64,000 nucleotides of DNA. It comes from a virus. Below, piece after piece: positions 1 through 64,000 of this stretch. The translations under genes and the position numbers were made by a program. The stretch lies in the IMG/VR virus record IMGVR_UViG_3300018059_000011, positions 1 to 64,000 of that record. One strand, given 5' to 3'. How positions within the stretch are numbered: the stretch's first letter is position 1; each line of letters starts with the position of its first letter. The notes beneath the pieces were generated by a model. The model ran no database searches. It worked only from the letters and a program-made list of their open reading frames with translations, and had not been told where the DNA came from.

Positions 1-263
1 TCTAGCGAAAAATCCGCGCCGGTTTCTAAATGCGTCGCATCGTGCCACGCGCGAAACGCGACGTTGACGCTTGCGCGTCCGTATATCGTCGTTTCGCTGT
101 TAGCGTCCGTTACGATCATTCGCCCCGTTCTGGCGACGTGCGCGCGCAAGCCTTCAATCGTTTCCGGCGCATCGCGGGAAACGTCAAAGCCTTGCGGGAA
201 CATTGCGCGCGTGATTTCCAGAATGACGCGATTTAGTTCTGTGTCTAGCGCTTGCACGTTCAA
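1..263 (-). CDS. Conserved phage hypothetical protein, truncated at the window edge
   Basis: Hand translation from TTG 263, which overlaps the upstream stop (TTGA): MNVQALDTELNRVILEITRAMFPQG...SETTIYGRASVNVAFRAWHDATHLETGADFSL; open to base 1; FRAWHDxxH motif. Confidence 0.7.
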   Translation of the reverse strand, partial: MNVQALDTELNRVILEITRAMFPQGFDVSRDAPETIEGLRAHVARTGRMIVTDANSETTIYGRASVNVAFRAWHDATHLETGADFSL

Positions 264-526
264 AGCCCCGCGCCTATGTCATGCGGCGCGACGCTCGCGG
301 CGAAAGCGGCGATTGCGGCTTGCTCTAGCGTTGTGACTTTGCCGCATGTCGCGCCTAGATACTTTGTGCAATGGCGCGACGTGGTATTGCTGAAACGCTC
401 GCGCGTGCGAAAGTAGCCTAAGCCGGGAATAAATCCCGCGACTGGCGTTTGGTAGCTGTAGGCGATTTCCGAACCATCGGCGAAAGCGCAAACGGTTAGA
501 TTGTTTGACAGTGTACGAATATCCAT
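260..526 (-). CDS. Small phage hypothetical protein (early region)
   Basis: 88-aa ORF with strong RBS GAAAGGA; IAYSYQTPVAG...FSNTTSRH motif recalls small phage early proteins. Confidence 0.75.
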   Translation of the reverse strand: MDIRTLSNNLTVCAFADGSEIAYSYQTPVAGFIPGLGYFRTRERFSNTTSRHCTKYLGATCGKVTTLEQAAIAAFAASVAPHDIGAGL

Positions 527-545
527 AGCGGCTTGTCCTTTCGGG

Positions 546-734
546 TTAGCAGGTTATGCAAAGCGAGGCTTGCGACGCGGGGCGCGAAGGAATGAGCTTA
601 GGGCGCATCGCGGCGCTAGTCACATGGGAACGCGGGTAAAAGCTTGCCGGGACTAAATTTATTTTTCCGCCCCATAGTGTCGCGCGAACTATCGCGAGCA
701 ATTCGACGGGGCGCGGCGTGTTCTGAGATTGCAT
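546..734 (-). CDS. Hypothetical protein
   Basis: 62-aa ORF, leader GGAAGGAAACGCCGCTATG shared with neighbouring genes. Confidence 0.55.
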   Translation of the reverse strand: MQSQNTPRPVELLAIVRATLWGGKINLVPASFYPRSHVTSAAMRPKLIPSRPASQASLCITC

Positions 735-759
735 AGCGGCGTTTCCTTCCGTGTACGGA

Positions 760-963
760 CTAGCGCGAAAGCGCGTTAGAGACTTGCGCGAGCGTTGCCG
801 CTACCGCGTGCAATTCCGGCAAGATGAAATAGGCAAACACAGTTCCGGCAATCGCCAGAAGCGCAAGGCGCGCGACAAGGTGACAAATGAAAGGCGACAA
901 TTCGCGGGGCTGTTTCCATTGCTTCTCAGTGTAGCGCGGGGCTTTCATGTAGCGGTTAGTCAT
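760..963 (-). CDS. Small membrane protein
   Basis: 67 aa with one hydrophobic helix; leader AGAAGGAAACAAGCCCATG. Confidence 0.65.
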   Translation of the reverse strand: MTNRYMKAPRYTEKQWKQPRELSPFICHLVARLALLAIAGTVFAYFILPELHAVAATLAQVSNALSR

Positions 964-992
964 GGGCTTGTTTCCTTCTGTGAACGTGCAAA

Positions 993-1021
993 ATTCTAGG
1001 CGCCTATAAAGAGCGTCGCAA
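993..1021 (-). promoter_or_regulatory. Sigma70-like promoter for the leftward early genes
   Basis: TTGCGA-N17-TAGAAT on the minus strand. Confidence 0.55.
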
Positions 1022-1198
1022 GCGGAAACCGGAAAGCGGTAAACAAAAGGCTAACAGCTTGCCGCGCTTTTTGTTCCCGGCTTGCGCCCTGGTAGCAAGG
1101 GGCGCGAGCGTCGCCCGCGCGCTTGGTATTCGCGGCGCGAACATTGCACCTAGCAAGTTCTGTGCCAATGTCGTTAGGCTTAGCATGGTGAACGCGCG

Positions 1199-1542
1199 TT
1201 AATTGCATTGTGGTTAACCACGAGTTAATTTCTCGCGGCGCGCGCAAGGCTTCGTTAGGGTTAATGCCTGTTAGTCTTTACACGGATTAACTTCGATGTG
1301 GTGTCCGCGCATTAACCATGAAGAGGTTAACGTCCCGCTCTGGCACATCGAATGGTTGCCCGGCGTTTACCATGAACTGGTTAATTCCCGATTTGAACCA
1401 CGTCATGGTGAAGATCGGTTCACCCTGACGTGGTTAACGACTCGATTTGGTACACAAGTTGACGAGAATTAACCATGAAGGTGTTTCGTTTCGGCACAAA
1501 GTTGTGCCAGAATGGGACGGGGCCGAACCGGGTTTGGTTAAC
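1199..1542. promoter_or_regulatory. Array of CtrA-like sites (TTAA-N7-TTAA and TTAACC-N7-GGTTAA variants)
   Basis: TTAA-CCACGAG-TTAA at 1214-1228; inverted pairs at 1199-1217, 1312-1330, 1366-1384, 1394-1412, 1419-1437; TTAACCAT at 1312 and 1469. Confidence 0.6.
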
Positions 1543-1651
1543 ACGGGGGGTGGGTGCTACCACCACTTCCGAAGCCCACCAACTTTCTGACTAGGAGATA
1601 TGGCCCTAGCTGTCAAATTTGGTTTTCGCCCGGCGCGTCCCCAGAGATTGC

Positions 1652-1680
1652 TTGACACCGAAGGCCATTCGCGCTAGAGT
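1652..1680 (+). promoter_or_regulatory. Sigma70-like promoter of the HNH gene (near-leaderless)
   Basis: TTGACA-N17-TAGAGT, 9 nt before the ATG at 1690. Confidence 0.6.
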
Positions 1681-1689
1681 TCGCGGAAG

Positions 1690-2067
1690 ATGACCGCAGA
1701 TTCCATTCGTAACCCCGAGAAGAAACTCGCTTATCGCCAGCGCAAGAATCGGCGCAGGGACGAAGCGCGCTATCGCGATCCCGAGAAGCGCCGTGCATGG
1801 CAGTCGCGACACAATCTCGCGCGCAAGCGCGCCTCCGTGGCCTTCGTCTGGGAATGGAAACGCACGCACCCGTGCGTGGACTGTGGCGAGGCCGATCCCG
1901 TGGTCCTCGACTTCGACCATCGTGACCGTAAAACCAAATTCAAGACCCTGAACATCATGTCGCATCGTGGTGCCAGCATCGAGACGATCAAAACCGAGAT
2001 CGCGAAGTGCGACATCCGCTGTGCGAACTGTCATCGGCGTAAAACCTTCATTGAAAACCTGCTGTAG
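1690..2067 (+). CDS. HNH homing endonuclease (family A)
   Basis: HPCVDCGEADPVVLDFDH...KCDIRCANCHR zinc-finger HNH motif; paralogous to 7156, 9288 and 54855. Confidence 0.85.
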   Translation: MTADSIRNPEKKLAYRQRKNRRRDEARYRDPEKRRAWQSRHNLARKRASVAFVWEWKRTHPCVDCGEADPVVLDFDHRDRKTKFKTLNIMSHRGASIETIKTEIAKCDIRCANCHRRKTFIENLL

Positions 2068-2539
2068 CCGGTAGACCCCGGCATCCGAAAATGCTTTCGC
2101 GCCTTCAACGAATGTTGAAAATTGGTTTTTCGGTGAAAACGGATTCCGAAATTTCGGATCGAGCCCTCAACTCGCCAGGGACGACGAGTTCGCACCCAAT
2201 AGCGCGCCCGATCATACCCGAATGACGACTTTTCGGCTCGTAAGGCCCGTGTCCGGCGTCTTTTCCCCGCTTAAGGCATCGAAATTCACGGACGGCGGCC
2301 ATCCTCACGAAAATTCGCGCGCTGTCATCGACTTTCACGGCGCCCGGTGCTTTCAAGAGCACCTTAAGGGCGATAATGTGCCTTTAAGAGCACGCGGATG
2401 TTGCCTGAGACCATCACAAAGCCGGTTGCCGATGGCTATACGCAACATTGCGGGGCTACGCGCAACATCCCCCGGCCAATGTTGCGCGTATCGACCGATT
2501 TCGCTTGACTCGGGACCGAAAATCTGCGAACATCGGATC

Positions 2540-2743
2540 ATGGGCGAGATCACCGTGGTTCTTGGCGGTTGGCGGCTCCGAGAATCCATGCGGGGCCGTC
2601 GCCATGTGACTCCTCGACGCGATCTCCGGGTACACGATGCCGAGAACTGTTGGTGCCAGCCTGAAGATGATGGATACCTGATCGTTCACAACAGTGCGGA
2701 CGGTCGGGAGGACTACGAAAGCGGAAAGAGGAAGCGACACTGA
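2540..2743 (+). CDS. Small Cys/His-containing phage protein
   Basis: HVTP..DL..H...CWC.P....IVHNSADGRE motif; stop coupled to the next start (TGATG); ATG 2540 chosen as start. Confidence 0.6.
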   Translation: MGEITVVLGGWRLRESMRGRRHVTPRRDLRVHDAENCWCQPEDDGYLIVHNSADGREDYESGKRKRH

Positions 2744-3027
2744 TGGCAAAAGTATTCAACGGCGACGCCGCCGAGCGCGCCCTCATCGACAAGAGCGGAA
2801 TCACGTCGGCCCAACTCCACGATAAGGTCGTCGCGCTCGGCGAGGCCGCGCAGGAGATCGCCGACAACGATGTCAGTGTCATGCTGAACCTGTACACGCA
2901 CGGGCTTTGCTCGATCATCACCACGCTCGAACAGACCGGCGAGGTCAACATCCTCAACACGGTGCTGTCCACTCTCAAGTCAGGGGTCGGCAATATCCGC
3001 GATCACAACAAGAAGGCGTCGAACTGA
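2743..3027 (+). CDS. Hypothetical protein
   Basis: 94-aa ORF, translationally coupled at both ends. Confidence 0.7.
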   Translation: MAKVFNGDAAERALIDKSGITSAQLHDKVVALGEAAQEIADNDVSVMLNLYTHGLCSIITTLEQTGEVNILNTVLSTLKSGVGNIRDHNKKASN

Positions 3028-3275
3028 TGTCTACGGCCAATCGCTTCGCGGCGACCAACACCGAAATGCGCGAGGCCGTGGTCGCTGGTGTCCGCTCGGG
3101 CAAGGTCGAAGTCTTCTGGAGTTACGGCGCCCGCATGTTCGTGATGGACTGTTTCATGCCCGGCGGCACCGAGGGCTGCATGGACGCCGATGTCCTTGAG
3201 CCATATCTGTGGGCCAAATACTTTCGGCTGCACGGCGATGACGACTGTGGTTTCGAGTTCGGGGCCACAGCATAA
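3027..3275 (+). CDS. Hypothetical protein
   Basis: Start MSTANRF coupled to the upstream TGA. Confidence 0.65.
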   Translation: MSTANRFAATNTEMREAVVAGVRSGKVEVFWSYGARMFVMDCFMPGGTEGCMDADVLEPYLWAKYFRLHGDDDCGFEFGATA

Positions 3276-3293
3276 ATCTTGGAGGAGACGAAC

Positions 3294-3755
3294 ATGCGTA
3301 AACTCATGGGACTGATTTTCACGGCGCTGATGCTGACGACGGCAACATCTGCATTCTCGCGCGACGGCTACGAGGGGCGGCCTTCGGTCTGCGCCCAGTC
3401 ATCCCCCGCGAGTGTCGAGCGCTGCCAACAGTGGATCAGCACGGTGCTGCGCCCCGACACGCGGACCTCATGCTGCGGTGACGGCGACTCTTTCATCGCC
3501 GATGACTTTGAACTCGGCCCGCATGGCGAACTCTATGCGATCATCAGCGTCGATTACCCGGACGTGACCGCGCCCGAGTCGGATGATGGGACTCCGAGCG
3601 TCACGGTCAGGATCACTCGGGGCACAAAGATTCTGGTGCCCGCCGACAAGCAGAATCACGCCCCGGAAGATGCCAACAGGTCCGGCCACGGCGTCATCTT
3701 CCTGCTGCCTGGGACCAAATCGGTGCTGTGCTACTTCGCGCCGCCGCTGATTTGA
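3294..3755 (+). CDS. Secreted Cys-rich protein
   Basis: RBS GGAGGAG; signal peptide MRKLMGLIFTALMLTTATSAFS; SCCGDGD...VLCYF motif. Confidence 0.75.
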   Translation: MRKLMGLIFTALMLTTATSAFSRDGYEGRPSVCAQSSPASVERCQQWISTVLRPDTRTSCCGDGDSFIADDFELGPHGELYAIISVDYPDVTAPESDDGTPSVTVRITRGTKILVPADKQNHAPEDANRSGHGVIFLLPGTKSVLCYFAPPLI

Positions 3756-3765
3756 TGGAGGCTCC

Positions 3766-3795
3766 ATGAGCGGTCGTATCTGGGTTTTGTCGTGA
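3766..3795 (+). pseudogene. Remnant 5' end of the metallophosphoesterase gene (MSGRIWVLS*)
   Basis: RBS GGAGG plus 9 codons matching the N-terminus MSRIWVNA of the gene at 4259; stop overlaps the endonuclease GTG. Confidence 0.7.
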
Positions 3796-4262
3796 GAAAG
3801 AACGCCTCGAAATTCAGAGTGATGAGTAGGTCGGGAAAAATCTACTACGATTATGATCGTGAGACCCGCAAGCGCTGCAAATTTGTGATGCTGAAGAAAA
3901 CAAGTGCCTCGGGTAAAGTCTACTACACGTATCCTAGGACTAAGAAATTTCGGAAACAGGTACTGGCCCGTTCAAAACGCTGGAAAGAAAGAAATGCAGA
4001 GCACGTAAAGACCGTGAATCGAGAGCGACATTTGACGAGGCTCGAAAAATTGGCTGGTAGGCCCCGACCAGCCGCGTGTGAATGCTGCGGCGGTCCCCCA
4101 AACAGTAAGAGGTCAAAAAGATTGGAATACGACCACGATCATGTAACGGGCAAATTTCGTGGATGGCTGTGCGGTAACTGCAATAGAGCTTTGGGCCAAG
4201 CAAAAGAAAGTATCAGTCATCTGGAAAAGCTCATTGTGTATTTGAGGAGACATCAGTCATGA
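3792..4262 (+). CDS. Endonuclease VII-like (HNH) homing endonuclease
   Basis: CECC...DHDHVTGKFRGWLCGNCN motif; AT-richer than its flanks. Confidence 0.85.
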   Translation: MRKNASKFRVMSRSGKIYYDYDRETRKRCKFVMLKKTSASGKVYYTYPRTKKFRKQVLARSKRWKERNAEHVKTVNRERHLTRLEKLAGRPRPAACECCGGPPNSKRSKRLEYDHDHVTGKFRGWLCGNCNRALGQAKESISHLEKLIVYLRRHQS

Positions 4263-4753
4263 GTCGTATATGGGTAAATGCGGATTGCCACTTCGGGCAC
4301 CCGAACATTCTCAACTTCAAGCGAGATGACGGTAGCCTCATTCGTGGCGCTGTCTTCCAGAACTCGCACGAGCACAACGCTGTGGTCCGCCCCGAGGATC
4401 ATGTCTACTTCCTTGGCGATGTCGCCATCAACCGCCGGTTCCTGCCTCTCGTCACTCGGATGATGGGACACAAGCGGCTGGTGCGCGGCAACCACGACAT
4501 CGCCAAGACCAAAGAGTATCTCGACAACGGCTTCGACGAAATCTATGGCGTCCGCGTGTTTCGGGCGCAGGACCAACAGGGCAAGACCGGGTTCTTCCTC
4601 ACTCACATTCCGATTCACCCTCGGAGCCTGCCCGCGTGGGCGCGAAATGTCCACGGCCATCTGCACGCGAACATCGTCAAAGCCGGGCGCCGAGCCCGCT
4701 ATGGCCGAGGGGCCGCAGTCAAGATCGCAATCTCGTTGCCGGAGGATGTGTGA
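4259..4753 (+). CDS. Calcineurin-like metallophosphoesterase
   Basis: DCHFGH, LGD, RGNHD, LTHIP and HGHLH motifs. Confidence 0.9.
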   Translation: MSRIWVNADCHFGHPNILNFKRDDGSLIRGAVFQNSHEHNAVVRPEDHVYFLGDVAINRRFLPLVTRMMGHKRLVRGNHDIAKTKEYLDNGFDEIYGVRVFRAQDQQGKTGFFLTHIPIHPRSLPAWARNVHGHLHANIVKAGRRARYGRGAAVKIAISLPEDV

Positions 4754-4869
4754 TGTTCGATCCGCATAGTTGGATTACCGCTCTTGGAATCTCCGTCGCC
4801 GTGCTCGCGATCATCTTCGGGATCGCGGCCTGGGCCGTGAGCCGCACGAATCCGCTGGACAAGCTCTGA
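4753..4869 (+). CDS. 38-aa single-TM membrane peptide
   Basis: RBS GGAGG; coupled TGATG at both ends; one hydrophobic stretch. Confidence 0.6.
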   Translation: MFDPHSWITALGISVAVLAIIFGIAAWAVSRTNPLDKL

Positions 4870-5153
4870 TGAAAGAGATCGTCTTCGTAAGCCAGTCGCC
4901 AACCTCCGATCTCACTGTGAAGTGGAACAAGGACGGCACTGTGATGTTGACGTTGGCGTCGTCGCTTTCGACTGGGGCGACCGCCGAGAATCCGAAGCCC
5001 GTCGCCGCCGTCGAACTTGATTGGCCGACCTTGGCGGCGCTGAGACATTCCATCAATGTCGCCGAGGAGGCGGCTCTGGCAGAGGAACGTGAACGGGACG
5101 AGCTTCATAAGCTCGCCGGTCACATCGAAGGACAATTGGGGAGCATGGCATGA
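4869..5153 (+). CDS. Hypothetical protein
   Basis: Start MKEIVF coupled to the upstream stop. Confidence 0.65.
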   Translation: MKEIVFVSQSPTSDLTVKWNKDGTVMLTLASSLSTGATAENPKPVAAVELDWPTLAALRHSINVAEEAALAEERERDELHKLAGHIEGQLGSMA

Positions 5154-6202
5154 GCGAAGATGTTGCCGCCGAAGTCGCCGAGAAGAAGTACCACGTCATT
5201 GAACTGAATCTTCCGGCGGGACCGGGTGACGAAGTTCCGATCCCCGGCAAACCTCCCGTCGTAATCGACGGCCATCCCTTCGAGTTCGTGTCGTCGATCT
5301 CGCTTGGCTGCGACTGCGAGAGGCTGACCGAGGTCAAGGTTACGTTCCTCGCCGAAGTTCACGGCCAAGCGCATGTGCGTCAGACGCAGGAGTATCCGGC
5401 GCCCGACATCTACCGAGAGGTCGCGCAGTCTTTGCAGGCTGATGCCGCTATCGACCAGGGCCTCGGAGCCGTGCTTCAGCGCGCGCTCGACCGCGAGGCT
5501 TCGCGCCGCCCGCGCCGGGCCAAGGCCGTTGCCGACTTCACGCAGTCGTTTGACGCCCGCGATTGGGCTCGGGCCTTCATCGAGTTGGTCCGGCGCAATC
5601 CCGAGATTGCCTTCGACGAAGGCACGATGATCGGCTGGTTTGCGAATGCGATCATGCGCGGATACGACACCGGGTATTCCAAGGCCGATGCCGACATCAC
5701 GTCGTCCGCCGACGATGAAGACCCGATGGCAATCAATCGGGATATTCCCGAGGGCATTCGCAGGCAGTTTGGCGTGGACATCGAGTCGCTGGCCGGTCAT
5801 GTGGCCGCCGTTCACCCCGCCGATCCCTGGCCGACGCGGACGACGCCGCGCGGTGAGGGCGTGCGCCCGCCGACACACGCGGTTCATGTCCTCGTGAAGC
5901 ATCCGCGTATGATTCCGCTCTACGATCCGGTCACGCAGCCGTTGGATTACACCCGGCTCTACGAGGAAATTCCTCCGCATCTCAACAAGCCGGACGCCGA
6001 ACTCTGCGAGAGCGACATCAACCAGCGTGGCGCCTGCGCGCACGAACTCGAACTGATGGCCGCCCGTAAGAGTGAGGGTCTGGAATTGGCGTCCGATAAT
6101 GTCCCCTTCGACAAGGACGGCCCCGCTATCGTCTACAATCGTGAAAGCGTTGACGATGCCCGCCGCCGTGCCTCTAATCTCGAACCGGACAACGGCTGCT
6201 AA
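5150..6202 (+). CDS. Hypothetical multi-module protein
   Basis: 350-aa ORF, ATGA overlap; central FDARDWARAF...DEGTMIGWFANAIMRGYD block. Confidence 0.7.
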   Translation: MSEDVAAEVAEKKYHVIELNLPAGPGDEVPIPGKPPVVIDGHPFEFVSSISLGCDCERLTEVKVTFLAEVHGQAHVRQTQEYPAPDIYREVAQSLQADAAIDQGLGAVLQRALDREASRRPRRAKAVADFTQSFDARDWARAFIELVRRNPEIAFDEGTMIGWFANAIMRGYDTGYSKADADITSSADDEDPMAINRDIPEGIRRQFGVDIESLAGHVAAVHPADPWPTRTTPRGEGVRPPTHAVHVLVKHPRMIPLYDPVTQPLDYTRLYEEIPPHLNKPDAELCESDINQRGACAHELELMAARKSEGLELASDNVPFDKDGPAIVYNRESVDDARRRASNLEPDNGC

Positions 6203-6480
6203 TGGCGACCGAAGCGAGGCGTAATGGCGGGCGCAATGAACCGCTGGTCGATGACAATTGGCGCGGCGGCAAGAAACACCCCAAGCGCAAGCCTTTCGGT
6301 TTGCGCGTTACCTACGAATACACCTATTCGCTCTACGGTGGCGGTCAGAAGCGCCGGAAGTATACGTGGACGCAGTGGTATGCGACTCAACGCGCACGCG
6401 ATGATGCGGAAAAAGCGTTTCTTGCCGGTCGCGGCGGCTTCGCGCTTGCCTCGCGGACGTGTGAGAAGGTCGAAAAGTAG
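6202..6480 (+). CDS. Hypothetical basic protein
   Basis: 92-aa ORF coupled by TAATG. Confidence 0.6.
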   Translation: MATEARRNGGRNEPLVDDNWRGGKKHPKRKPFGLRVTYEYTYSLYGGGQKRRKYTWTQWYATQRARDDAEKAFLAGRGGFALASRTCEKVEK

Positions 6481-6491
6481 TCTTTGCACGA

Positions 6492-7121
6492 ATGAATACT
6501 GTCAGTACACGGATGGAGAATGCGGCGGGGGCGCCTTCAGTGCTGCTCGATGCGCTCATTAGGGCTGCTTTGATCCCGAGGCTCCGGGCCAAATACCAGA
6601 GTGAGAATCCTCGCATCGTCGATGAGATGGTTGTCTGGGGAGGAACCGTTAGAGTGGACGTGGCCGTAGTCGGTGACCAACTGCGCGGGTACGAGATCAA
6701 GAGCGACGCTGACACCGTGAGGCGGCTCCCTAACCAAGTGAAATACTACAGCGAAGCTTTTGACGAGATGACGCTGGTCGTCGGCGAGAAGCTTCAGCAC
6801 AAGGCTGTGGCCCTGATTCCTGAATGGTGGGCCGTCACCGTGGTCAGCTACGATGCCGGTGCTGCGAGCTTTCACGATCTGAGGCCGGGCGCCGCCAATC
6901 CCGTGTTGAAGCCGTTGATGCTCGCCCGATACCTCTGGAAAGCCGAGTCCCTTTCGATCCTCGAAAAGCACGGGCTCGCAAAAGGCTTTAGATCGGCGAG
7001 ATCGTATCTCCTCCAAAAGCGGGTGGCTTCGGAGTTGCCGGTCGATCTCCTGCGACAAGAGCTTTTGATCTGCCTGAAGGCTCGCGACCCGGACTGGCAT
7101 CGGGCCAAACATTCCGCTTGA
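6492..7121 (+). CDS. sce7726-family PD-(D/E)XK nuclease-like protein
   Basis: RVDVAVV...GYEIKSDADT..RL..Q...YS..FD..TLVV motif recognised as sce7726 family; start may be 6513. Confidence 0.75.
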   Translation: MNTVSTRMENAAGAPSVLLDALIRAALIPRLRAKYQSENPRIVDEMVVWGGTVRVDVAVVGDQLRGYEIKSDADTVRRLPNQVKYYSEAFDEMTLVVGEKLQHKAVALIPEWWAVTVVSYDAGAASFHDLRPGAANPVLKPLMLARYLWKAESLSILEKHGLAKGFRSARSYLLQKRVASELPVDLLRQELLICLKARDPDWHRAKHSA

Positions 7122-7147
7122 CAATTACGGCGACATTGTGCTAGGGT
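7118..7147 (+). promoter_or_regulatory. Promoter copy 1 (drives the HNH gene)
   Basis: TTGACA-N18-TAGGGT; 25/30 identical to the copy at 7568-7597. Confidence 0.7.
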
Positions 7148-7155
7148 CCGCGATC

Positions 7156-7566
7156 ATGCCCAAGTCGGATTTGTCGGTCGAAGAAAAACGTGAGCGCAAT
7201 ATCGCCAAGTGTTCTCGCTGGCGCAAGAGCAATCCAGAAAAACAACGTGGGTATGAAGCTACTTGGAATAAGGCTAACCCTGAACGACGCAGAGCCATAG
7301 CGGCCCGTGCTGGCAGAAAAGTTCGTCAACACAACTACGATTTTGTTTGGGAGTGGAAGAGTACCCATCCCTGTGTTGACTGCGGAGAGCCCGACCCAGT
7401 TGTTTTGGACTTCGCCCATCGAGATCGGAAGACCAAGATCGACAACATCAGCGACATGGTACGCAAAGGCGTGTCTTTGGCTAAGATAAAAGACGAAATT
7501 TCAAAATGCGATTGTCGTTGTGCTAATTGCCACCGTCGAAGGACATTTGTTGAGCGGATGTTTTAG
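7156..7566 (+). CDS. HNH homing endonuclease (family A)
   Basis: HPCVDCGEPDPVVLDFAH...KCDCRCANCHR. Confidence 0.85.
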   Translation: MPKSDLSVEEKRERNIAKCSRWRKSNPEKQRGYEATWNKANPERRRAIAARAGRKVRQHNYDFVWEWKSTHPCVDCGEPDPVVLDFAHRDRKTKIDNISDMVRKGVSLAKIKDEISKCDCRCANCHRRRTFVERMF

Positions 7567-7567
7567 T

Positions 7568-7597
7568 TTGACAATTGAGGCGTCATTGTGCTATGTT
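7568..7597 (+). promoter_or_regulatory. Promoter copy 2
   Basis: TTGACA-N18-TATGTT upstream of the gene at 7646. Confidence 0.7.
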
Positions 7598-7645
7598 CTC
7601 ATTTATGCCAAGAGATTGGCCTGACCAGAACCAGGAGAAAACCAC

Positions 7646-8257
7646 ATGAGCTTGTTGCTCAAGATTATGTCGTGCGAAGACGCGCCCGACGAAGATTCGC
7701 GCAAAACCTTTTGCCTCTACACCGACATCACATCCTGCCACTTCAGGCGTCATCCCGATGGCAGCGCCGAGGCCCACGTCTGGTGCCGCGAGCCGATCAA
7801 GACCGCGATGGTGCCCGGCTTCGTCGAGATCGAGAAGCACATCATTCTCACCGGCAATGCCTACCTCATGAACGAGAACGGCAAGACTGTTTCTTCGTTT
7901 GGCGTCGCCCGCTATGAAGACGGTAGACACACGGGTCCGCTTGGTCGCGATGCTCCGAAGGGAAATCTCATTCTCATCGGACCCGACCGTGAGCGCGTCA
8001 TTGAGGCTCTCGATTCGCTCGGGCTTGCGCTCGTCAACCATAGTCATCAGTGGAGCATGGACGAGAGGCGTCAGTACGAGGGCGCGATCTCTCTGCTCGA
8101 TGCCGACAAGAATAGGCGTCATCCCACGATTCGAGGGGCTCATACCCAGGCGACCATTGAACACGGCATGAATTTGGCAACACCAGATGCGAAATCGACT
8201 ACCGAAGCAGCGGCGTCGCGCCGGTCGCGCGTTGTCGAGCGGAACAGGGGGAAGTAG
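7646..8257 (+). CDS. Hypothetical protein
   Basis: RBS AGGAG; GNAYLMNENGKTV motif. Confidence 0.7.
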   Translation: MSLLLKIMSCEDAPDEDSRKTFCLYTDITSCHFRRHPDGSAEAHVWCREPIKTAMVPGFVEIEKHIILTGNAYLMNENGKTVSSFGVARYEDGRHTGPLGRDAPKGNLILIGPDRERVIEALDSLGLALVNHSHQWSMDERRQYEGAISLLDADKNRRHPTIRGAHTQATIEHGMNLATPDAKSTTEAAASRRSRVVERNRGK

Positions 8258-8331
8258 CTCACGGGAGTGATGCCCAATCAGCCTGAAGACTACAGTCGTT
8301 CAGAAACCAACCGCCGCAAGGAGGCAAAGTC

Positions 8332-8844
8332 ATGAACCAAGTAGCCCTCATCGTTCTGCTCGTTGGGCTTACTAACGGAGCACATGCACAGCAGGTAGCT
8401 GCTGCGAAGGCGAGCCTTGATTACGCCGAGCAACAGTGCCTTGCCGATGCCATGTACTACGAAGCGCGTGGAGAAGGCGAACGCGGCCAGCGTGCCGTCG
8501 CCGAAGTCGTGATCGCGAGGACGAAGCAATCGTATCGCCCTCACACGGTCTGCGGTGTCGTCTTTGAGCCTTATCAATTCAGCTTTACATTCGATGGCTC
8601 GATGAAGCGGAAACTCGACAACGAAGCGTGGGCCGATTCAATGGACCTCGCCGAGAGCATCATGTCGGGAAATCCGCGAAAAACGCGGAGTATCACGAAC
8701 GGTGCAACGTACTTTGCGCGCTACGACGTGAAGGCGCCGTGGATCGTCAACATGAACGTGACTGTTCAGATCGGCGATCATGTGTTCTACCGGCTCAAGC
8801 CGAAGGCCGAGAGAATTAGCTTGACGCGCGTGGCGTCGGACTGA
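8332..8844 (+). CDS. Cell wall hydrolase, SleB/Hydrolase_2 family, with signal peptide
   Basis: CLADAMYYEARGE...AVAEVV..R...P.TVCGVV..PYQFS...GATYF...IGDHVFY. Confidence 0.9.
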   Translation: MNQVALIVLLVGLTNGAHAQQVAAAKASLDYAEQQCLADAMYYEARGEGERGQRAVAEVVIARTKQSYRPHTVCGVVFEPYQFSFTFDGSMKRKLDNEAWADSMDLAESIMSGNPRKTRSITNGATYFARYDVKAPWIVNMNVTVQIGDHVFYRLKPKAERISLTRVASD

Positions 8845-8857
8845 TAAGGTTTCGGCA

Positions 8858-8932
8858 GACGATATGGCGGAAGGGTTTACGCGGGGAACTGCAAATTCTC
8901 TTATCCGGGTTCGAGTCCCGGTATCGTCTCCA
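8858..8932 (+). tRNA. tRNA-Cys(GCA)
   Basis: Acceptor GACGATA/TATCGTC, anticodon loop CT-GCA-AA, T-loop TTCGAGT, U73, encoded CCA. Confidence 0.92.
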
Positions 8933-8941
8933 ATTTTCTGC

Positions 8942-8971
8942 TTGACATCGGCCCCCTTCTTGTGGCAGGAT
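8942..8971 (+). promoter_or_regulatory. Promoter of tRNA-Pro
   Basis: TTGACA-N18-CAGGAT, 6 nt upstream of the tRNA; similar copy at 10615. Confidence 0.55.
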
Positions 8972-8977
8972 GTGATC

Positions 8978-9052
8978 CTAGTGATAGCTCAGCAGTAGAG
9001 TATCGGTTTTGGAAACCGAGGGCCGGGAGGGCAGCACTCCCTCACTAGACCA
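8978..9052 (+). tRNA. tRNA-Pro(TGG) with atypical T-loop
   Basis: Acceptor CTAGTGA/TCACTAG, A73, CCA; anticodon stem TCGGT/ACCGA with loop TT-TGG-AA; T-arm GGGAG-GGCAGCA-CTCCC. Confidence 0.85.
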
Positions 9053-9073
9053 GATTCGGTGATGGAGTTTGTC

Positions 9074-9226
9074 ATGGCAAGTCTCGGAAAGTTCAAGGTC
9101 AAGACGAATGACACAAAAGGACCGACCCCGCCTCTGCCGGGTCAGCCACCGAAGGGTCATGGCCCAAAGGGAGCGCCCGTAGGGGTCGGCTCCATGAAGA
9201 AGTTGGACGACAAAGCCTACTGCTAA
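9074..9226 (+). CDS. 50-aa Lys/Pro/Gly-rich protein
   Basis: Hand translation MASLGKFKVKTNDTKGPTPPLPGQPPKGHGPKGAPVGVGSMKKLDDKAYC*; RBS GGAG. Confidence 0.6.
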   Translation: MASLGKFKVKTNDTKGPTPPLPGQPPKGHGPKGAPVGVGSMKKLDDKAYC

Positions 9227-9287
9227 GTCGCCCCCGGTTTTCTCCTGATAAATTTCGTTCCTGAATAACTGGCGGTGATATTTTGCC

Positions 9288-9737
9288 ATGTTTGATAAGG
9301 AGAAGTACGACCGAAACCGGGATAAAGCAAAACGTCGTGCCCAAAATAAAGTCTATTGGGATCGGCACGGTGAAGTTGCGAAACATAAAAATAGAAATGC
9401 GACAAAATTACGCCAAGAGACTTTGGGTTTTGTGTATACTGGTAGACCTGGAAGGCCATCTAAGTTCAAAGATGGCAAGACTACATTAGAGCGGCGTAAA
9501 GAGATTCGGGACTACGCATGGAGGTATAAAGAAAGCCATCCGTGCGTAGATTGCGGCGAGAAGAATCCGATAGTTTTGGAGTTCGATCACAGGGACAGGA
9601 AAACAAAACTTTTTCATATAGGGGCCGGAAATACTAAGAATCGCGCCATTGAAGAAGTGAAGGATGAAATTGAAAAATGCGATGTACGTTGCGCTAATTG
9701 CCATCGCATCAAGACGTGGATTGAGAATTTACTCTGA
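9288..9737 (+). CDS. HNH homing endonuclease (family A)
   Basis: HPCVDCGEKNPIVLEFDH...KCDVRCANCHR; AT-rich. Confidence 0.85.
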   Translation: MFDKEKYDRNRDKAKRRAQNKVYWDRHGEVAKHKNRNATKLRQETLGFVYTGRPGRPSKFKDGKTTLERRKEIRDYAWRYKESHPCVDCGEKNPIVLEFDHRDRKTKLFHIGAGNTKNRAIEEVKDEIEKCDVRCANCHRIKTWIENLL

Positions 9738-10033
9738 ATGCCGTTTGGCATCAGGCTATTACGACCCCAGGTCGGACGTGAGGACCAGCGAAGTCTTCAT
9801 CCTTCCTGAATTACACTGGCCGCCATAGGCGGCGTTAGCTGTCGCGTCCGGGTAATGACCGGGCGGCTCGCGGAGAGCGCAGATACCAGAACTGTCGGCG
9901 GCATCTTGTTCGTTGTGGCGTGGCGTGGTGATGGGCGGTCGGGGATAACAGATGAGCCCCGACCGCCCGGAATGTGGGTAGGCCAGCGTTAATGGCCCGG
10001 TGTCATTGCTCGATAGCCGGTGGCGCCCACAAC
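9738..10033 (+). ncRNA. Candidate structured non-coding RNA(s)
   Basis: Run of GC-rich hairpins (GTGAGGAC/GTCTTCAT, GCCGCC/GGCGGC, GGGCGGTCGGGG/CCCCGACCGCCC, GTGGG...CCCAC junction); no credible ORF. Confidence 0.45.
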
Positions 10034-10069
10034 GAAATGTTTTGGCGAAGCAAAGAGAGGACTAGCATC

Positions 10070-10174
10070 ATGTCGAAGAAAATTCCTGCGGCGCTGAAGG
10101 CGCATCAGTTCAAGAAAGGGACGAAAGCCCCGAAGGCAAAGGCCAAAGGCAAGGGAAAAGCCAAAGGCAAGTAA
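10070..10174 (+). CDS. 34-aa lysine-rich (histone-tail-like) protein
   Basis: MSKKIPAALKAHQFKKGTKAPKAKAKGKGKAKGK*; RBS GAGAGGA. Confidence 0.65.
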   Translation: MSKKIPAALKAHQFKKGTKAPKAKAKGKGKAKGK

Positions 10175-10175
10175 A

Positions 10176-10262
10176 GAGGGCGGCGCAGCGTTTGGGTCAA
10201 CATAGCCTTAAGACCGCAAAGCGCCTATCAATGGTCGGGTTCGCGCCGACCGCTCTCGCCGA
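10176..10262 (+). ncRNA. tRNA-like element (acceptor stem plus T-arm mimic)
   Basis: GAGGGCG/CGCTCTC 7-bp stem directly stacked on GTCGG-GTTCGCG-CCGAC, followed by GCCGA. Confidence 0.4.
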
Positions 10263-10263
10263 G

Positions 10264-10342
10264 TCTGGTCGTAGCTCAGTCTGGTTAGAGCGTCGGATTG
10301 TGAATCCGAAGGGCGTTGGTTCAAATCCAACCGCCAGGACCA
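10264..10342 (+). tRNA. tRNA-His(GTG)
   Basis: D-arm GCTC-AGTCTGGTTA-GAGC, anticodon TCGGA-TT-GTG-AA-TCCGA, T-arm GTTGG-TTCAAAT-CCAAC, A73 plus CCA; acceptor stem needs a 1-nt bulge. Confidence 0.88.
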
Positions 10343-10343
10343 T

Positions 10344-10546
10344 TTAGTCGGATAGCATCGCATTCCGTCCGGCACAAGGATCGCCTCTCCATCGGTGATC
10401 CTTAGTTGCGGCGGCTGCGGTCGCCGCGCCTTATACGTCCCAGAACCGGCTCTGCCCCGGTATCCGGCTGGGGCCACTTCTGTGCCGTGGATGCCTGTTC
10501 GCGACAGGGCTCGGGCAATGCGAAAGCATCCCCTCTACGGACTGGC
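10344..10546 (+). ncRNA. Candidate ~200-nt multibranched ncRNA
   Basis: Nested helices TTAGTC/GACTGG, GCATTC/GGATGC, GGCACA/TGTGCC, AAGGATCGCC/GGTGATCCTT, GCGGCGGC/GTCGCCGC, GCCCCGG/CTGGGGC, ATGC-GAAA-GCAT. Confidence 0.5.
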
Positions 10547-10549
10547 GAG

Positions 10550-10590
10550 GAAACCGGGACAACCGAAAGGCTCTCCCGGTTTCTGCTTTT
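10550..10590 (+). terminator. Putative intrinsic terminator
   Basis: GAAACCGGGA...TCCCGGTTTC stem followed by TGCTTTT. Confidence 0.45.
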
Positions 10591-10649
10591 CTGCTGTACA
10601 GCAAATAATGCCGCTGGACATCGGCCCCAGATTGTGGCACTATTCACGG

Positions 10650-11090
10650 ATGAGAAAATATACGGATGCCCAACGTGAGGCTTCTCGCCTTAGAGGAGAA
10701 GGATGGAGAAAGCGTAATCCTGATAAAGACTACGAATGTAAGAGGGCTTGGCTTAAGGCCAATCCTGTAAAACGAAAAGCAATGCAGAAAAAGGCCGATG
10801 CGAAGCGCGGCCCTGTGCCTCCTGAAGTAACCCGGAAAAGGAATCGTTACTACAAATACGGGGTTAGCCCAGAGGATGTGGCTTTTATGATCGCGAGGCA
10901 GAAAGGAACATGCGCTATCTGTCCAATGCTTTTGTCTGAGAAAACGGCCCATGTAGACCACGACCATAAAACTGGGAAAGTCCGAGGGCTCCTGTGCCGA
11001 AAATGCAACCTGGGACTGGGGCATTTTGAGGACAATCCATCATTTCTGGTTTCCGCCGTGTCGTACCTTCAAAGAGTGGTGGACAGGTAG
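10650..11090 (+). CDS. Endonuclease VII-like homing endonuclease
   Basis: YKYGVSPED...QKGTCAIC...HVDHDHKTGKVRGLLCRKCNLGLG; start ATG 10650 lies 6 nt after a CACTAT -10 box (leaderless). Confidence 0.88.
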   Translation: MRKYTDAQREASRLRGEGWRKRNPDKDYECKRAWLKANPVKRKAMQKKADAKRGPVPPEVTRKRNRYYKYGVSPEDVAFMIARQKGTCAICPMLLSEKTAHVDHDHKTGKVRGLLCRKCNLGLGHFEDNPSFLVSAVSYLQRVVDR

Positions 11091-11137
11091 ATTGAAACGG
11101 TGCTATAATGCGGTCTTGATTCAAAAGGATACGTTTC

Positions 11138-11455
11138 ATGATGCTCCATCTGGTTATCACCGTGGCGATGTTCCTGAACGGCGCAGGAATTTCCCAGGAC
11201 ACGGACGCCCAACTGATGCAGACGCCGGATTGCGTGGCCGAGATTCAGCGTGTGGCCTCTGACTGGAAAGACCAGTACGGCGAAGACACGATTGTCGCGG
11301 GCTGGTGCGAGAACAAGGAACTGCCGGACGACAGAATCATGGAGATGCTGAAGTCGCATCTTCCCGAGGGCCATCCTCCGGTTGATTCTGAGCCGGGCGC
11401 GGCTCCTCAGTCGGCGCCGATGCCGAAGGCTTTCCCCGGCGGCGGCACCGCTTAA
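11138..11455 (+). CDS. Secreted or periplasmic hypothetical protein
   Basis: Hydrophobic N-terminus, two Cys; promoter TGGACA-N18-TATAAT at 11080-11109. Confidence 0.65.
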   Translation: MMLHLVITVAMFLNGAGISQDTDAQLMQTPDCVAEIQRVASDWKDQYGEDTIVAGWCENKELPDDRIMEMLKSHLPEGHPPVDSEPGAAPQSAPMPKAFPGGGTA

Positions 11456-11531
11456 TTTTCCAATCGGCGGCCTAAAGTTTACAATCGGGAGTCTTATAGT
11501 TGACAATCGCTCTGCGTAAAGTTGACAGTCA
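11452..11531 (+). repeat. Four phased direct repeats, consensus TAAAGTTGACAATCG, period ~22 bp
   Basis: Units at 11452, 11473, 11495 and 11517. Confidence 0.65.
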
Positions 11532-11761
11532 TGTTCATCAGCCTTCTGGGATGGGTTTTCGCTGCGGCCACGATTTTCTGCTACGCCCGTGAAGGCCGTC
11601 ATCACCTGTATACTCTCGGTTTTGCCGGGGCTTGCGTTCTCGGATTTGTCTACGGCATTCTCATTGGTTCATGGCCGCTGGCGGTTTCCGAAATTGTCTG
11701 GATCGGCACCTGTCTGTGGCGCTGGTACGGGCGAGTAGTGAAAGGGCTGGTAGGATTTTGA
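11531..11761 (+). CDS. Small 3-TM membrane protein (CBU_0592/PQ-loop-like)
   Basis: Three hydrophobic helices; FAGACVLGFVYG...SWPL...E.VW motif. Confidence 0.7.
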   Translation: MFISLLGWVFAAATIFCYAREGRHHLYTLGFAGACVLGFVYGILIGSWPLAVSEIVWIGTCLWRWYGRVVKGLVGF

Positions 11762-12123
11762 TGGTCCCAAAGATCGACGATCCGAATGCGCTTCCTCTCC
11801 GCACAATCCTCGTGATGTGCGTTCAAGCGGCTGTGGTTGCCCGCACGCTCGCGAACAGTGGCGACCGGCAGGCCGCCGGTAAGCTCGCGAGAGTTGTCAC
11901 TTCGGTATCGGACGGCCTTGGCAATCCCCAAGACCTGCTGAACGCCGTTGACGGCGCCATGAAAATTCTCGAAGCGCGTAAGATTCAGGTTGACAGCAAA
12001 GAAGTCGCCAGGGCCTCGAAAGCCGCCGATATGGCGATGAACATGGTCGAGGAATGGGTTGGCCTGACCCTCTCGAATATCCGCCGGAGAGTACACGAGG
12101 AGCGCGGTCGCAAAAGCGCTTGA
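11761..12123 (+). CDS. Hypothetical protein
   Basis: Start coupled by TGATG. Confidence 0.65.
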   Translation: MVPKIDDPNALPLRTILVMCVQAAVVARTLANSGDRQAAGKLARVVTSVSDGLGNPQDLLNAVDGAMKILEARKIQVDSKEVARASKAADMAMNMVEEWVGLTLSNIRRRVHEERGRKSA

Positions 12124-12171
12124 CTTTGGTTAACCCTCCTGGTAAAGTTCGACCAATCCTGGGAGGATGCA

Positions 12172-12906
12172 ATGAACCAAGTCGATAATTTGATCCACAT
12201 GGCGATGGTAGGTTCTGAGGCTCACGGCCTCGCGCGGGCCGATAGCGATCTCGATGTCCGGGCAGTCTACGTCGCCCCTAAGTCGAAGGTGCTGTCGCCG
12301 TTCTTCACGCCTCATTCGCCCCAAGAGATCAGCGGTGATGTCGATTTCTCCGCGTGGGAGCTTCGCCCCTTCGTGAAGATGTGTGCGTCGGCGAATCCGA
12401 ACTCACTTGAAGCGCTGTTTTCGGATGAGCGCTGTACCGTCGATCTTGTTGACGCGCATCCATTCGACGCGATGGCCGGGATCACGCTTGTGGCCGCGCG
12501 CAGTTTGTTCTTGACCAAGCGCATCGCGGCGACGCACGCGGGCTTCGCGAAGTCATGTATTCGCCGGTTGGAGCACGGTAAGACCCGCACGGGCGACCGC
12601 ACCGTCGATGTCGAGCGCTTCGGCTATGACACCAAGTACGCGATGCACGCCGTTCGCATTCTCGGCGTGGCCGTTCGTGCGCTTCAGCGTGGTGAGTACA
12701 AGATCATGGTCGATGAAGACGAGCGAAAGCTCCTGATCGCGATCCGCGAAGGCCAGTTCTCGAAGGATTGGGTGCTCGGCCAGATCGACAGCCGGGTGCT
12801 GGCGGCAGAGCGGGCGGCGCAGAAGTCGGATTTGCCGGACGAGCCGAGCATCAAGAATATCGAAGCCTTGGTGGAGGCCGTCAGCGAGATTTCCTGGCAG
12901 AAGTAA
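12172..12906 (+). CDS. DNA polymerase beta-superfamily nucleotidyltransferase (PF10127/RlaP-like)
   Basis: GSEAHGLARADSDLDVRAVY motif; ANPN.LE.L; YDTKYAMHAVR. Confidence 0.85.
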   Translation: MNQVDNLIHMAMVGSEAHGLARADSDLDVRAVYVAPKSKVLSPFFTPHSPQEISGDVDFSAWELRPFVKMCASANPNSLEALFSDERCTVDLVDAHPFDAMAGITLVAARSLFLTKRIAATHAGFAKSCIRRLEHGKTRTGDRTVDVERFGYDTKYAMHAVRILGVAVRALQRGEYKIMVDEDERKLLIAIREGQFSKDWVLGQIDSRVLAAERAAQKSDLPDEPSIKNIEALVEAVSEISWQK

Positions 12907-12978
12907 AGAAAAAGGCGGCGGTGGAAGCTTGACGTTGGGGAGGAGGGCCGTCGAGCTTGCCTGGATTACCGCCGCCAG
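12905..12978 (-). ncRNA. Candidate sRNA with anti-SD CCUCCUCCC loop (cuckoo/alpha-r14-like)
   Basis: Minus strand GGCGGCGGU...AAGCUCGACG-GCCCUCCUCCCCAA-CGUCAAGCUU..ACCGCCGCC-UUUUUCUUU; own promoter upstream. Confidence 0.7.
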
Positions 12979-12984
12979 AAGACC

Positions 12985-13014
12985 AGAATACTCTCCGGTC
13001 AGCGCCGAAGTCAA
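12985..13014 (-). promoter_or_regulatory. Sigma70-like promoter of the sRNA
   Basis: TTGACT-N18-TATTCT on the minus strand. Confidence 0.65.
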
Positions 13015-13016
13015 CC

Positions 13017-13046
13017 TTGCTTTTTCCGCGTCGTTCGTGCTACATT
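13017..13046 (+). promoter_or_regulatory. Divergent promoter for the packaging operon
   Basis: TTGCTT-N18-TACATT. Confidence 0.5.
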
Positions 13047-13074
13047 TCTCCGAGGGTGATGGAGGGAAATCCCA

Positions 13075-13494
13075 GTGGGCAAAAAGCCGCCGTTGATGCA
13101 GATGCCGTTTATTCGCGGCAAGCTCGAAAAAGAACCTAGTCAGAGCGGACTTATCAATCCGCTTGATCCGCGTAACATCAAGAAGGGGATTGGCGGCGGC
13201 GAAAGCCGCATCGTAGTCATCGTCCTCGAACGCGCGGGCGACGGCAAGACCGTTATCCGCGTGAAGCTCTATTCCACCAGCCCCGGTCGCCGCGTGTCGT
13301 ACCGCGACATCGAGTTCGAGGGCCGGTCGGAGTCCGAGTTTGTCCGCGATGTCAATATCACGGGTGGTGCCCTCGCTGAATGGCAGAACGCGACGGGGGA
13401 CAATCACGATCCGAGTTTGTGCGCGCGGGCCGCCGTCGAAGGAATGCGCGAAGCGCTGATGCAGTATGCGGCGATTAGGGCGAGGCGAGGATGA
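13075..13494 (+). CDS. Hypothetical protein
   Basis: 139 aa; RBS GGAGG; GTG start. Confidence 0.7.
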   Translation: MGKKPPLMQMPFIRGKLEKEPSQSGLINPLDPRNIKKGIGGGESRIVVIVLERAGDGKTVIRVKLYSTSPGRRVSYRDIEFEGRSESEFVRDVNITGGALAEWQNATGDNHDPSLCARAAVEGMREALMQYAAIRARRG

Positions 13495-13928
13495 GCACGA
13501 AGACAAAATGGATTTCAGCCGGTGTCAGCGACGGCGATCTCGCTGTCGCGCTGAGTAGCGGCAATGGCGGTGATTGGTTTTTGCTGATTGCGATCACCGG
13601 AGCCGACCGTAGGCCCCATCAGATCAAGGTCATGCTCGGAGGGCTTGATCTCGACGCCGCTGTCCACAACGCGGGCGGCGCCGCAGCCGCTATTGCCAAG
13701 GTCATTGGCGTCGATGAGACTTGGGCGGCGTCCACGACTCGCGATCTTATCGCCAATGACATTGCCAAAGACCCCGAACTTGGCCCGTTGCTGGTGAAAG
13801 GGCTGTCGTCCGGCGCCGCCGGGAAACCAGCGGTTTCCAAGAAGGCGAAGGCTGCCCCTCCCAAGCAAAGGAAAACCGGCAAAGGCCCGAAGAAGGCCGC
13901 TCGCCGTGTTCGCCGTGTTCGCCGTTAA
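13491..13928 (+). CDS. Hypothetical protein with basic C-terminal tail
   Basis: ATGA overlap; C-terminus KKAKAAPPKQRKTGKGPKKAARRVRRVRR. Confidence 0.7.
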   Translation: MSTKTKWISAGVSDGDLAVALSSGNGGDWFLLIAITGADRRPHQIKVMLGGLDLDAAVHNAGGAAAAIAKVIGVDETWAASTTRDLIANDIAKDPELGPLLVKGLSSGAAGKPAVSKKAKAAPPKQRKTGKGPKKAARRVRRVRR

Positions 13929-13981
13929 GGCGCCCCTCGACCGGACGAAGGAACCGCCCGTGGAAACGCTGGGGCTGAAGC

Positions 13982-15559
13982 ATGGCCGCGCGTAAACTTC
14001 CCGTTTATGAACTCTGGGAGATTCTCGACCGCCGGGTTGTCGTCAAATACGCTGACGGCATCAGCTTCGAGTGGTGGCTCGTTGTTGATGGCGATCACGA
14101 TGCTTGGCATCCGTATGTGGTCGCGGCGGACGGAATCACGATCATGGAGGCCCCGGTCTGGGCGCCGCTGCCCGGATCGCAGTACCAATTCCTTCAGTGT
14201 CCTGTGCAGGAGGCGCTTCTCGCCGGTAATCGTGGTCCTGGCAAGACGATGGCTCTGCTTATGGACTTCGCTCGTGAGGTCGGTAAGGGATACGGCTCTA
14301 AGTGGCGCGGCATTCTCTTCCGCCGCCATTTCGGTGACCTCGACGACGTGGTTCGTAAGATCGAGGATACATTTCCGACGATCTTTGGGCCGGGCTTTCG
14401 TTTTCTGAAGTCCAAATCTGAGTACGCAGCCGTCTGGGAAACCGGCGAGACCCTTTTGCTCCGGCATCTTGCTGATGCCAGTGAGTACGAGGAGTACCAC
14501 GGCCATGAATATCCGTGGATGGGCTTTGAAGAATTGACACAATGGCCGACCGACGACGCATTCACGTTGATGCTGTCGTGCAATCGCCCTACCGGCCCCG
14601 GCATTCCTTGTCGCGTGCGGGCGACGACAAATCCGAGTGGCCCAGGCCACCGCTGGGTGAAGAAGCGCTACAATCTGCCGCACGGATTCGGAAAGATCAT
14701 TCGCAATCCTGGCGAGATTCCCCGCGTCGCCATCAACAGCCACTTGAAAGAGAATTTTATTCTCCTGCATTCGAGCCCGAACTATGCCGACACGATTCGG
14801 CAGGCCGCTAAGTCCCCGGCGAAGATCGAGGCATGGCTCAATGGTAGTTGGGACATTACATCCGGCGGCATGTTCGACGATTTGTGGGAACCGCCTATTC
14901 ACATTGTTCCCAATTTCGGGTCCAAGCGCATCCCGCGTGGGTGGACTGTCACGAGGTCGTATGACCACGGCCAGAGTCATCCGTTCGCGAATCTCTGGTG
15001 GCTGGAGTCCAACGGCGAGAGCATCACCGTTGAGGGTCGTCAGATCGGCGGCGTTCGCGGCGACCTCATCCTGTTTCAAGAATGGTACGGAGCCAAGGGC
15101 GACAACGAAGGCATTCGGATGTCGGCCACGAACATCGCCGGGGGCATTCTCGAACGCGAAGATGACATGGGCCTGCGTGGTCGCGTGTCTCCTGGTCCGG
15201 CGGATAATCAGATTTGGACGAAGGACGCACGCGGCACGCAGCGGGCTCCGATTGATGACATGGAAGAGAAGGGCCTGCATTGGGTTCGCGCCGATCAATC
15301 GCCGGGCTCGATCAAGCGCGGGCTCGAACTCATTCGTGAATCTATCGAGGGGTCGATCCCTGAAAAGGACGGCACGCGGACGCGGCCTGGAATCTTTGTT
15401 TGTGGGCGATGCGCGCATTGGATCGACCTTGTGCCAACGGCGCCGCGAGACACCGATGACCCAGATGCTTTGCCGAAAGGCTACGAAGATCACTTGGCCG
15501 ACGCCACGCGGTATCGCTTGACGTTCGTGTTGCCCGGAATGTGGCGGCGCAGTTTTTAG
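13982..15559 (+). CDS. terL: Terminase large subunit
   Basis: WAPLPGSQ, Walker A AGNRGPGKT, Walker B GFEELTQ, motif III RATTNP, nuclease SYDHG and EDHLADATRY. Confidence 0.95.
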   Translation: MAARKLPVYELWEILDRRVVVKYADGISFEWWLVVDGDHDAWHPYVVAADGITIMEAPVWAPLPGSQYQFLQCPVQEALLAGNRGPGKTMALLMDFAREVGKGYGSKWRGILFRRHFGDLDDVVRKIEDTFPTIFGPGFRFLKSKSEYAAVWETGETLLLRHLADASEYEEYHGHEYPWMGFEELTQWPTDDAFTLMLSCNRPTGPGIPCRVRATTNPSGPGHRWVKKRYNLPHGFGKIIRNPGEIPRVAINSHLKENFILLHSSPNYADTIRQAAKSPAKIEAWLNGSWDITSGGMFDDLWEPPIHIVPNFGSKRIPRGWTVTRSYDHGQSHPFANLWWLESNGESITVEGRQIGGVRGDLILFQEWYGAKGDNEGIRMSATNIAGGILEREDDMGLRGRVSPGPADNQIWTKDARGTQRAPIDDMEEKGLHWVRADQSPGSIKRGLELIRESIEGSIPEKDGTRTRPGIFVCGRCAHWIDLVPTAPRDTDDPDALPKGYEDHLADATRYRLTFVLPGMWRRSF

Positions 15560-15561
15560 AT

Positions 15562-16188
15562 ATGGAAAACATTTTTGATTACCCTGGTCTCTACATGATC
15601 GAAGCTCCGAATGGCAAGCGGTACATCGGCGTAGCTGGCAATTCGTTTCGCAAGCGCTTTTCGACTCATGTTGCTCAGGCCAAAGCGGGCAAGAGAAGTT
15701 CTATCGGTGCGGCGATTCGTAAATTCGGCGTATCGGCCATGAAGTTCATTCCGCTTGTGGTCTGCGCCGACAAAGACGAATTGATGGCACTTGAAATCCG
15801 TGCTATTGCGGTATACGATACGATGCTCCCGCATGGGCTCAATCGTTCACCCGGCGGCACCGTAACCTCAGAAGCGACGAAGGCGAGGCCTTCGCGAAAG
15901 CTGCGGGGTCGGGTGATGAATCCGGCATGGCGGTCGAAGCTCGGCAAGAATCGTAAGGCCGTTACCGTCGAAGGGATTCTGTATCCCTCGGTGAAAGCTG
16001 CTGGCGCTGCTTTCGGTCTGGGCCGTGTGGGCGCCAGGAACAGATTTGAGTCGGCCAATTATACAACTTGGATTATGCCGGGTCTTGCGAAAGTTGAAAA
16101 GGGCCACGCTCCCTGGACTGGAAGGCCGAAAGGCTCCAGTGACAAGCAGCCGCGTAGCCCCGGACGTTGGCCCGTTGTTGTAGTATGA
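15562..16188 (+). CDS. GIY-YIG-like homing endonuclease
   Basis: GLYMI...KRYIG...R...H; E..AI..YDT..PHGLN..PGG; C-terminal VEGILYPSVKAA helix-turn-helix-like repeat. Confidence 0.8.
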   Translation: MENIFDYPGLYMIEAPNGKRYIGVAGNSFRKRFSTHVAQAKAGKRSSIGAAIRKFGVSAMKFIPLVVCADKDELMALEIRAIAVYDTMLPHGLNRSPGGTVTSEATKARPSRKLRGRVMNPAWRSKLGKNRKAVTVEGILYPSVKAAGAAFGLGRVGARNRFESANYTTWIMPGLAKVEKGHAPWTGRPKGSSDKQPRSPGRWPVVVV

Positions 16189-16207
16189 TGTGGAGGAGAT
16201 CGTTCTG

Positions 16208-16732
16208 ATGAAAAATCGTCTGACTCAAGGATACGGGCCGTTCGCGGTTCACTTCTATGGCATGGACCGACGCGAGATTCGTCGCGCGCAGGAGATGGCT
16301 AAAGTTCTTCGCCGCGAATACTCCAGCGACAAGAAAAATTCGCGCAAGGCCGATTACATTGACGCGGCGGTTCTGCACGCGCGCTGGATTTGGTGGCCGC
16401 CGCTTCGCGAGAAGTACCGGCAGCAGGCCGATGACGCCCTCGCGGGGCTGACGCCAATCGAGAAAATCTCGGTCGGGCTTTTGAATCCCGACAATCTGGT
16501 CATCAGCGACATGCAGTCCCGGTACACGACCTGGATGCTGCTCAGGAAGTACCCGCCGCTGGCCGACCGGGTGCTCGGATGGGCCGATGACGCCCGGTGC
16601 TGGGTGGCTGGAGTCCCCGGTCGGGTGCGTGCGTGGCGCAATGCGTTCTACTGGAAGAGGATTTGGCCGGTCCAGAGGAACGCCAAGACCGCGTTTTGGC
16701 GGGCCTATTACCGGCTTTCTGCCTGCTTGTGA
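16208..16732 (+). CDS. Hypothetical Trp/Arg-rich protein
   Basis: RBS GGAGGAG; lies between the endonuclease and portal genes. Confidence 0.65.
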   Translation: MKNRLTQGYGPFAVHFYGMDRREIRRAQEMAKVLRREYSSDKKNSRKADYIDAAVLHARWIWWPPLREKYRQQADDALAGLTPIEKISVGLLNPDNLVISDMQSRYTTWMLLRKYPPLADRVLGWADDARCWVAGVPGRVRAWRNAFYWKRIWPVQRNAKTAFWRAYYRLSACL

Positions 16733-16768
16733 CTTGACAAATCTGGCTAAAACGACGAGACTGTGGTA

Positions 16769-18298
16769 ATGGCGACAAACTCCTCAAAAACCGATCCTTC
16801 ACTCGACCCCTCGACGCCGAGCCCGTCCTATATCGCGATGGTGCCGAAATGGGTGATGATCCAAACGCTGCTCGACGGGACCGCCGCGATGCGGCAGGCC
16901 GGTGAAGACTACCTTCCCCGGCACGAGGAGGAGAGCCCCACCAATTATTCCGAGCGCCTGAGCAAGACTACGCTCTACAACATGACCGAGTTGACGCTCG
17001 ACAGCCTCGTCGGTAAACCCTTCGTCAAACCCATCAAGTTGAACTCGGACGTTCCCGCCGCAATCGCCGCGATCACCCCAAATATCGACATGCAGGGGAC
17101 CGACATCAATTCGTTCTCCCGCGAGTGGATGCGTATCGCCATTGCCAAGGGATTCGCGCACGCCTATGTCGATATGCCGGTTCTTACCGAGGCCGACAAG
17201 GTGAATCGCACCAAGGAACAGGACAATGCCGAGAACCGGCGCCCGTATTGGCGCCTGATTCATCCCGAGCATTTGCTGTTCGCGCACGCCGAGATCGAGA
17301 ACGGTGTCGAGCGGCTCACGCATGTTCGCATTCTCGAATGCTACACCGAACTTGTTGGATTCGCCGAGATCGAGAAGCGTCGCATCCGCGTCATCACGCC
17401 GGGCGCATTCGAGGTTTGGGAGCAACAGGAAGTCAGGGTCAAGGGATCGAAAAAGACCCGCATCGAATGGGCGAAGACCGAGTTCGGGGCCTACGATCTC
17501 CCCTACATTCCGCTCATCACGTTCTACGCCAACCGCACCGGCTTCATGATGGCGAAACCACCGTTGGAAGACCTTGCGTACCTGAACATCCGGCATTGGC
17601 AGTCCACTTCCGACCAGATCAGCATCTTGACGGTCGCGCGTTTTCCGATTCTGGCCGTGGCCGGTGCTCATGACCAGACCGGCGATACCATGCGGATCGG
17701 CCCGAAGCAATTGCTCGCGACCATCGACCCAAATGGCCGGTTCTACTATGTCGAGCACAAGGGCGAAGCCATCAAAGCGGGCAAGGAAGACTTGGCCGAT
17801 CTCGTTGAGGCAATGGCGTCGTATGGCGCCGAGTTTCTTCGGAAGAAGGTTGGTGGGAGGACGGCTACCGAGCGGGCGCTTGATACCGCCGAGACCATGA
17901 GCCCATTGAAGGACATGACCAATCGTTTTGCGTCGTGCATCGCCCAGGCTTTGAAGATCACCGCCGACTGGCTGAAGTTGCCGACCGGCGGCACCGTCAA
18001 GATCGACACCGATCTGACTGAGGTCGTTGACGATCCGGCTTCGCTCCAGGCGCTTGTTGCCGCGCGTAAGTCCGGCGACATCTCTTGGGAAACTTTCATT
18101 CAGGCGCTCATCATCCACGGGGTCATCGACGATGATCTCAATCTCGAAGATGAGAAGGCGCGGGTTGAACTTGAATCGAAGGTAGCTATGAAGGCCGCCG
18201 CCGATTTGGCTAAACAAGCGGCCAAGGATAAGGCCGCAGCGCAGGGCGCTCCTCCAGACAACACGCAGGTACAAGATCAGAACATCACAGCGGCGTAA
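16769..18298 (+). CDS. Portal protein (DUF4055 type)
   Basis: GTAAMRQAGEDYLP...YSERL...LYN; PPLEDLAYLNIRHWQSTSD; position after terL. Confidence 0.9.
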   Translation: MATNSSKTDPSLDPSTPSPSYIAMVPKWVMIQTLLDGTAAMRQAGEDYLPRHEEESPTNYSERLSKTTLYNMTELTLDSLVGKPFVKPIKLNSDVPAAIAAITPNIDMQGTDINSFSREWMRIAIAKGFAHAYVDMPVLTEADKVNRTKEQDNAENRRPYWRLIHPEHLLFAHAEIENGVERLTHVRILECYTELVGFAEIEKRRIRVITPGAFEVWEQQEVRVKGSKKTRIEWAKTEFGAYDLPYIPLITFYANRTGFMMAKPPLEDLAYLNIRHWQSTSDQISILTVARFPILAVAGAHDQTGDTMRIGPKQLLATIDPNGRFYYVEHKGEAIKAGKEDLADLVEAMASYGAEFLRKKVGGRTATERALDTAETMSPLKDMTNRFASCIAQALKITADWLKLPTGGTVKIDTDLTEVVDDPASLQALVAARKSGDISWETFIQALIIHGVIDDDLNLEDEKARVELESKVAMKAAADLAKQAAKDKAAAQGAPPDNTQVQDQNITAA

Positions 18299-18311
18299 TG
18301 GGGAGGCCCTA

Positions 18312-18884
18312 GTGACTGTAATCGCATATTCCACGAAGACGCGCATCATGGCTGCCGACAGCCGGTGCTCGAATGAAAACATGATGCACCTGACGAATTG
18401 CCGGAAGATTTTCCGGTTGGAGAACGGTGCGCTTCTTGGTACGTCCGGCGACAGCGATGACCGCGATGTTCGCGTGCTGTTGGCGAAGGCCACCCCACGT
18501 AACATGCCTTCGCGCTCCGCGCTCGCGGCATTGAAATGCTGCTTCCACGGCATCATGGTGTTCCCGAAGGGGCAGGTTTTCCTCGTCTGCATCGACTGGT
18601 ATGAGCACGAGGCCGAAGGTGAGTGGATGGCCGGTGTCGATCCGATCACCGACGAGATCATCGCCATCGGTCACGGCATGGAATACGCCTATGGAGTTCT
18701 CGAACACGGCGGGACTCCGCTCGAAGCGGTGCGTTGCGCGTGCAAGCGCGACACTACCTGCGCGTTGCCGATCCAATGGGAGAGCCTTGACGGCGACCGC
18801 AAGAGCGCAGATACTCCAGAAATCCCTGCTCCCGCTGCTCCTCCGGTGGCACCTGTTGTCGCCAAGCCCAAGAGGAAGAAGTGA
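18312..18884 (+). CDS. Ntn-hydrolase (proteasome beta/HslV-like) protein
   Basis: N-terminal (M)TVIAY, MAADSR, RKIF, GTSGD, AIGHG.EYAYG motifs. Confidence 0.75.
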   Translation: MTVIAYSTKTRIMAADSRCSNENMMHLTNCRKIFRLENGALLGTSGDSDDRDVRVLLAKATPRNMPSRSALAALKCCFHGIMVFPKGQVFLVCIDWYEHEAEGEWMAGVDPITDEIIAIGHGMEYAYGVLEHGGTPLEAVRCACKRDTTCALPIQWESLDGDRKSADTPEIPAPAAPPVAPVVAKPKRKK

Positions 18885-19453
18885 ACGCGGTAGCGAAACG
18901 CGAAAGCTCGCAGATCGTAATTGCTAAAAAGAAGCGGAAGGCATTTCTCGCGCTTTTGGCTACGACCGGCAATGCGATCAAGGCCGCGCAAGCGGTGGGC
19001 TATAAAGACACTCGCGAACTCAACAAGTATCGTCATCAGGATGCCGAGTTTTCCCGTGAGTGGGACGAGGCCGTCAATGCCGCTGCCGACATGCTGGAGG
19101 CAGAGGCATGGCGCCGTGCTCACGATGGAGTTGACGAACCCCAGTTTTACAAGGGCGAAATTTGCGGTCACGTCACGCGATACAGCGACACCTTGCTCGT
19201 GAAGTTGTTGCAAGCTTTGCGGCCCGAGAAGTTCCGCGATGCGACCGTGCATCATACCGGCGAGATCACCCATAAGATCGGCGTCGCTTTGCTTCCGACT
19301 ACGGCCAAGAGCGCCGTCGATTGGGAGAAGGAATCTTTGGCGATGCACGAAAACCAAAAGTCTCTGCCAGCGCCAGCCGGATTTGATCCCCCGAGGCCAA
19401 AGCCAGAGCCCGTCATCATCGACGCAAAGGCCACCGAAATTAAACGGGGTTGA
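18881..19453 (+). CDS. terS: Terminase small subunit
   Basis: AFLALLATTGN...AA..VG HTH; D.LEAEAWRRA.DGVDEP.FYKGE..G.V..YSDTLL..LL...RPEKF. Confidence 0.75.
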   Translation: MNAVAKRESSQIVIAKKKRKAFLALLATTGNAIKAAQAVGYKDTRELNKYRHQDAEFSREWDEAVNAAADMLEAEAWRRAHDGVDEPQFYKGEICGHVTRYSDTLLVKLLQALRPEKFRDATVHHTGEITHKIGVALLPTTAKSAVDWEKESLAMHENQKSLPAPAGFDPPRPKPEPVIIDAKATEIKRG

Positions 19454-19479
19454 CAATTCGTCGTTAACCATGCTACGGT
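19450..19479 (+). promoter_or_regulatory. Promoter with TTAACCAT in its spacer
   Basis: TTGACA-N18-TACGGT; TTAACCAT at 19464-19471. Confidence 0.55.
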
Positions 19480-19524
19480 TATGACGTTGATGTAGTTGTG
19501 CGAACGAGCGAGAGGCCGAGCACG

Positions 19525-19788
19525 ATGTCCCGTTTGAAGACGATCCAGAGGAAAAACCTCCCCCAGTCATCTTTCGCTCTCCACGGAGTTCGTGGAAAGA
19601 GCGGTATGAACATGGCCGGTAAGGGGGCTTATCCGATTCCAGACATCTCACACGCCCGCGACGCCCTGAGTCGAGTTTCCGCCAATGGAACTCCGACCCA
19701 GAAGAAGGAAGTCGCTCGTGCGGTGGCCCGGAAGTATCCGGCTCTCGCCGCGCGCTCAGCTTTCATCAAGAAAGAGCTTCACGGCTAA
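19525..19788 (+). CDS. Small basic head-region protein
   Basis: RKNLPQSSFAL...YPIPDISHARDALSRV motif seen in phage head modules. Confidence 0.7.
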   Translation: MSRLKTIQRKNLPQSSFALHGVRGKSGMNMAGKGAYPIPDISHARDALSRVSANGTPTQKKEVARAVARKYPALAARSAFIKKELHG

Positions 19789-19843
19789 TCACCGTGCGGG
19801 TATTGAGAAACGCCTACCAACCACTTTGAGGAGGATGAACCCT

Positions 19844-20683
19844 ATGGCATGGGATTTCGGAGCCAATCAAGTTGTCGAGACCGTCGATGGAGTGCCGGAG
19901 CAATACCGCCCGCTGTACGTCCAGAACGCGGAGAACAAATTCGTCATCGACGAAAAGTTCAAGCCGTTGGTGACCGATTACGTCGGCGTCAGCAAGGTGC
20001 TCAATGACGAGCGCAACAAGGTCAAGAACCTGAACGCCGAGAACACCCAGCGTCGGCAGGCCGTCAAAGCCTACGAGGACTTGGTGACTGAACTCGGCAT
20101 CGAGACCAAGGACGGCGACAATCCCATCGAGCTTCTGAAGAGTCACGTTTCCGGTCTCGCCGAGAAGATCAAGAACGGCGGCGAACTGAAGGTCAATCTC
20201 GAAAATCTGCGGAAGCAGTTCGAGGGCCAATTGCAGACCGAGCGTGGCAATGCCACGCGCGATCTCGCGACAATGACCGCTTCGCTGTCGCGCTATCTGG
20301 TGGGCCGTGAGGCCACTGCCGCGATCTCTTCGGAGAAGGGCGCCATTCAATTGCTGATGCCGCACATCCAAGGTCACTGCAAGGTGGTCAAGGAAGGCGA
20401 AGACTACGTGGCGCGTGTCACCGATGACAACGGCGAATACCGGATGAATACCGCCGGGGGTTTCATGACCGTGCCGGAGTTCGTGAAGGAACTGAAGGCA
20501 ACGAAGGATTTTGCTCGCGCATTCGACAGCGAAGCTCCGGCAGGCGCGGGCGTTCGCCCCGGCTCCGCGAACGAGCGTCGTCCCGCGCAAGCGCGTCCGG
20601 TCGTGGACCAGAAGGAAATGACCGCCGCGCAGAAGATCGCCGCCGGTTTGAAAGCTGGCGTCGCCGAGATGGGACGCCGGTAA
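19844..20683 (+). CDS. Capsid scaffolding protein
   Basis: RBS GAGGAGG; coiled-coil; position before the capsid gene; C-terminal AAQKIAAGL. Confidence 0.8.
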   Translation: MAWDFGANQVVETVDGVPEQYRPLYVQNAENKFVIDEKFKPLVTDYVGVSKVLNDERNKVKNLNAENTQRRQAVKAYEDLVTELGIETKDGDNPIELLKSHVSGLAEKIKNGGELKVNLENLRKQFEGQLQTERGNATRDLATMTASLSRYLVGREATAAISSEKGAIQLLMPHIQGHCKVVKEGEDYVARVTDDNGEYRMNTAGGFMTVPEFVKELKATKDFARAFDSEAPAGAGVRPGSANERRPAQARPVVDQKEMTAAQKIAAGLKAGVAEMGRR

Positions 20684-20714
20684 GAGCATCAAGAGTTCAG
20701 CGGGGGAGAGTAAG

Positions 20715-20743
20715 AACGGGCGGCGGTGTCGCCCGTTTTTTTT
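20715..20743 (+). terminator. Rho-independent terminator
   Basis: AACGGGCGGC-GGT-GTCGCCCGTT followed by a T run. Confidence 0.8.
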
Positions 20744-20756
20744 AGGGGCATTGCTA

Positions 20757-21083
20757 ATGGCCGACAGGAATAAAGCAGAGCGCGAGAAGCGCTATCGCAA
20801 GGAACTTCTTGCTAAAGACCCCGATGCTCTGAATCGTCTTAATCGAGCATCATTCAAGCGCCGACTCGAACAACAGGCTGGCCGTCCGCGTCCAGATGTG
20901 TGTGATATTTGTTCTAATTCCAATGACGACGACGCTCCTATGGTGTTTGACCACGATCATGAAACTGGAAAATTTCGAGGGTGGGTTTGCAGCAAATGTA
21001 ATTGGGCTTTGGGCCTTCTCAGGGACAACATCGAGATTGCATTGAACATCGCGTTGTATCTTGAGCGAAGTCGCAGGGGTTGA
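20757..21083 (+). CDS. Endonuclease VII-like homing endonuclease
   Basis: AGRPRPDVCDIC...FDHDHETGKFRGWVCSKCN; close paralog of 3792. Confidence 0.85.
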   Translation: MADRNKAEREKRYRKELLAKDPDALNRLNRASFKRRLEQQAGRPRPDVCDICSNSNDDDAPMVFDHDHETGKFRGWVCSKCNWALGLLRDNIEIALNIALYLERSRRG

Positions 21084-21276
21084 CTTATTAACTATGCTCA
21101 TGTAAGGATAGAGTTGATCCAGGGAGTACGCGCGAGGCGGAAACGGGATCAACCGAAGGAAGATTTTCTACGGGAGAGCCGCAGAAAATCGCGATGAAGA
21201 CGCCGAGAAGGCGATCCTTGAAAGCGATTTTGAGTTTTGTGGTTCTGCATTCAAGTCCCAACCGTGGAGAAGACCG

Positions 21277-22248
21277 ATGGCTTCCGTTACCCTTCCTGAA
21301 TCCGGCAAATTGGCCCAGAACGCGCTCATCGCGGGCGTGATCGAGTCCGTGGTCACCGTGGACAACTTCTACGAAATCCTTCCGTTCGATGAGGTAGAGG
21401 GCAACGCCCTGGCCTACAATCGCGAAGCGACCCTGGCCCCTGTGGCGACGGTCGGCGTGGGCGACACCGATGGTGACATCGGCGCAGGCGTTAGCTCCGG
21501 CTCCAACCAAGCCGAGCGTACCGCCGCGAAGGACGCCGCGACCTTCGACCAGATCACTTCGTCTCTCACGACCATCATGGGCGACGCCGAAATCAACGGG
21601 CTCATCCAGACGACTCGTTCGGGCGACAACGACCAGACCGCGACGCAGATTGCGTCGAAGGCGAAGTCGGCTGGCCGCAAGTACCGCGACCTGCTCATCA
21701 ACGGCGACGCGACGAACTATACGTTCGCCGGTTTGCTGGCCCTCTGCGCCGCGACTCAGAAGGTCAACACCGGGAACAACGGCGGCGCGCTGTCCTTCGA
21801 GTTCATGGACGCCCTGATCGACCAAGTGACCGACAAAGACGGTCAGGTGGACTATATCACCATGCCACGGCGCACCGTGCGTAGCTATTACGCTCTGCTC
21901 CGCGCGCTGGGTGGCGCCTCCATCAACGATGCGGTCGAGCTTCCTTCGGGCGCCGAAGTTCCGGCGTACCGGAAGATTCCGATCTTCTCGAACGACAACA
22001 TTCCGACTACCCAGACGAAGGGCACGACCGCTGGAACGACCACGACCATCATGGCCGGGACTTTGGACGATGGTTCCCGTCAGCACGGCATCGCCGGTCT
22101 GACCGCCGCTGGAAATGCCGGTATGCACGTTCAGGATGTCGGCGTCAGCCAGACGAAGGACGAGCACATCTGGCGCGTGATCTGGTACGTGGGTCTGGCC
22201 CTGTTCTCCGAACTCGGCTTGGCTGCGGCTCCGGGCATCACGAACTAA
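21277..22248 (+). CDS. Major capsid protein (YuA-like)
   Basis: MASVTLPESGKLAQNALIAGVIE...LPFDEVEGNALAYNRE; strong codon bias; follows the scaffold gene. Confidence 0.92.
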   Translation: MASVTLPESGKLAQNALIAGVIESVVTVDNFYEILPFDEVEGNALAYNREATLAPVATVGVGDTDGDIGAGVSSGSNQAERTAAKDAATFDQITSSLTTIMGDAEINGLIQTTRSGDNDQTATQIASKAKSAGRKYRDLLINGDATNYTFAGLLALCAATQKVNTGNNGGALSFEFMDALIDQVTDKDGQVDYITMPRRTVRSYYALLRALGGASINDAVELPSGAEVPAYRKIPIFSNDNIPTTQTKGTTAGTTTTIMAGTLDDGSRQHGIAGLTAAGNAGMHVQDVGVSQTKDEHIWRVIWYVGLALFSELGLAAAPGITN

Positions 22249-22260
22249 GGGTTCATGCGA

Positions 22261-22284
22261 TGGGGCGGCTTCCAAGCCGCCCCA
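22261..22284 (+). terminator. Stem-loop after the capsid gene
   Basis: TGGGGCGGCTT-CC-AAGCCGCCCCA perfect inverted repeat; no U tract. Confidence 0.5.
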
Positions 22285-22323
22285 AAGCAATCGACCTATT
22301 CTCTTACGAAGGGGTCCGCCCTC

Positions 22324-23346
22324 ATGCCTGCTTTCGTCATCCAATTCCCCGATGAAAATTTCATGCCTGCACGCACGCTTGTCAATGGCGTCGAGGCTAT
22401 GGTAGTTTTTGCCGCGACTTCCGCCGACGCAATCGCTTTCGCCAAGGCCCAGTCGGGCAACGATGTCGATTCGATGTGGGACAACGCCGATGTCACCGAA
22501 GTGGCGGCACCCGACGATCTCGCTGGTTTCACTTTGCGCGCACAACTCTTCGCTCCTGACTCCGGCGGAACCCCGCTGGTCGATGAGAGCGCTTTCCCCG
22601 TAGTCGATGTCTCCATCCTTGTCGGCGACGCCGAATGGGAGAAGGCGGTCGGCACTCTCACGGGTGATACCGTCGCTACCCAAGTCGTATTGATTGGGAC
22701 GACGTATTATCAGTTTGTGGACGACTCGACGCCTAATGCCGGAAATGGCACTGTCGGTACTCCCTATCTCGTCGATAATCTCGCGAGTGACACGGATGCT
22801 TTCGCCAATCTCGTAAAGGCGATCAATGCGACGGGTGTTGCCGGAACTACCTATTCCACTGGACTTGTCGCACACGCGACTGTTGAGGCGCTGACTTCCG
22901 ATGCCACGACCCTGACCGTGCGGGCTCGTACTGGTGGTGCCGCTGGTGGTCTTATCGCGACAACGACCGGCGGTGATACCGACATCACTTGGGGCGCCAC
23001 CACGCTTGAAGGCGGCCAGGACTTGTCCACCGTCGATTCGGTCGCTCTCGCGATGGCGGCTGCTCTGAATGCCACCGATGAGATCGCGGGTGCCTCCTAC
23101 GACGATAGCGGTAATGTGCTGACTGTGGCCGAAACCACGGACAGCCTCGGCGATCACACGCTCGTCATCACGTTGACGCCGCCCGGCGCCCGCGATTCCG
23201 ATGACGAAGACGGCGCCCCGTTGTCGCTTCCAGGCTTCTTCGGAGCGACAGTGGATGGCGGCTCCTCGGGAGATGCTGTCACCGTCGAATTTGGAGCCGA
23301 TGACTACGATCTGCCAAAGTTCGTGGCCGGTTTCCAGCAGCTTTAA
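22324..23346 (+). CDS. Virion structural/decoration protein carrying the inserted ~124-aa module
   Basis: Paralog of 23362 plus an insert at 22645-23016. Confidence 0.8.
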   Translation: MPAFVIQFPDENFMPARTLVNGVEAMVVFAATSADAIAFAKAQSGNDVDSMWDNADVTEVAAPDDLAGFTLRAQLFAPDSGGTPLVDESAFPVVDVSILVGDAEWEKAVGTLTGDTVATQVVLIGTTYYQFVDDSTPNAGNGTVGTPYLVDNLASDTDAFANLVKAINATGVAGTTYSTGLVAHATVEALTSDATTLTVRARTGGAAGGLIATTTGGDTDITWGATTLEGGQDLSTVDSVALAMAAALNATDEIAGASYDDSGNVLTVAETTDSLGDHTLVITLTPPGARDSDDEDGAPLSLPGFFGATVDGGSSGDAVTVEFGADDYDLPKFVAGFQQL

Positions 23347-23361
23347 GAGAGGACTACTCTG

Positions 23362-23967
23362 ATGCCAGCCTATCTCGTTCAACTCCCAAGCGCCGAGGCT
23401 TCTCCAGGCCGCACGTTGGTCGATGGTGTGGACACGATGGTGGTCTTCGCCGCCGACGCCACTGATGCCAAGGCTGTTGCCAAGTCCCAGACCGATGGCG
23501 ATCTCGAGGCGCTGTGGGATGCCGCCACGGTGACTGAGATTGTCGCCGGGGCCGACCTGATTGGATGGACGCTTCGCATCGCGATGTCCGACGCTGATGT
23601 CAATCCCGACACGGGCGTCAAGGACACGATCTTTGATCTTTCGGTGGTCGGCGCGGGCGCCAACAACACCATCGACGAGATCGCGGCCCTTATGGTCACC
23701 GCCCTGAACGCCACTGCCCCGATTGCTGGCGCGGCCTATGATTCCAGCGGCCAAGTCCTGAAGATCGCGGATGACTCCGACAATCTCGGTAAGAACACCG
23801 TCATCGTCGAGTGGTATCCGCCAAACGCGCAACAGAATGTTCCGGTCCCTGGTCTCGTGGTCTCGATTGCCGATGGCGCCGTGTCGGATGCTACCGATGT
23901 TACGGTCACGTTCGCCGCCGATGCTTTCGTGGTTCCGGCTTCTGCGGGGTCGTTCAAAGCCTCATAA
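23362..23967 (+). CDS. Virion structural/decoration protein
   Basis: RTLVDGVDTMVVFAADATDA N-terminus shared with 22324; lacks the insert. Confidence 0.8.
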   Translation: MPAYLVQLPSAEASPGRTLVDGVDTMVVFAADATDAKAVAKSQTDGDLEALWDAATVTEIVAGADLIGWTLRIAMSDADVNPDTGVKDTIFDLSVVGAGANNTIDEIAALMVTALNATAPIAGAAYDSSGQVLKIADDSDNLGKNTVIVEWYPPNAQQNVPVPGLVVSIADGAVSDATDVTVTFAADAFVVPASAGSFKAS

Positions 23968-23992
23968 GCCTTGCACATCGGGGAGGATGTAA

Positions 23993-24622
23993 ATGGCTGC
24001 CTACGTCAGAGTGACTTTTGTGCTTACCGGGCCTGATCGCGGTAAGACGAAGAAAGTCAAGCATTATTCATTCGTCAACGGCGAATGCACGGTGGATGTC
24101 CCACGCACGGGGCTTGCCCACGCGGCCAATTATCTGTCATACTTCGCTTCGTACCTCAAGGGATCGCCGGAGCATCTGGCGGACCTTGCGGCAAGTGAGG
24201 AAGCAGTCAATGGCGTACTCGGTAACGCTCCAGCGGGTGTTCAGGTCGGTGATGCTGACTTCGTACAAAGTCCTGAGCATCGACAGGCCGGGCCGGTTCC
24301 CGCCGCGCAAGATGTCAACGGCGGCGTCCCAGGAGATCGTGAGGAAGGGCGGGAGCGGGCTTCCGATTCCACCACAGGGCTTGGACCACAAGACTCCGGG
24401 CTGGCAGGGAAACACGCCGAACCTTCGGGGCTGAATGTAAGCCCGTTGTCTCGGGCGATCACGGCTCTCGATCCCGAAGTCGATACCAATTGGACAGAAG
24501 GCGGCTTGCCCGCCATTGCCGCGCTGGCCGCGTTCGACCCGTCGCTTACGCGCAGGGTCATCAATGAGGCGGCGCCGGGTTGGAATCGCGCCAAGGCGCG
24601 AGACGCCGCATCGCTTCTCTGA
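23993..24622 (+). CDS. Hypothetical (probable virion) protein
   Basis: RBS GGAGG; C-terminal LDPEVDTNWTEGGLP...TRRVINEAAPGWNR. Confidence 0.7.
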   Translation: MAAYVRVTFVLTGPDRGKTKKVKHYSFVNGECTVDVPRTGLAHAANYLSYFASYLKGSPEHLADLAASEEAVNGVLGNAPAGVQVGDADFVQSPEHRQAGPVPAAQDVNGGVPGDREEGRERASDSTTGLGPQDSGLAGKHAEPSGLNVSPLSRAITALDPEVDTNWTEGGLPAIAALAAFDPSLTRRVINEAAPGWNRAKARDAASLL

Positions 24623-24697
24623 GCCGGGGTTGCGTACTCGACCCGGCATCGGATATACTCATCGAGTGACATGAACCATCCAATGGAGTGAACGACT

Positions 24698-25018
24698 ATG
24701 ACCCAGACCATTTTTCTTGTGACCCGTTCGGCTGCCATCGGCGGACCACTGGTCAACGGCGTGGTCGCCATTCTCATCAACCTGCTCGACAGTTCCACCG
24801 ATGCCGAAGTCATCGCCGCCGCAATCGCGCAAGCGAATAGGCAGGCGGGTGATACCGGCGCGAAGCCGTTTCCAGTGGCCGATGACGACGACAATGTGTC
24901 CGGGCATTATTTCGACACCGTGACCGTGATCGCCATCGGGTCGGCTCCGCTTAATGCTTCCACCGACGCCATCGTCATCGGATCGTTTGACGGCGCCGTC
25001 GAGATCGAGCAGGTCTAA
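24698..25018 (+). CDS. Small acidic virion protein
   Basis: RBS GGAG; promoter TTGCGT-N18-TATACT at 24630-24659. Confidence 0.7.
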   Translation: MTQTIFLVTRSAAIGGPLVNGVVAILINLLDSSTDAEVIAAAIAQANRQAGDTGAKPFPVADDDDNVSGHYFDTVTVIAIGSAPLNASTDAIVIGSFDGAVEIEQV

Positions 25019-25094
25019 TCCCCGCTGTCGTAACCGGCAGCCCCCGGCGGTCCACTGTGGCCGCCGGGTATCTCTTTAGCCGGGAGATTCCGAC

Positions 25095-25247
25095 GTGGCC
25101 GCGAAGATGAAGTCCGAACGGCAGGTTCGTTTCCTGCTCAGCAAAGTCAGCCCCCTCACCAAGAATCAGAAGCACAAGCTGGTGACCGAGCTTCATAGCG
25201 GTGCGGTCAAGATCAAGCACACGCCGAGTAAGACACGAGGCAAGTAA
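25095..25247 (+). CDS. Small basic protein
   Basis: Hand translation (V)AAKMKSERQVRFLLSKVSPLTKNQKHKLVTELHSGAVKIKHTPSKTRGK*; stop abuts the next ATG. Confidence 0.55.
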   Translation: MAAKMKSERQVRFLLSKVSPLTKNQKHKLVTELHSGAVKIKHTPSKTRGK

Positions 25248-26231
25248 ATGCCGATCCTCCTGGTGGTAGAAGATGGCGGCGGGAATCCCGACGCAAACTC
25301 CTATGCTTCGCTCGATGACGTTTCCAGTTACCACGAGATGCGCGGTAATGACGGCTGGCTGAGCGCGTTTTCGACGGCCACCGGCTTGCTCCTCTCCGAC
25401 GCGAATTACGCCGATGGCGAGATCGTGGTCATTGGCACCAAGACCTATACCTTCCAGGACACGCTTACGGATGTGGACGGCCACATTCAGGTCGGGTTGA
25501 CCGAAGCCGCGTCTATCGCCAATTTGGCGGCGGCCATTAACGGCAATACCGGGGTTCCCGGCACAGACTATGCGGCCTCCAATACCCCAAGCACTGAAGT
25601 AACTGCGGTCGCAGCCGCGCATAAGTTGACGGTGACGGCTGTCATCGCGGGATCGGATGCCAACTCCATCGTTTCCACTACCACGGCTGCGAACGCTTCC
25701 TGGGCCTTCAACACGTTGACAGGCGGTAGCGAAGAAGTTGCTAAGGCGTGCATTATCAAAGCCACCGACTACATTGAGAAGCGCTTCAGTGGGCGATTCC
25801 GGGGCACCCGGCAGACTGTCAGCCAAGGTCTTTCGTGGCCGCGCTTCAGCGCCCAGGACGAAGATGGATGGCTGATCGGTGGGATTCCGCCTCGGCTCAT
25901 CAAGGCCGTCTCCGAGTACGCGCTCCGCGCAAAAATTTACAATGTGCTGGCGCCCGATCCCACGCGGACGGCGCCGTCCCAGGACATGAGCACGAATCCG
26001 CCGACGCAGAGTTCGGAGGAGGTCGCGGCCACGCGCTTGAACTACAAGCGGCAGAAGGTCGGGCCGTTGGAGCAAGAGCTTCATTATTCGGCGCTCGACG
26101 AAACCATCAAGCAGAAGAGTGGCGGCTCCGCGCTGATCGCGATCACGTCGCTTCAAGAGTACCCGGAGGCCGATCTCATCATTGAGCATCTCCTCCGCAA
26201 TCGGGGCGTTCGTCTCGTAAGAGGAGACTGA
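25248..26231 (+). CDS. Head-tail adaptor (DnaT-like family) with inserted module
   Basis: LVVEDG.G..DANSYAS...; IIKATDYIE.RF..RF.G...QGLSWPR; insert at 25377-25727. Confidence 0.85.
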   Translation: MPILLVVEDGGGNPDANSYASLDDVSSYHEMRGNDGWLSAFSTATGLLLSDANYADGEIVVIGTKTYTFQDTLTDVDGHIQVGLTEAASIANLAAAINGNTGVPGTDYAASNTPSTEVTAVAAAHKLTVTAVIAGSDANSIVSTTTAANASWAFNTLTGGSEEVAKACIIKATDYIEKRFSGRFRGTRQTVSQGLSWPRFSAQDEDGWLIGGIPPRLIKAVSEYALRAKIYNVLAPDPTRTAPSQDMSTNPPTQSSEEVAATRLNYKRQKVGPLEQELHYSALDETIKQKSGGSALIAITSLQEYPEADLIIEHLLRNRGVRLVRGD

Positions 26232-26236
26232 GAGCG

Positions 26237-26785
26237 ATGGACCGGGTGTCTTGCCTTTACCGAATCACTTCTCCTTCCGGTAAGAGTTACATTGGAGTCA
26301 CTCATCGTATTGCTCGTCGCTTGGTGGAGCATCGCTGCGCCAAATCCCTTATTGGCAGCGCCCTTCGCAAATACGGGGATGAATGCAAAGTGGAAGTTCT
26401 GGTCGTTGGACCACCTGATTATATTCTGGGTTTGGAGCATTCGGCTATCGAAATTTTCGGGGCGCTTGCGCCAAACGGATACAATATCGCTATGGGTGGA
26501 ATTGGGGGCGCGGGCTGTCCCTTGCATCCCGATCATAAGGCGAAGCTCTCGGAATCTCATAAGGGCGTACTTTTTACGTCAGAGCGTAAGGCCAATTTGT
26601 CTAGGGTGATGAATGCCCCGGAATATAAGACTCAGATGTCAGTTTTGAAAACCGGGAAAGCGCATTCTCCTGAAACTAAGGCCAAGATTGCGGCTTCGCG
26701 CATTGGCAAAATTCACTCACAACAGACCAAGGCCAAAATGTCGGTCTCTCAAGTTAACCGATTTTCGGCGGCGAGGGGTGACTAA
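26237..26785 (+). CDS. GIY-YIG/NUMOD3 homing endonuclease
   Basis: CLYRITSPSGKSYIGVT; LAPNGYN..GG; HSPETKAKI repeats. Confidence 0.85.
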   Translation: MDRVSCLYRITSPSGKSYIGVTHRIARRLVEHRCAKSLIGSALRKYGDECKVEVLVVGPPDYILGLEHSAIEIFGALAPNGYNIAMGGIGGAGCPLHPDHKAKLSESHKGVLFTSERKANLSRVMNAPEYKTQMSVLKTGKAHSPETKAKIAASRIGKIHSQQTKAKMSVSQVNRFSAARGD

Positions 26786-27165
26786 TGTCGTCCTCATTTT
26801 ACAGTCCGTTCGCTGGCTGGATCGCGGCGTTGATCGCCAAGACTGGTCGCGAGGTCACGTTCGTGAAAACGTCGAGGACAGCAAGCGATAATGCGAAGCC
26901 TTGGCGCGCGGATAGCTCCAACGATGTGCGGGTAACGACAAAGGCCGTCATCATTCCGTTCGATGCCGAGGACGATCCGAGTTCGGTACGTCGTGGGAAG
27001 ATGGTCTGCTATGTGAATGCGCCGCCATTCGATGCCGTGCTCCCCGCCAAGCCCGAGGACTTCAATACGATTGAGGACAACGGCGACATCTGGAACATTC
27101 GCAAGGTGATCGTCTACAATCCCGGTGACACTAGATTGCTGTACGAACTCGATGTAGAAAAATGA
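26785..27165 (+). CDS. Head closure / head-tail joining protein
   Basis: LIAKTGREVT...KPW...W.I..V...NPG...LLYEL; synteny. Confidence 0.75.
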   Translation: MSSSFYSPFAGWIAALIAKTGREVTFVKTSRTASDNAKPWRADSSNDVRVTTKAVIIPFDAEDDPSSVRRGKMVCYVNAPPFDAVLPAKPEDFNTIEDNGDIWNIRKVIVYNPGDTRLLYELDVEK

Positions 27166-27719
27166 TTTTTCATCGCAAACTGCCTGCGGGCGTGGCTCTG
27201 GTTTACCACATTGTTTCTCCCTCCGGTCGCGGGTATATCGGGGTTACGGGGCATTTGCGCCTGCGTCTTTGGCAGCATTTGAACTCCGAAACTTTCCTCG
27301 GTTCGTCTCTTCGTAAATACGGACTGGACGCCCACGAGATCAAGATTCTTGCGGTATTGCCAACAGAAGAAGCCTTCGCTCTTGAAGAACGCGCTGTCCT
27401 GGCCTTTGGTACTCTGGCGCCTCATGGTATGAATTTGTATCTCGGCGGACTCGGAGGCGCTCGCGCTTTGAAGGGGCGGGTGCTCCCCGAATCGGAGCGA
27501 GAGAAGCATCGTGGTTGGCGCCATGATGAAGGCACAAAAATGGTAATCGCTGAACGCGCTCGTGAACAGTGGGCTCCCTTTGCGAAGCCCAAGAAGAACG
27601 GTAAACCGAAGTCGCCGGAGCACCGGGCGAAGTTGGCGGCGCATTTGGCGACGATGCGAAACGACCCTGCGAGGCTTGCTGGCCTTCGGGCGATTCATGC
27701 CATGAGGAGGGTCGCATAA
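27162..27719 (+). CDS. GIY-YIG/NUMOD3 homing endonuclease
   Basis: LVYHIVSPSGRGYIGVT; FGTLAPHGMN; KSPEHRAKL. Confidence 0.82.
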   Translation: MIFHRKLPAGVALVYHIVSPSGRGYIGVTGHLRLRLWQHLNSETFLGSSLRKYGLDAHEIKILAVLPTEEAFALEERAVLAFGTLAPHGMNLYLGGLGGARALKGRVLPESEREKHRGWRHDEGTKMVIAERAREQWAPFAKPKKNGKPKSPEHRAKLAAHLATMRNDPARLAGLRAIHAMRRVA

Positions 27720-28192
27720 TGCCGGTTCAAGACACAGGCGAGGCTCGCGACCTCATCATTGGCGTTGCCCAGGCAGCTATCAATACGCTGTCGCCGACGC
27801 CGAAGGTGCTGTACGCCGACAAGTCGGATGAAGTCCCGAAGGACGGAGATACTTGGATTCGTGTCGCCGCCGTCCATTTTGCGGGCTATAAGGCGTCGCT
27901 CGGAAATGCTCAGGGCAAGTCTCGATTCCGCAATCGTGGCATCGTTCGCGTTGAGGTCCACACGCCGTTTGGCGACGGGTATACCCTGAGCGACCAAATC
28001 ACAACCGTCATCAAGAACGCCTTCAGGAAACGCAGTTCGAGCGCCGATAAGGTCTCGTTCAGCAATGTTCTCTCCACGGAACAGCCCTATACCAGCAGGC
28101 CGGAATCCTCAGTTGTCGGGCCGGAAAAGGGCGATGGAAATTGGACCAGGGTGGACGTTACCGCAGAGTTCGATTACGCGGAAGTGGTATGA
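27719..28192 (+). CDS. Tail terminator protein
   Basis: WIRV..VH....ASLG....RFRNRG.V.VEV.TP.GDG...W.RVDVTAEF.Y.E; precedes the tail tube gene. Confidence 0.8.
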   Translation: MPVQDTGEARDLIIGVAQAAINTLSPTPKVLYADKSDEVPKDGDTWIRVAAVHFAGYKASLGNAQGKSRFRNRGIVRVEVHTPFGDGYTLSDQITTVIKNAFRKRSSSADKVSFSNVLSTEQPYTSRPESSVVGPEKGDGNWTRVDVTAEFDYAEVV

Positions 28193-28791
28193 GTATCTGC
28201 CTTTATCTTCTCACCTTTGCGAATGGCAAACAGTATATTGGTGTGTCCAGTGAAATGGACCGTCGTCTCAAAGAGCACAGCTTTCGTGATACTTTGGTAG
28301 GAAGGGCCTGGAGAAAATATGGGGCTCCAGCGATCAAAATCTTGCTGATCGGTGAGGACGATTTCATCTACGAGATGGAAAGAAAAGCCGTTAGTTCTTA
28401 CGGCACGCTTTTCCCCGATGGTCTCAATTTGATGGAAGGTGGCAAGGGCGGGCGTCGTATGTCTGGCGCCACAAGAACTAAGATGGCGGTTAGCCACATC
28501 GGGGCGATTATGCCGGTGGAAGTTCGGGCTAAAATCGGCGCCGCAAAGACTGGTCATAAACGCGAGCCATTCGGGCCGGATTGGTGTGCTAAATTGAGTG
28601 AGGCCGCGCGCAAAAGCTCTGGATTTTCTGGCCGCTCCCATAGCCCAGAAACTAGGGCCAAGATGGCGGCATCTCAATTGAGGCGCAAGGCGAGATCGTC
28701 TAAGCTAGGGTTGACAGTAGACCAGGAAGCCGAGTATCCTTACAGGGAGAAAGCCGGGCTTCCAGGCCAAGGACAGGGACCGATACCATGA
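28189..28791 (+). CDS. GIY-YIG/NUMOD3 homing endonuclease
   Basis: CLYLLTFANGKQYIGVS; YGTLFPDGLN..GG; HSPETRAKM. Confidence 0.82.
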   Translation: MSICLYLLTFANGKQYIGVSSEMDRRLKEHSFRDTLVGRAWRKYGAPAIKILLIGEDDFIYEMERKAVSSYGTLFPDGLNLMEGGKGGRRMSGATRTKMAVSHIGAIMPVEVRAKIGAAKTGHKREPFGPDWCAKLSEAARKSSGFSGRSHSPETRAKMAASQLRRKARSSKLGLTVDQEAEYPYREKAGLPGQGQGPIP

Positions 28792-31154
28792 CTGCATTGA
28801 CGAAGATCGACTCCAACGGCACGGGCCTTCGGTTCTGCGAGGAAGTCTCGCTCGGTGTGCTTTCGGCAACCGCCTCTCAAGTCTGGTATCCGGCTGAGCC
28901 CAACACCTACGACAATTTCGGCGGCCAGTTCAAGAAGGTCGCTCGGCGCCCCATCAATGCGTCGCGCCAGAATCGCAAGGGCGTGACCGTCGATCTCGAC
29001 GCGGCTGGTGGCTACAACACCGATCTCACGCAGACCAATCTCATCCGGTTGCTTCAGGGCTTCTTGTTCGCGGACGCCCGCGAGCCCTACGACAGCCAGT
29101 CGATCAACAATCAGGGCAGCGCCCTTACCGCCGTTGAAGATAGCGACGACACCTATCGTTTCTCCTACGGCAATGATCTCGACCGCGTGCTGGGGCAGAG
29201 CCTCGTGTTCGCCACCGATCTGGCAACGACCGCGAACAACGGTTTGAACGTAGTCAACTCGGTGACTCGCGCGCTCGCCGCCGGTACGCTGACGCTGACG
29301 CCCGGCGCAATCGTCGATGACGTTGTGGTTATCGACGGCGTGTACTATCAGTTTGACGCCACGGTCACTGCGGGCTCTGGCACCGGCTTCGACCCCTACG
29401 TTGTGGACATCGGCGCGAACGACACCGAAGCCTTTGCCAATCTCGTGAAGGCGATCAATGCGACCGGCACACCCGGCACGGAGTATAGCTCCGCGCTTGT
29501 GAGCGCGCATCCGACTGTCGAAGCCATTTCCAGCAATGCGACCACGATGGTCGTGAACGCCCGTAGCTACGGATACGCGGGCAACAGCATCGAGACCAGC
29601 GGCACCGGCAATGACGGCCTCGCTTGGGGCGGCACCACGCTCTCCGGCGGCACCGCGATGATCGACGTTGACGCGAGCCTCACCGACGAGACTGTCGATG
29701 ACGACCACGCGGGAGGCACCCTGACCTTCACCGCTGGCGCAATCGCCGATGACATCGTTGAAATCGACGGCGTGTTTTATCAGTTCGCGGCGGACCCCAC
29801 CACGGGCACGCCGGATGGCTCCGAAGGCGATCCGTTCCTCGTCGATGTCGGCGGCACCGATACGATCTCGCTCGCCAATCTTCGCAAGGCGATCAACGCC
29901 ACGGGCATCGCCGGAACGACCTATGCGGCGGAAGTCGTTGTCCATCCGACTGTGACTGCGGTTTCGTCCGGTGCGACCACGTTGGTTGTGCGCGCGAAGG
30001 CTGCGGGTACGGACGGCAATGCAATCACGACTTCAGTCACGCTCTCCAGCACCGATGACGGCCTCGCTTGGGGCAGCACCAAGCTCTCCGGCGGCAACAA
30101 CACTTCGGCCCGTGTCCGCGTGGTCGGTTATCAGTTCGCATCCTCCACCGTCGATGTGGTCGTGTCTTTCACGCATCCGAGAATCTCCCGCGCTTCCGGC
30201 GCTGTCGATTTCACTACGTTCGGTCTGGTCCCAGGCCAATTCCTCTGGGTTGGCGGCGATGTCTCTGGCAAGAAGTGGGTCAACGAGAACATGAATGGCT
30301 GGGCTCGCGTTCGCGAGGTCGGCGCCGCCTACATCGAGTTCGACAAGACCTCGGCGGATTGGGCCGCTGAAACCGGCACCAGCTTGACGGTTCAAATCTT
30401 CTTCGGCGTGGTCCTCAAGAACGAGTCCGATCCTACGCTCATCAAGCGCCGGTCCTATCACCTGGAGCGCTCTTTGGGCTCGCCGGATGACGCCGACCTG
30501 ACCGCGATCCAGAGCGAGTTGCTCACGGGCTCGGTTCCGAACCAGATGACCCTGGACTTCAAGACCGCCGACAAAGTGACGGTGGACTTGTCGTTCCTTT
30601 CGACCGATGACGTGCAGCGCACGGCCACGGAGGGCTTGCTCTCCCAGGCTGCGGTTCACGGCGGCGGCGCCGCTCCGGGCATCGTCAACGAAGACGCCTA
30701 CAATACGTCGAACGACTTTTCGCGGCTGAAGATGGTCATCCTCGACCCGTTGGATTCCAGCCCGTCTCCGCTGTTCGCGTTCTTGCAGGATTTCAAGATC
30801 ACGATCAACAACAACCTGAAGGCCAACAAGGCGATCTCTGTCCTTGGCGCCTTCGAGGTCACCGCCGGTCAGTTCGTTGTGACCGGGACGACCACGGCGT
30901 ACTTCGCCGACATTGCTGCAATCGCCGCCGTTCGCAACAACAGCGACGTGAGCATCGACTTTGCGCTTTCTCGTGACAACGTGGGCTTCGCGGTCGATGT
31001 GCCGCTGATCTCGCTGGGCGACGGACGCGCTGACGTGAAGCAGGACGAAGCCATCATGCTGCCGTTGTCCATCGACGCGGCTGCCGACCGGCTTTTCGAC
31101 TATACGATCCTGTTCGAGTTCTTCCCTTACCTGCCGGACGTTGCCGCCGAGTAA
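28788..31154 (+). CDS. Major tail tube protein (YuA-like) with two inserted modules
   Basis: KIDSNGTGLRFCEE...WYPAEPNTY.NFGG...VAR.PINASRQ.RKG..VDLDA; inserts at 29277-29651 and 29709-30095. Confidence 0.9.
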   Translation: MTALTKIDSNGTGLRFCEEVSLGVLSATASQVWYPAEPNTYDNFGGQFKKVARRPINASRQNRKGVTVDLDAAGGYNTDLTQTNLIRLLQGFLFADAREPYDSQSINNQGSALTAVEDSDDTYRFSYGNDLDRVLGQSLVFATDLATTANNGLNVVNSVTRALAAGTLTLTPGAIVDDVVVIDGVYYQFDATVTAGSGTGFDPYVVDIGANDTEAFANLVKAINATGTPGTEYSSALVSAHPTVEAISSNATTMVVNARSYGYAGNSIETSGTGNDGLAWGGTTLSGGTAMIDVDASLTDETVDDDHAGGTLTFTAGAIADDIVEIDGVFYQFAADPTTGTPDGSEGDPFLVDVGGTDTISLANLRKAINATGIAGTTYAAEVVVHPTVTAVSSGATTLVVRAKAAGTDGNAITTSVTLSSTDDGLAWGSTKLSGGNNTSARVRVVGYQFASSTVDVVVSFTHPRISRASGAVDFTTFGLVPGQFLWVGGDVSGKKWVNENMNGWARVREVGAAYIEFDKTSADWAAETGTSLTVQIFFGVVLKNESDPTLIKRRSYHLERSLGSPDDADLTAIQSELLTGSVPNQMTLDFKTADKVTVDLSFLSTDDVQRTATEGLLSQAAVHGGGAAPGIVNEDAYNTSNDFSRLKMVILDPLDSSPSPLFAFLQDFKITINNNLKANKAISVLGAFEVTAGQFVVTGTTTAYFADIAAIAAVRNNSDVSIDFALSRDNVGFAVDVPLISLGDGRADVKQDEAIMLPLSIDAAADRLFDYTILFEFFPYLPDVAAE

Positions 31155-31196
31155 GGGCTGAGTTTAACCTGAGTATCCCTGGGGAGGGGTCATAAA

Positions 31197-31832
31197 GTGG
31201 GTCGTAGACCACCGTATATGAGGGTGGCCCTTTCGCCAGCGGTAAAAGCCGCGCAGGAGATTGTTGATAAAGACCCTGTGAATCGGGCGCTTGTTTATCG
31301 TGTGACTTCGCCATCGGGGAAATCCTACATCGGCGTCACTAGTAACCTCAATCATAGACTGAGGCGGCACGCTAAAAATAGATCGCATATCGGGAACTCG
31401 ATTCGCGCATACGGCATCAAGAATCACGTAACAGAAGTGTTGGCGGTCCTTCCAAAAGAAGAAGCTTTTGCGCTTGAACAAAGAGCAATTGAAGCCTTTG
31501 GGACGTTGGCGCCAAATGGCATGAATCTGGTCTCTGGTGGTTTGGGAATGCAAAATCCAAGTGCAGAGACTCGGACCAAGCTTTCAGATGCTGGCAGAAA
31601 TATTTCTCCCGAGACAAGAGCTAAAATGGTGGCCGCCCAAATGGGGCGTATACATTCTGAAGAATCAAGAGCCGCGAGGAGAGGTCAGAGACGCTCCGCA
31701 GAAACTAGGGCTAAAATGTCTACATCGCACAAAGGCAAAACTCATTCCATTGAATCTAAGGCTAAAATATCGAGGGCAGTCCACGCTAGATATGCCCGGC
31801 CCACCCTTGTAGGGGCCATTCATTTGGCGTAG
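31197..31832 (+). CDS. GIY-YIG/NUMOD3 homing endonuclease
   Basis: LVYRVTSPSGKSYIGVT; FGTLAPNGMN; multiple S.ETRAKM repeats; start uncertain. Confidence 0.85.
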   Translation: MGRRPPYMRVALSPAVKAAQEIVDKDPVNRALVYRVTSPSGKSYIGVTSNLNHRLRRHAKNRSHIGNSIRAYGIKNHVTEVLAVLPKEEAFALEQRAIEAFGTLAPNGMNLVSGGLGMQNPSAETRTKLSDAGRNISPETRAKMVAAQMGRIHSEESRAARRGQRRSAETRAKMSTSHKGKTHSIESKAKISRAVHARYARPTLVGAIHLA

Positions 31833-31863
31833 AATCAAATATAACTTGGAGGAGAGTCCTATC

Positions 31864-32277
31864 ATGAGTTCCATTTTCGACGCATACAAAACGAACACCG
31901 ATGCCGAGAAGGAAGGCAAGTGGTTCCCGAGCGCGTTTGTGCCCGAGGCCGAGTTCTTGCTCGCGCGTGCCGGTGGCGCCAACACCAAGTTCAAGCAGAA
32001 GGTCGCGGTGGCTCTGAAGCCTCATCTGCGGCGCCTGCAAGACATGAAGATGCCCGAGGAAGAGACGAATGCCATCGTCATTCCTATCTTCGTGGACTAC
32101 GTGCTGCTCAACTGGAAGGGCGTCAAGCTGACGGACAAGACCGAGTATCCGTTCTCGAAAGAGAACGCGATCAAGGTGCTCACGTCGCTGCCGGACCTGT
32201 TCGCCGAATTGCGCGACAAAGCGCAGGAGTTCTCGAACTTCATCGACGAGGCAATCGAGGACGCCGTAAAAAACTGA
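31864..32277 (+). CDS. Tail assembly chaperone (G-like)
   Basis: LARAGGAN...W.GV......FSKENA..L..LPDLF; ends in a slippery site. Confidence 0.85.
   Translation: MSSIFDAYKTNTDAEKEGKWFPSAFVPEAEFLLARAGGANTKFKQKVAVALKPHLRRLQDMKMPEEETNAIVIPIFVDYVLLNWKGVKLTDKTEYPFSKENAIKVLTSLPDLFAELRDKAQEFSNFIDEAIEDAVKN
32268..32274 (+). other. Programmed -1 frameshift site A AAA AAC
   Basis: GTA AAA AAC TGA; the -1 frame stays open to 32702. Confidence 0.8.
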
Positions 32278-32702
32278 CGGCGGTCCTTCTCTGGGAATTG
32301 GAGCAAGGGCCGAAGGCAGAGTTCATCGCCGAGATGGCGAGGAAGATGAAAACCGGCGTACCCAAAAAGATCGCCGAGCCACCGACCCTGCCTTCCTGTC
32401 TGGTATTCTACTACGAGGCATTCCTGACACTTTCGTCATGCCGCCAAGTCAGCATGTCGGAGTATCGTATTCCTTGGACTGCGGCCAACGAGTACGGCAA
32501 GCGTTACGAGATGCTGCCGTTCGAGTTCGAGGACTTCTGGGTCTTGCTGTCGGCTATGGATGCGGTGTATATTAAGCACAGGAACAAGGAATCCGAGAAG
32601 CGCCAGCAGGGCGCTAGGAAGCCGCCTGTAGGAAAGCCAGACGATAGTGGGAACTCAGCCGTTCACGTTGTTCGCAAAGGTCATAACCAAGCGCGCCGAT
32701 GA
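32274..32702 (+). CDS. Tail assembly chaperone frameshift extension (GT-like)
   Basis: PTL......YYEAF..LSSCR......IPW.A...Y..........MDAVY motif. Confidence 0.75.
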   Translation: MTAVLLWELEQGPKAEFIAEMARKMKTGVPKKIAEPPTLPSCLVFYYEAFLTLSSCRQVSMSEYRIPWTAANEYGKRYEMLPFEFEDFWVLLSAMDAVYIKHRNKESEKRQQGARKPPVGKPDDSGNSAVHVVRKGHNQARR

Positions 32703-33168
32703 AATGGCGAAGTCCGCTGGTGAGATTGTCGCTGTCGCGGCCAGGGCCATAGGCGAGGACGTGGCGACCGAGACCCCAGTCGATACCGGGGTAGCCCGCT
32801 CCAATTGGATAATGTCCATAGACGCGCCGACCGGCGAAGTCATACCGGCCTACGTTCCGTATCCGCGCACCCATCAGCAGCATCGCATCGGTGAGTACAA
32901 GCATCAGGCCGCGACCGGCCAGGAGTACGGCTTTGGCCGGAAAGAGGAACGGGCGAATCTCGCCGCCGTGCTCGCGCAGCATGAAGCCGCCGTGGCCTCG
33001 TTCGATCCCGAGCGCAACAATGCGATCTATCTCTGCAATAATGTCGATTACATTCGTCGTTTGAACAACGAGGGATACTCCCCACAGACCGAAGCGTTCT
33101 TCGTTCAGCGTGCCGTGCAAAAGGGCATCACGAAGATTCGCTCGATGAAACTTTTGAAGGCGGCATAA
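32647..33168 (+). CDS. HK97 gp10-like tail completion protein
   Basis: TPVDTGVARSNW...IYL.NNV.YI..LN..G.S.Q. Confidence 0.85.
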   Translation: MGTQPFTLFAKVITKRADEMAKSAGEIVAVAARAIGEDVATETPVDTGVARSNWIMSIDAPTGEVIPAYVPYPRTHQQHRIGEYKHQAATGQEYGFGRKEERANLAAVLAQHEAAVASFDPERNNAIYLCNNVDYIRRLNNEGYSPQTEAFFVQRAVQKGITKIRSMKLLKAA

Positions 33169-33169
33169 C

Positions 33170-36100
33170 ATGGCCTCAGAAGCATTCATCATTGTCGTCC
33201 AGCAGAAAGGCGTCAAAGAAGCCAAAGCCGAAATGGACGGCTTGGCTGAGGCCGGTGGCAAGGCTGCGAAATCGACTACGGGTCTCGGCACCGCTGCATC
33301 CAGTTCCGAGAAGCACATCAGTGCGATCCGTGGGTCTCTGGCCCTCATGCGTAACGCCCTTGTGGCGTTGTCGTTCGTGCGGATCATCACTGGCGTGACC
33401 GATCTCGTAGATTCGTTCATCAACATGGAGTCGAAGCTCAATCTCGTCACCAAGTCTACGACCGACACCGGCATCGCCATGCAGGCGTTGCTTCAGGTCG
33501 CCAACGAGACTCGAGCTCCGTTGGATTCCACGGTGACGTTGTTCACCCGACTTGCCCGAGCTACAGCCGGATTGAAGCTCACCAATGGCGAGTTGCTGGA
33601 CATCACTCGGTCGTTGAACCAAGCATTCGTTATCTCCGGTGCGACCGCCGATGAAACGCGCAATGCCATCACCCAGTTGACGCAGGGCTTGTCGCTTGGC
33701 ATTTTGCGCGGCCAGGACTTGCGGTCGGTGACCGAGTACGGTTCCCGTGTCGCGAAGATTTTCACCGATGAAATCAATAGGCAGGGCCTCGCCCGCGACC
33801 GCAACAACAAGTTGCTGCCGGGCGAGTTGTATTCTTGGACGCAAATTCATAAGAACGTCCTGACCACGAAGATCGCGGTTGAAGCCTTTAGGCACGCCCA
33901 GGAGCCTCTCGCCGCCGAGTTCACCCAGACCTCCAAGACCATTGGTCAGGGGTGGACCCAGCTTACGAACGTGTTCACGATCTTCTTCGGCAATCTCGCC
34001 ACGAATAGCGGAGTTGTCGCCGGGATCACTGGTGCCCTGGACTTCTTGGCGAAGAACATCGGAGCCGTCACCATCGCAGTGTTGGGCTTTGCCGCTGCCT
34101 GGGCGTCGTTGCTCATCATCCGTACTTTCATCGGTCTCGCCGGTCAGATCGTATCCGCGTTTCTCGGCATCTGGCGCGCTCTTGGATTGGTGACTGCCGG
34201 TTTTCGTATTCTCGCGGTCACTGTCGGGACCATGACCGGCGCCGGATTGATTGTCGCTGGTATCGCCGCCGCCATCTTCCTCGTGGTCAAAGTTCTCCAA
34301 GCTTTCGGTGTCACCTGGGATGACGTTTGGGAGGCTGCGAAGTCCACGGTAGCTGGCATCATCGCTGCGATCCAAGTTCTTGGCGACATCTTCTACAACA
34401 TCTTCACCGGAATGGCCCTCGTCGCTGTCCGCGCGTTCAATCTCGTGTCGGAGAAGTTTACTGCGTTCTTGAACTTTTTCCGCACGGAACAGAAGAAGCC
34501 GTTCCTGCTCGTCGAGCCCGAAGGCCCAAAGAACTTCGGCAGCGTCAGCGAGGACTTCGCGCGCCACTTCGCCGATAGCAAGAAGGCCGTGGACGAGACC
34601 ATCAAGTTCATCAACAATGCGGTCAAGAGCGGCATCACCGATGACGCGATTGCCGAGTGGAAGAAGAAGCTGAACGGCCTTGCCACCGATGCCGGGGACG
34701 CTGGAGACGAGATCAGCAAGAAGGTCGCCGGTCTCGTGAACCAGATCGAGTCGTTCATAGCCAGGGTCAGCCCGCTGTTCGACGTGACCTCGAAGATGGA
34801 CAAGTTCAAGAAACTTGTTGCCGATCTCACCGCCGAGAAGGGCGGTGCCGCTGCGTTGAAAAAGGTCTTTGACTTCTCGGTGGCGGCTGGTGGCCCCGGT
34901 AGCATCGAAGAAGTATTTCGTCGTGTCCGACGTGAAGAGATTGGCGTCGGTAACGCCAGCACCGATCTTTCGGAGCGCTTGAAGCTCCTGAAGGGATATG
35001 TGGATGATGGCACAATCTCCTGGGAAGAATATAGCTTCGGAGTGAATGAGGTCAACATCAAGGCGCTCAAGGCCCAGCATGACATCGCCAGCGGCGTGGC
35101 CCTGGCCGGATTCGAGCAACAGCAGAAGATGATGAATGAGGCGTCCATTGCCGCGAAGGCGCTCGGAGCCGCCTACGAAGACATCAATGCGATTCACGAT
35201 TACACCATTGCCCAGCAAGTCCTCAGTGATGAACTGAAGAAGCATCCGGGGGAATACGACGCCATCACTCGGGCGATGCGCGAGAATGAACTCGCTATGC
35301 TCTCGAAGAAGACCGATTTTGGTAGTGGCATCCGCCGCGCCGAGATCGAGGCCGAGAAGCGTGCGCTCGACGACGCCACGATTGCTCAGGGCGCCTACAC
35401 CGATGCGCTGAAGCAAGTGGACGCGCAACATACGTTCGTTGTCACCCAGCGGACTTTGAACGACATGCTCGCGCAGGGCAAGATCGGTTGGGACCAGTAC
35501 ACCGAGTCGATGCGGGCCGCTGAGAACACGATGCTCCAATTCGACAAGACCGCCGAGTCTGGTTTCCGTCAGGGTATCCTCCAGATCAAGGACGAACTCA
35601 CCGATGCCGCATCCACGGCCAAGACCGCGTTTGTTGATGCGTTCCACGACATGCAGGATGCGCTCGTGGACTTCCTCGACACCGGTCATTTCAGCTTGCA
35701 GAAGTTTGCGGGCGATCTCACGCACAATTTGAACAAGCTCGCGGTCCAGCAGGTCTTCGGCCCTGCCATCGGCCAGCTTCTTGGCATCGGCGCCCCCAAT
35801 ACGCCGGGCTCCAGCGCGGGCGGCGGCCTTTTCGGGCTGCTCGGTCCACTCTTCGGCGCCACGGGCCTGGGCGGGCCTGGGGCTGCCCCCAAGGGCACCT
35901 TGACCGATCCCCTGCATGTGATCCTCGCTGGCGGTGCTGGTGGCCTGGGGGGCTTGGCATCCCTGCTTCCAAGTGGGGGCGGGAACCCCGGTTCGGCGAT
36001 CTTCCAGAACGGTAATTGGATTCCCGGCGCCGAGGGATTCCCCGAGAAGATCGGCGAGGCGATCACGACTTCTGGAACTAACCTGACCGGCGGTATCGAG

Positions 36101-36556
36101 CAATCCTTGACCGGCGCCACCGGGGGCGGTGGCTTCCTCAGCAGCCTCGGTAATCTGTTTTCGCAGGGCGTGTCCGGCATCGGCAACTTGCTCGGTAGCA
36201 TCGGCAGCGGGATCGGCGGCCTCTTCGGAGGCGGTGGGGGAGGCGGCGGTATCGGCAGTTTCCTTGGCGGTGCCCTCAGCCTCATTGGGTTGGCCGGTGG
36301 TGGCGACTTCGATGTTGGGGGTGCTGGAGCCACTGACAGCCAGATCGTGGCATTCCGTGCGTCTCCAGATGAGCATGTCTCGGTCACGACTCCTGGTCAG
36401 CAGGCGCGTGAAAATAAGGCTCAAACGAATACGCCAATCCAGTTCACGATGCACGTTCACGGGGTTTCGGATGCCAATAGCTTTGCCCGTGCCGAAGATC
36501 AGATTTATGCGTCGGCAATGCAGCGCCTCAGTCGCGCTTCGCGTCGCAACAACTAA
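33170..36556 (+). CDS. Tape measure protein
   Basis: 1128 aa; tape-measure domain (AITQLTQGLSLGILRGQDLRSV); TM segment; Gly-rich C-terminus. Confidence 0.93.
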   Translation: MASEAFIIVVQQKGVKEAKAEMDGLAEAGGKAAKSTTGLGTAASSSEKHISAIRGSLALMRNALVALSFVRIITGVTDLVDSFINMESKLNLVTKSTTDTGIAMQALLQVANETRAPLDSTVTLFTRLARATAGLKLTNGELLDITRSLNQAFVISGATADETRNAITQLTQGLSLGILRGQDLRSVTEYGSRVAKIFTDEINRQGLARDRNNKLLPGELYSWTQIHKNVLTTKIAVEAFRHAQEPLAAEFTQTSKTIGQGWTQLTNVFTIFFGNLATNSGVVAGITGALDFLAKNIGAVTIAVLGFAAAWASLLIIRTFIGLAGQIVSAFLGIWRALGLVTAGFRILAVTVGTMTGAGLIVAGIAAAIFLVVKVLQAFGVTWDDVWEAAKSTVAGIIAAIQVLGDIFYNIFTGMALVAVRAFNLVSEKFTAFLNFFRTEQKKPFLLVEPEGPKNFGSVSEDFARHFADSKKAVDETIKFINNAVKSGITDDAIAEWKKKLNGLATDAGDAGDEISKKVAGLVNQIESFIARVSPLFDVTSKMDKFKKLVADLTAEKGGAAALKKVFDFSVAAGGPGSIEEVFRRVRREEIGVGNASTDLSERLKLLKGYVDDGTISWEEYSFGVNEVNIKALKAQHDIASGVALAGFEQQQKMMNEASIAAKALGAAYEDINAIHDYTIAQQVLSDELKKHPGEYDAITRAMRENELAMLSKKTDFGSGIRRAEIEAEKRALDDATIAQGAYTDALKQVDAQHTFVVTQRTLNDMLAQGKIGWDQYTESMRAAENTMLQFDKTAESGFRQGILQIKDELTDAASTAKTAFVDAFHDMQDALVDFLDTGHFSLQKFAGDLTHNLNKLAVQQVFGPAIGQLLGIGAPNTPGSSAGGGLFGLLGPLFGATGLGGPGAAPKGTLTDPLHVILAGGAGGLGGLASLLPSGGGNPGSAIFQNGNWIPGAEGFPEKIGEAITTSGTNLTGGIEQSLTGATGGGGFLSSLGNLFSQGVSGIGNLLGSIGSGIGGLFGGGGGGGGIGSFLGGALSLIGLAGGGDFDVGGAGATDSQIVAFRASPDEHVSVTTPGQQARENKAQTNTPIQFTMHVHGVSDANSFARAEDQIYASAMQRLSRASRRNN

Positions 36557-36567
36557 CGGAGAGCCGC

Positions 36568-37542
36568 ATGACTTCGTTTCATAACGTGAGGTTGCCGGAA
36601 GAGATCGAGTCTGGTGCCCAAGGCGGACCCGGCTTTAAGACCACGGTGCTGACGCTCTCGTCCGGCTTCGAGAAGCGGAATATAGAATGGTCGCGTTCGC
36701 GTGGCTCGTGGGACATCAGCTACGGCATTCAGACCAAAGATGATGTCGGCAGCGTCATAGATTTCTTCTATGCCCGGCGGGGCAAAGCCTATGGCTTCCG
36801 GTTTAAGGACTGGACGGATTTCGAGATCACCAATCAGACCATTGGCACGGGTGATGGCGTTGCCGTTGTCTATCAGGTCTTCAAGAATTACCAAGATGAT
36901 GGGGGGTCGTTTCAGCGCAAGATCACGAGGATCGTGGACGGCACCCTGAGCGTCTACGTGAATGCGATTTTGAAGTCCGATCCCGGTGACTACACCGTTG
37001 ACATCGACACCGGCCTCATCACGTTTGGGACCGCGCCCGGAGCCGTTGCCACGAGTGTGCTCACGTCATCCTCCAATTACTCTGTCGGAGAGACCGTTGT
37101 CATCGGCGGCAAGACCTACACTTTTGAGTCTCCTGTAACCAATGTTGACGGCCATGTCTTGCGCGGCGGTAGCGAGGCAGCGTCGATGGCGAACCTGCAT
37201 TATGCTATCAACAAGAGCGGCGGAACCATCGGCACAGACTATGCTCTTGCGACCACTGCCAATGCGTTTGTCACGGCGACCGACAACGGAGTTCATGCGC
37301 TCACGGTCACAGCTATCACCGGGGGTGCCGCAGGCAATGCCATCACTACCGCCGAGACCTGTGCCCTTGCGGCATGGGGTCCGAACACCGCGTATCTGAC
37401 CGGCGGTGCCGACGCCGATGTCACCGTGACTTGTGAGTTTGATGTTCCAGTTCGTTTCGACACTGACAAGTTGCCGCTGAAGGCGACCTGGGAAGATGCT
37501 ATCGAAGTCCCCCAGATTCCAATCGTAGAGATCAAGGAATAA
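36568..37542 (+). CDS. Distal tail protein, DUF2460/TIGR02217 type, with inserted module
   Basis: FHNVRLP...GGP.F.T...SG.E.RN..W...FF.ARRG...GFRFKDW.D; EFDVPVRFDTD; insert at 37048-37407. Confidence 0.9.
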   Translation: MTSFHNVRLPEEIESGAQGGPGFKTTVLTLSSGFEKRNIEWSRSRGSWDISYGIQTKDDVGSVIDFFYARRGKAYGFRFKDWTDFEITNQTIGTGDGVAVVYQVFKNYQDDGGSFQRKITRIVDGTLSVYVNAILKSDPGDYTVDIDTGLITFGTAPGAVATSVLTSSSNYSVGETVVIGGKTYTFESPVTNVDGHVLRGGSEAASMANLHYAINKSGGTIGTDYALATTANAFVTATDNGVHALTVTAITGGAAGNAITTAETCALAAWGPNTAYLTGGADADVTVTCEFDVPVRFDTDKLPLKATWEDAIEVPQIPIVEIKE

Positions 37543-37545
37543 CCA

Positions 37546-38988
37546 GTGAAGACGATCTCAAGCGGATTGGACACGCATCTCACCGAAGAGGTCACGACGT
37601 TGGCCCGGTGCTGGAAGATCACGCGCCAAGACGGCGTTCAGTTCTTCTTCACCACCCATGACGCGAACCTGACTTTCGAGGGAGATGAGTACATCTCCAT
37701 GAATGGATTCAATACGACGGCGATTACCAGCAGTGCGGCTCTTGACGTGGACAATCTCAACGTGGCCGGATTCTTCGAGGAGGAGACGATCACTTCCGAG
37801 GACTTGGCTGCTGGGTTGTTTGACTACGCCGATGTCCGCCTCTTTTTGGTTAACTGGTCTGACATCAGCCAGGGTGCCCTTAAGCTCCGGCGCGGTTGGT
37901 TCGGTGAAGTTATTCACACCCCGAGTGGGATGTTCAAGGTCGAACTTCGCGGCATGACTCAGGCGCTCGCGCAGCATATCGGCGAATTGTATGGCCCCGA
38001 ATGCCGCGCCGATCTCGGTGACACACGCTGCAAAGTTCCGATTGATCCTGATCTCATTCAGCGGCTCACCGCTTACGAAGTCGGCGACTACGTGAAGGTC
38101 GTCACGGACAGCGGGGCCTTCGGCTACGCGCAGTACGAGAACCGCGTCTATAAGTGCATTTCCGCAGGCATCACCGCCGATGCCCAGCCGGTTTATGACA
38201 CCGGGGTGGGCAACACCACGGATGACGGTGGCGCTGCTGGTGGTGGGACTGTGGCTGTCTACACGGCTCCGGTCTCGAACTATACGCTTGGTCTTTTCAT
38301 ACGCATTGACGATTTCCAATATACCTTTGTGACGACGCTGACCTCTTCCTCTCCTGGTAATGTCCTCATTGGAACGACGGTCTCTGACTCGCTCGATAAT
38401 CTTTTCAATGCGATCACCGGAGGCCCCGGAGCCGGAACCACGTACAATGTCGATACGCCTGTGAACACGACTGTGACCGCGACTGAAGGCGCCGGCACTA
38501 TCACCGTTGAACTCGCCGACTTCTCGATCCCCGGCCAGAACGTATTGCTCTCGGCTTCCATCCTCAGTGGGACATGGGACGTGGCTTCGCTCTCCACGTC
38601 ATCGAATGCCTGCGTATTCCAGGCAGTGGAGGCATGGTCTCGAAATTTCACGGTGACCGGCGTTACCGATCATGACACCTTTGCGATCTCGGTTGACGAG
38701 TCTCGTGCGGTCGATGGTTGGTTCGACGGCGGCGTTCTTGTTTTCGATGAAGGCCCGAACCATGATAAAGGCTTTGAGGTCAAGACCTGGACAAATTCCG
38801 GCGGGGCCGTGAACTTGTACCTTCCGGTTGGTTTTGATATAACTATAGGTGAGCGTGGTCGCATCTATCCTGGGTGCGACAAGAGTTTGGCGACTTGCCG
38901 TGATAAATTCAACAATCTTTTGAACATGCGCGCCGAGCCGTACCTGCCAGGAAACGATGCTGCCTTCACATACCCGGATTCGCACTAA
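37546..38988 (+). CDS. Baseplate hub protein, DUF2163/BR0599 type, with inserted module
   Basis: TTLARCWKITRQDG...T.HD; CRADLGD.RC; GCDK...TC..KFNN..N.R.EP.LPG; insert at ~38236-38601. Confidence 0.9.
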   Translation: MKTISSGLDTHLTEEVTTLARCWKITRQDGVQFFFTTHDANLTFEGDEYISMNGFNTTAITSSAALDVDNLNVAGFFEEETITSEDLAAGLFDYADVRLFLVNWSDISQGALKLRRGWFGEVIHTPSGMFKVELRGMTQALAQHIGELYGPECRADLGDTRCKVPIDPDLIQRLTAYEVGDYVKVVTDSGAFGYAQYENRVYKCISAGITADAQPVYDTGVGNTTDDGGAAGGGTVAVYTAPVSNYTLGLFIRIDDFQYTFVTTLTSSSPGNVLIGTTVSDSLDNLFNAITGGPGAGTTYNVDTPVNTTVTATEGAGTITVELADFSIPGQNVLLSASILSGTWDVASLSTSSNACVFQAVEAWSRNFTVTGVTDHDTFAISVDESRAVDGWFDGGVLVFDEGPNHDKGFEVKTWTNSGGAVNLYLPVGFDITIGERGRIYPGCDKSLATCRDKFNNLLNMRAEPYLPGNDAAFTYPDSH

Positions 38989-39422
38989 TGCCAACCTCAG
39001 CCTCCTATCTCGCCCGTGCTCGTTCGTATCTCGGGACGCCATTTCGGCACCAGGGTCGTAAGCCCGGTATGGGGCTGGACTGCGTGGGCGTGCTCGTTTG
39101 CGCGGGACGAGCCGAGGGCATAGAGGTTACGGACACGCCGAACTATCGCCGCCACGCCGACTGGGCTACATTCACAGCGAAGTTCAATGAGAATGCCGAC
39201 TGGGTTGGCAATAGCCTCGATGCTCTCGAACCGGGCCGCATAATTATTCTTCGCGACGGTAAGTATCAGACGCATTGCGCTGTCATCGGCACCGATCCCG
39301 TGGATGGCGCTTTCACGATTGTTCACGCCTATGAGCCCCGTGGCAAAGTCGTAGAGGAGCGCATCACTGAGGACTGGCGTTCTCGCATTGTCGGTGTCTA
39401 TAAACTTCGGGGTCTTGACTAA
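38988..39422 (+). CDS. NlpC/P60 tail-associated peptidase
   Basis: ARSYLGTPFRHQGR....LDCVG...HCAV...VHA. Confidence 0.9.
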   Translation: MPTSASYLARARSYLGTPFRHQGRKPGMGLDCVGVLVCAGRAEGIEVTDTPNYRRHADWATFTAKFNENADWVGNSLDALEPGRIIILRDGKYQTHCAVIGTDPVDGAFTIVHAYEPRGKVVEERITEDWRSRIVGVYKLRGLD

Positions 39423-42400
39423 TGGGTCAGGTAGGCCAACTCGTTGTCGGCGTAGTCGGGGGCGTTATCGGCGCATTCTTCGGGGTGCCGCAGCTTGGCT
39501 TCATGCTGGGGTCGTTGGCTGGCAGCTTTCTGTTCCCAACAAAAGGACCAAATCAGGAAGGCCCGCGTCTTGACAACCTCTCGGTCACGTCATCGACCTA
39601 CGGCCAGCCGATCTTCATTATCTACGGCACCGTTCGTGTTGGGGGCAATATCATTTGGTCGAAGCCGATCCGTGAACAAAAGACGGTGACCAAGCAGAGC
39701 GGCGGCAAGGGCGGCGCTGGAAGCAGCGGCAAGACCACGACCTATGCTTATTACTGGACGGGAGCCGTCGCTCTCGGCGAAGGCCCGATTGTCGATGTCG
39801 TGAAGATTTGGACCGATACCAAGATCGCGTATGACCGTACTGGAACTTCGAGCACTGTCCGCAAGCCAGATTTTCGTTTCCGTGTCTACTACGGTGACGA
39901 GTTGCAGATGCCGGATGCGGCTATCGCCGCTGACAAGGGCGACGCCAATGTCACTGCTCATCGAGGTATGGCCTACATCGTGTTCGATGACATTCCGCTG
40001 AAGGACTATGGCAACCGTGTTCCTAGTTTTACGTTCGAGGTCGTCGCCAATACCGGCGGTGCCACAGCCACGGGCGTTCACGGGATCATCGACTTGACGA
40101 GCGGGCCGGTCGCGGCTCCGCGCACTGGCATCCTTGTTCCTAACTGGGTGCATCGTCGGCTCTACAAATTCCGTGACGGCGACTCCGGGGGCATCCATGT
40201 CTATAATATGGAGACGCGAAAAGAGATTCGGCAAGCTGCGGTATTCGACGTAGTGGAACCCGATGATTCTTTTAGTCTTGGTTTTGGAGGCGAAGTCGCA
40301 GTAGACGATGATGGTTTCATTTACGCCCAGCTTACTAGCGGCGGCGCCAACAGCCGAGCGGTTGTCAAGATCGACGGCTTCTCTCTGAAAGAAGTCGCCC
40401 GAATCGGTAGCTCCTCGTCCAATTTGGACCCGCTCAAGAACATCATTACCGGGGATAATTTTTGCGTCGTCAATGCCTATTCCGCCACTGGCCTGAATCG
40501 CTATCTTGTGAATTGCGATTACCGAGGGGATGTGCAGTTCATTCACTGCGGCGGCAGCGGCATGACCCTCTCATGTGTTACGTCTGTGGATGAGTTCAAA
40601 GCCTATGGCGTTCCGGGTGAGACCCGAGATGGGCGGGCCGTGTGCTATCTTGTCGGTCGCGCGCAGTTTGGCCCGCAATCGACGGAGCCTTTTGGCATCT
40701 ATCGGATAACGGTGCCGGGCACCGCATATTTGTCGGCGATCACCGACCAGCCTAATCCGGTTTTCACACGTACCAAACTCGGGACTATCTCGCCCACCCA
40801 AGTCGTCTCGTGGTGGTCCTATTTCAACAGCTTCGGTGGCTCGTTCTACGACACCCATGAGGGCCGTCTCTATCTTTTGGTGGAGGGTGGCCGCTTCTTC
40901 ACGACCAAGACGAAGTATCTCGTCCGATACAATCCCGAGACGGCCTCGGTTGAATGGGCGAAGCCCCTCACCGTCAGCTTTTCCTTTACCGCTTACAATG
41001 GATTCTATCGTGTAAACTCCGGTTTTGTTTCGTTCGTGGGCGACACAAATTTCGGGACTCACACGAGTCCTGTGCAGACCTTCAATCTTTCGACCGGGGA
41101 TAGCGCCGAGACCGACCAGTGGGACTTCGAGGGCACGGTCGGTGGCGCCCAGACCTATGATTCTCAAACTGGGGCGATCATTGCTGTTGGTACTACCCTG
41201 GCGGATACCGGAGAGACGAATTGCATTATCTACACCGGCAGGGCCTCATCCGCTGGGGCCAACCTTGGTGACATCGTTACGAATCTGTGTGGTCGCGTTG
41301 GCCTGGAATCATCTGACATCGACGTGGCCGAACTCACCGATGACGTGGATGGATATGTCATCAACAATCAATCTACGGTGCGCTCGGCTATCGAGCCTTT
41401 GGCGCTGACCTTCAATTTCGATGGAGTGGAATCGGATGACACTTTGAAGTTCCTGAAGCGTGGCCGTGCGTCGTCGCTGACATTGACCCAGCCTGATCTC
41501 AAATTCCTTAGCGATCAGGAAGGCGAGTTTCTTCGCGAGACGCGGATGCAGGAAGTGGAGTTGCCCGAGCGTGTGTCTCTGGTCTACCTGGACCCAGGCA
41601 AGGACTACCAGCAGAACACTCAGACTACTAAACGAATCAGCAAGCCGACGCCTAGCATGTTCTCGGCCAATCAAATCTCGAACACGATTCCAGTCGTGAT
41701 GTCGGCGTCATTTGCCAAGCAACTTTCCGAGACGCTCCTGTACACGTCTTGGATCGAACGCATTCGCCAGGAGATCGCGATTAGCTGGGAGTACGCGAAG
41801 CTCGATCCTGTCGATGCCGTGACGATCAATCTCGACAATGGAACGGTATATGAAGTCCGGCTTACCTCGGTTGACATTGGCGCCGATCTGACGATGGAAC
41901 TGAAGTCGGTGAACGAGAAGGCGACCTCTTATTCCTCGCATGTTCCGGCTGACGGCGGCGATGGATTCCCGCAGCAGGTTCTTCCTGGCCTGAGCACGAC
42001 CAAGACTTTCATCATGGACTGCACGTTGCTTCGCGATAGCGACGATACCGGCGGTACTGTGTCGCGGATGTACGCCGCTGGTGGCGGCTTTGGTCAGCCC
42101 AATTGGCCCGGTGAGCAAATCGAGCACAGCGCCGATGGCAGCTTCTACAATGTGGTCGCCCAGATTCCGAATGAGTCTGCATGGGGATCGGTGGGGGATG
42201 CCCTTCCCGGCGTCACTAATCCTTTTGCCACGGACGAAGATAACACCATCACCGTGTTCATGAACTCTGGTGAGGATCAGCTTGAGAGCATCACCGATCT
42301 GGAGATGGTGAATGGGGCCAATCCTGCGATCTTGTGGGATGAGGCTACTGGCAATCTCGAAGTTATCCAATACCGCGATGTCACGCAAAATGATGACGGC

Positions 42401-42964
42401 AGCTACACGTTGTCTGGTCTCTTGCGTGGCCGCCGTGGTACTGACACTTTCGTGGGTTCTCATGTTGCTGGCGAAACCCTGCTTCTTATCAGCGCCGACA
42501 CTACGGAATCTTTTCTCCTCGGACTCGGTGAACTGAACGTATCTCGGTACTATAAAGGCGTTCCGTATGGAACGGTCTTCGAGGATGCCCCGTTGAAGAT
42601 CATCACCAGCACTGGTCGTGATTTGAAGCCCTACGCCCCGGTTAATGTGGCTGCGGCCATTGACGGCAGTGACATCGACTTGACCTGGGACCGCCGGACT
42701 CGCATCGGTGGGGCCTTGCAAGACGGCATCGGAACCGTGGTTTTGGGCGAGACTACGGAAGCCTACGAGGTTGACATCTGGAACGGCGCCGGGGATACTG
42801 TATTGAGGACTTTGACCTCGACTACGACCACGGTTACCTACCTGGACGCGGACATTACCACGGATTTCGGCTCGATCCCGGCTACGTTGACGGTTACGGT
42901 TTACCAGATGAGCGCAGCGGTCGGAAGGGGCTTTGGCAAGAAGGTGACGGTCGATGTCGTGTAA
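39422..42964 (+). CDS. Tail tip / central fibre protein (GTA megatron, Phage-tail_3-like)
   Basis: GPRL......STYG.PI..IYG..RV.GN.IW; AHRG.AYIVF....L.DYGNR.P...FEV; LSGLLRGRRGT; W.RRTR. Confidence 0.9.
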   Translation: MGQVGQLVVGVVGGVIGAFFGVPQLGFMLGSLAGSFLFPTKGPNQEGPRLDNLSVTSSTYGQPIFIIYGTVRVGGNIIWSKPIREQKTVTKQSGGKGGAGSSGKTTTYAYYWTGAVALGEGPIVDVVKIWTDTKIAYDRTGTSSTVRKPDFRFRVYYGDELQMPDAAIAADKGDANVTAHRGMAYIVFDDIPLKDYGNRVPSFTFEVVANTGGATATGVHGIIDLTSGPVAAPRTGILVPNWVHRRLYKFRDGDSGGIHVYNMETRKEIRQAAVFDVVEPDDSFSLGFGGEVAVDDDGFIYAQLTSGGANSRAVVKIDGFSLKEVARIGSSSSNLDPLKNIITGDNFCVVNAYSATGLNRYLVNCDYRGDVQFIHCGGSGMTLSCVTSVDEFKAYGVPGETRDGRAVCYLVGRAQFGPQSTEPFGIYRITVPGTAYLSAITDQPNPVFTRTKLGTISPTQVVSWWSYFNSFGGSFYDTHEGRLYLLVEGGRFFTTKTKYLVRYNPETASVEWAKPLTVSFSFTAYNGFYRVNSGFVSFVGDTNFGTHTSPVQTFNLSTGDSAETDQWDFEGTVGGAQTYDSQTGAIIAVGTTLADTGETNCIIYTGRASSAGANLGDIVTNLCGRVGLESSDIDVAELTDDVDGYVINNQSTVRSAIEPLALTFNFDGVESDDTLKFLKRGRASSLTLTQPDLKFLSDQEGEFLRETRMQEVELPERVSLVYLDPGKDYQQNTQTTKRISKPTPSMFSANQISNTIPVVMSASFAKQLSETLLYTSWIERIRQEIAISWEYAKLDPVDAVTINLDNGTVYEVRLTSVDIGADLTMELKSVNEKATSYSSHVPADGGDGFPQQVLPGLSTTKTFIMDCTLLRDSDDTGGTVSRMYAAGGGFGQPNWPGEQIEHSADGSFYNVVAQIPNESAWGSVGDALPGVTNPFATDEDNTITVFMNSGEDQLESITDLEMVNGANPAILWDEATGNLEVIQYRDVTQNDDGSYTLSGLLRGRRGTDTFVGSHVAGETLLLISADTTESFLLGLGELNVSRYYKGVPYGTVFEDAPLKIITSTGRDLKPYAPVNVAAAIDGSDIDLTWDRRTRIGGALQDGIGTVVLGETTEAYEVDIWNGAGDTVLRTLTSTTTTVTYLDADITTDFGSIPATLTVTVYQMSAAVGRGFGKKVTVDVV

Positions 42965-43481
42965 TTCTCAGCCAGCTTTGGATCATGACCGCGAGAGGTC
43001 TCGCGATTACCAGTCTGTGCTTCGTAGCACACCAGAGGGCCGAGCTAAATCCAATCAGGCCGCGAAGGATTCATACCACCGTTGCAAGAATGGACTCGGC
43101 AAAAGGTATCGTGCTCGTATTGCGACAATGGCTCCTAAGAGCCCACGAACTTTGCAGAAGGTTTGCGTGGAGTCCGCGCGTTTTCGCGCGGAAGAGAAAG
43201 ATATTCCTTTCGAGATCACTGTGGCGGATTTGTTTTGGCCCGTGGTATGCCCGGTGACAAATCTTGTACTCGATTATGAATTGAATGCTTCGGTCGGCTC
43301 AGGTAGGGGGGCGCACCGTCCTCGTTCAAACGCCCCATCTTTGGATCGCATCATCCCATCTAAGGGCTATGTGGTCGGCAATGTCAGAGTTATTTCTTGG
43401 AAGGCGAACCTCTTGAAGAACGATTGCACGGACCCGGCGGTGTTTGAACGCATGGCCCGGTATATCCGGGGAGAAATCTAA
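42954..43481 (+). CDS. HNH-type homing endonuclease
   Basis: CPVT.L.L...APSLDRIIPSKGYVVGNVRVISWKAN.LK. Confidence 0.85.
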   Translation: MSCNSQPALDHDRERSRDYQSVLRSTPEGRAKSNQAAKDSYHRCKNGLGKRYRARIATMAPKSPRTLQKVCVESARFRAEEKDIPFEITVADLFWPVVCPVTNLVLDYELNASVGSGRGAHRPRSNAPSLDRIIPSKGYVVGNVRVISWKANLLKNDCTDPAVFERMARYIRGEI

Positions 43482-45367
43482 TGGCTAACGATCTTGCGCT
43501 CCCCCAAGTCGCGGCCAATCAGAATCAAAAGGAAGTCACCATAAACAGCGCCACCGAACAACTTGGTGGCGCGGTGTCCGATGAACTCGCCGTCGATTTG
43601 ACCTCTGGCAACGTCACGCTGTCATCCACCAACTATCGCAAGTACGTCGCCTTCGTGTGCTCGGGAAACTCGGTTGCTCGCAATCTCACGTTTCCAACCG
43701 TCAAGCGTGGGCTTGTCATCGTCGTTAATAATGGTTCGGCGACGATGCACGTCGTCAAGGGCTCGACCTCGCTGCCGGTCATCGCCGGGGCTTCGTCCAT
43801 GTTCCAGACGGACGGCACTACGGATGGCCTCGTCGAGTTGCAAGCTGCCGGTAACGGCAGCGGCGCCTCCGTTGCGTGGCGCGGCGCGTGGTCCGGCGCG
43901 ACCACCTATGAGCCCAACGATCTCACGCAGGATGGCGGCTCCACGTACATCTGCATTCTCGAACATACGAACCAAGAGCCTCCCAACGGCACGTATTGGG
44001 AACTTTTCGCCTCGAAGGGCGACACCGGCCCGACTGGGGCCACGGGTCCGACCGGGGCTACGGGTGCGACTGGGGCGACCGGCGCGTTCGGCGGCGCCGT
44101 CGCCATCGAGTATGAGTTTTCGACCACGACTGCGGATGCCGATCCCGGCAACGGCTTCCTGCGTCTGGATAATGCCACGCAGTTGAGCGCGACTACGATT
44201 CGCGCCGACTTGCTCGATTTCAACGGTGCGACCGTCACCAACATTTTGGATGTGTTTGACGATAGCACCAGCGCCGTCAACGGCTTCATTCGCCTCGTCA
44301 AGAAGTCGGACCCCACGAAGTTTATTCTCTTCTCGGTCGGCACCGTAGCGACCCCCGCTGGCTACCGCAATATCTCTGTCAATGAGGTCGCGGCGTCTGG
44401 CGCCGATCCTTTCGCTGATACCGACATCATCGTCTTGGAGTTCACGGCCAACGGCGACAAGGGCGACACCGGAGCGACCGGCGCCACGGGTTCGTCTGGC
44501 GGCCTCGGCACTACGGGCTTGCCCGGAGGTTCCGTTACCATCGAATATACATTCTCGACCACTACCTCTGATGCCGATCCCGGCGCTGGAAATTTGCGAC
44601 TCAACAATTCGACGCAGGCATCAGCCACCAAGATTTTCGCCGATCTGCTCAATGACAACGGCGACGACTATACTGATCTGCTCGACACCCTCGATGCCAG
44701 CACCAATACGGTGAAGGGCGAAATCAAGCTTGTTAACAAGGCTGACTTCCGAAAGTTTATCATCTTCAACATGACGGCGCGGACAACCGCGACCGGCTAT
44801 CGTAAGTTGGACATCACCGAGATTGCGACTTCGGGCGTCGATCCCCTTGTCAACGACGACACTATCTATCTCGTGTTCACGCGCGCTGGCGACAAAGGCG
44901 CGACGGGGGCCACGGGCGCGACCGGCGCGACCGGCGCGGGTGTCCCGACCGCCGGGTCCGCGCATCAAGTTCTGCGGAAGATCGACGGCACAGACTACAA
45001 TACTGAATGGGCCGATCAGATTTACGACTTCGGCTTCTTCGCTGGCGGAAAGCCGGACACCGCTGAAATCGTTTTCAGGTACGTCGCTACTCGTGCTTTT
45101 CGGTTGCCATCGGCTCTTACGGGGTCGCAGTTCAATATCGGAACGAATCCGGCTGCGACCATGACGTGGACGATTAAGAAGAATGGATCGTCCGCATCTG
45201 GTTCCGGCGGCACCGTCGCATTCTCCACAAGCGGCACCCCAACGGTTACGTTTGCGGCAGACTCCGATTTTGCAGCCGGGGACATCCTCGAAGTGGACGC
45301 GCCGGGGTCACAAGATTCGACCGGCGCCGACATCTTCTTTGGCTTCCTCGCCAACTTGGTCCAGTAA
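43481..45367 (+). CDS. Tail fibre protein 1 (collagen-like repeats)
   Basis: N-terminal LPQVAANQNQKEVTIN anchor; GxT repeats; two ~120-aa [10 protein letters not shown] modules. Confidence 0.85.
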   Translation: MANDLALPQVAANQNQKEVTINSATEQLGGAVSDELAVDLTSGNVTLSSTNYRKYVAFVCSGNSVARNLTFPTVKRGLVIVVNNGSATMHVVKGSTSLPVIAGASSMFQTDGTTDGLVELQAAGNGSGASVAWRGAWSGATTYEPNDLTQDGGSTYICILEHTNQEPPNGTYWELFASKGDTGPTGATGPTGATGATGATGAFGGAVAIEYEFSTTTADADPGNGFLRLDNATQLSATTIRADLLDFNGATVTNILDVFDDSTSAVNGFIRLVKKSDPTKFILFSVGTVATPAGYRNISVNEVAASGADPFADTDIIVLEFTANGDKGDTGATGATGSSGGLGTTGLPGGSVTIEYTFSTTTSDADPGAGNLRLNNSTQASATKIFADLLNDNGDDYTDLLDTLDASTNTVKGEIKLVNKADFRKFIIFNMTARTTATGYRKLDITEIATSGVDPLVNDDTIYLVFTRAGDKGATGATGATGATGAGVPTAGSAHQVLRKIDGTDYNTEWADQIYDFGFFAGGKPDTAEIVFRYVATRAFRLPSALTGSQFNIGTNPAATMTWTIKKNGSSASGSGGTVAFSTSGTPTVTFAADSDFAAGDILEVDAPGSQDSTGADIFFGFLANLVQ

Positions 45368-45379
45368 AGGGGTAGCGTT

Positions 45380-46117
45380 ATGGTACAGAAGTTCACGGTC
45401 AAATGTGGTGAAGCCTGGATGTTGGCCCAGGCCCACGGCAAGACCGATCCATTCGATAATCTCATTGAAGATGCCGTCTTCGATGTCAGCGATGAGTTCC
45501 TGTTCGAGAACACCGACGAGAACGTCGCCGAGATCATCAAGCGCAATCCCGATTGGTGGGGCTCTCCGTCGAAGCTGAGGCGTAGTGCCGAGCGCTATCT
45601 CGCGTGCATGAAGTTCAATCTCTACCTGAAGGCCGACATCCTCGACGGCGATCCCAAAAAGCTGAAGACCTTCGAGTCGTTGAAGGACGCGACGCTCGAC
45701 AAGATGAATGAGACTACGCACATTCCGAATACCTGCCACGGCAACGGCCCGGCAGACGGCCACGCTTGCGTGCGGACCTATGTTTGGCATCGTGACAGCG
45801 ATGCCGATGCCCGCGTGCATCATGACCACCGGATTCACCACAAATGTAAGAACCATCGCCATCTCGATGACGAGCGGTGCCACGCGCAGATTCAGCACGA
45901 AGGTCGTCACATGAGCAATGTGCTGATCGCCGCCGAACAGATGTTCGGGACTCCGGTTGGTGAGTTCCATTTTAAGTTCAACGCGAATCGTGAACTTGAG
46001 GTCAGCCATTCGCGTTTGACGGCGGCGGGGATGGATAAGCTCCAGAAGCATGTGCGGGCCACCTATCCGAATACGCCGACGCATGTGAAGCCGCACCCCA
46101 TCCACAAAGAGGAGTAA
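45380..46117 (+). CDS. His/Cys-rich hypothetical protein
   Basis: 245 aa; C-terminal half rich in His and Cys. Confidence 0.7.
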   Translation: MVQKFTVKCGEAWMLAQAHGKTDPFDNLIEDAVFDVSDEFLFENTDENVAEIIKRNPDWWGSPSKLRRSAERYLACMKFNLYLKADILDGDPKKLKTFESLKDATLDKMNETTHIPNTCHGNGPADGHACVRTYVWHRDSDADARVHHDHRIHHKCKNHRHLDDERCHAQIQHEGRHMSNVLIAAEQMFGTPVGEFHFKFNANRELEVSHSRLTAAGMDKLQKHVRATYPNTPTHVKPHPIHKEE

Positions 46118-46123
46118 TATCCT

Positions 46124-47380
46124 GTGGGTGGAACGTCAGCCATCTTTGGTTTCTCTCGGCCAGGCCTTAGTTCCATAACGACCGGCGGCACGTCTCGCTA
46201 CTGGCCGCTCGGTGGTAACGGGTTTGGCTCTGCCAGCACGACCGAAGCTCTTGGTCAGATGTATTTCTATTCCAACGGAACGCTGAAGAATCTCGGTATT
46301 ACCATAACCACGAATACCTACACCCTCACATTCACCAGCCGGATCAATGGGGGCGCCGGGGCTCAGTCTATTTCGCAGACGGGCACTGGGCATTTTTCCG
46401 ATTCCTCGAATATGGATTCGGTTACGTCCGGCCAGAATGTATACATCAAGGCAGTGACTAGCGATGGCTCCCATACGGTCACCATTGCCGGTGGCGAAGT
46501 CGAGTTCAAAGCCAGCACTGGCAGCGGTAATCCGTTCTGCTTTAGCTCCAGCAGCTATACGGTTCCTGTCGAATACCAGTCGGGAGCGGGTTCGTTGTCG
46601 GCATTCGCGCCGCTGTACGGTGGCGCCCAGAACACAACGCCATCTCCCACGGAAACGAAACTGGCAGATACCAAGTTGCGGGTATCCGGTACACTTCAGC
46701 GTTATCAGACTTACGTGCTGGTGAATACCCGAACGGTTGCCTGCTCGGTTACTTCTCGAAAGAGCACTACCGATCAGAATCAATCGGTCTCGATCCCGAA
46801 CACCGGGGCCACGGGATATTTCGAGGATAGCAGCAACACCGATACCGTGTCGGGTGGCGACATCTGGAAGTACCATTTGAACGTTACCACCGGCACCGGG
46901 ACGCTTGGTCTTGCATGGATGGGATGCTGGTTCACGACGACCAATCATCAGTTCGATGTAGGATGCGGATGGGATAAAACTGTTGCGTCTATTTCTACTT
47001 CGGTTGACAATTTCTACCCGATTTCTGGCTACGGGGACTCTACAACGACTGAGGCCAATGTCAAGCAAGTGGCGATGTTCGATTTCACCGCCGGGAATCT
47101 TCGTTGCACGGTCCCGACAAATTCCTCTGGGACTACGGTAACGGCGGCACTGTCGATCAATGGTTCTGCTGGGACTATGGCCCTGAGCATCACCAATGCT
47201 GTTATCGGAGATTTTGAGGACAGCAGCAATCAAGACAGCATCACCGCGACGGAGACGCTCGCATTTAGGCATGGGCCGCCGAACAATTCCAGCTGGATCA
47301 TCTCCAACATCACGATGACCGGCGATCCCGGCGCTGCCCCACATCGCAAGCGCCGCATCTATTGGTCTCAAGGTGGGTAA
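46124..47380 (+). CDS. Ser/Thr/Gly-rich virion protein with three internal repeats
   Basis: TG.F.DSSN.D.V/I motif occurs three times. Confidence 0.7.
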   Translation: MGGTSAIFGFSRPGLSSITTGGTSRYWPLGGNGFGSASTTEALGQMYFYSNGTLKNLGITITTNTYTLTFTSRINGGAGAQSISQTGTGHFSDSSNMDSVTSGQNVYIKAVTSDGSHTVTIAGGEVEFKASTGSGNPFCFSSSSYTVPVEYQSGAGSLSAFAPLYGGAQNTTPSPTETKLADTKLRVSGTLQRYQTYVLVNTRTVACSVTSRKSTTDQNQSVSIPNTGATGYFEDSSNTDTVSGGDIWKYHLNVTTGTGTLGLAWMGCWFTTTNHQFDVGCGWDKTVASISTSVDNFYPISGYGDSTTTEANVKQVAMFDFTAGNLRCTVPTNSSGTTVTAALSINGSAGTMALSITNAVIGDFEDSSNQDSITATETLAFRHGPPNNSSWIISNITMTGDPGAAPHRKRRIYWSQGG

Positions 47381-47384
47381 GGTC

Positions 47385-47762
47385 ATGGGAAAACATCACC
47401 GGCATTACGATCCGACCGGCCATTATTTCGAGGGCGGAAACCTCTTCGAGAGGATTCTTCGGTTCTTCAACCTGCTTGAGCCCAAGCAAATGGTGCTCTC
47501 GGTTTCCAAGATTGCGGTCTACTCCACACTCGGGTTGGTATTCTATGCTGTCAAGGCCGGACCCGGCAATATCGAGTTGGCGATGACCGCCCTTGCGGGT
47601 TTGGGGGTTAGCACGGTAAACTATGGGTATCGGCGGTACATGCAGTACCAGGAAGGGAATGGCCCGTATCCGACTCCGGCCAAAACTGACCAGCAGCCGC
47701 CCGATGACGTAGCTGATGCTGCCATGCGCGAGCTTGGAAAAGGTGGACCGAACAATGAGTAA
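47385..47762 (+). CDS. Two-TM membrane protein
   Basis: Two hydrophobic helices; NYGYRRY; start 47373 or 47385. Confidence 0.65.
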   Translation: MGKHHRHYDPTGHYFEGGNLFERILRFFNLLEPKQMVLSVSKIAVYSTLGLVFYAVKAGPGNIELAMTALAGLGVSTVNYGYRRYMQYQEGNGPYPTPAKTDQQPPDDVADAAMRELGKGGPNNE

Positions 47763-48342
47763 GACGGGATTTGCCAAAGGGGCGGGACCGGCCATTTCGG
47801 GCGACGCGCAAAATTTGGCCGCCGGGCTCCGGCGTTTGGACAAGGTGCTCACGGGCACCGGCAAGGCGTATCTCAGCAAGGGCGATTGCAATCTCGATCC
47901 GTCCGTCATTCTCGACAACGCCCGTGTGCAGGTCGTTGGCGCGAACTCGGCGAACCGAACGCTTCATATCCCCTATGTGAATCGCGAAGTCATCTTCTCA
48001 AGCCATCCGAACAATCTCTTCGAGTTCGACATCGCCACCGACAAGATGACGATCTCGTTGAAGCCCGGCCAAAGTATCAAGGTGTTCATGGATGGCTTCG
48101 GCGGCATGGACGTGCTCGGCGGCTCTAGCGGCGGTGGCGGCCAGGGCCACGAAGGCAAGCGCGGTCCAGAGGGTCCACCCGGTAGACAGGGAGAACGTGG
48201 CGGCCAGGGCAATATCGGCCCGCGTGGTCCGCAAGGCAATCCCGGTCCAGCCGATCCGCGTTTCCAAATTCAGGACGGGCGTCTTCTGTTCGTTTCCGAC
48301 CAAGGAACCTTTGTGATCTCGGCGACGAAGCTCCCCGGCTAA
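47755..48342 (+). CDS. Collagen-repeat protein
   Basis: GKRGPEGPPGRQGERGGQGNIGPRGPQGNPGP. Confidence 0.7.
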   Translation: MSKTGFAKGAGPAISGDAQNLAAGLRRLDKVLTGTGKAYLSKGDCNLDPSVILDNARVQVVGANSANRTLHIPYVNREVIFSSHPNNLFEFDIATDKMTISLKPGQSIKVFMDGFGGMDVLGGSSGGGGQGHEGKRGPEGPPGRQGERGGQGNIGPRGPQGNPGPADPRFQIQDGRLLFVSDQGTFVISATKLPG

Positions 48343-48357
48343 GGAGGAGCCGTTGTC

Positions 48358-52341
<3,984 letters not shown>

Positions 52342-52438
52342 CTCAGCCAAAGGAGAACGGCACGAGTTGCAAATGTCAGTTGTTATAGATTAGGTTCACA
52401 TTCAGCACGATGATGTAATTCAACCAAGGAGAATGACT

Positions 52439-52740
52439 ATGACAAACTTCGCTTCAATCGCCGTGGAAATTCCGGAATACGGAATTGCCAGTGTCGTGGG
52501 CGGCGTGACTATCACATACCCTGTTATGCCTGTCGATGATACCCGCTACGGGAGTGTAGCGTGGGTGGGGTGCAAAATGCGTCTTTGATAGGTTTTACTG
52601 GCGTCGAGCGCAGGCTCGCTATTTTCGTGGGCGGCGGTTATGTGATGGCGACTCCGGCGGCAATCGAAGACAAGATGGGCGGCGGTTCTCTCGGCACCGT
52701 GGTCCTTCCTACAGGATGGACTCTGCTCGCGATCATGTAA
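52439..52740 (+). pseudogene. Frameshifted small gene (49-aa ORF continued in the -1 frame)
   Basis: RBS AAGGAG; frame 1 stops at 52588; the -1 frame from around GTGGGGTG (52565-52572) reads VQNASLIGFTG...TLLAIM* to 52740. Confidence 0.45.
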
Positions 52741-52772
52741 ATGGCGCCGATTACCGGGCATTCTCCGTAAGG

Positions 52773-52813
52773 TTGCATATATGAGTCACAAAGGCGCATA
52801 ATGACTCGTATAT
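52773..52813 (+). promoter_or_regulatory. Endolysin promoter with overlapping inverted repeat
   Basis: TTGCAT-N18-CATAAT; inverted repeat ATATATGAGTCA/TGACTCGTATAT containing two GANTC sites. Confidence 0.6.
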
Positions 52814-52835
52814 AAGTCATTAGGAGGGAAGGCTC

Positions 52836-53414
52836 ATGAGTGATCGCATCGACCAGATGATCGCCGTCATCATCAAAAATGAAGGCGACAAGTACACGAA
52901 CATCCCCGGTGATAAGGGCGGGCCGACCAAGGACGGCATCACGTTGAAGTACGCGCATGGTGTCGGTTTCATCTCGATGGACCTCGATCACGACGGGGAT
53001 GTAGACGAGCGTGACATCATGCTTGTCACTGCCGAACTCGCGGCGACGCTTTATCGACATGACTTCTTCGAGGCGCCGAGGATCAGTAGACTGCCCGTCG
53101 AACTCCAGCCGCAGGTCTTCGATACCGCTGTGAACTCGGGGCCGCCCCGTTCGATTCAGATGCTTCAGCGCACGCTTGGCAAACTCGGCTATCGCACCGA
53201 TGTCGATGGCGTTATCGGCCCGGAAGTCATCTCCAAGGCCAATGCCGCTTGCACTGCTCTCGGCTGGGCCGTCGTCAACGATGCGGTCGTGGACACGCGC
53301 AAAGAGTTCTATCGCGTCATCGTCAAGATGGACCCATCGCAACAGAAGTTCATTCACGGCTGGATCAATCGCGCCGAGTCCTGGTATGTGGACAAGAGAA
53401 AAATCGGCTCATAA
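52836..53414 (+). CDS. Endolysin, glycoside hydrolase 108 with peptidoglycan-binding domain
   Basis: EG.KY...PGDKGGPTK.GIT; FDTAVNSGP...LQR; VDGVIGP; F..GW.NR. Confidence 0.92.
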   Translation: MSDRIDQMIAVIIKNEGDKYTNIPGDKGGPTKDGITLKYAHGVGFISMDLDHDGDVDERDIMLVTAELAATLYRHDFFEAPRISRLPVELQPQVFDTAVNSGPPRSIQMLQRTLGKLGYRTDVDGVIGPEVISKANAACTALGWAVVNDAVVDTRKEFYRVIVKMDPSQQKFIHGWINRAESWYVDKRKIGS

Positions 53415-53503
53415 TCTGGGCCGGAAGGTCGGGGTTGCCGATTGCCTTCCCGTGGGGCTATAATGGTGTTCTGAGCAAATCTCCGCAACGGAAGGACAGT
53501 ATC

Positions 53504-53689
53504 ATGGCCGATGTCAAGAAGGTAGTCGCCGATGTTTCCGCGAAGGCCGACTCCGCAGAGTCCAAGGTCGAAGCCGCGACCGGCATCAAGGGTTCGTCCG
53601 GGAATTGGTTCTCGGCGCATCCGGCGTTGCTTGTTATCGTGGGCCTCGTGGTTGTCGCCCTCGTCGTCCTCAAGGCGTGCGTGGGTTAA
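53504..53689 (+). CDS. Small single-TM protein (possible holin or antiholin)
   Basis: RBS AAGGA; C-terminal TM helix; promoter TTGCCG-N18-TATAAT at 53435-53464. Confidence 0.6.
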   Translation: MADVKKVVADVSAKADSAESKVEAATGIKGSSGNWFSAHPALLVIVGLVVVALVVLKACVG

Positions 53690-53713
53690 GGCCCACGTCA
53701 CAGGATTCGTCCG

Positions 53714-54112
53714 ATGAGCATTATCTCCGGTGGCCTGAGTCTTCTCACTGGTGGGGCGTCGTTCCTCAGTGGTGCGAAGTATTGGGTAATCGCCCTGGCC
53801 CTGGCTACGGCAATCGCCGGAGCCGCAGGCTACTACAAGGGATACACCAAAGCTACCGGCATTGCCGAGGACAAGCTCGTAGCCGCCCAGATGGAGATGT
53901 ACAACAAGGGCGTCACTGCCCAGAAGAATTTCAGCGATCACCAGTTCGAGGTCGCGTCCAAGGACTTTAGCACCCGACTCGCCGCTCTCCAGAAGCAGAA
54001 GCAGAAGGTCATCACCATCACCGAGACGCTGCATGATCTCGTGCCGCAGGTCGCGGCCTGCACGGTGTCGCCAGCGGCGATGAAGGCCCTCAACGACGTG
54101 GTGACCGAATAA
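53714..54112 (+). CDS. Inner-membrane spanin (Rz-like)
   Basis: N-terminal TM, coiled coil, C-terminal Cys; precedes a lipoprotein. Confidence 0.75.
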   Translation: MSIISGGLSLLTGGASFLSGAKYWVIALALATAIAGAAGYYKGYTKATGIAEDKLVAAQMEMYNKGVTAQKNFSDHQFEVASKDFSTRLAALQKQKQKVITITETLHDLVPQVAACTVSPAAMKALNDVVTE

Positions 54113-54417
54113 TGAACGCGAAATGGTATCTCCGGTTTATCGCGATCATGTCGTTCATGACGATGCTGACGGCTTGCGCGTCCACGCCCGATATTCCGTT
54201 GCCGCTGCCTCCGCAGTTGTGCAAACCCGCATCCGATCTCGTGGCGCCGAAGCATCTCAAGCGCGTCCCCGAAGTCGCGACCGAGAACGATCAGTTCTAC
54301 TCGTTGTTCTTGATGGAACGCGCCGATCACGCCACGGACATCAAGGACTTCAATTCGTTGCTGCGGACCTGCGTCGATTCGACTTTGCCCGAGCACATTC
54401 CCGTTTTCGCCGATTAA
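54112..54417 (+). CDS. Outer-membrane spanin lipoprotein (Rz1-like)
   Basis: Lipobox LTAC followed by a Pro-rich segment. Confidence 0.78.
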   Translation: MNAKWYLRFIAIMSFMTMLTACASTPDIPLPLPPQLCKPASDLVAPKHLKRVPEVATENDQFYSLFLMERADHATDIKDFNSLLRTCVDSTLPEHIPVFAD

Positions 54418-54429
54418 AGGACTACGCCC

Positions 54430-54696
54430 GTGGCCGACGACATCAATTTTGAAGTACAGCGCACCCTCGGTCGTCTCGAAGGCGGACAGGAACAGATTCT
54501 TGACGAACTCAAGCGGTTGCGTGTGGACTTCAACGGCCATGTTGAGGCCGATGACAAACGCTTTGGCCGGATCGACGCTGATCGCAATAAGGCCAAGGGT
54601 GCGGGCTGGGCCATCCTCGGCATCTTCTCTGCGTGCATCACCTTCGTCGGCAGCGCCGTCCTCGCGGTATTCGAGGGCTGGGTGAAGTTCCACTAA
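54430..54696 (+). CDS. Coiled-coil plus C-terminal TM protein (holin-like)
   Basis: LGRLEG...AKGAGWAILG TM; located in the lysis cassette. Confidence 0.6.
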   Translation: MADDINFEVQRTLGRLEGGQEQILDELKRLRVDFNGHVEADDKRFGRIDADRNKAKGAGWAILGIFSACITFVGSAVLAVFEGWVKFH

Positions 54697-54783
54697 TGCG
54701 CGGCCTCCTCCGACAGCGACAATAAGACATATCCGATAATCTTCGCAGCTTTCGATAAGCTATGCCTTATCGCGACGCTTCGC

Positions 54784-54857
54784 TGGGGATTCGTCCAACG
54801 GTAGGACTCCGGGCTCTGAACCCGGCAATGCAGATTCGACTTCTGTGTCCCTAGCTA
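54784..54857 (+). tRNA. tRNA-Gln(CTG), 3' end CTA instead of CCA
   Basis: Acceptor TGGGGAT/GTCCCTA, G73; anticodon CCGGG-CT-CTG-AA-CCCGG; T-arm GCAGA-TTCGACT-TCTGT. Confidence 0.88.
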
Positions 54858-55187
54858 AGCGCCGTACTTCTCATTCCAATGAAATTTGCGATGGCAGTTT
54901 GAGCACAAAACATCGCACTTTGCGATCTCTGCGAGGATACTGGGTTTTCCTCTACCAGCGAGAACACCGTGCGTAATATCGAAAAGTTTGGAGAATGGAT
55001 CACGGTGATGGAAGTCCAAGCAGGCCGGATGCGATTCGGGGCAATGCGAGCATTTCAACTTAGCCCTCAACGCCTCGAACCATTCACGGATTTCTATTTT
55101 TCGGCTCCTGATTCTTTTGACCTCTGATACCCGATTACGAGCGTACCATCGGTTTTGGGCCTGAAGTTGTTTCGACCGATCTCTCAT
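54855..55187 (-). CDS. HNH homing endonuclease (family A)
   Basis: CSHCPESHPACLDFHH...EIAKCDVLCSNCHR; leaderless promoter TTGACT-N17-TATCTT-N7-ATG. Confidence 0.85.
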   Translation of the reverse strand: MRDRSKQLQAQNRWYARNRVSEVKRIRSRKIEIREWFEALRAKLKCSHCPESHPACLDFHHRDPFSKLFDITHGVLAGRGKPSILAEIAKCDVLCSNCHRKFHWNEKYGA

Positions 55188-55223
55188 GGCCCAAAAGATA
55201 GCCCATTCGTACCCTTAAGTCAA

Positions 55224-55254
55224 GTCCGAATCCTGTGTCCCCAGCCAAGCGCCG
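55224..55254 (+). repeat. Duplicate of the tRNA-Gln 3' end (with CCA)
   Basis: GTCCGAATCCTGTGTCCCCAGCCAAGCGCCG; 25/31 identical to 54834-54864. Confidence 0.85.
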
Positions 55255-55396
55255 CGATAACATATACGTTGTCGTCTTCACGGCTTTTGATAACGCAGAT
55301 GTTGTCGGTGTCGCCGCCGTTATACTCACTTCGTCCATTTGCGGGTATAGCGGCCCCGTATCCGAATCTGGCCTCTTTGTGTCCTGATTAGCTTAT

Positions 55397-55660
55397 GGTG
55401 CTGTGCGGTTGCAAGTCTTTGGTGTCGTGCGGTTGCAAGTCTTTTGTGTTTCCCGAGCGGGGTCATTTCTCACTATCCCGTATCTCAGGGACGCGAAAGT
55501 TCCCGAGCGGGATCAAATTTGGCCGGTTGTTTGGCCGGTTCCATGTCCGGTTTGAGAAATGCGCTAAAGGCGTAGTCTGGCTACGCTTTCGGGGCATCTT
55601 CCTAAACCGGGTGTCCGGTAGAATGTCCGCTTTTGGCCGGTTCTTTGGCGGTTCATCGAC
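55397..55660. repeat. Cluster of short direct repeats in the convergent intergenic region
   Basis: 24-bp tandem 55397-55444; TTCCCGAGCGGG at 55450 and 55500; TTTGGCCGGTT at 55518, 55530 and 55632. Confidence 0.7.
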
Positions 55661-55790
55661 ACGTCCGGGCGTCATGTCGTCGGCGACGACATCAGAGGCT
55701 CTAGGAAGGCCGCTGGCGGGCTCCATTTTTGGGATGGACCACGCGCCGGGGACGGGCCGGACCCAGCCACGGCCCGGCTCTGCCTGGGTT

Positions 55791-56237
55791 TCAGACCTTC
55801 TTGACCATCTTCCAGGCGGCGATCCCGTCGTCGTAGTAGTCCTTGATGGTCTTGGCCCGGTAGAAGCCGTACCGGCGGTAAAAGCGGATGCCCTGGTCAT
55901 TGGTTGCGTTGACGTGCAGGCTCACGTCCTGGTGCCCCCAGCGCCGGGCGCAGGCCACAGCCTGATCCATGAGCCGCTGGCCCCAGCCTGTACCCTGAGT
56001 TTGCCGGGCGACCGCGAGGTTGGCAACATAGGTGCCGATCCCGTGCTTGCCCGAGTTCTCGACAAAGATGTATCCCCGGATGCTGCCGCGCTCGTTAACG
56101 AGCACGTACCGGCGTTGGTTGACGGGGTAGCACCGCATCGACGCCCACGATTGCGGGTCGGGGAACGTCAAGTCCAGGCGATGGACCGCCATTGCGTCGC
56201 GCTTATGGAATGCTCTGATACGAAGTTGTTCGGTCAC
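55791..56237 (-). CDS. GNAT acetyltransferase (RimI-like)
   Basis: VANLAV....QGTGWG..L; LHVNATN..GIRFY.RYGF....IKDYY. Confidence 0.88.
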   Translation of the reverse strand: MTEQLRIRAFHKRDAMAVHRLDLTFPDPQSWASMRCYPVNQRRYVLVNERGSIRGYIFVENSGKHGIGTYVANLAVARQTQGTGWGQRLMDQAVACARRWGHQDVSLHVNATNDQGIRFYRRYGFYRAKTIKDYYDDGIAAWKMVKKV

Positions 56238-57124
56238 GATGACATATCCTCCGGTGATCTCCAACCAAGGAACTGGCACATGCGGGGATGGTCATAGCCA
56301 CCGACCGCAAGGTATTGGAATTTGGCGAAGCGGCCAATGACGTTTTCCCGGTCGTTCCAGATCGCTTCGCGGTCGGCGTGAGTGAAGCCGCCTCCGATCT
56401 CGAATGTGCCGGGCCACTTTGGGTTCTTGCATACGAGCGTGCCCATGCGCTCGCGCGCGACCTTACCGGCCTTCGCCGACGACCGCTTTGCGCGGCCACG
56501 CTCATCGCGTGTCTTCTCGTTCGTGTTCTCGAACTCCTGGGTGATGGCGACGACCTCGCCCTCATCGTCTTCCCACGGCTTCACTTTCAACAGGAACGCT
56601 TCCTTGAGCGTTGACCGTCCGAACTTGTACGGGGCATCGCCGCGTCGGAGGATCAAGCCCTCGTGACCGGCGGCCAGCGCCACGCCGAACAGGCTCTTGA
56701 CTTCTTGCTGATTCCTGACAACGTGCTGGGCAATGATCTCGACCCAATCGGGGAGTCCAGTCGGTATCAAGAAGTAGCGGTCATCGTATGTGCCTCTGAC
56801 GAGGTAGTTGTCGAAGACGAAGAACCGAATCGTGGGTGCGCCATCGTGTGACATCACCGCAGAGGTCGTGGCCCGGAAATTCACGAAGCCATCGGTCACG
56901 ACCCCGATTTCGCCGTCGAGTCCGTGGGGCAACGAGGACAGCAGCGAGTGAACGTGCCGATTGGGGATCGGCTTCAGCGAACGTGTCCGTGGGCCGTCCG
57001 GTGTTACCACAGCGCGGATGCCGTCCATCTTGTAGGACGCCAGCAACGGATACGTGAGCGCCGAGAGATCGGCGGCGTCCACGGCCAGCATCGGCTCGAA
57101 GGGCCTGTCCACCGCCTTAGCCAT
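56234..57124 (-). CDS. lig: ATP-dependent DNA ligase
   Basis: Motif I KMDGIRA, LDGEI, FFVFD, GHEGLILR, LLKVK, IGGGF. Confidence 0.93.
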   Translation of the reverse strand: MAKAVDRPFEPMLAVDAADLSALTYPLLASYKMDGIRAVVTPDGPRTRSLKPIPNRHVHSLLSSLPHGLDGEIGVVTDGFVNFRATTSAVMSHDGAPTIRFFVFDNYLVRGTYDDRYFLIPTGLPDWVEIIAQHVVRNQQEVKSLFGVALAAGHEGLILRRGDAPYKFGRSTLKEAFLLKVKPWEDDEGEVVAITQEFENTNEKTRDERGRAKRSSAKAGKVARERMGTLVCKNPKWPGTFEIGGGFTHADREAIWNDRENVIGRFAKFQYLAVGGYDHPRMCQFLGWRSPEDMSS

Positions 57125-57416
57125 GTTCCGCGACCTCGGCCATCTCGATCATGGATTGGAAGCGTGCGAGCGCGCGTTTGAAGTCTCCGAACTCTTTCTC
57201 AACGTCGGGAGCCACGCGCAGCAGCCAGTCGATGTTGCGTTCCTGCTGTGCCTTTGGCAACAGCGGATTGACTTCCTCCGGCCCGAAGCGAAGGGTCTTG
57301 GCCGCCGCCTGGACAATGACGCCGAGGGCGATCACGGTCTCACCGGCCTCCTCGATCACATGCGCGAGGAATTGCTCGGGCGTCTTCTGCTTGGAAAGAA
57401 ACTCGTCGTGTGCCAT
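57117..57416 (-). CDS. MazG-like hypothetical protein
   Basis: HVIEEAGE...AAK.LRFG...E.GD helical acidic motif. Confidence 0.55.
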   Translation of the reverse strand: MAHDEFLSKQKTPEQFLAHVIEEAGETVIALGVIVQAAAKTLRFGPEEVNPLLPKAQQERNIDWLLRVAPDVEKEFGDFKRALARFQSMIEMAEVAEHG

Positions 57417-57419
57417 TTC

Positions 57420-57743
57420 CTACCCCATTGGATTGAGAGATTCGTGCCGGGAAAGTTCTGTGATGCCATCGCTGTTGATGGCGTATCCTCGCGATGTGGA
57501 CCACGCCCAACCCTTCTTCACAAGGCGCTGGCCCATCGCCCCGCCGATGCGACCAAGGCCCTGCGCTGACATCCCATAGCCGTTGCGCTTGAGGCCGCCG
57601 GTAACCGCGTGGCCGAGCGCCGCCGGGTAGACCTCGCCGTAGTGCTGACCGAGGATGCGAATGTACCGGGCGCCGTAGTCGCGTTCGAGCGCGCGATGCA
57701 GACACCGGAGGGCGGCGATCTGTTTGGGTGTCGTCGTTGTCAT
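57420..57743 (-). CDS. Hypothetical protein (winged-helix-like)
   Basis: RLVKKGWA....GYAIN.DG..EL C-terminus. Confidence 0.55.
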   Translation of the reverse strand: MTTTTPKQIAALRCLHRALERDYGARYIRILGQHYGEVYPAALGHAVTGGLKRNGYGMSAQGLGRIGGAMGQRLVKKGWAWSTSRGYAINSDGITELSRHESLNPMG

Positions 57744-58003
57744 CCTTCGATGGCCTTTTCGTCCACGTATCGGGCGTAGCACCATGCTGTAGGATTGTCG
57801 GGGTCGTGCGATGTAGGCCAATCCCGATAGATCGCAAGGGCGTTGCCGGACTCGTCGTAGAGGATTGGATAGACATCGCCGTCACGACGCATAGCGTGAT
57901 GGAGATGACAGGCGACTACGCGGCCATCGTCATATCTGACGTAGAGAAGCGTCTCGGTGGGCGGATGGATGTCGTTGAACTCGTGCCAGTTTCGTTCGCT
58001 CAT
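57740..58003 (-). CDS. Hypothetical protein
   Basis: ATGA-coupled; WHEF...PP...PTAW motif. Confidence 0.6.
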   Translation of the reverse strand: MSERNWHEFNDIHPPTETLLYVRYDDGRVVACHLHHAMRRDGDVYPILYDESGNALAIYRDWPTSHDPDNPTAWCYARYVDEKAIEG

Positions 58004-58494
58004 GATCTTGTGTCCTTGTTCACGTCCCAGAAGCGCACTTTCTTCATCTTGGAGATCGTGGAGTAGCCTTCGGAGACGGCATGGTGTCTACCGTAATCAT
58101 GACAGACGATCCGGCGCTCGAAGACGCCGTAGTTCTGGTATTTGAAATCGTTGAGGAAACGCGGGGCGGCGACCGGCAACTTCGTGGTGCCGGGGATGAT
58201 CGGTGTCGTCCGCTTCATCAGCAGCACCGAGCCGTTCTCGGAGATGTTGACGCACGGTGCCAGCCACGACGCCATCTTGGTGTCGCGAAGCTGGTCCCAG
58301 AGTTCCCACTCGGCCACGTTCTGAAAGCTGTGCGAGGCTCGCTCGATCTTGACGACCAGGGACTTGTCGAGCTTGCACGCGAATACGTCGCGACCGATTC
58401 CATAGCCGAGCTTCTCGCCGACCATCAGATCGAAGAACTCGCGTGAGATCGCGCTGGTGAAATAGACTTGGCGGACTTCAGAATCACGGGCCAT
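58000..58494 (-). CDS. Minimal protein-kinase-like protein
   Basis: LGYGIGRDVF (Gly loop), VVKIE, QNVAEW, DFKYQNYG (catalytic loop), HDYG (DFG-like). Confidence 0.7.
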   Translation of the reverse strand: MARDSEVRQVYFTSAISREFFDLMVGEKLGYGIGRDVFACKLDKSLVVKIERASHSFQNVAEWELWDQLRDTKMASWLAPCVNISENGSVLLMKRTTPIIPGTTKLPVAAPRFLNDFKYQNYGVFERRIVCHDYGRHHAVSEGYSTISKMKKVRFWDVNKDTRS

Positions 58495-58753
58495 CACAAA
58501 TCTCCACGTAGATGTCGCCGTGGCAAGCGACATCGTGATCGGGTTCTTTACAGACACAGCCCAGCGTCTTGCCGGTCAGGTCTCGGCGGATGCGCTTCTG
58601 AAACTCCAGGTCAGCGAGGACATCGGTTCTGTGTTTGGCGATGACCTCCTCGCGGGTTCCGTGTTTGCCGATGACATACTTGTTGCCGTAGATGCTGGGC
58701 CGGGTGATTCTGGTATCGCAGGGTTCGTACTTGATGTTGACGACCCGTGTCAT
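58484..58753 (-). CDS. DUF4326 protein
   Basis: I.RPS.YGN.Y.IG..GTREEVI...L.GK.LGC.C.....CHGD. Confidence 0.85.
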   Translation of the reverse strand: MTRVVNIKYEPCDTRITRPSIYGNKYVIGKHGTREEVIAKHRTDVLADLEFQKRIRRDLTGKTLGCVCKEPDHDVACHGDIYVEICDGP

Positions 58754-59199
58754 TTTTCGAGGATCGCTTTCGAGGCAGCAGCCTTCGTGACCATGAATCC
58801 GTAGAGTGGGCCAGAGAGCCGGTCGGCAATGGCCTTGAGATGCAAGCGCCGCTCGATGCGATTGTGGGTCAGCCCGAAGGTCATGTGCTCTTGCCGGTGC
58901 GCGAGCAATTCCTCATTGTATCGGAATTGGGGATTGGTGAGATACCAGTGCCACCATTTCTCCGGGCTCCAGTTCGGCTCGCTCGGGTCTCTTTCGCCGG
59001 GCAGACCCGTGAAGTATTCGGCGAGTTGCCGACGCGAATGAATCTCTTCGTGCGCGACCAACTCTTTCGGAATTGAGACCCCGGTCGGATTGTGGATGGT
59101 GTCGCCATAGCAGAAGAGAACGCCGGGTTTACGGCAGGCGGCGCCGAAGACCTTCTCGATCTCGGCGATGTTCGGCGGCAGCGTCAACGCGATTTTCAT
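58750..59199 (-). CDS. HExxH-motif hypothetical protein
   Basis: YGDTIHNP...LVAHEEIHSRRQ...FR...EL.A. Confidence 0.65.
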   Translation of the reverse strand: MKIALTLPPNIAEIEKVFGAACRKPGVLFCYGDTIHNPTGVSIPKELVAHEEIHSRRQLAEYFTGLPGERDPSEPNWSPEKWWHWYLTNPQFRYNEELLAHRQEHMTFGLTHNRIERRLHLKAIADRLSGPLYGFMVTKAAASKAILEK

Positions 59200-59426
59200 G
59201 GACCCGTTCCAATCACGATAGGGTTGATGAAGGCTGTCTCCTCGTCGTTAAGTCCTTGGACCTCGACGGCGCACCATTGTAGGAAGCCCGATATGACCGC
59301 GAGCATTTTGCATCCTGACCACGGCTTAACGCATTCAGCCGGTGACCGCACCACGCGCATCTTGGAGAAATACTCCTGAGTGAAATAGCAGGGGCCGCCG
59401 ACAGCAACGTCGTAGTACGATGTCAT
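59196..59426 (-). CDS. Hypothetical protein
   Basis: ATGA-coupled at both ends. Confidence 0.55.
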   Translation of the reverse strand: MTSYYDVAVGGPCYFTQEYFSKMRVVRSPAECVKPWSGCKMLAVISGFLQWCAVEVQGLNDEETAFINPIVIGTGP

Positions 59427-59845
59427 CGAAGTTCGTCCCTGATCTTCATGAGCATACGGCCCAGGTGATTGAAGCCGAGGCCGCCGCATTGTCCCCAGAA
59501 GGTGTCGCCCCAGTAGTTGCCTTCGACGATTTCACCGTCGATCTCCGCGAGCTTCGCCGCGAGTTCGGAGCCACGGGCGAACTTCTGCCTCAACAGCGCC
59601 TCCATCACCGGGAGCTTGATCGCGTCCCAGTCGCGGCGCAGGATGAGCTTCTGGCCGCGTCTCTTGGCGTCTCCCGGTCTTGGGCACATTGCCAACGACG
59701 CGAACCAAACCCATTGATGCTCGTCCGTTGTCTTCGCCGCTTGATAGGCGTGCTCGACGGTCGGGTAATCAAAATTGCCGACGCCACGAACTTGCGCCGG
59801 GTAGAAATTCGAGAGCCACCGGAACTTGCCGGTGAAACTCTTCAC
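59423..59845 (-). CDS. NADAR (YbiA/DUF1768) family protein
   Basis: LSNFY...YPTVEHAYQAAK...AKRRG...R.DW...M...LRQKF...VEGN.WGDTFWG...G.N.LG..LM.IR. Confidence 0.92.
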   Translation of the reverse strand: MKSFTGKFRWLSNFYPAQVRGVGNFDYPTVEHAYQAAKTTDEHQWVWFASLAMCPRPGDAKRRGQKLILRRDWDAIKLPVMEALLRQKFARGSELAAKLAEIDGEIVEGNYWGDTFWGQCGGLGFNHLGRMLMKIRDELR

Positions 59846-60075
59846 TCCCCCGCTTTCTTGCATCCCAAGCTCCTCAGAAGACGGCGCAGGCCGGAGCGCC
59901 GATTCAACAGGCCCCGATAGTCGGAGGGTGTCCCCGGATACGTCGAGTAGTAGGTCTTGAGCCCGACTTTGAAGTAGACAGCGGGGTGCTCAGCCCGATG
60001 CCCGAACTCGTAGGTGGTTATCCCGAACGAGATCAGTTCTTCGGCGAGCATCTTCTCGAAGTCACGGCGTTTCAA
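59842..60075 (-). CDS. HicA-like small protein
   Basis: H.......PGTPSD.RG..N....LRR pattern. Confidence 0.5.
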   Translation of the reverse strand: MKRRDFEKMLAEELISFGITTYEFGHRAEHPAVYFKVGLKTYYSTYPGTPSDYRGLLNRRSGLRRLLRSLGCKKAGE

Positions 60076-60374
60076 AGGAACTCTCCGTTCTCGTCCACGC
60101 GCTCGAAGTTCTTCAGGCTGAGAATGGCGAAGTCTTCGTGCAGGGCTTGCGGTGACAGCGCGCAGTGATTATCCCGCGAAGTGATGTAGCCGATGACGGC
60201 CCGGATGCGGCGGCCAGTGTAGCCGTCGTGGTCGGAGGTCTGTTCCATGAGCACAACGCCGTCACCGACCACGAAGTTGCGGTCGTCCGACCGCCTAAGA
60301 TCGTGGGTCTTGGCGCCGGTCCAGATCGGATCGAATTGCTTGTGCGATGATTTCAAAAAATGTGTCGTGCTCAC
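60072..60374 (-). CDS. DUF3850/ASCH-domain protein
   Basis: H.LK....F..I..G.KT.DLR..DDRNF.VGD...L.E....YTGR...I.YI. Confidence 0.85.
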   Translation of the reverse strand: MSTTHFLKSSHKQFDPIWTGAKTHDLRRSDDRNFVVGDGVVLMEQTSDHDGYTGRRIRAVIGYITSRDNHCALSPQALHEDFAILSLKNFERVDENGEFL

Positions 60375-60616
60375 AACCGCCCCCTCAAGAATGTCCGAAG
60401 CTCGGCGTCGAGCCGGATCACGGAATGATGTGCCGGGTCCATATCCGAAGCCTTGGTGAACTCCGACAGGATGATGTCGCCATTGTCTCCGAGTTCAATC
60501 GACAGCGTGGCCTCGCCGATTGCCAACAGGTCTTTCCCGTTCTCAGCGTGGCCCGGCAGGACTACGCCTGGGGTCTTGCGCTCAAAGATGATGTTGTGGT
60601 CGATGTCGGCTACCAT
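60371..60616 (-). CDS. Hypothetical protein
   Basis: RBS GGAGGAG; coupled start. Confidence 0.6.
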   Translation of the reverse strand: MVADIDHNIIFERKTPGVVLPGHAENGKDLLAIGEATLSIELGDNGDIILSEFTKASDMDPAHHSVIRLDAELRTFLRGRL

Positions 60617-60813
60617 CAGACCAACTCCTCCATGCCGCGCCAAAGCTTGTGGTCGTCCTCGTAGACGCGGAACCAATTCGGACTTTGCTCACCGCTGAAC
60701 TCGGCGTTGAGGCTGTCCACAATCTTGGAGGCCAGCGGCTCGTCGATGTCCGTGCAGATCAGGTAGTCGGCCACGGTCTCGCGCGCGAAGTTGTCGGTCA
60801 TCACGATCTTCAT
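60616..60813 (-). CDS. Hypothetical protein
   Basis: MKIV.TDNF.RE....D...LN motif. Confidence 0.65.
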   Translation of the reverse strand: MKIVMTDNFARETVADYLICTDIDEPLASKIVDSLNAEFSGEQSPNWFRVYEDDHKLWRGMEELV

Positions 60814-61301
60814 CTGTAGAACTTCTTCTGAATCCGCGCAGGCAGTTTCGTGTGGATACGGCCTTCGCCACGTTTAGGCCAGTAGCCCGGCACGCGGCGT
60901 TCGATGAACTCGACTTTCTCAATCAAGTCCGCCCGACTGCTGCTCTTGTGGCAGTAGTCGTGCAGGAATCCGTCGTCGCCCAGGACTTCTTGGATTGGGG
61001 AGACGCCGGAGGCGAGCGCGAGCATACCAAGGAAACAAAGCGCGTGCAAGACGATCAGTTCGTACTTGCGACGTTCCATGCGTTTCTTTTTCAGGATGGT
61101 GGACGCCCGCTCATAGGGAGCGGCCCGGCTTCCGCGTTCGCAACGCACGCGCTCGCCGATGCCGCGTTTCTCGGCGATGTCGATGGCCTGCCGCTTCGAT
61201 GTAGCCCAGATGTAGCCGCCGAAGACACCAGGGCGCATCGCCTGTTCCTTCTTGCCAATGGGCGCCCAGTTCGCTCGATAGTCTGTGATCCACCAAGCCA
61301 T
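60810..61301 (-). CDS. Hypothetical protein
   Basis: 163-aa coupled ORF. Confidence 0.65.
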   Translation of the reverse strand: MAWWITDYRANWAPIGKKEQAMRPGVFGGYIWATSKRQAIDIAEKRGIGERVRCERGSRAAPYERASTILKKKRMERRKYELIVLHALCFLGMLALASGVSPIQEVLGDDGFLHDYCHKSSSRADLIEKVEFIERRVPGYWPKRGEGRIHTKLPARIQKKFYR

Positions 61302-61486
61302 CAGTTTTCTTCCAGTGCGTCTTGGTCGGCTTTCATCTGCGCCCTGAGTTTGACTTCGGATTTGAGACGGGCGAGCCGAAAGGTGTAGATAGTCTTGGCC
61401 GTGGACAAGATCGCGGTTATGGTCATGGCCGCTGCGACGATAGCAACGAGCCAGTCTGGGAAGTTGATGGCGAACTCGACGTGCAT
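61301..61486 (-). CDS. Small membrane protein
   Basis: One TM helix; TGATG coupling. Confidence 0.6.
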   Translation of the reverse strand: MHVEFAINFPDWLVAIVAAAMTITAILSTAKTIYTFRLARLKSEVKLRAQMKADQDALEEN

Positions 61487-61752
61487 CAGAGGCTCCCGAG
61501 GACGTTGACGACGGCGTTGGGGTAATCCCGCTTCAGGAGCTTCTCGGCGCGCACGGCCTGGGCCTCGTTCAAGATCATAGCCGTGCCTTCGTCCGGCGAC
61601 AACGTGCAAGTCCGATGTGGCCGCAGCGGAGTTCCCATGCGAATGCCGTTCGGGGTCTTCGCCTTGCGAGGTCGCCCAGGAGTATGCGTCACCTTGAAGC
61701 CGGTGACCCGCGAGTACGGACCCCCGTCTTTGCGATGGGCCAAGAACTTCAT
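61486..61752 (-). CDS. Hypothetical protein
   Basis: Coupled ORF starting MKFLAHR. Confidence 0.6.
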   Translation of the reverse strand: MKFLAHRKDGGPYSRVTGFKVTHTPGRPRKAKTPNGIRMGTPLRPHRTCTLSPDEGTAMILNEAQAVRAEKLLKRDYPNAVVNVLGSL

Positions 61753-62168
61753 TTGGTGGGTGACTCCTCGTAGAATTGAGCGAGCTTGTTCACGATCAGG
61801 TCGAGCTTGTGATCGACCGGATGGGTGACGATGATCGGCGTCGCCCGCAGGCGCCGTTCCTTCTCGGCGAGGCACAAGGCCCCGGCCCGAATGAGATCGC
61901 GCTCAGGCGTCTTCGGTTTCCACCATTCGGGCGACCACGGCCAACCCAGGGGAATGCCGTTGTCATCAACGGACAGCGGGATGACTTCGCCTTCGTAGAC
62001 GAGGCCGCCCGCGTTCTGGTAGTAGATGATCGCGGCCCGCAGCATCTCACTGCCGTCGTGGGCATCATCGTGCTCTGCGGTCCAGCCCTCGACGGCGATC
62101 TGGCGCTTTCTCTCGGTGATGAGCGCGGCGAATGCTTTGACCCTGGCTTCGGCGGCAGCGGTTCTCAT
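61749..62168 (-). CDS. Conserved phage protein
   Basis: ERKRQIAVEGWTAEHDDAH...WPW...WWKP...RDL.RAGAL..AE.ER. Confidence 0.8.
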   Translation of the reverse strand: MRTAAAEARVKAFAALITERKRQIAVEGWTAEHDDAHDGSEMLRAAIIYYQNAGGLVYEGEVIPLSVDDNGIPLGWPWSPEWWKPKTPERDLIRAGALCLAEKERRLRATPIIVTHPVDHKLDLIVNKLAQFYEESPTK

Positions 62169-62485
62169 TTGCCCTCCCAGAACAAAACCCAGTCCCGAGG
62201 GACTGAGCACCAAAGATAGTCCGGCGTCATTTCCCCTTGGAAATTGAAGATCAGCTTGTTCGTCTGGTCGTAGAGGATCAGCGCCTTTGCGGGGCCGAGA
62301 CCGTATTCCTTCAAGTACCCGGCGACGATGAAGTCGGACATCGGAAACAGGTTGTGCTTGTCCTTGAAGAGAATGGGCTCTCCGGTCGGCGGCATCTCGT
62401 CCTTGAACGTGCGCCAAACGAAAGGCCCGCGACGTACTGGCGGGGTCACGATCCGGGGGCCGTCTGGCCGATGTTGTTTGCTCAT
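62165..62485 (-). CDS. Hypothetical protein
   Basis: Coupled ORF; W...DEMPP motif. Confidence 0.6.
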   Translation of the reverse strand: MSKQHRPDGPRIVTPPVRRGPFVWRTFKDEMPPTGEPILFKDKHNLFPMSDFIVAGYLKEYGLGPAKALILYDQTNKLIFNFQGEMTPDYLWCSVPRDWVLFWEGK

Positions 62486-62808
62486 GCTTCTTTCCTCAAA
62501 ACTTTGCCTCGCAGGAATCCGCCCTTGCGAACTTCCTTCTCGCGGCGCTGATGTTCGATCTCGGACCAGGGCACAGCATTCAGCGTTGCCAAGTCCATCA
62601 ACACTTGGAGAGCGTCCGCATATTCCACGGGGTCGGTCATCGACTCGCGGATTTCCTCGGCCTCTTCGTGGAGCTTGCCGATGAGAAGCAGTGGCACCAT
62701 GTTCGCGGCCACGGGTGGCTCCACGTCATAGGAATTGCCGGTCCTGGCAACGTAGGCGGCGTGGCCCGGATCGTCCTCCGGCCCCAGGAGATCGCGGATG
62801 ACTTTCAT
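62482..62808 (-). CDS. MazG-like / phosphoribosyl-ATP pyrophosphohydrolase-like protein
   Basis: KVIRD...KL.EEAEE....VEYAD..QV......EIE..R..K...KGGF. Confidence 0.8.
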   Translation of the reverse strand: MKVIRDLLGPEDDPGHAAYVARTGNSYDVEPPVAANMVPLLLIGKLHEEAEEIRESMTDPVEYADALQVLMDLATLNAVPWSEIEHQRREKEVRKGGFLRGKVLRKEA

Positions 62809-62812
62809 CTTC

Positions 62813-63067
62813 TTAGTTCCCACTTGCGGTCTTCCTTCCGATGGCATACTTGCGGGCGACGGCGTAGGCCCCGAGCGCGAACCACGCGCACTGAAGTACA
62901 AAGCTGGCGTAGGCTTGATGCGCGTAGACGTTGGCGCCGACGAGCACGGCACCGACGATGTTGGCAGCGTTCGACCAGTAGGACGTGCCCGCCAGCTTTC
63001 CCGTGGATACGAGATAGTACGCCACGAGGACGACGGCGATGCCGGTGTAACCGAGGACTTCGATCAT
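62813..63067 (-). CDS. CBU_0592-like 3-TM membrane protein
   Basis: LGYTG...VL.AY.L...GK.......N..G..L........AY.S..LQ..W. Confidence 0.75.
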   Translation of the reverse strand: MIEVLGYTGIAVVLVAYYLVSTGKLAGTSYWSNAANIVGAVLVGANVYAHQAYASFVLQCAWFALGAYAVARKYAIGRKTASGN

Positions 63068-63408
63068 CCGCCGTATTGCTCCACTTTGGATCGTTCGAGA
63101 TCGGTGAGCCCATCCTCGCCCTTGATGGTGTTGTCCACCAGTTTAGCCGGGCGCGGGAAATAATGATACCAGCCGATGACAGTCCACGAGCATGTTTCGA
63201 GGCCGCCAAAAAAGAACGGCCAGTGGACTCCGAACTTTGCGAACAGCCACCCGAAGTAAGTCACGCACGCGAACCAGAACAAGGCGATGGTTTGGGCCGG
63301 GACTTCAACGGCGTTGCCGGTTCTGAGCGCTTTATATACTGACGGAAATGCGGCGATGCCGAACAACGCCCCACCGAGTCCGCCGAGAAGATCAATGTCG
63401 AAGTTCAT
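63064..63408 (-). CDS. PQ-loop/SemiSWEET-like 3-TM protein
   Basis: LLG.LGG.LF.IAAFP.VYK..RTG.A..V; three TM helices. Confidence 0.7.
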   Translation of the reverse strand: MNFDIDLLGGLGGALFGIAAFPSVYKALRTGNAVEVPAQTIALFWFACVTYFGWLFAKFGVHWPFFFGGLETCSWTVIGWYHYFPRPAKLVDNTIKGEDGLTDLERSKVEQYGG

Positions 63409-63686
63409 GGTCGTGCTCCCCAGTGCATGATGCCGTTAGCGGCGTTGTTCGAGTAGAAGTGAATCCGATTGTCGGCATCGACTTCGAGATGGTGATACTT
63501 GAAGACAACGAACTGTGCCGGTGCGTAATTCTGCGGGCTTCCAGTGCCCCCGAAATAGTGGTGGCCTCCGACTTTGAAGGCGAGCAATCGCTCTTGCTTG
63601 TTCCAAGCGCAGAACGTGAGCTTGCCCCAGGAGACGCCGATGATCTCCATGCGACGGTCATTGTGGAGGACGATCTCGGTCTGCAT
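63405..63686 (-). CDS. Hypothetical protein
   Basis: Coupled ORF. Confidence 0.55.
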   Translation of the reverse strand: MQTEIVLHNDRRMEIIGVSWGKLTFCAWNKQERLLAFKVGGHHYFGGTGSPQNYAPAQFVVFKYHHLEVDADNRIHFYSNNAANGIMHWGARP

Positions 63687-63907
63687 CAGCGGTTCACCTT
63701 GCCGAGTACCGCGTGATCGGGACACAGATGGCTGACCAAATAGTATTCGCCTTGCTTTGGGTCATGCACGAGGCCCGAGATAACTTTCCACTGCTTGCGC
63801 GTGATGATGTCATTGGCCTCTTCTTGGGACCGCGCATAGACAGTGACCTCGACGCAACAGCCACGGGCCTCATCGCAACCGATTGTGAAGGGAAGCTTGA
63901 ACGCCAT
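63686..63907 (-). CDS. Small Cys-containing protein
   Basis: CDEARGC...W......HLCPDH zinc-ribbon-like. Confidence 0.6.
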   Translation of the reverse strand: MAFKLPFTIGCDEARGCCVEVTVYARSQEEANDIITRKQWKVISGLVHDPKQGEYYLVSHLCPDHAVLGKVNR

Positions 63908-64000
63908 CAGAGAAGTCCCTCGGACATCGCTCGGTTGAACACGTAGTCATCGGCCCGCTTCTGGGTCTCGGGCCGGGGTTTGACGCCGCTAGTGTACTGG
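63907..64000 (-). CDS. 3' end of a gene entering from outside the window
   Basis: ...QYTSGVKPRPETQKRADDYVFNRAMSEGLL*, coupled by TGATG. Confidence 0.45.
   Translation of the reverse strand, partial: QYTSGVKPRPETQKRADDYVFNRAMSEGLL

Follow-up and report, generated by a model that had tools for sequence, protein, structure and literature searches.

Free-standing endonuclease genes of the GIY-YIG or HNH type, known as Seg and Mob genes in T4-like phages, are polymorphic among relatives, lie between host genes and spread when endonuclease-free genomes are cut and the flanks co-converted, with immunity provided by polymorphisms of the neighboring gene; to our knowledge, no displaced duplicate occurs in these systems. 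This intronless homing has been described previously (PMC2988022; PMC2330249; PMC2790892).

For the WHO elements of Torulaspora and Lachancea yeasts (Coughlan et al., 2020, PMC7282813; bioRxiv follow-up 2026, 10.64898/2026.08.13.744650), the published account places the endonuclease gene between a full-length host gene with a resistant, replaced end and a displaced fragment that carries the old end; in the model proposed there, the displaced fragment serves as the second homology arm and splicing is unnecessary (PMC7282813). The WHO proteins are intein-derived zinc-finger proteins with a single nuclear target gene, FBA1, on which they act during meiosis (PMC7282813), and for WHO6 the resistance of the replaced end is reported to have been demonstrated experimentally. 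Partial duplications also flank free-standing endonuclease genes in fungal mitochondria (PMC7487136), where mobile endonuclease ORFs form gene hybrids, as described for atp6 of Allomyces macrogynus and atp6, atp9, cox2 and nad3 of Glomus (Beaudet et al., 2013, PMC3630166). The layout given in the latter study is foreign gene end, endonuclease ORF, native end, with the native end nearer to endonuclease-free relatives than the inserted end and with conserved protein but diverged nucleotide sequences (PMC3630166). The mitochondrial cases covered by these sources are mostly C-termini of protein genes, with one N-terminus, that of atp9 (PMC7487136), and the enzymes belong to the GIY-YIG or LAGLIDADG families.

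Here we analyze an uncultured phage record of 84.5 kb, the first 64 kb of which constitute the window, and conclude, with a probability of about 0.75, that five and perhaps six of its 13 endonuclease genes are homing cassettes that replace the end of the target in which they land.

Endonuclease genes of the phage

Pfam and PHROGs searches identified 13 free-standing endonuclease genes, of which 11 lie inside the window (Table 1). All 13 encode a domain of a homing endonuclease family: Endonuclease_7 or GIY-YIG in Pfam and, for the rest, HNH, endonuclease VII or endonuclease in PHROGs. The mention of three unrelated families in the preliminary description is overstated, given that the genes represent GIY-YIG and several His-Me-finger families (Endonuclease_7, the HNH families phrog_2255 and phrog_3106, and phrog_3322), and we take Endonuclease_7 and HNH to be one superfamily. 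No close relative of the phage was found in the phage, IMG/VR and metagenome collections, where the best matches were 52% for the DNA polymerase and 45% for the terminase.

Repeats flanking the endonuclease genes were compared with 3000 clean control intervals and peptide matches with 1500 control intervals, and endonuclease-free alleles were sought in contigs of the runs X1, X2 and X3 over window positions 2500-22000. Among near-identical genomes, the presence of an endonuclease gene at the same site is polymorphic (H1 is absent from X2 and X3, H3 from X1, X2 and X3, and H6 from X2), as expected of mobile genes.

Table 1. Endonuclease genes and copies of host elements in the window
Feature	Positions	Strand	Remarks
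Displaced native phosphoesterase start	3750..3791	+	ribosome-binding site, ATG 3766, mini-ORF MSGRIWVLS*
H1, free-standing Endonuclease_7-type gene	3792..4262	+	PF02945, E 1.5e-17; phrog_2633
Supplied phosphoesterase start copy	4240..4288	+	ribosome-binding site and first 10 codons, MSRIWVNADC
Upstream promoter copy	7118..7164	+	TTGACA, 18 nt, TAGGGT; ATG 7156 inside
H2, free-standing HNH endonuclease gene	7156..7566	+	phrog_2255, E 5e-25; GC3 0.50
Downstream promoter copy	7568..7612	+	TTGACA, 18 nt, TATGTT; TG precedes second hexamer
H3, HNH gene in tRNA-cluster spacer	9288..9737	+	phrog_2255; insertion 9264-9738, no supplied copy
H4, Endonuclease_7-type gene	10395..11090	+	3' of tRNA-His; flank repeat absent
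In-gene end of large terminase gene	15539..15559	+	last six codons and stop TAG, MWRRSF*; terminase PF03237
H5, free-standing GIY-YIG endonuclease gene	15562..16188	+	PF01541, E 2.4e-9; GC3 0.57
Displaced terminase end	16185..16208	+	mini-ORF MMWRRSF*, contains GGAGGAG
H6, Endonuclease_7-type gene	20757..21083	+	flank repeat absent
In-gene RGD* end of gene 25248-26231	26220..26231	+	possible supplied copy, weak case
H7, free-standing GIY-YIG/NUMOD3 endonuclease gene	26237..26785	+	ends RGD*, TAATG on next gene's start
H8, GIY-YIG gene	28189..28791	+	between tail-terminator and tube genes; no duplication
H9, GIY-YIG/NUMOD3 gene	31197..31832	+	3' of tube gene; flank repeat absent
phrog_3322 endonuclease gene	42954..43481	+	between two tail genes, overlaps both; flank repeat absent
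tRNA-Gln(CUG)	54784..54855	+	in-gene copy forms the 3' part, from about 54831
H10, free-standing HNH endonuclease gene	54855..55187	-	phrog_3106, E 4.6e-23; antisense to tRNA
Displaced, probably native, tRNA-Gln 3' end	55221..55254	+	acceptor strand fully paired, CCA encoded

Duplicated host elements

At five loci (H1, H2, H5, H10 and the DNA polymerase gene), the endonuclease gene has a complete host element on one side and, on the other, a displaced duplicate of part of that element, hereinafter the stump. The preliminary description is upheld in part: the duplications that it proposed for a gene 5' end (3766 versus 4259), a promoter (7118 versus 7568) and a tRNA 3' end (54834 versus 55224) are all present, the proposed RGD* gene end is a weak case, and the proposed pairs 28192/28750 and 9258/9803 do not hold.

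In the phosphoesterase gene (4259-4753), positions 3750-3785 align with 4240-4275, a stretch that includes the ribosome-binding site, the ATG and the first codons (MSGRIWV versus MS-RIWV), with a score of 26 that was equaled or exceeded in 18 of the 3000 control intervals. The TGA of the upstream mini-ORF overlaps the GTG at 3792 with which H1 (GC3 0.50) starts, and the H1 stop overlaps the phosphoesterase ATG. Contigs lacking H1, which come from two other metagenomes (X2, depth 7.29, and X3, 3.3), join 3785 to 4289 through 13 letters and contain a single in-frame gene start that reads MSGRIWV-ASDH-HFGH. The test set beforehand, namely that the empty allele should hold one copy, thus gave the anticipated result at H1, the one clear locus where it could be run and the only one of the five for which an empty allele was seen in contigs over 2500-22000. 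This single start resembles the stump (up to 3785) and differs from the in-gene copy, its N-terminus is exactly that of the database protein P0002, and the 13 junction letters are absent from both copies in the window, so the H1-free allele did not arise by deletion from the occupied one. Of the 120 family members listed, one, the window's own protein, has NADCH, and eight have the ASDHH of the empty allele. Of the two copies at H1, the displaced one is native and the in-gene one foreign. Relatives of the H1 enzyme show at most 46% identity.

At H2, the aligned stretches (7118-7164 and 7568-7612; score 37, 0 of 3000 controls) share a 26-nt core with three differences between the copies; the window contains this core at no other site, and the number expected from shuffled sequences is 0.00. 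The downstream copy begins 2 nt past the H2 stop, sits 5' of the gene 7646-8257 and is the sole promoter-like site called by a promoter scan in 6900-7800; the H2 start codon falls within the duplicated stretch, leaving almost no leader after the upstream promoter. The GC content is 0.40 in the downstream (supplied) copy versus 0.53 upstream. A third promoter with a similar outline is located at 19450. The X1-X3 contigs over 2500-22000 yielded no empty H2 allele. The occupied alleles of H2 (in a 2334-nt contig) and of H5 were assembled again in the separate sample X2, so they are not an artefact of one assembly.

The two copies of the tRNA-Gln 3' end (54831-54864 and 55221-55254) align without gaps and are identical at 27 of 34 positions (score 36; 0 of 3000 controls). 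With the in-gene end, the acceptor stem contains one G-U pair and CTA stands in place of the expected CCA, whereas pairing of the 5' acceptor strand with the displaced end, which carries CCA, is perfect; CCA is encoded by all three other tRNAs of the window. The stop TAG of H10 corresponds to the CTA at 54855-54857, and H10 matches 385 phage records, many of them annotated as HNH endonuclease.

Two duplications were missed in the preliminary description. The end of the large terminase gene is duplicated at H5, where an exact repeat of the 7-mer MWRRSF* was found in 0 of 1500 control intervals. The mini-ORF of the displaced terminase end is overlapped on both sides, its ATG by the H5 stop and its TGA by the ATG of the next gene, at 16208. 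X3 contains a diverged contig of 16.3 kb in which the H5 region is 679 nt shorter. The other duplication lies just beyond the window, at genome positions 83651-84206, where an endonuclease cassette duplicates the 5' end of the DNA polymerase gene over 25 codons (score 53; 0 of 3000 controls). The two copies differ at 21 nucleotides and 16 codons are synonymously changed, with no amino acid change except ATG versus TTG at the start; the stump is an intact mini-ORF, the stop of which overlaps the endonuclease start codon. The supplied copy is overlapped or abutted by the endonuclease ORF at H1, H10 and the polymerase locus.

The GC content of the in-gene copy is lower than that of the stump at four of the five loci, the exception being H5 (0.52 versus 0.52). 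GC3 is 0.43-0.57 across the 13 endonuclease genes versus 0.68-0.75 in six host genes; in the polymerase gene, it drops to 0.32 over the in-gene copy, compared with 0.72 for the stump and 0.68-0.80 for the eleven 25-codon blocks that follow. The in-gene copies resemble the endonuclease genes in composition. At the polymerase locus, H2 and H10, composition, along with the tRNA structure, points the same way as at H1, suggesting a foreign in-gene copy and a native displaced one. A single low-GC donor would equally yield the low GC of the supplied copies.

The RGD* case (26231 versus 26785) comprises only four codons, and exact matches of at least four residues occur in 634 of 1500 controls; its placement is notable because each copy ends an ORF, the second one overlapping the start of the next gene. 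In the family of gene 25248-26231, the C-terminus is ...RL(I/V)RG(S/D), with RG(S/D) conserved. The match is too short to count as a duplicate. At seven of the 13 endonuclease genes, which lie between genes or replace spacer, no duplicate was detected. The flanks of H8 (28192/28750) score 14, which is background, and share only an ATGA stop/start overlap at either end. The repeat 9258/9803 is real, if marginal (score 23; 66 of 3000 controls), but is contradicted by the H3-free alleles: in contigs of X1 and X2, 9263 is linked to 9739 via CTC, so that the insertion junction falls within the left copy and 64 nt short of the right one, and in X3, 9232 is linked to 9739 via 35 letters. The H6 cassette (20725-21107), with its left edge within a terminator hairpin, substitutes for 58 nt of spacer in the H6-free contig of X2. 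The empty alleles of H3 and H6 thus represent plain insertion or spacer replacement, and the genes without a duplicate probably reflect ordinary intergenic homing.

Proposed replacement of target ends and rival explanations

Under the replacement model, a cassette would consist of an endonuclease gene and a diverged substitute for the piece of the host element at the landing site; this piece may be a promoter, the 3'-terminal third of a tRNA, the beginning of a gene together with the ribosome-binding site, or the end of a gene including the stop codon. Upon insertion, the phage's own copy would be pushed to the far side of the endonuclease gene and left as the stump, and the substitute would become continuous with the remainder of the host element, which would therefore stay whole without splicing. 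The predicted cut site of the enzyme lies in the native sequence, in or close to the segment that is replaced; the substitute would escape cutting. By analogy with the published WHO model, the stump may serve as the second homology arm, and it may also contribute to expression: two stumps are mini-ORFs with a stop overlapping the endonuclease start, one is a promoter that reads straight into the endonuclease ATG, and in the terminase stump, the next gene's ribosome-binding site and stop/start overlap are preserved. The interpretation in the preliminary description, a general strategy of duplicating and recoding the target, is partly supported, by the empty allele at H1 and by composition at four of the five loci; its generality is not, given that it applies to five of the 13 endonuclease genes in the genome (six if RGD* is counted).

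The same structures could be one-off accidents of break repair, in which one-sided homology from a diverged donor was combined with an illegitimate join on the opposite side, leaving a stump without a role in spread or expression. The observed structure is what one-sided repair would leave, the H1 stump matches the local endonuclease-free allele, no second genome with the same cassette was found, and more than half of the endonuclease genes (7 of 13) do without a duplicate. However, the same layout recurs at five independent loci in one genome, both gene-start stumps are intact mini-ORFs coupled to the endonuclease start, the H2 ATG lies inside the duplicated promoter stretch, and the terminase stump keeps the signals of the next gene. 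Such order exceeds the expectation for repair debris, and we regard the accident scenario as unlikely. Chance similarity, or recurrence of signals such as promoters, ribosome-binding sites and tRNA ends around small genes, may account for RGD*, 28192/28750 and 9258/9803, all at or near background, and the promoter at 19450 is in line with it. For the five strong loci, this explanation is refuted: the flank scores were matched in none of 3000 controls at three loci and in 18 at one, the terminase peptide in none of 1500, the promoter core is confined to the two flanking sites, and the H1 empty allele has one copy. As an account of the whole, chance is thus highly improbable.

Interrupted tRNA, polymerase and terminase genes are typical of phage introns and inteins, and all three are interrupted here, so unrecognized self-splicing elements, or else transposons with target-site duplications, have to be considered. 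However, a search of the window and the remaining 20 kb detected no Rfam intron family at the gathering score, nor any at E up to 5 near the tRNA clusters; each endonuclease ORF has a start and a stop of its own, in a frame other than that of the host element or, in the case of H10, antisense to it. Group I and group II introns and inteins were rejected, since no ribozyme core was matched and the host elements are complete as encoded, and the earlier statement that intron and intein features are lacking stands. A transposon with target-site duplications was rejected as well, on account of repeats that are long and diverged (21-75 nt, with identities of 73-88% or, in the broader tally, 57-88%) and of the lack of a transposase domain in the intervening ORFs in Pfam and PHROGs. 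Hence there is very little to recommend either kind of element.

Comparison with known systems

Replacement of target ends is known in yeast and fungal mitochondria; in the literature searched, we found no published phage case and no description of displaced duplicates beside phage endonucleases. The genes H3, H4, H6, H8, H9 and two others, which lack duplicates, directly fit the Seg/Mob mode of T4-like phages, unlike the five loci with displaced duplicates. The order at the phage terminase locus, in-gene end, endonuclease, displaced end, is that described for WHO. Membership in the WHO family by homology was rejected: the domains are Endonuclease_7, HNH and GIY-YIG rather than those of intein-derived zinc-finger HO relatives, so the likeness is one of mechanism only. 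The phage enzymes are of the His-Me-finger and GIY-YIG types, and gene starts, a promoter and a tRNA are among their targets; resistance, for which WHO6 has experimental evidence, is a prediction for the supplied phage copies, which differ in sequence from the displaced ones. As in the fungal mitochondrial hybrids described above, the native end at H1 is closer to the endonuclease-free allele, and the polymerase copies keep the protein while diverging in nucleotides; to the cases in those sources, the phage adds 5' ends with ribosome-binding sites, a promoter and a tRNA, in a virus.

Endonuclease genes and their flanking repeats

No near match to the window was found among 50,697 phage records by DNA search; a distant DNA search gave only short matches to Caulobacter and Brevundimonas phages (69-77% identical), and the DNA polymerase is at most 39% identical to those of the cultured phages listed and 52% identical to that of the best IMG/VR contig. 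Genes are on the + strand up to ~54.8 kb and on the - strand thereafter. GC3 is 0.68-0.75 in six long host genes and 0.43-0.57 in a set of small ORFs, all 13 of which are endonuclease genes (11 within the window; the IMG/VR record is 84,543 bases long). The preliminary description covered six of the 13, the further seven being H4, H5, H6, H9, the unnumbered gene of the window and the two outside it. The paralogues are only 25-53% identical, so that none is a recent copy of another. As originally stated, intron features are missing: an Rfam search of the window gave four tRNAs and zero introns, and the other 20 kb of the record yielded no hits. The fourth tRNA (8978-9049, between tRNA-Cys and H3; Infernal 48.9 bits, missed by ARAGORN) encodes CCA. 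Other repeats comprise a module of ~435 nt repeated internally, within 29276-30096, in the gene for a tube-like protein of 788 residues, long collagen-like 9-nt periodic repeats in two tail-fibre-like genes (43991-45000; 48100-51800) and, close to the window's left end, a 32-nt repeat with TTAACC and GGTTAA motifs that is present four times (1186-1487).

For each gene, 130 bases around the start were aligned with 130 bases around the end, and the scores were compared with those of 3000 random intervals of like length, from which endonuclease genes, collagen-like repeats and tube-gene repeats were excluded. Judged against these controls, the proposed duplications of a promoter (7118 and 7568, H2), a tRNA 3' end (54834 and 55224, H10) and a gene 5' end (3766 and 4259, H1) were upheld. 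The claimed gene 3' end at H7 (RGD* at 26231 and 26785) fails on length, a match of at least four residues being present in 634 of 1500 controls, but its placement is suggestive: RGD* closes both the host gene and the H7 ORF, the second copy forms TAATG on the start of the next gene, and the host gene's protein family has a conserved RG(S/D) C-terminus. The remaining two pairs had to be dropped, namely 28192/28750 (H8), where there is nothing but a single ATGA overlap at either gene end, and 9258/9803 (H3), where the insertion junction falls within the left copy and 64 nt separate the right copy from the insertion.

Endonuclease genes with flank scores and the number of control intervals reaching them, and three distant H1-enzyme relatives that have a flanking 17-nt repeat
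Feature	Position	Strand	Type	Flank score	Controls
H1 (phosphoesterase)	3792-4262	+	Endonuclease_7 type	26	18/3000
H2 (promoter)	7156-7566	+	HNH, phrog_2255	37	0/3000
H3	9288-9737	+	HNH, phrog_2255	23	66/3000
H4	10395-11090	+	Endonuclease_7 type		
H5 (terminase)	15562-16188	+	GIY-YIG		
H6	20757-21083	+	Endonuclease_7 type		
H7	26237-26785	+	GIY-YIG		
H8	28189-28791	+	GIY-YIG		
H9	31197-31832	+	GIY-YIG		
Unnumbered gene	42954-43481	+	phrog_3322		
H10 (tRNA-Gln)	54855-55187	-	HNH, phrog_3106	36	0/3000
Gene outside window	genome 81278-81709	-	Endonuclease_7 type		
Polymerase-locus gene	genome 83710-84120	-	phrog_3322	53	0/3000
All other loci				11-18	background, control mean 15.9
H1-enzyme relative, L052	~2465-2872		IMG/VR contig		
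H1-enzyme relative, L053	1621-2028		IMG/VR contig		
H1-enzyme relative, L056	2339-2746		IMG/VR contig		

Host elements present in two copies

No case is stronger than the polymerase locus (genome 83651-84206, outside the window). Here, codons 1-25 of the DNA polymerase occur both in the gene (genome 83652-83726) and upstream of the endonuclease gene (84132-84206), with 21 base differences and 16 codons synonymously changed, the amino acids being the same except for the ATG versus TTG start. GC3 is 0.32 in the in-gene copy, 0.72 in the displaced piece, or stump, and 0.68-0.80 in the next eleven 25-codon blocks; in composition the in-gene piece thus matches the endonuclease gene, and the change at codon 25 is abrupt. 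The total GC content of the in-gene or downstream copy versus the stump is 0.47 versus 0.60 at this locus, 0.43 versus 0.55 at H1, 0.40 versus 0.53 at H2 and 0.56 versus 0.65 at H10, and is equal in both copies at H5 (0.52).

The H5 duplication was identified by peptide-level comparison: the 3' end of the large terminase gene, six codons plus stop (MWRRSF*, 15539-15559), is found again at 16188-16208, where by our own count 9 of 21 bases differ, and an exact 7-mer occurred in none of 1500 control intervals. Distant terminase relatives have unrelated tails and are hence uninformative on MWRRSF. In the tRNA-Gln case, pairing with the 5' acceptor strand is complete for the displaced end, which also has an encoded CCA, as does each of the window's other three tRNAs. 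The in-gene end instead shows a G-U pair and CTA, this CTA being the stop codon of the antisense H10. The reconstructed endonuclease-free tRNA is called by ARAGORN, with a cloverleaf energy of -24.8 to -25.7 versus -24.6 kcal/mol; this slightly lower predicted energy is compatible with the replacement model and settles nothing. The 5' part of tRNA-Gln has zero exact matches in IMG/VR or GTDB genomes.

Read the way the endonuclease gene runs, the loci at gene starts, the promoter and the tRNA share the order stump, endonuclease, supplied copy (the diverged substitute), remaining host element; the terminase locus has the opposite arrangement, with the in-gene end before the endonuclease and the displaced end after it. 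The endonuclease ORF ends within or at the supplied copy: the stop of H1 and the new ATG overlap, the polymerase-locus ORF reaches 17 nt into the new polymerase start, the H10 stop is part of the tRNA trailer, and 2 nt separate the H2 stop from the new promoter. Both gene-start stumps are intact mini-ORFs with their stop over the endonuclease start (TGA/GTG at 3792; ATGA at the polymerase locus), the stump promoter at H2 has the endonuclease ATG at the expected distance downstream, inside the duplicated stretch, and the displaced terminase end retains GGAGGAG and a TGATG overlap with the next gene. Judging from sequence, we infer that these arrangements would drive expression. Downstream of the second promoter copy lies an almost leaderless 14-codon ORF (7605-7649, MPRDW...), the first codons of which are the part common to the H2 gene start and the TGA of which overlaps the ATG of the gene at 7646-8257.

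Endonuclease-free alleles and distant relatives

Parts of positions 3200-13000 occur in eleven public runs, and the contigs of four were aligned on 2500-22000; depth dips and uncovered regions were excluded from the evidence. Metagenomes from 2018 and 2025, of sediment and freshwater sediment (runs X1-X4), contain the phage or close strains, and X3 also has a diverged relative on a 16.3-kb contig, ~82-95% identical in pieces.

H1 is missing from contigs of two runs, X2 (depth 7.29; this is the main strain of that run) and X3 (depth 3.3), in which 3785 is joined to 4289 with 13 letters between. The expectation that an empty allele should hold one copy was confirmed here, and the copy is of the stump's kind: a single in-frame gene start, MSGRIWV-ASDH-HFGH as read from the contigs, the first part of which follows the upstream stump. 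The 13 letters are present in neither window copy, and therefore this allele is not a deletion product of the occupied one. Independent support for the endonuclease-free start comes from a 191-residue database protein of the phosphoesterase family (P0002), which begins MSGRIWVASDHHFGHPN. Among the 120 family members listed, the NADCH of the window's in-gene copy is unique, ASDHH being present in 8 and ISDTH in 39. The H1 cassette is 3786-4288 and brought a different, atypical gene start; the letters replaced fall on the DxH metal-binding motif. H1 is the only one of the five duplicated loci at which an endonuclease-free allele was seen, and no joint across H2 was present among those listed for the contigs aligned on 2500-22000.

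The phosphoesterase of the occupied allele (4259-4753) retains the metal-binding motifs and is without eight residues (DEIIIAKH) present in the endonuclease-free P0002. The family's usual C-terminal part (PDPRYICVS...) is absent from every frame of 4600-4929, and the C-terminus of P0002 is different again from both that one and the window protein's.

Elsewhere, H3-free alleles in X1 and X2 have 9263 joined to 9739 with CTC between, an H6-free X2 contig has 58 letters in place of 20725-21107, and across H5 the diverged X3 contig is shorter by 679 bases. H3 is polymorphic even within the probable source sample; a structured RNA at its spacer was rejected, the fold of the endonuclease-free form (z = -2.1 against simple shuffles) being too weak. 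The H6 cassette, which leaves no stump, has its left edge (20724/20725) inside a terminator hairpin with a T run after it (20712-20742), so that the cassette seems to supply its own half of the terminator.

Near and distant DNA searches of the 50,697 phage records gave no useful close relatives. Protein-seeded scans of IMG/VR and metagenome contigs yielded distant relatives only, at most 52% identical, and the loci therefore could not be aligned with empty alleles in these collections; endonuclease relatives in the phage collection are at most 44% identical among the matches listed. A second genome with the same cassette was not found in the phage collection, IMG/VR or metagenome searches. Eight endonuclease-like ORFs in 53 fetched loci were rejected as further instances of the pattern (best flank scores 21-22; 24 was reached by 40 of 2000 controls). 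In three IMG/VR contigs, the gene for a distant relative of H1 lies between the copies of a 17-nt repeat containing a ribosome-binding site and ATG (score 19-22, not significant), which may represent the same habit in miniature.

Proposed mechanism and known systems

The architecture, the polymorphism and the identity of the native copy are the demonstrated part of the mechanism; the cut site, the immunity of the supplied copy and the role of the stump are what we infer. The duplicate-and-recode strategy that the preliminary description took to be general would hold for the five duplicated loci and perhaps for H7; the seven remaining endonuclease genes resemble intergenic homing of the ordinary kind. 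At a probability of roughly 0.4, we tentatively suggest that homing elements of a separate class occur in phages, each composed of an endonuclease gene, a cleavage-resistant substitute and a displaced native piece that is a working part. The displaced piece would act as a homology arm and as an expression signal for the endonuclease, the latter either as a mini-ORF (translational coupling) or as a promoter reading straight into the endonuclease ATG. The substitute need not encode protein, and therefore such elements could invade promoters and tRNAs besides essential genes.

The arrangement makes clear how free-standing endonuclease genes can be accommodated, with neither introns nor inteins, within a promoter, a tRNA and essential phage genes such as those for polymerase and terminase. 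The replaced segment would mark the recognition site of each enzyme and offer a direct guess at it, such as the 13 letters that the phosphoesterase gene lost at its DxH motif, which could speed the finding of new site-specific nucleases. Short stump ORFs and chimeric gene ends can also be expected to mislead gene calling, phylogenies and pangenomes.

No description of displaced duplicates beside endonuclease genes in phages was found in the literature, subscription journals and supplements being outside the search. Relative to the literature searched, the non-coding targets (promoter and tRNA 3' end) and the gene starts carried with ribosome-binding sites are new, as is the stump's apparent role in expression. 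The mechanism is already known outside phages. The published model for yeast WHO elements (PMC7282813) comprises a resistant replaced end, an endonuclease gene and a displaced fragment serving as the second homology arm, a layout that matches the one described here. Likewise, in the fungal mitochondrial gene hybrids (PMC3630166), the native end is like that of endonuclease-free relatives and the inserted end is foreign, again as here. The mechanism published for yeast nuclei and fungal mitochondria would thereby be extended to phages and to non-coding targets.

Follow-up and report, generated by a model that had tools for sequence, protein, structure and literature searches.

The 168-nt gap at positions 12907-13074 in the genome of an uncultured sediment phage is best explained, judged from the sequence and with a confidence somewhat short of even, by a gene for a minus-strand small RNA of ~70-74 nt, which would present a loop able to pair with ribosome-binding sites (RBSs). 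A self-contained anatomy composed of a promoter-like site, a long hairpin, and a U-tract is present on the minus strand, well above chance. A minus-strand RNA unit of ~70 nt is the best reading of this anatomy because the hairpin adjoins a rare T-tract, lies 9 nt from a promoter-like site, and has neighbors that are all on the plus strand; control of translation via the loop is what we infer in addition. The initial annotation of the window, which is the whole analyzed stretch of 64,000 nt, had reported the promoter-like site, the stems, the loop, and the U-tract, and all of them were found in the sequence exactly where they had been placed.

The hairpin is imperfect and comprises 63 nt at positions 12914-12976 of the minus strand. 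It is closed by an outer 9-bp GC stem, GGCGGCGGU (12976-12968) with ACCGCCGCC (12922-12914), continues over a 2-bp step between the stems (12961-12960 with 12924-12923), and ends in an inner stem of 10 positions, AAGCUCGACG (12958-12949) with CGUCAAGCUU (12934-12925), in which 9 of the 10 positions pair and one is a C·A mismatch. The 14-nt apical loop GCCCUCCUCCCCAA (12948-12935) holds CCUCCUCCC at 12946-12938; read on the plus strand, the loop region is UUGGGGAGGAGGGC. The inner hairpin (12925-12958) alone is 34 nt long with its 14-nt loop, compared to 63 nt for the whole rod. The minus-strand RNA folds with −31.8 kcal/mol (z = −4.33, MFE frequency of 0.66), a stability that none of 200 shuffled sequences attained, and the loop is unpaired in both the MFE and the centroid structures. 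The value for the plus-strand RNA is −34.5 kcal/mol (z = −3.39), which was attained by a single one of 200 shuffled sequences. This fold is the more stable one and has a U·G pair at the position of the C·A mismatch of the minus strand, which mildly favors a plus-strand RNA and counts against the minus-strand reading.

The sequence CCUCCUCCC occurs in a single copy when both strands of the 84,543-bp genome are considered. By chance, 0.77 copies per genome are expected, and at least one copy appeared in 53% of 300 simulated genomes, so that its presence somewhere in the genome is unsurprising by itself. The chance of finding it inside one given 14-nt loop is ~5e-5, and the T-tract and the promoter-like site provide further evidence independent of it. 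A second CCTCCTCC word at position 54704 was outside any hairpin loop and was rejected.

Upstream of the hairpin on the minus strand is the promoter-like site GTTGACT-N18-TATTCT (13014-12985), with the −35 element at 13014-13009 and the −10 element at 12990-12985, the latter ending 9 nt ahead of the hairpin base. It scored 9 of 12 matches in a promoter scan, which returned two sites in 3 kb versus 0.6 expected. The pattern [GC]TTGAC[AT]-N16-19-TAnnnT matched the genome 12 times, including the site at 13014, compared to 0.78 ± 0.84 matches in 100 simulations. When this site was scored with a leave-one-out matrix built from the other 11 sites, it ranked 12, 20, or 94 among 168,974 positions depending on the block width, with ranks 12 to 20 for core blocks and 94 for wide blocks. 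It is a weak member of this family due to its 18-nt spacer and a −10 element without the G at position 5 that is present in 8 of the 11 others. A rightward promoter positioned back-to-back with the minus-strand site had also been claimed, and such a site does exist, TTGCTT-N18-TACATT at 13018-13047 of the plus strand (accuracy of ~1 nt), with the −35 elements of both sites only 3 bp apart; it is a weak match, ranked 71 of 168,974 with the phage promoter matrix, and was missing from the output of the promoter scan.

On the minus strand, the hairpin is immediately followed by the U-tract UUUUUCUUU (12913-12905), which includes the final two bases of the upstream gene's TAA stop codon. Tracts with at least eight T in nine positions number seven on both strands of the 84.5-kb genome, 12905-12913 among them. 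Only two of these seven adjoin strong hairpins, 12905-12913 on the minus strand and the canonical terminator at 20735 on the plus strand, which is located after the capsid gene. The minus strand shows the anatomy of a terminator, a 9-bp GC stem and then UUUUUCUUU, and the plus strand lacks a U-tract behind the stem. The hairpin was absent from the output of the terminator scan, which was defined for loops of 3 to 8 nt, and the loop here has 14 nt. It shares with ordinary intrinsic terminators the GC-rich stem with an immediate U-run on the minus strand, but differs from them by its length of 63 nt, its internal loops, its 14-nt apical loop, and the absence of a gene upstream on the minus strand. 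The two ordinary terminators of the phage are compact, with 8- to 10-bp stems and 3- to 6-nt loops; compared to these, the hairpin is larger than termination needs.

The gap is short and without repeats. It is preceded by a gene for an RlaP-like nucleotidyltransferase on the plus strand (12172-12906; Pfam PF10127, 2.5e-21; PHROG 388, 3.4e-42), the stop codon of which touches the U/A-tract and which has its own promoter-like site at 12120-12148 (plus strand), recognized by the promoter scan and by the phage promoter pattern. The hairpin occupies the very position that a 3' structure in the plus-strand message of this upstream gene would have, which counts against the minus-strand reading. Behind the gap, an open reading frame (ORF) for 139 amino acid residues of unknown function (13075-13494, plus strand) heads the block leading to TerL (13982-15559, plus strand); it has a weak match to PHROG 7569, and its sole sequence relative is its own two-member cluster. 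The terS gene is displaced to 18881-19453. The tiled genes between ~2.2 and 52.3 kb all have plus-strand orientation, which means that a minus-strand terminator at the hairpin would have nothing else obvious to terminate. A small ORF behind the Shine-Dalgarno (SD)-like plus-strand loop (60 codons, 12957-13139) possesses only a TTG start and no family match, its frame is broken in a variant contig by 1 nt left out at 13045, and it was rejected as a candidate. The portal and capsid proteins are closest to those of YuA/M6-like phages of Pseudomonas and Bordetella, with 54 to 64% identity; a host could not be assigned from this similarity, and word statistics were suggestive only.

If the minus-strand RNA unit exists, GTTGACT-N18-TATTCT, a sigma-70-type promoter belonging to the family found in this phage, should start transcription at ~12978, two nucleotides before the hairpin, and the RNA would be essentially one long rod. 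From the anatomy, the 9-bp GC base and UUUUUCUUU would terminate transcription intrinsically. The tip of the rod would expose GCCCUCCUCCCCAA, which is a copy of the anti-SD core, and this loop may pair with G-rich RBSs, GGAGG with G or A extensions, on phage or host mRNAs and block binding of the 30S subunit. This mode of action is the one known for the individual loops of the alphaproteobacterial cuckoo/ar14/CcsR RNAs and for the RBS-covering loops of the c4 RNA of phages P1 and P7.

Five phage genes had been proposed as targets, and the RBS words are indeed present 6 to 9 nt before the ATG in all five cases (3294, 16208, 19844, 31864, and 48358). What they have in common with the complement of the loop are ordinary SD words without a private extension, and as targets these genes are no more than candidates. 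Perfect complements of 7 to 9 nt to the loop are found at further phage start sites, for example, at 6636, 18299, 23980, 27704, and 31180, and GGAGG-rich words are a normal feature of plus-strand intergenic sequences in this phage. The complementarity of the phage RBSs to the loop does not exceed ordinary SD content, and neither a private tag nor a concentration in a particular class of genes was seen, which speaks against the RBS-pairing reading. An anti-SD RNA of such a kind would also strike the phage's own genes. That the phage RNA acts as a decoy for the host small RNA system, as had also been put forward, is speculation.

Natural variants were available from contigs of other sequencing runs. 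A contig of run X2 was identical over 12140-13113. One contig of run X4 across the hairpin (151 nt, depth of 2, spanning 12885-13033) carried five substitutions and an insertion in the loop, which may be errors at such a depth; here, CT was inserted behind 12947 beside CCUCCUCCC, and the positions of the 9-mer were intact. Contigs of three other runs contained a nearly identical nucleotidyltransferase ORF with zero or one difference in the aligned pieces, flanked on both sides by sequences differing by 5 to 17%, with the changeover near the hairpin. In the ORF at 13075-13494, the differences of the variants were mostly at third codon positions.

The search for relatives yielded no sequences from which covariation could be judged. 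Positions 12000-14000 had no blastn match among GenBank phages. TerL led to eight distant loci in IMG/VR with 38 to 45% identity, none usable for covariation and all without an analogous CCUCC-loop hairpin before the packaging genes, and to one locus in genome contigs with 40% identity, in a Deltaproteobacteria MAG. Two loop patterns searched in IMG/VR gave zero matches. With the nucleotidyltransferase, 80 of 526 loci in metagenome contigs were kept, all with 27 to 34% identity and none usable for covariation; 32 of the 80 were inspected, 3 of these were too short, and none of the 29 readable loci had a similar hairpin downstream. In Bordetella phage CN1 and Pseudomonas phage Ab18, the sequence preceding terS-terL was rich in repeats, and no counterpart was seen there.

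The evaluation of this element needs to consider other explanations. A real minus-strand unit may act in cis with an incidental loop sequence, which we regard as fairly unlikely. It could form kissing complexes of the complementary G/C-rich loops with a read-through nucleotidyltransferase-packaging mRNA, followed by cleavage of the duplex as in the case of lambda OOP, it could interfere by convergent transcription with that of the plus strand, or it could be the terminated by-product of back-to-back promoters, with the terminator insulating the upstream genes from antisense transcription. Cis action draws on the same promoter, hairpin, and U-tract evidence as the RBS-pairing RNA. Moreover, the plus strand is without a U-tract, and transcripts from the promoter at 12120 should therefore read through the hairpin and provide a perfectly complementary target. 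The weak rightward promoter with its −35 element 3 bp away and the lack of an outstanding specific trans target agree with it as well. It leaves unexplained, however, an 11-nt run in the loop that is identical to a known regulatory seed (chance of ~5e-5) and also why a compact terminator like the others of this phage was not used. Alternatively, and rather improbably, the plus strand may be the functional one, with the hairpin as the 3'-end structure of the nucleotidyltransferase message or as an intercistronic element and with minus-strand features that are secondary or fortuitous. Such an element could stabilize the message against 3' exonucleases, could be an RNase III-type processing site splitting middle from late messages, or could dock the 30S subunit as a standby or decoy site with its super-SD loop GGGGAGGAGGG. 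The start of the hairpin 8 nt past a plus-strand stop codon in an all-plus block, the stabler plus-strand fold with the gained U·G pair, and the normality of GGAGG-rich words in plus-strand intergenic sequences argue for it, as do the terminator-like plus-strand hairpins at the equivalent prepackaging boundary of Bordetella phage CN1 and, judged by eye, Pseudomonas phage Ab18. Against it, the hairpin has no U-tract on the plus strand and is thus not a canonical terminator there, a type that the phage does use; the SD-like loop is not followed by a usable ORF, the only candidate, the TTG frame at 12957-13139, being broken in the variant; and two minus-strand features of low probability, the T-tract and the promoter-like site, would become coincidences.

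A relic or a site at the DNA level without an RNA function of its own, for instance, the inherited terminator of a cassette, a recombination boundary, or a palindrome for protein binding or packaging, is very unlikely. It would agree with the nearly identical nucleotidyltransferase ORF in three other runs, flanked by sequences that differ by 5 to 17% with a changeover near the hairpin, and with the long repeat-rich noncoding stretch that precedes the packaging genes in related phages. The gap here, by comparison, is short and free of repeats, the terS gene is displaced, and the terminal or repeat region of the phage contig presumably is located elsewhere. An intact promoter, stem, exposed motif, and U-tract together would be unexpected of a relic, and the variant retains the motif.

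To understand the biological meaning of the RBS-pairing RNA, it should be considered that the phage small RNAs known so far come mainly from temperate phages of enterobacteria and have specific messages as targets. Here, a phage of the lytic type, with an uncultured bacterium of the sediment as its host, would encode a minimal, one-hairpin, cuckoo-like anti-SD RNA of ~70 nt with a terminator hairpin doubling as the seed, either as a captured host module or by convergence, and this broader claim is possible but doubtful. If it is true, the RNA would compete with the tail of the 16S rRNA for strong RBSs and could time the switch from middle to late phage translation or dampen host translation. 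A phage copy of the sequence used by the ribosome for docking to mRNAs would be a simple and general means to re-rank the translation from strong versus weak RBSs, and the cuckoo principle would be extended beyond alphaproteobacterial chromosomes. In the literature, as judged largely from titles and the openings of abstracts, no description of such a phage anti-SD RNA was found. The unit is compact, with promoter, RNA, and terminator in 110 bp, so that it is directly testable although the phage is uncultured. Should it be an antisense insulator or the end hairpin of an mRNA instead, this would be an ordinary finding.

Comparison with known systems starts with the cuckoo RNAs, here the ar14 family, including NfeR1/SmelC397 of Sinorhizobium meliloti, and CcsR1-4/RSs0680 of Rhodobacter sphaeroides (Rfam RF02344 and RF02791). 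The statement of the initial annotation that the loops of these RNAs carry CCUCCUCCC is correct according to the respective publications (PMC4615179, PMC8034643, PMC10746234). As described there, a cuckoo RNA is built of two to four neighboring hairpins that all bear the motif, and the module matcher was limited to hairpins of 24 to 50 nt and loops of 9 to 27 nt (PMC4615179); CcsR is cotranscribed behind a DUF1127 gene in alphaproteobacterial genomes (PMC8034643); and the redundant anti-SD seeds of the family occlude RBSs (PMC10746234). The phage element resembles these RNAs in the exact CCUCCUCCC in an unpaired hairpin loop. Its inner hairpin (34 nt, 14-nt loop) is within the module limits, and its 63-nt rod is outside them. 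It differs by having one hairpin instead of two to four and an extra 9-bp outer stem. Moreover, it is phage-borne and antisense to its neighbors with its own promoter-like site rather than the product of a DUF1127 3' untranslated region. No DUF1127 gene was present in the phage genome (none of six candidates scored at E ≤ 1).

A check against Rfam had been suggested with ar14 and CcsR, and it did not bear out a relationship at the level of the models. On the 91-nt stretch, ar14 on the minus strand was the best of 4,227 models, with a local match at the hairpin of 10.6 bits (E of 2.9) that is not significant; a separate comparison with ar14 gave 11.9 bits (E of 0.34 per genome), and the gathering threshold is 58.8 bits. 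CcsR1, with a threshold of 65.3 bits, had no match at the hairpin, no family besides the weak ar14 match aligned to it, and nothing in the whole window reached the gathering level. The ar14 model aligned the inner hairpin with its own 3' terminator hairpin, and the ar14 consensus likewise carries the motif in the loop of that hairpin. The phage element falls outside the cuckoo/ar14/CcsR family: it has one hairpin, a subthreshold ar14 score, no CcsR1 match at the hairpin, and no DUF1127 gene in the phage genome. From the claim of a stand-alone minus-strand anti-SD small RNA, the anatomy above chance stood; the departure from the cuckoo architecture and the low Rfam scores count against an RBS-pairing RNA.

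The c4 RNA of phages P1 and P7 is processed from a longer transcript and is directed at defined complementary sites in the ant mRNA, which is encoded by the same operon. Its loops pair around the RBS of the target mRNA and block translation (PMC12197685). The proposed RNA would be alike as a phage-encoded small RNA with an RBS-pairing loop; it is unlike c4 in carrying a generic anti-SD word in the loop, with no private target identified. A third system comprises short cis-antisense phage RNAs such as OOP of phage lambda. With ~70 to 80 nt, such a unit has a promoter and a single hairpin, is terminated intrinsically, and runs opposite to a gene near its end. OOP is complementary to the 3'-terminal part of the cII coding sequence, pairs with the cII mRNA, and triggers cleavage of the duplex. 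In the phage element, the overlap comprises only 2 nt of the upstream stop codon, and the rest is noncoding. In its layout, it is like OOP, a short, putative antisense unit composed of a promoter-like site, a hairpin, and a predicted terminator, placed where a gene of the opposite strand ends.

The virus record, which originates from freshwater sediment, is linear with 84,543 bp, 58% G+C and an estimated completeness of 87% (CheckV); its first 64 kb form the window. Sequencing runs from two sediment studies of 2018 contain this stretch as well, and one of these studies may be its source. Its portal, capsid and large terminase are 47 to 64% identical to their counterparts in YuA/M6-like siphoviruses of Pseudomonas and Bordetella, and between roughly 2.2 and 52.3 kb long ORFs are tiled end to end on the plus strand. 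The hairpin is located in a 168-nt gap (12907-13074) between the plus-strand gene of an RlaP-like nucleotidyltransferase (12172-12906; Pfam PF10127 at 2.5e-21, PHROG 388) and a plus-strand ORF for 139 amino acids with no assigned function (13075-13494), which is followed by a 145-aa ORF and TerL (13982-15559). The small terminase gene terS (PHROG 4044, 18881-19453) is displaced and comes after the genes for the portal and an HslV-like peptidase. The related Bordetella phage CN1 (L094:1812-2452) and Pseudomonas phage Ab18 (L095:1482-2407) possess repeat-rich, non-coding stretches of 640 to 926 nt immediately 5' of terS-terL, whereas only the short gap and two ORFs of no assigned function are present ahead of terL in this phage. 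Elsewhere, the non-coding stretches 9050-9287 and 9738-9973 on both sides of the ORF 9288-9737 had very stable plus-strand folds (-85.5 and -107.6 kcal/mol) and matched no Rfam family at gathering level. In the whole genome (G000:C1), GANTC (311 versus 478 ± 20), TTAA (51 versus 119) and CTAG (44 versus 120) were rarer and GGCC (596 versus 463) was commoner than predicted by first-order simulations; the phage may be avoiding words that its host methylates or restricts.

On the minus strand of the gap, the initial annotation had described a promoter-like site, stems, a loop and a T-tract, and each of these elements was indeed present, as were all five of the ribosome-binding-site words it had listed. 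The promoter-like site TTGACT-N18-TATTCT (−35 at 13014-13009, −10 at 12990-12985) ends 9 nt short of the base of the hairpin (12914-12976). The minus RNA is a single rod with a fold energy of -31.8 kcal/mol, a value that was reached by none of 200 dinucleotide shuffles. From its base upward, the rod comprises an outer GC stem of 9 bp, an internal loop, a step of 2 bp and an inner stem of 10 positions, one of them a C.A mismatch, and it is capped by the 14-nt loop GCCCUCCUCCCCAA (12935-12948). Directly 3' of the hairpin follows UUUUUCUUU. Judged by its sequence, the unit is a well-formed candidate RNA.

A general 9-of-12 consensus scan was a poor predictor in this genome, with 48 matches genome-wide, many of them intragenic, and the weight of the promoter evidence rests on a family-specific pattern instead. 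The pattern [GC]TTGAC[AT]-N16-19-TAnnnT, often with TAGAGT as the −10 motif, occurred at 12 sites in the whole genome compared to 0.78 ± 0.84 in 100 simulations, at positions 1652, 7118, 12120, 19450, 28711 and 42771 on the plus strand and at 13014, 47064 and 55223 plus, in coordinates of the whole record G000:C1, 66092, 71716 and 75931 on the minus strand. At least five of the 12 sites, 7118, 12120, 19450 and 28711 (+) and 55223 (−), were correctly oriented just 5' of gene starts in a tally that covered the sites between 7118 and 55223. The site at 42771 is internal to the gene 39422-42964, and the best-scoring site of all, 47064, lies antisense within the plus-strand tail gene 46124-47380. 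When a matrix was built from the remaining eleven sites, the site at 13014 ranked 12th or 20th of 168,974 positions with core blocks and 94th with wide flanks. The phage has a promoter-like family of its own, and given these ranks the site at 13014 is a real though weaker member of it. Beyond the window, at G000:C1:71683-71716 (−), the spacer and −10 motif of a strong promoter-like site are overlapped by a compact hairpin that resembles a terminator and has a T-rich tail, so that one transcript may stop and another begin within this sequence.

Evaluation of the loop needs to consider chance. The anti-Shine-Dalgarno 9-mer (12946-12938, minus strand) was found exactly once on both strands of the 84,543-bp genome, with 0.77 copies expected and at least one copy in 53% of 300 first-order genome simulations, and its presence by itself is no more than chance. 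The chance that it lands inside one given 14-nt loop is about 5e-5. The T-tract and the promoter family are two features independent of the motif. T-tracts were rare, with only seven that have 8 or more T per 9 positions on both strands of the genome, and two of these seven adjoin strong hairpins, namely the textbook terminator 3' of the capsid gene on the plus strand (20717-20735 plus T8) and the 63-nt hairpin on the minus strand. It is very improbable that a promoter match and a T-tract, both of them stray, would flank one hairpin on one strand.

Three features favor the minus strand: it has the U-tract and the promoter-like site, and the plus strand lacks any U-run past the hairpin (AGAAGACC). 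The best reading, held tentatively and with less than even confidence, is a minus-strand RNA of about 70 to 74 nt, which would start near 12978, end in the U-tract and pair via its exposed loop with G-rich ribosome-binding sites. Perfect complements of the loop with 7 to 9 nt exist at phage start sites, among others at 5136, 6636, 18299, 23980, 27704 and 31180. These are ordinary Shine-Dalgarno words spread across early and late genes, and no private extension of the complementarity occurred at phage start sites; therefore, specific targets cannot be named. The same unit of promoter-like site, hairpin and U-tract could alternatively act in cis, which is unlikely and would explain the missing plus-strand terminator because a read-through mRNA would bear the perfect complement.

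It is likewise improbable that the hairpin is an element of the plus-strand mRNA. Its location 8 nt past a plus-strand stop codon, the slightly more stable plus-strand fold (-34.5 kcal/mol, with a U.G pair in place of the C.A mismatch) and plus-strand terminator-like hairpins at the equivalent border ahead of the packaging genes in CN1 and, judged by eye, in Ab18 would agree with such an element, but the U-run is missing. Ordinary terminators of this phage are compact, with 8- to 10-bp stems and 3- to 6-nt loops, and a 63-nt rod with a 14-nt loop exceeds what termination requires. Read on the plus strand, the loop (GGGGAGGAGGG) very strongly resembles a Shine-Dalgarno sequence, with no translatable frame behind it, the sole frame being a TTG-started 60-codon ORF without a family match. 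A relic or a DNA-level site is accorded a low probability.

Close relatives were not found among GenBank phages, IMG/VR, JGI metagenome contigs or the species genome set, and variants were compared in contigs of four sediment metagenome runs, X2 to X5. An identical copy of the stretch was present in X2. One 151-nt contig from X4 with a depth of 2, spanning 12885-13033, differed by five substitutions and by an inserted CT behind 12947. This insertion falls within the loop, next to the 9-mer and not inside it, enlarges the loop to 16 nt and leaves the stems untouched. Such a lone variant agrees with the motif being under constraint but proves little. The TTG-started ORF behind the Shine-Dalgarno-like loop was rejected since its frame is disrupted by an indel of a natural variant, and the two indels of the same variant would also shift the frame of a long antisense ORF (12553-13506). 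Because the nucleotidyltransferase ORF (region 12150-12900) had 0 to 1 differences in the low-depth contigs of X3, X4 and X5 while the left (12019-12126) and right (12885-13361) flanking pieces, also from low-depth contigs, differed by 5 to 17%, the comparison suggests a cassette recently exchanged among related phages with its right border at the hairpin. In the leader of this gene (12124-12171), an anti-Shine-Dalgarno-like CCCUCCUGG is able to pair with the gene's own Shine-Dalgarno sequence CCUGGGAGG (-10.5 kcal/mol); since the spacer of the promoter contains the upstream arm, this pairing would be present in read-through transcripts only.

The initial annotation had likened the loop to those of the cuckoo RNAs, the ar14/CcsR family of alphaproteobacterial sRNAs with anti-Shine-Dalgarno hairpin loops. 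The Rfam search it had proposed yielded four tRNAs and no sRNA family in the window at gathering thresholds. Under relaxed thresholds, ar14 on the minus strand was the top model for a 91-nt stretch with 10.6 bits (E 2.9), and it reached 11.9 bits in the genome search, compared to an ar14 threshold of 58.8 bits; comparably weak matches turned up in 9 of 14 control genomes, and CcsR1 gave no match at the hairpin. The inner hairpin was aligned to the last hairpin of ar14, which in the consensus likewise forms the terminator and has CCUCCUCCC in its loop. Precedents exist for phage RNAs covering ribosome-binding sites, for instance c4 of P1/P7 as mentioned in a review (PMC12197685), and no phage-borne cuckoo-type or generic anti-Shine-Dalgarno RNA was found in the literature searched. 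As described in passages of the respective reports, the cuckoo family is defined by two to four adjacent hairpins, each with the motif (PMC4615179), each CcsR RNA has two motif hairpins and is processed from the 3' untranslated region of a DUF1127 gene (PMC8034643), and ar14/NfeR1 contains three (PMC10746234). Because the phage element has one hairpin and one motif genome-wide, and no DUF1127 gene was found in the phage genome, it is, with these sub-threshold scores, not a member of the family. One module nevertheless resembles a cuckoo module and may function in the same way.
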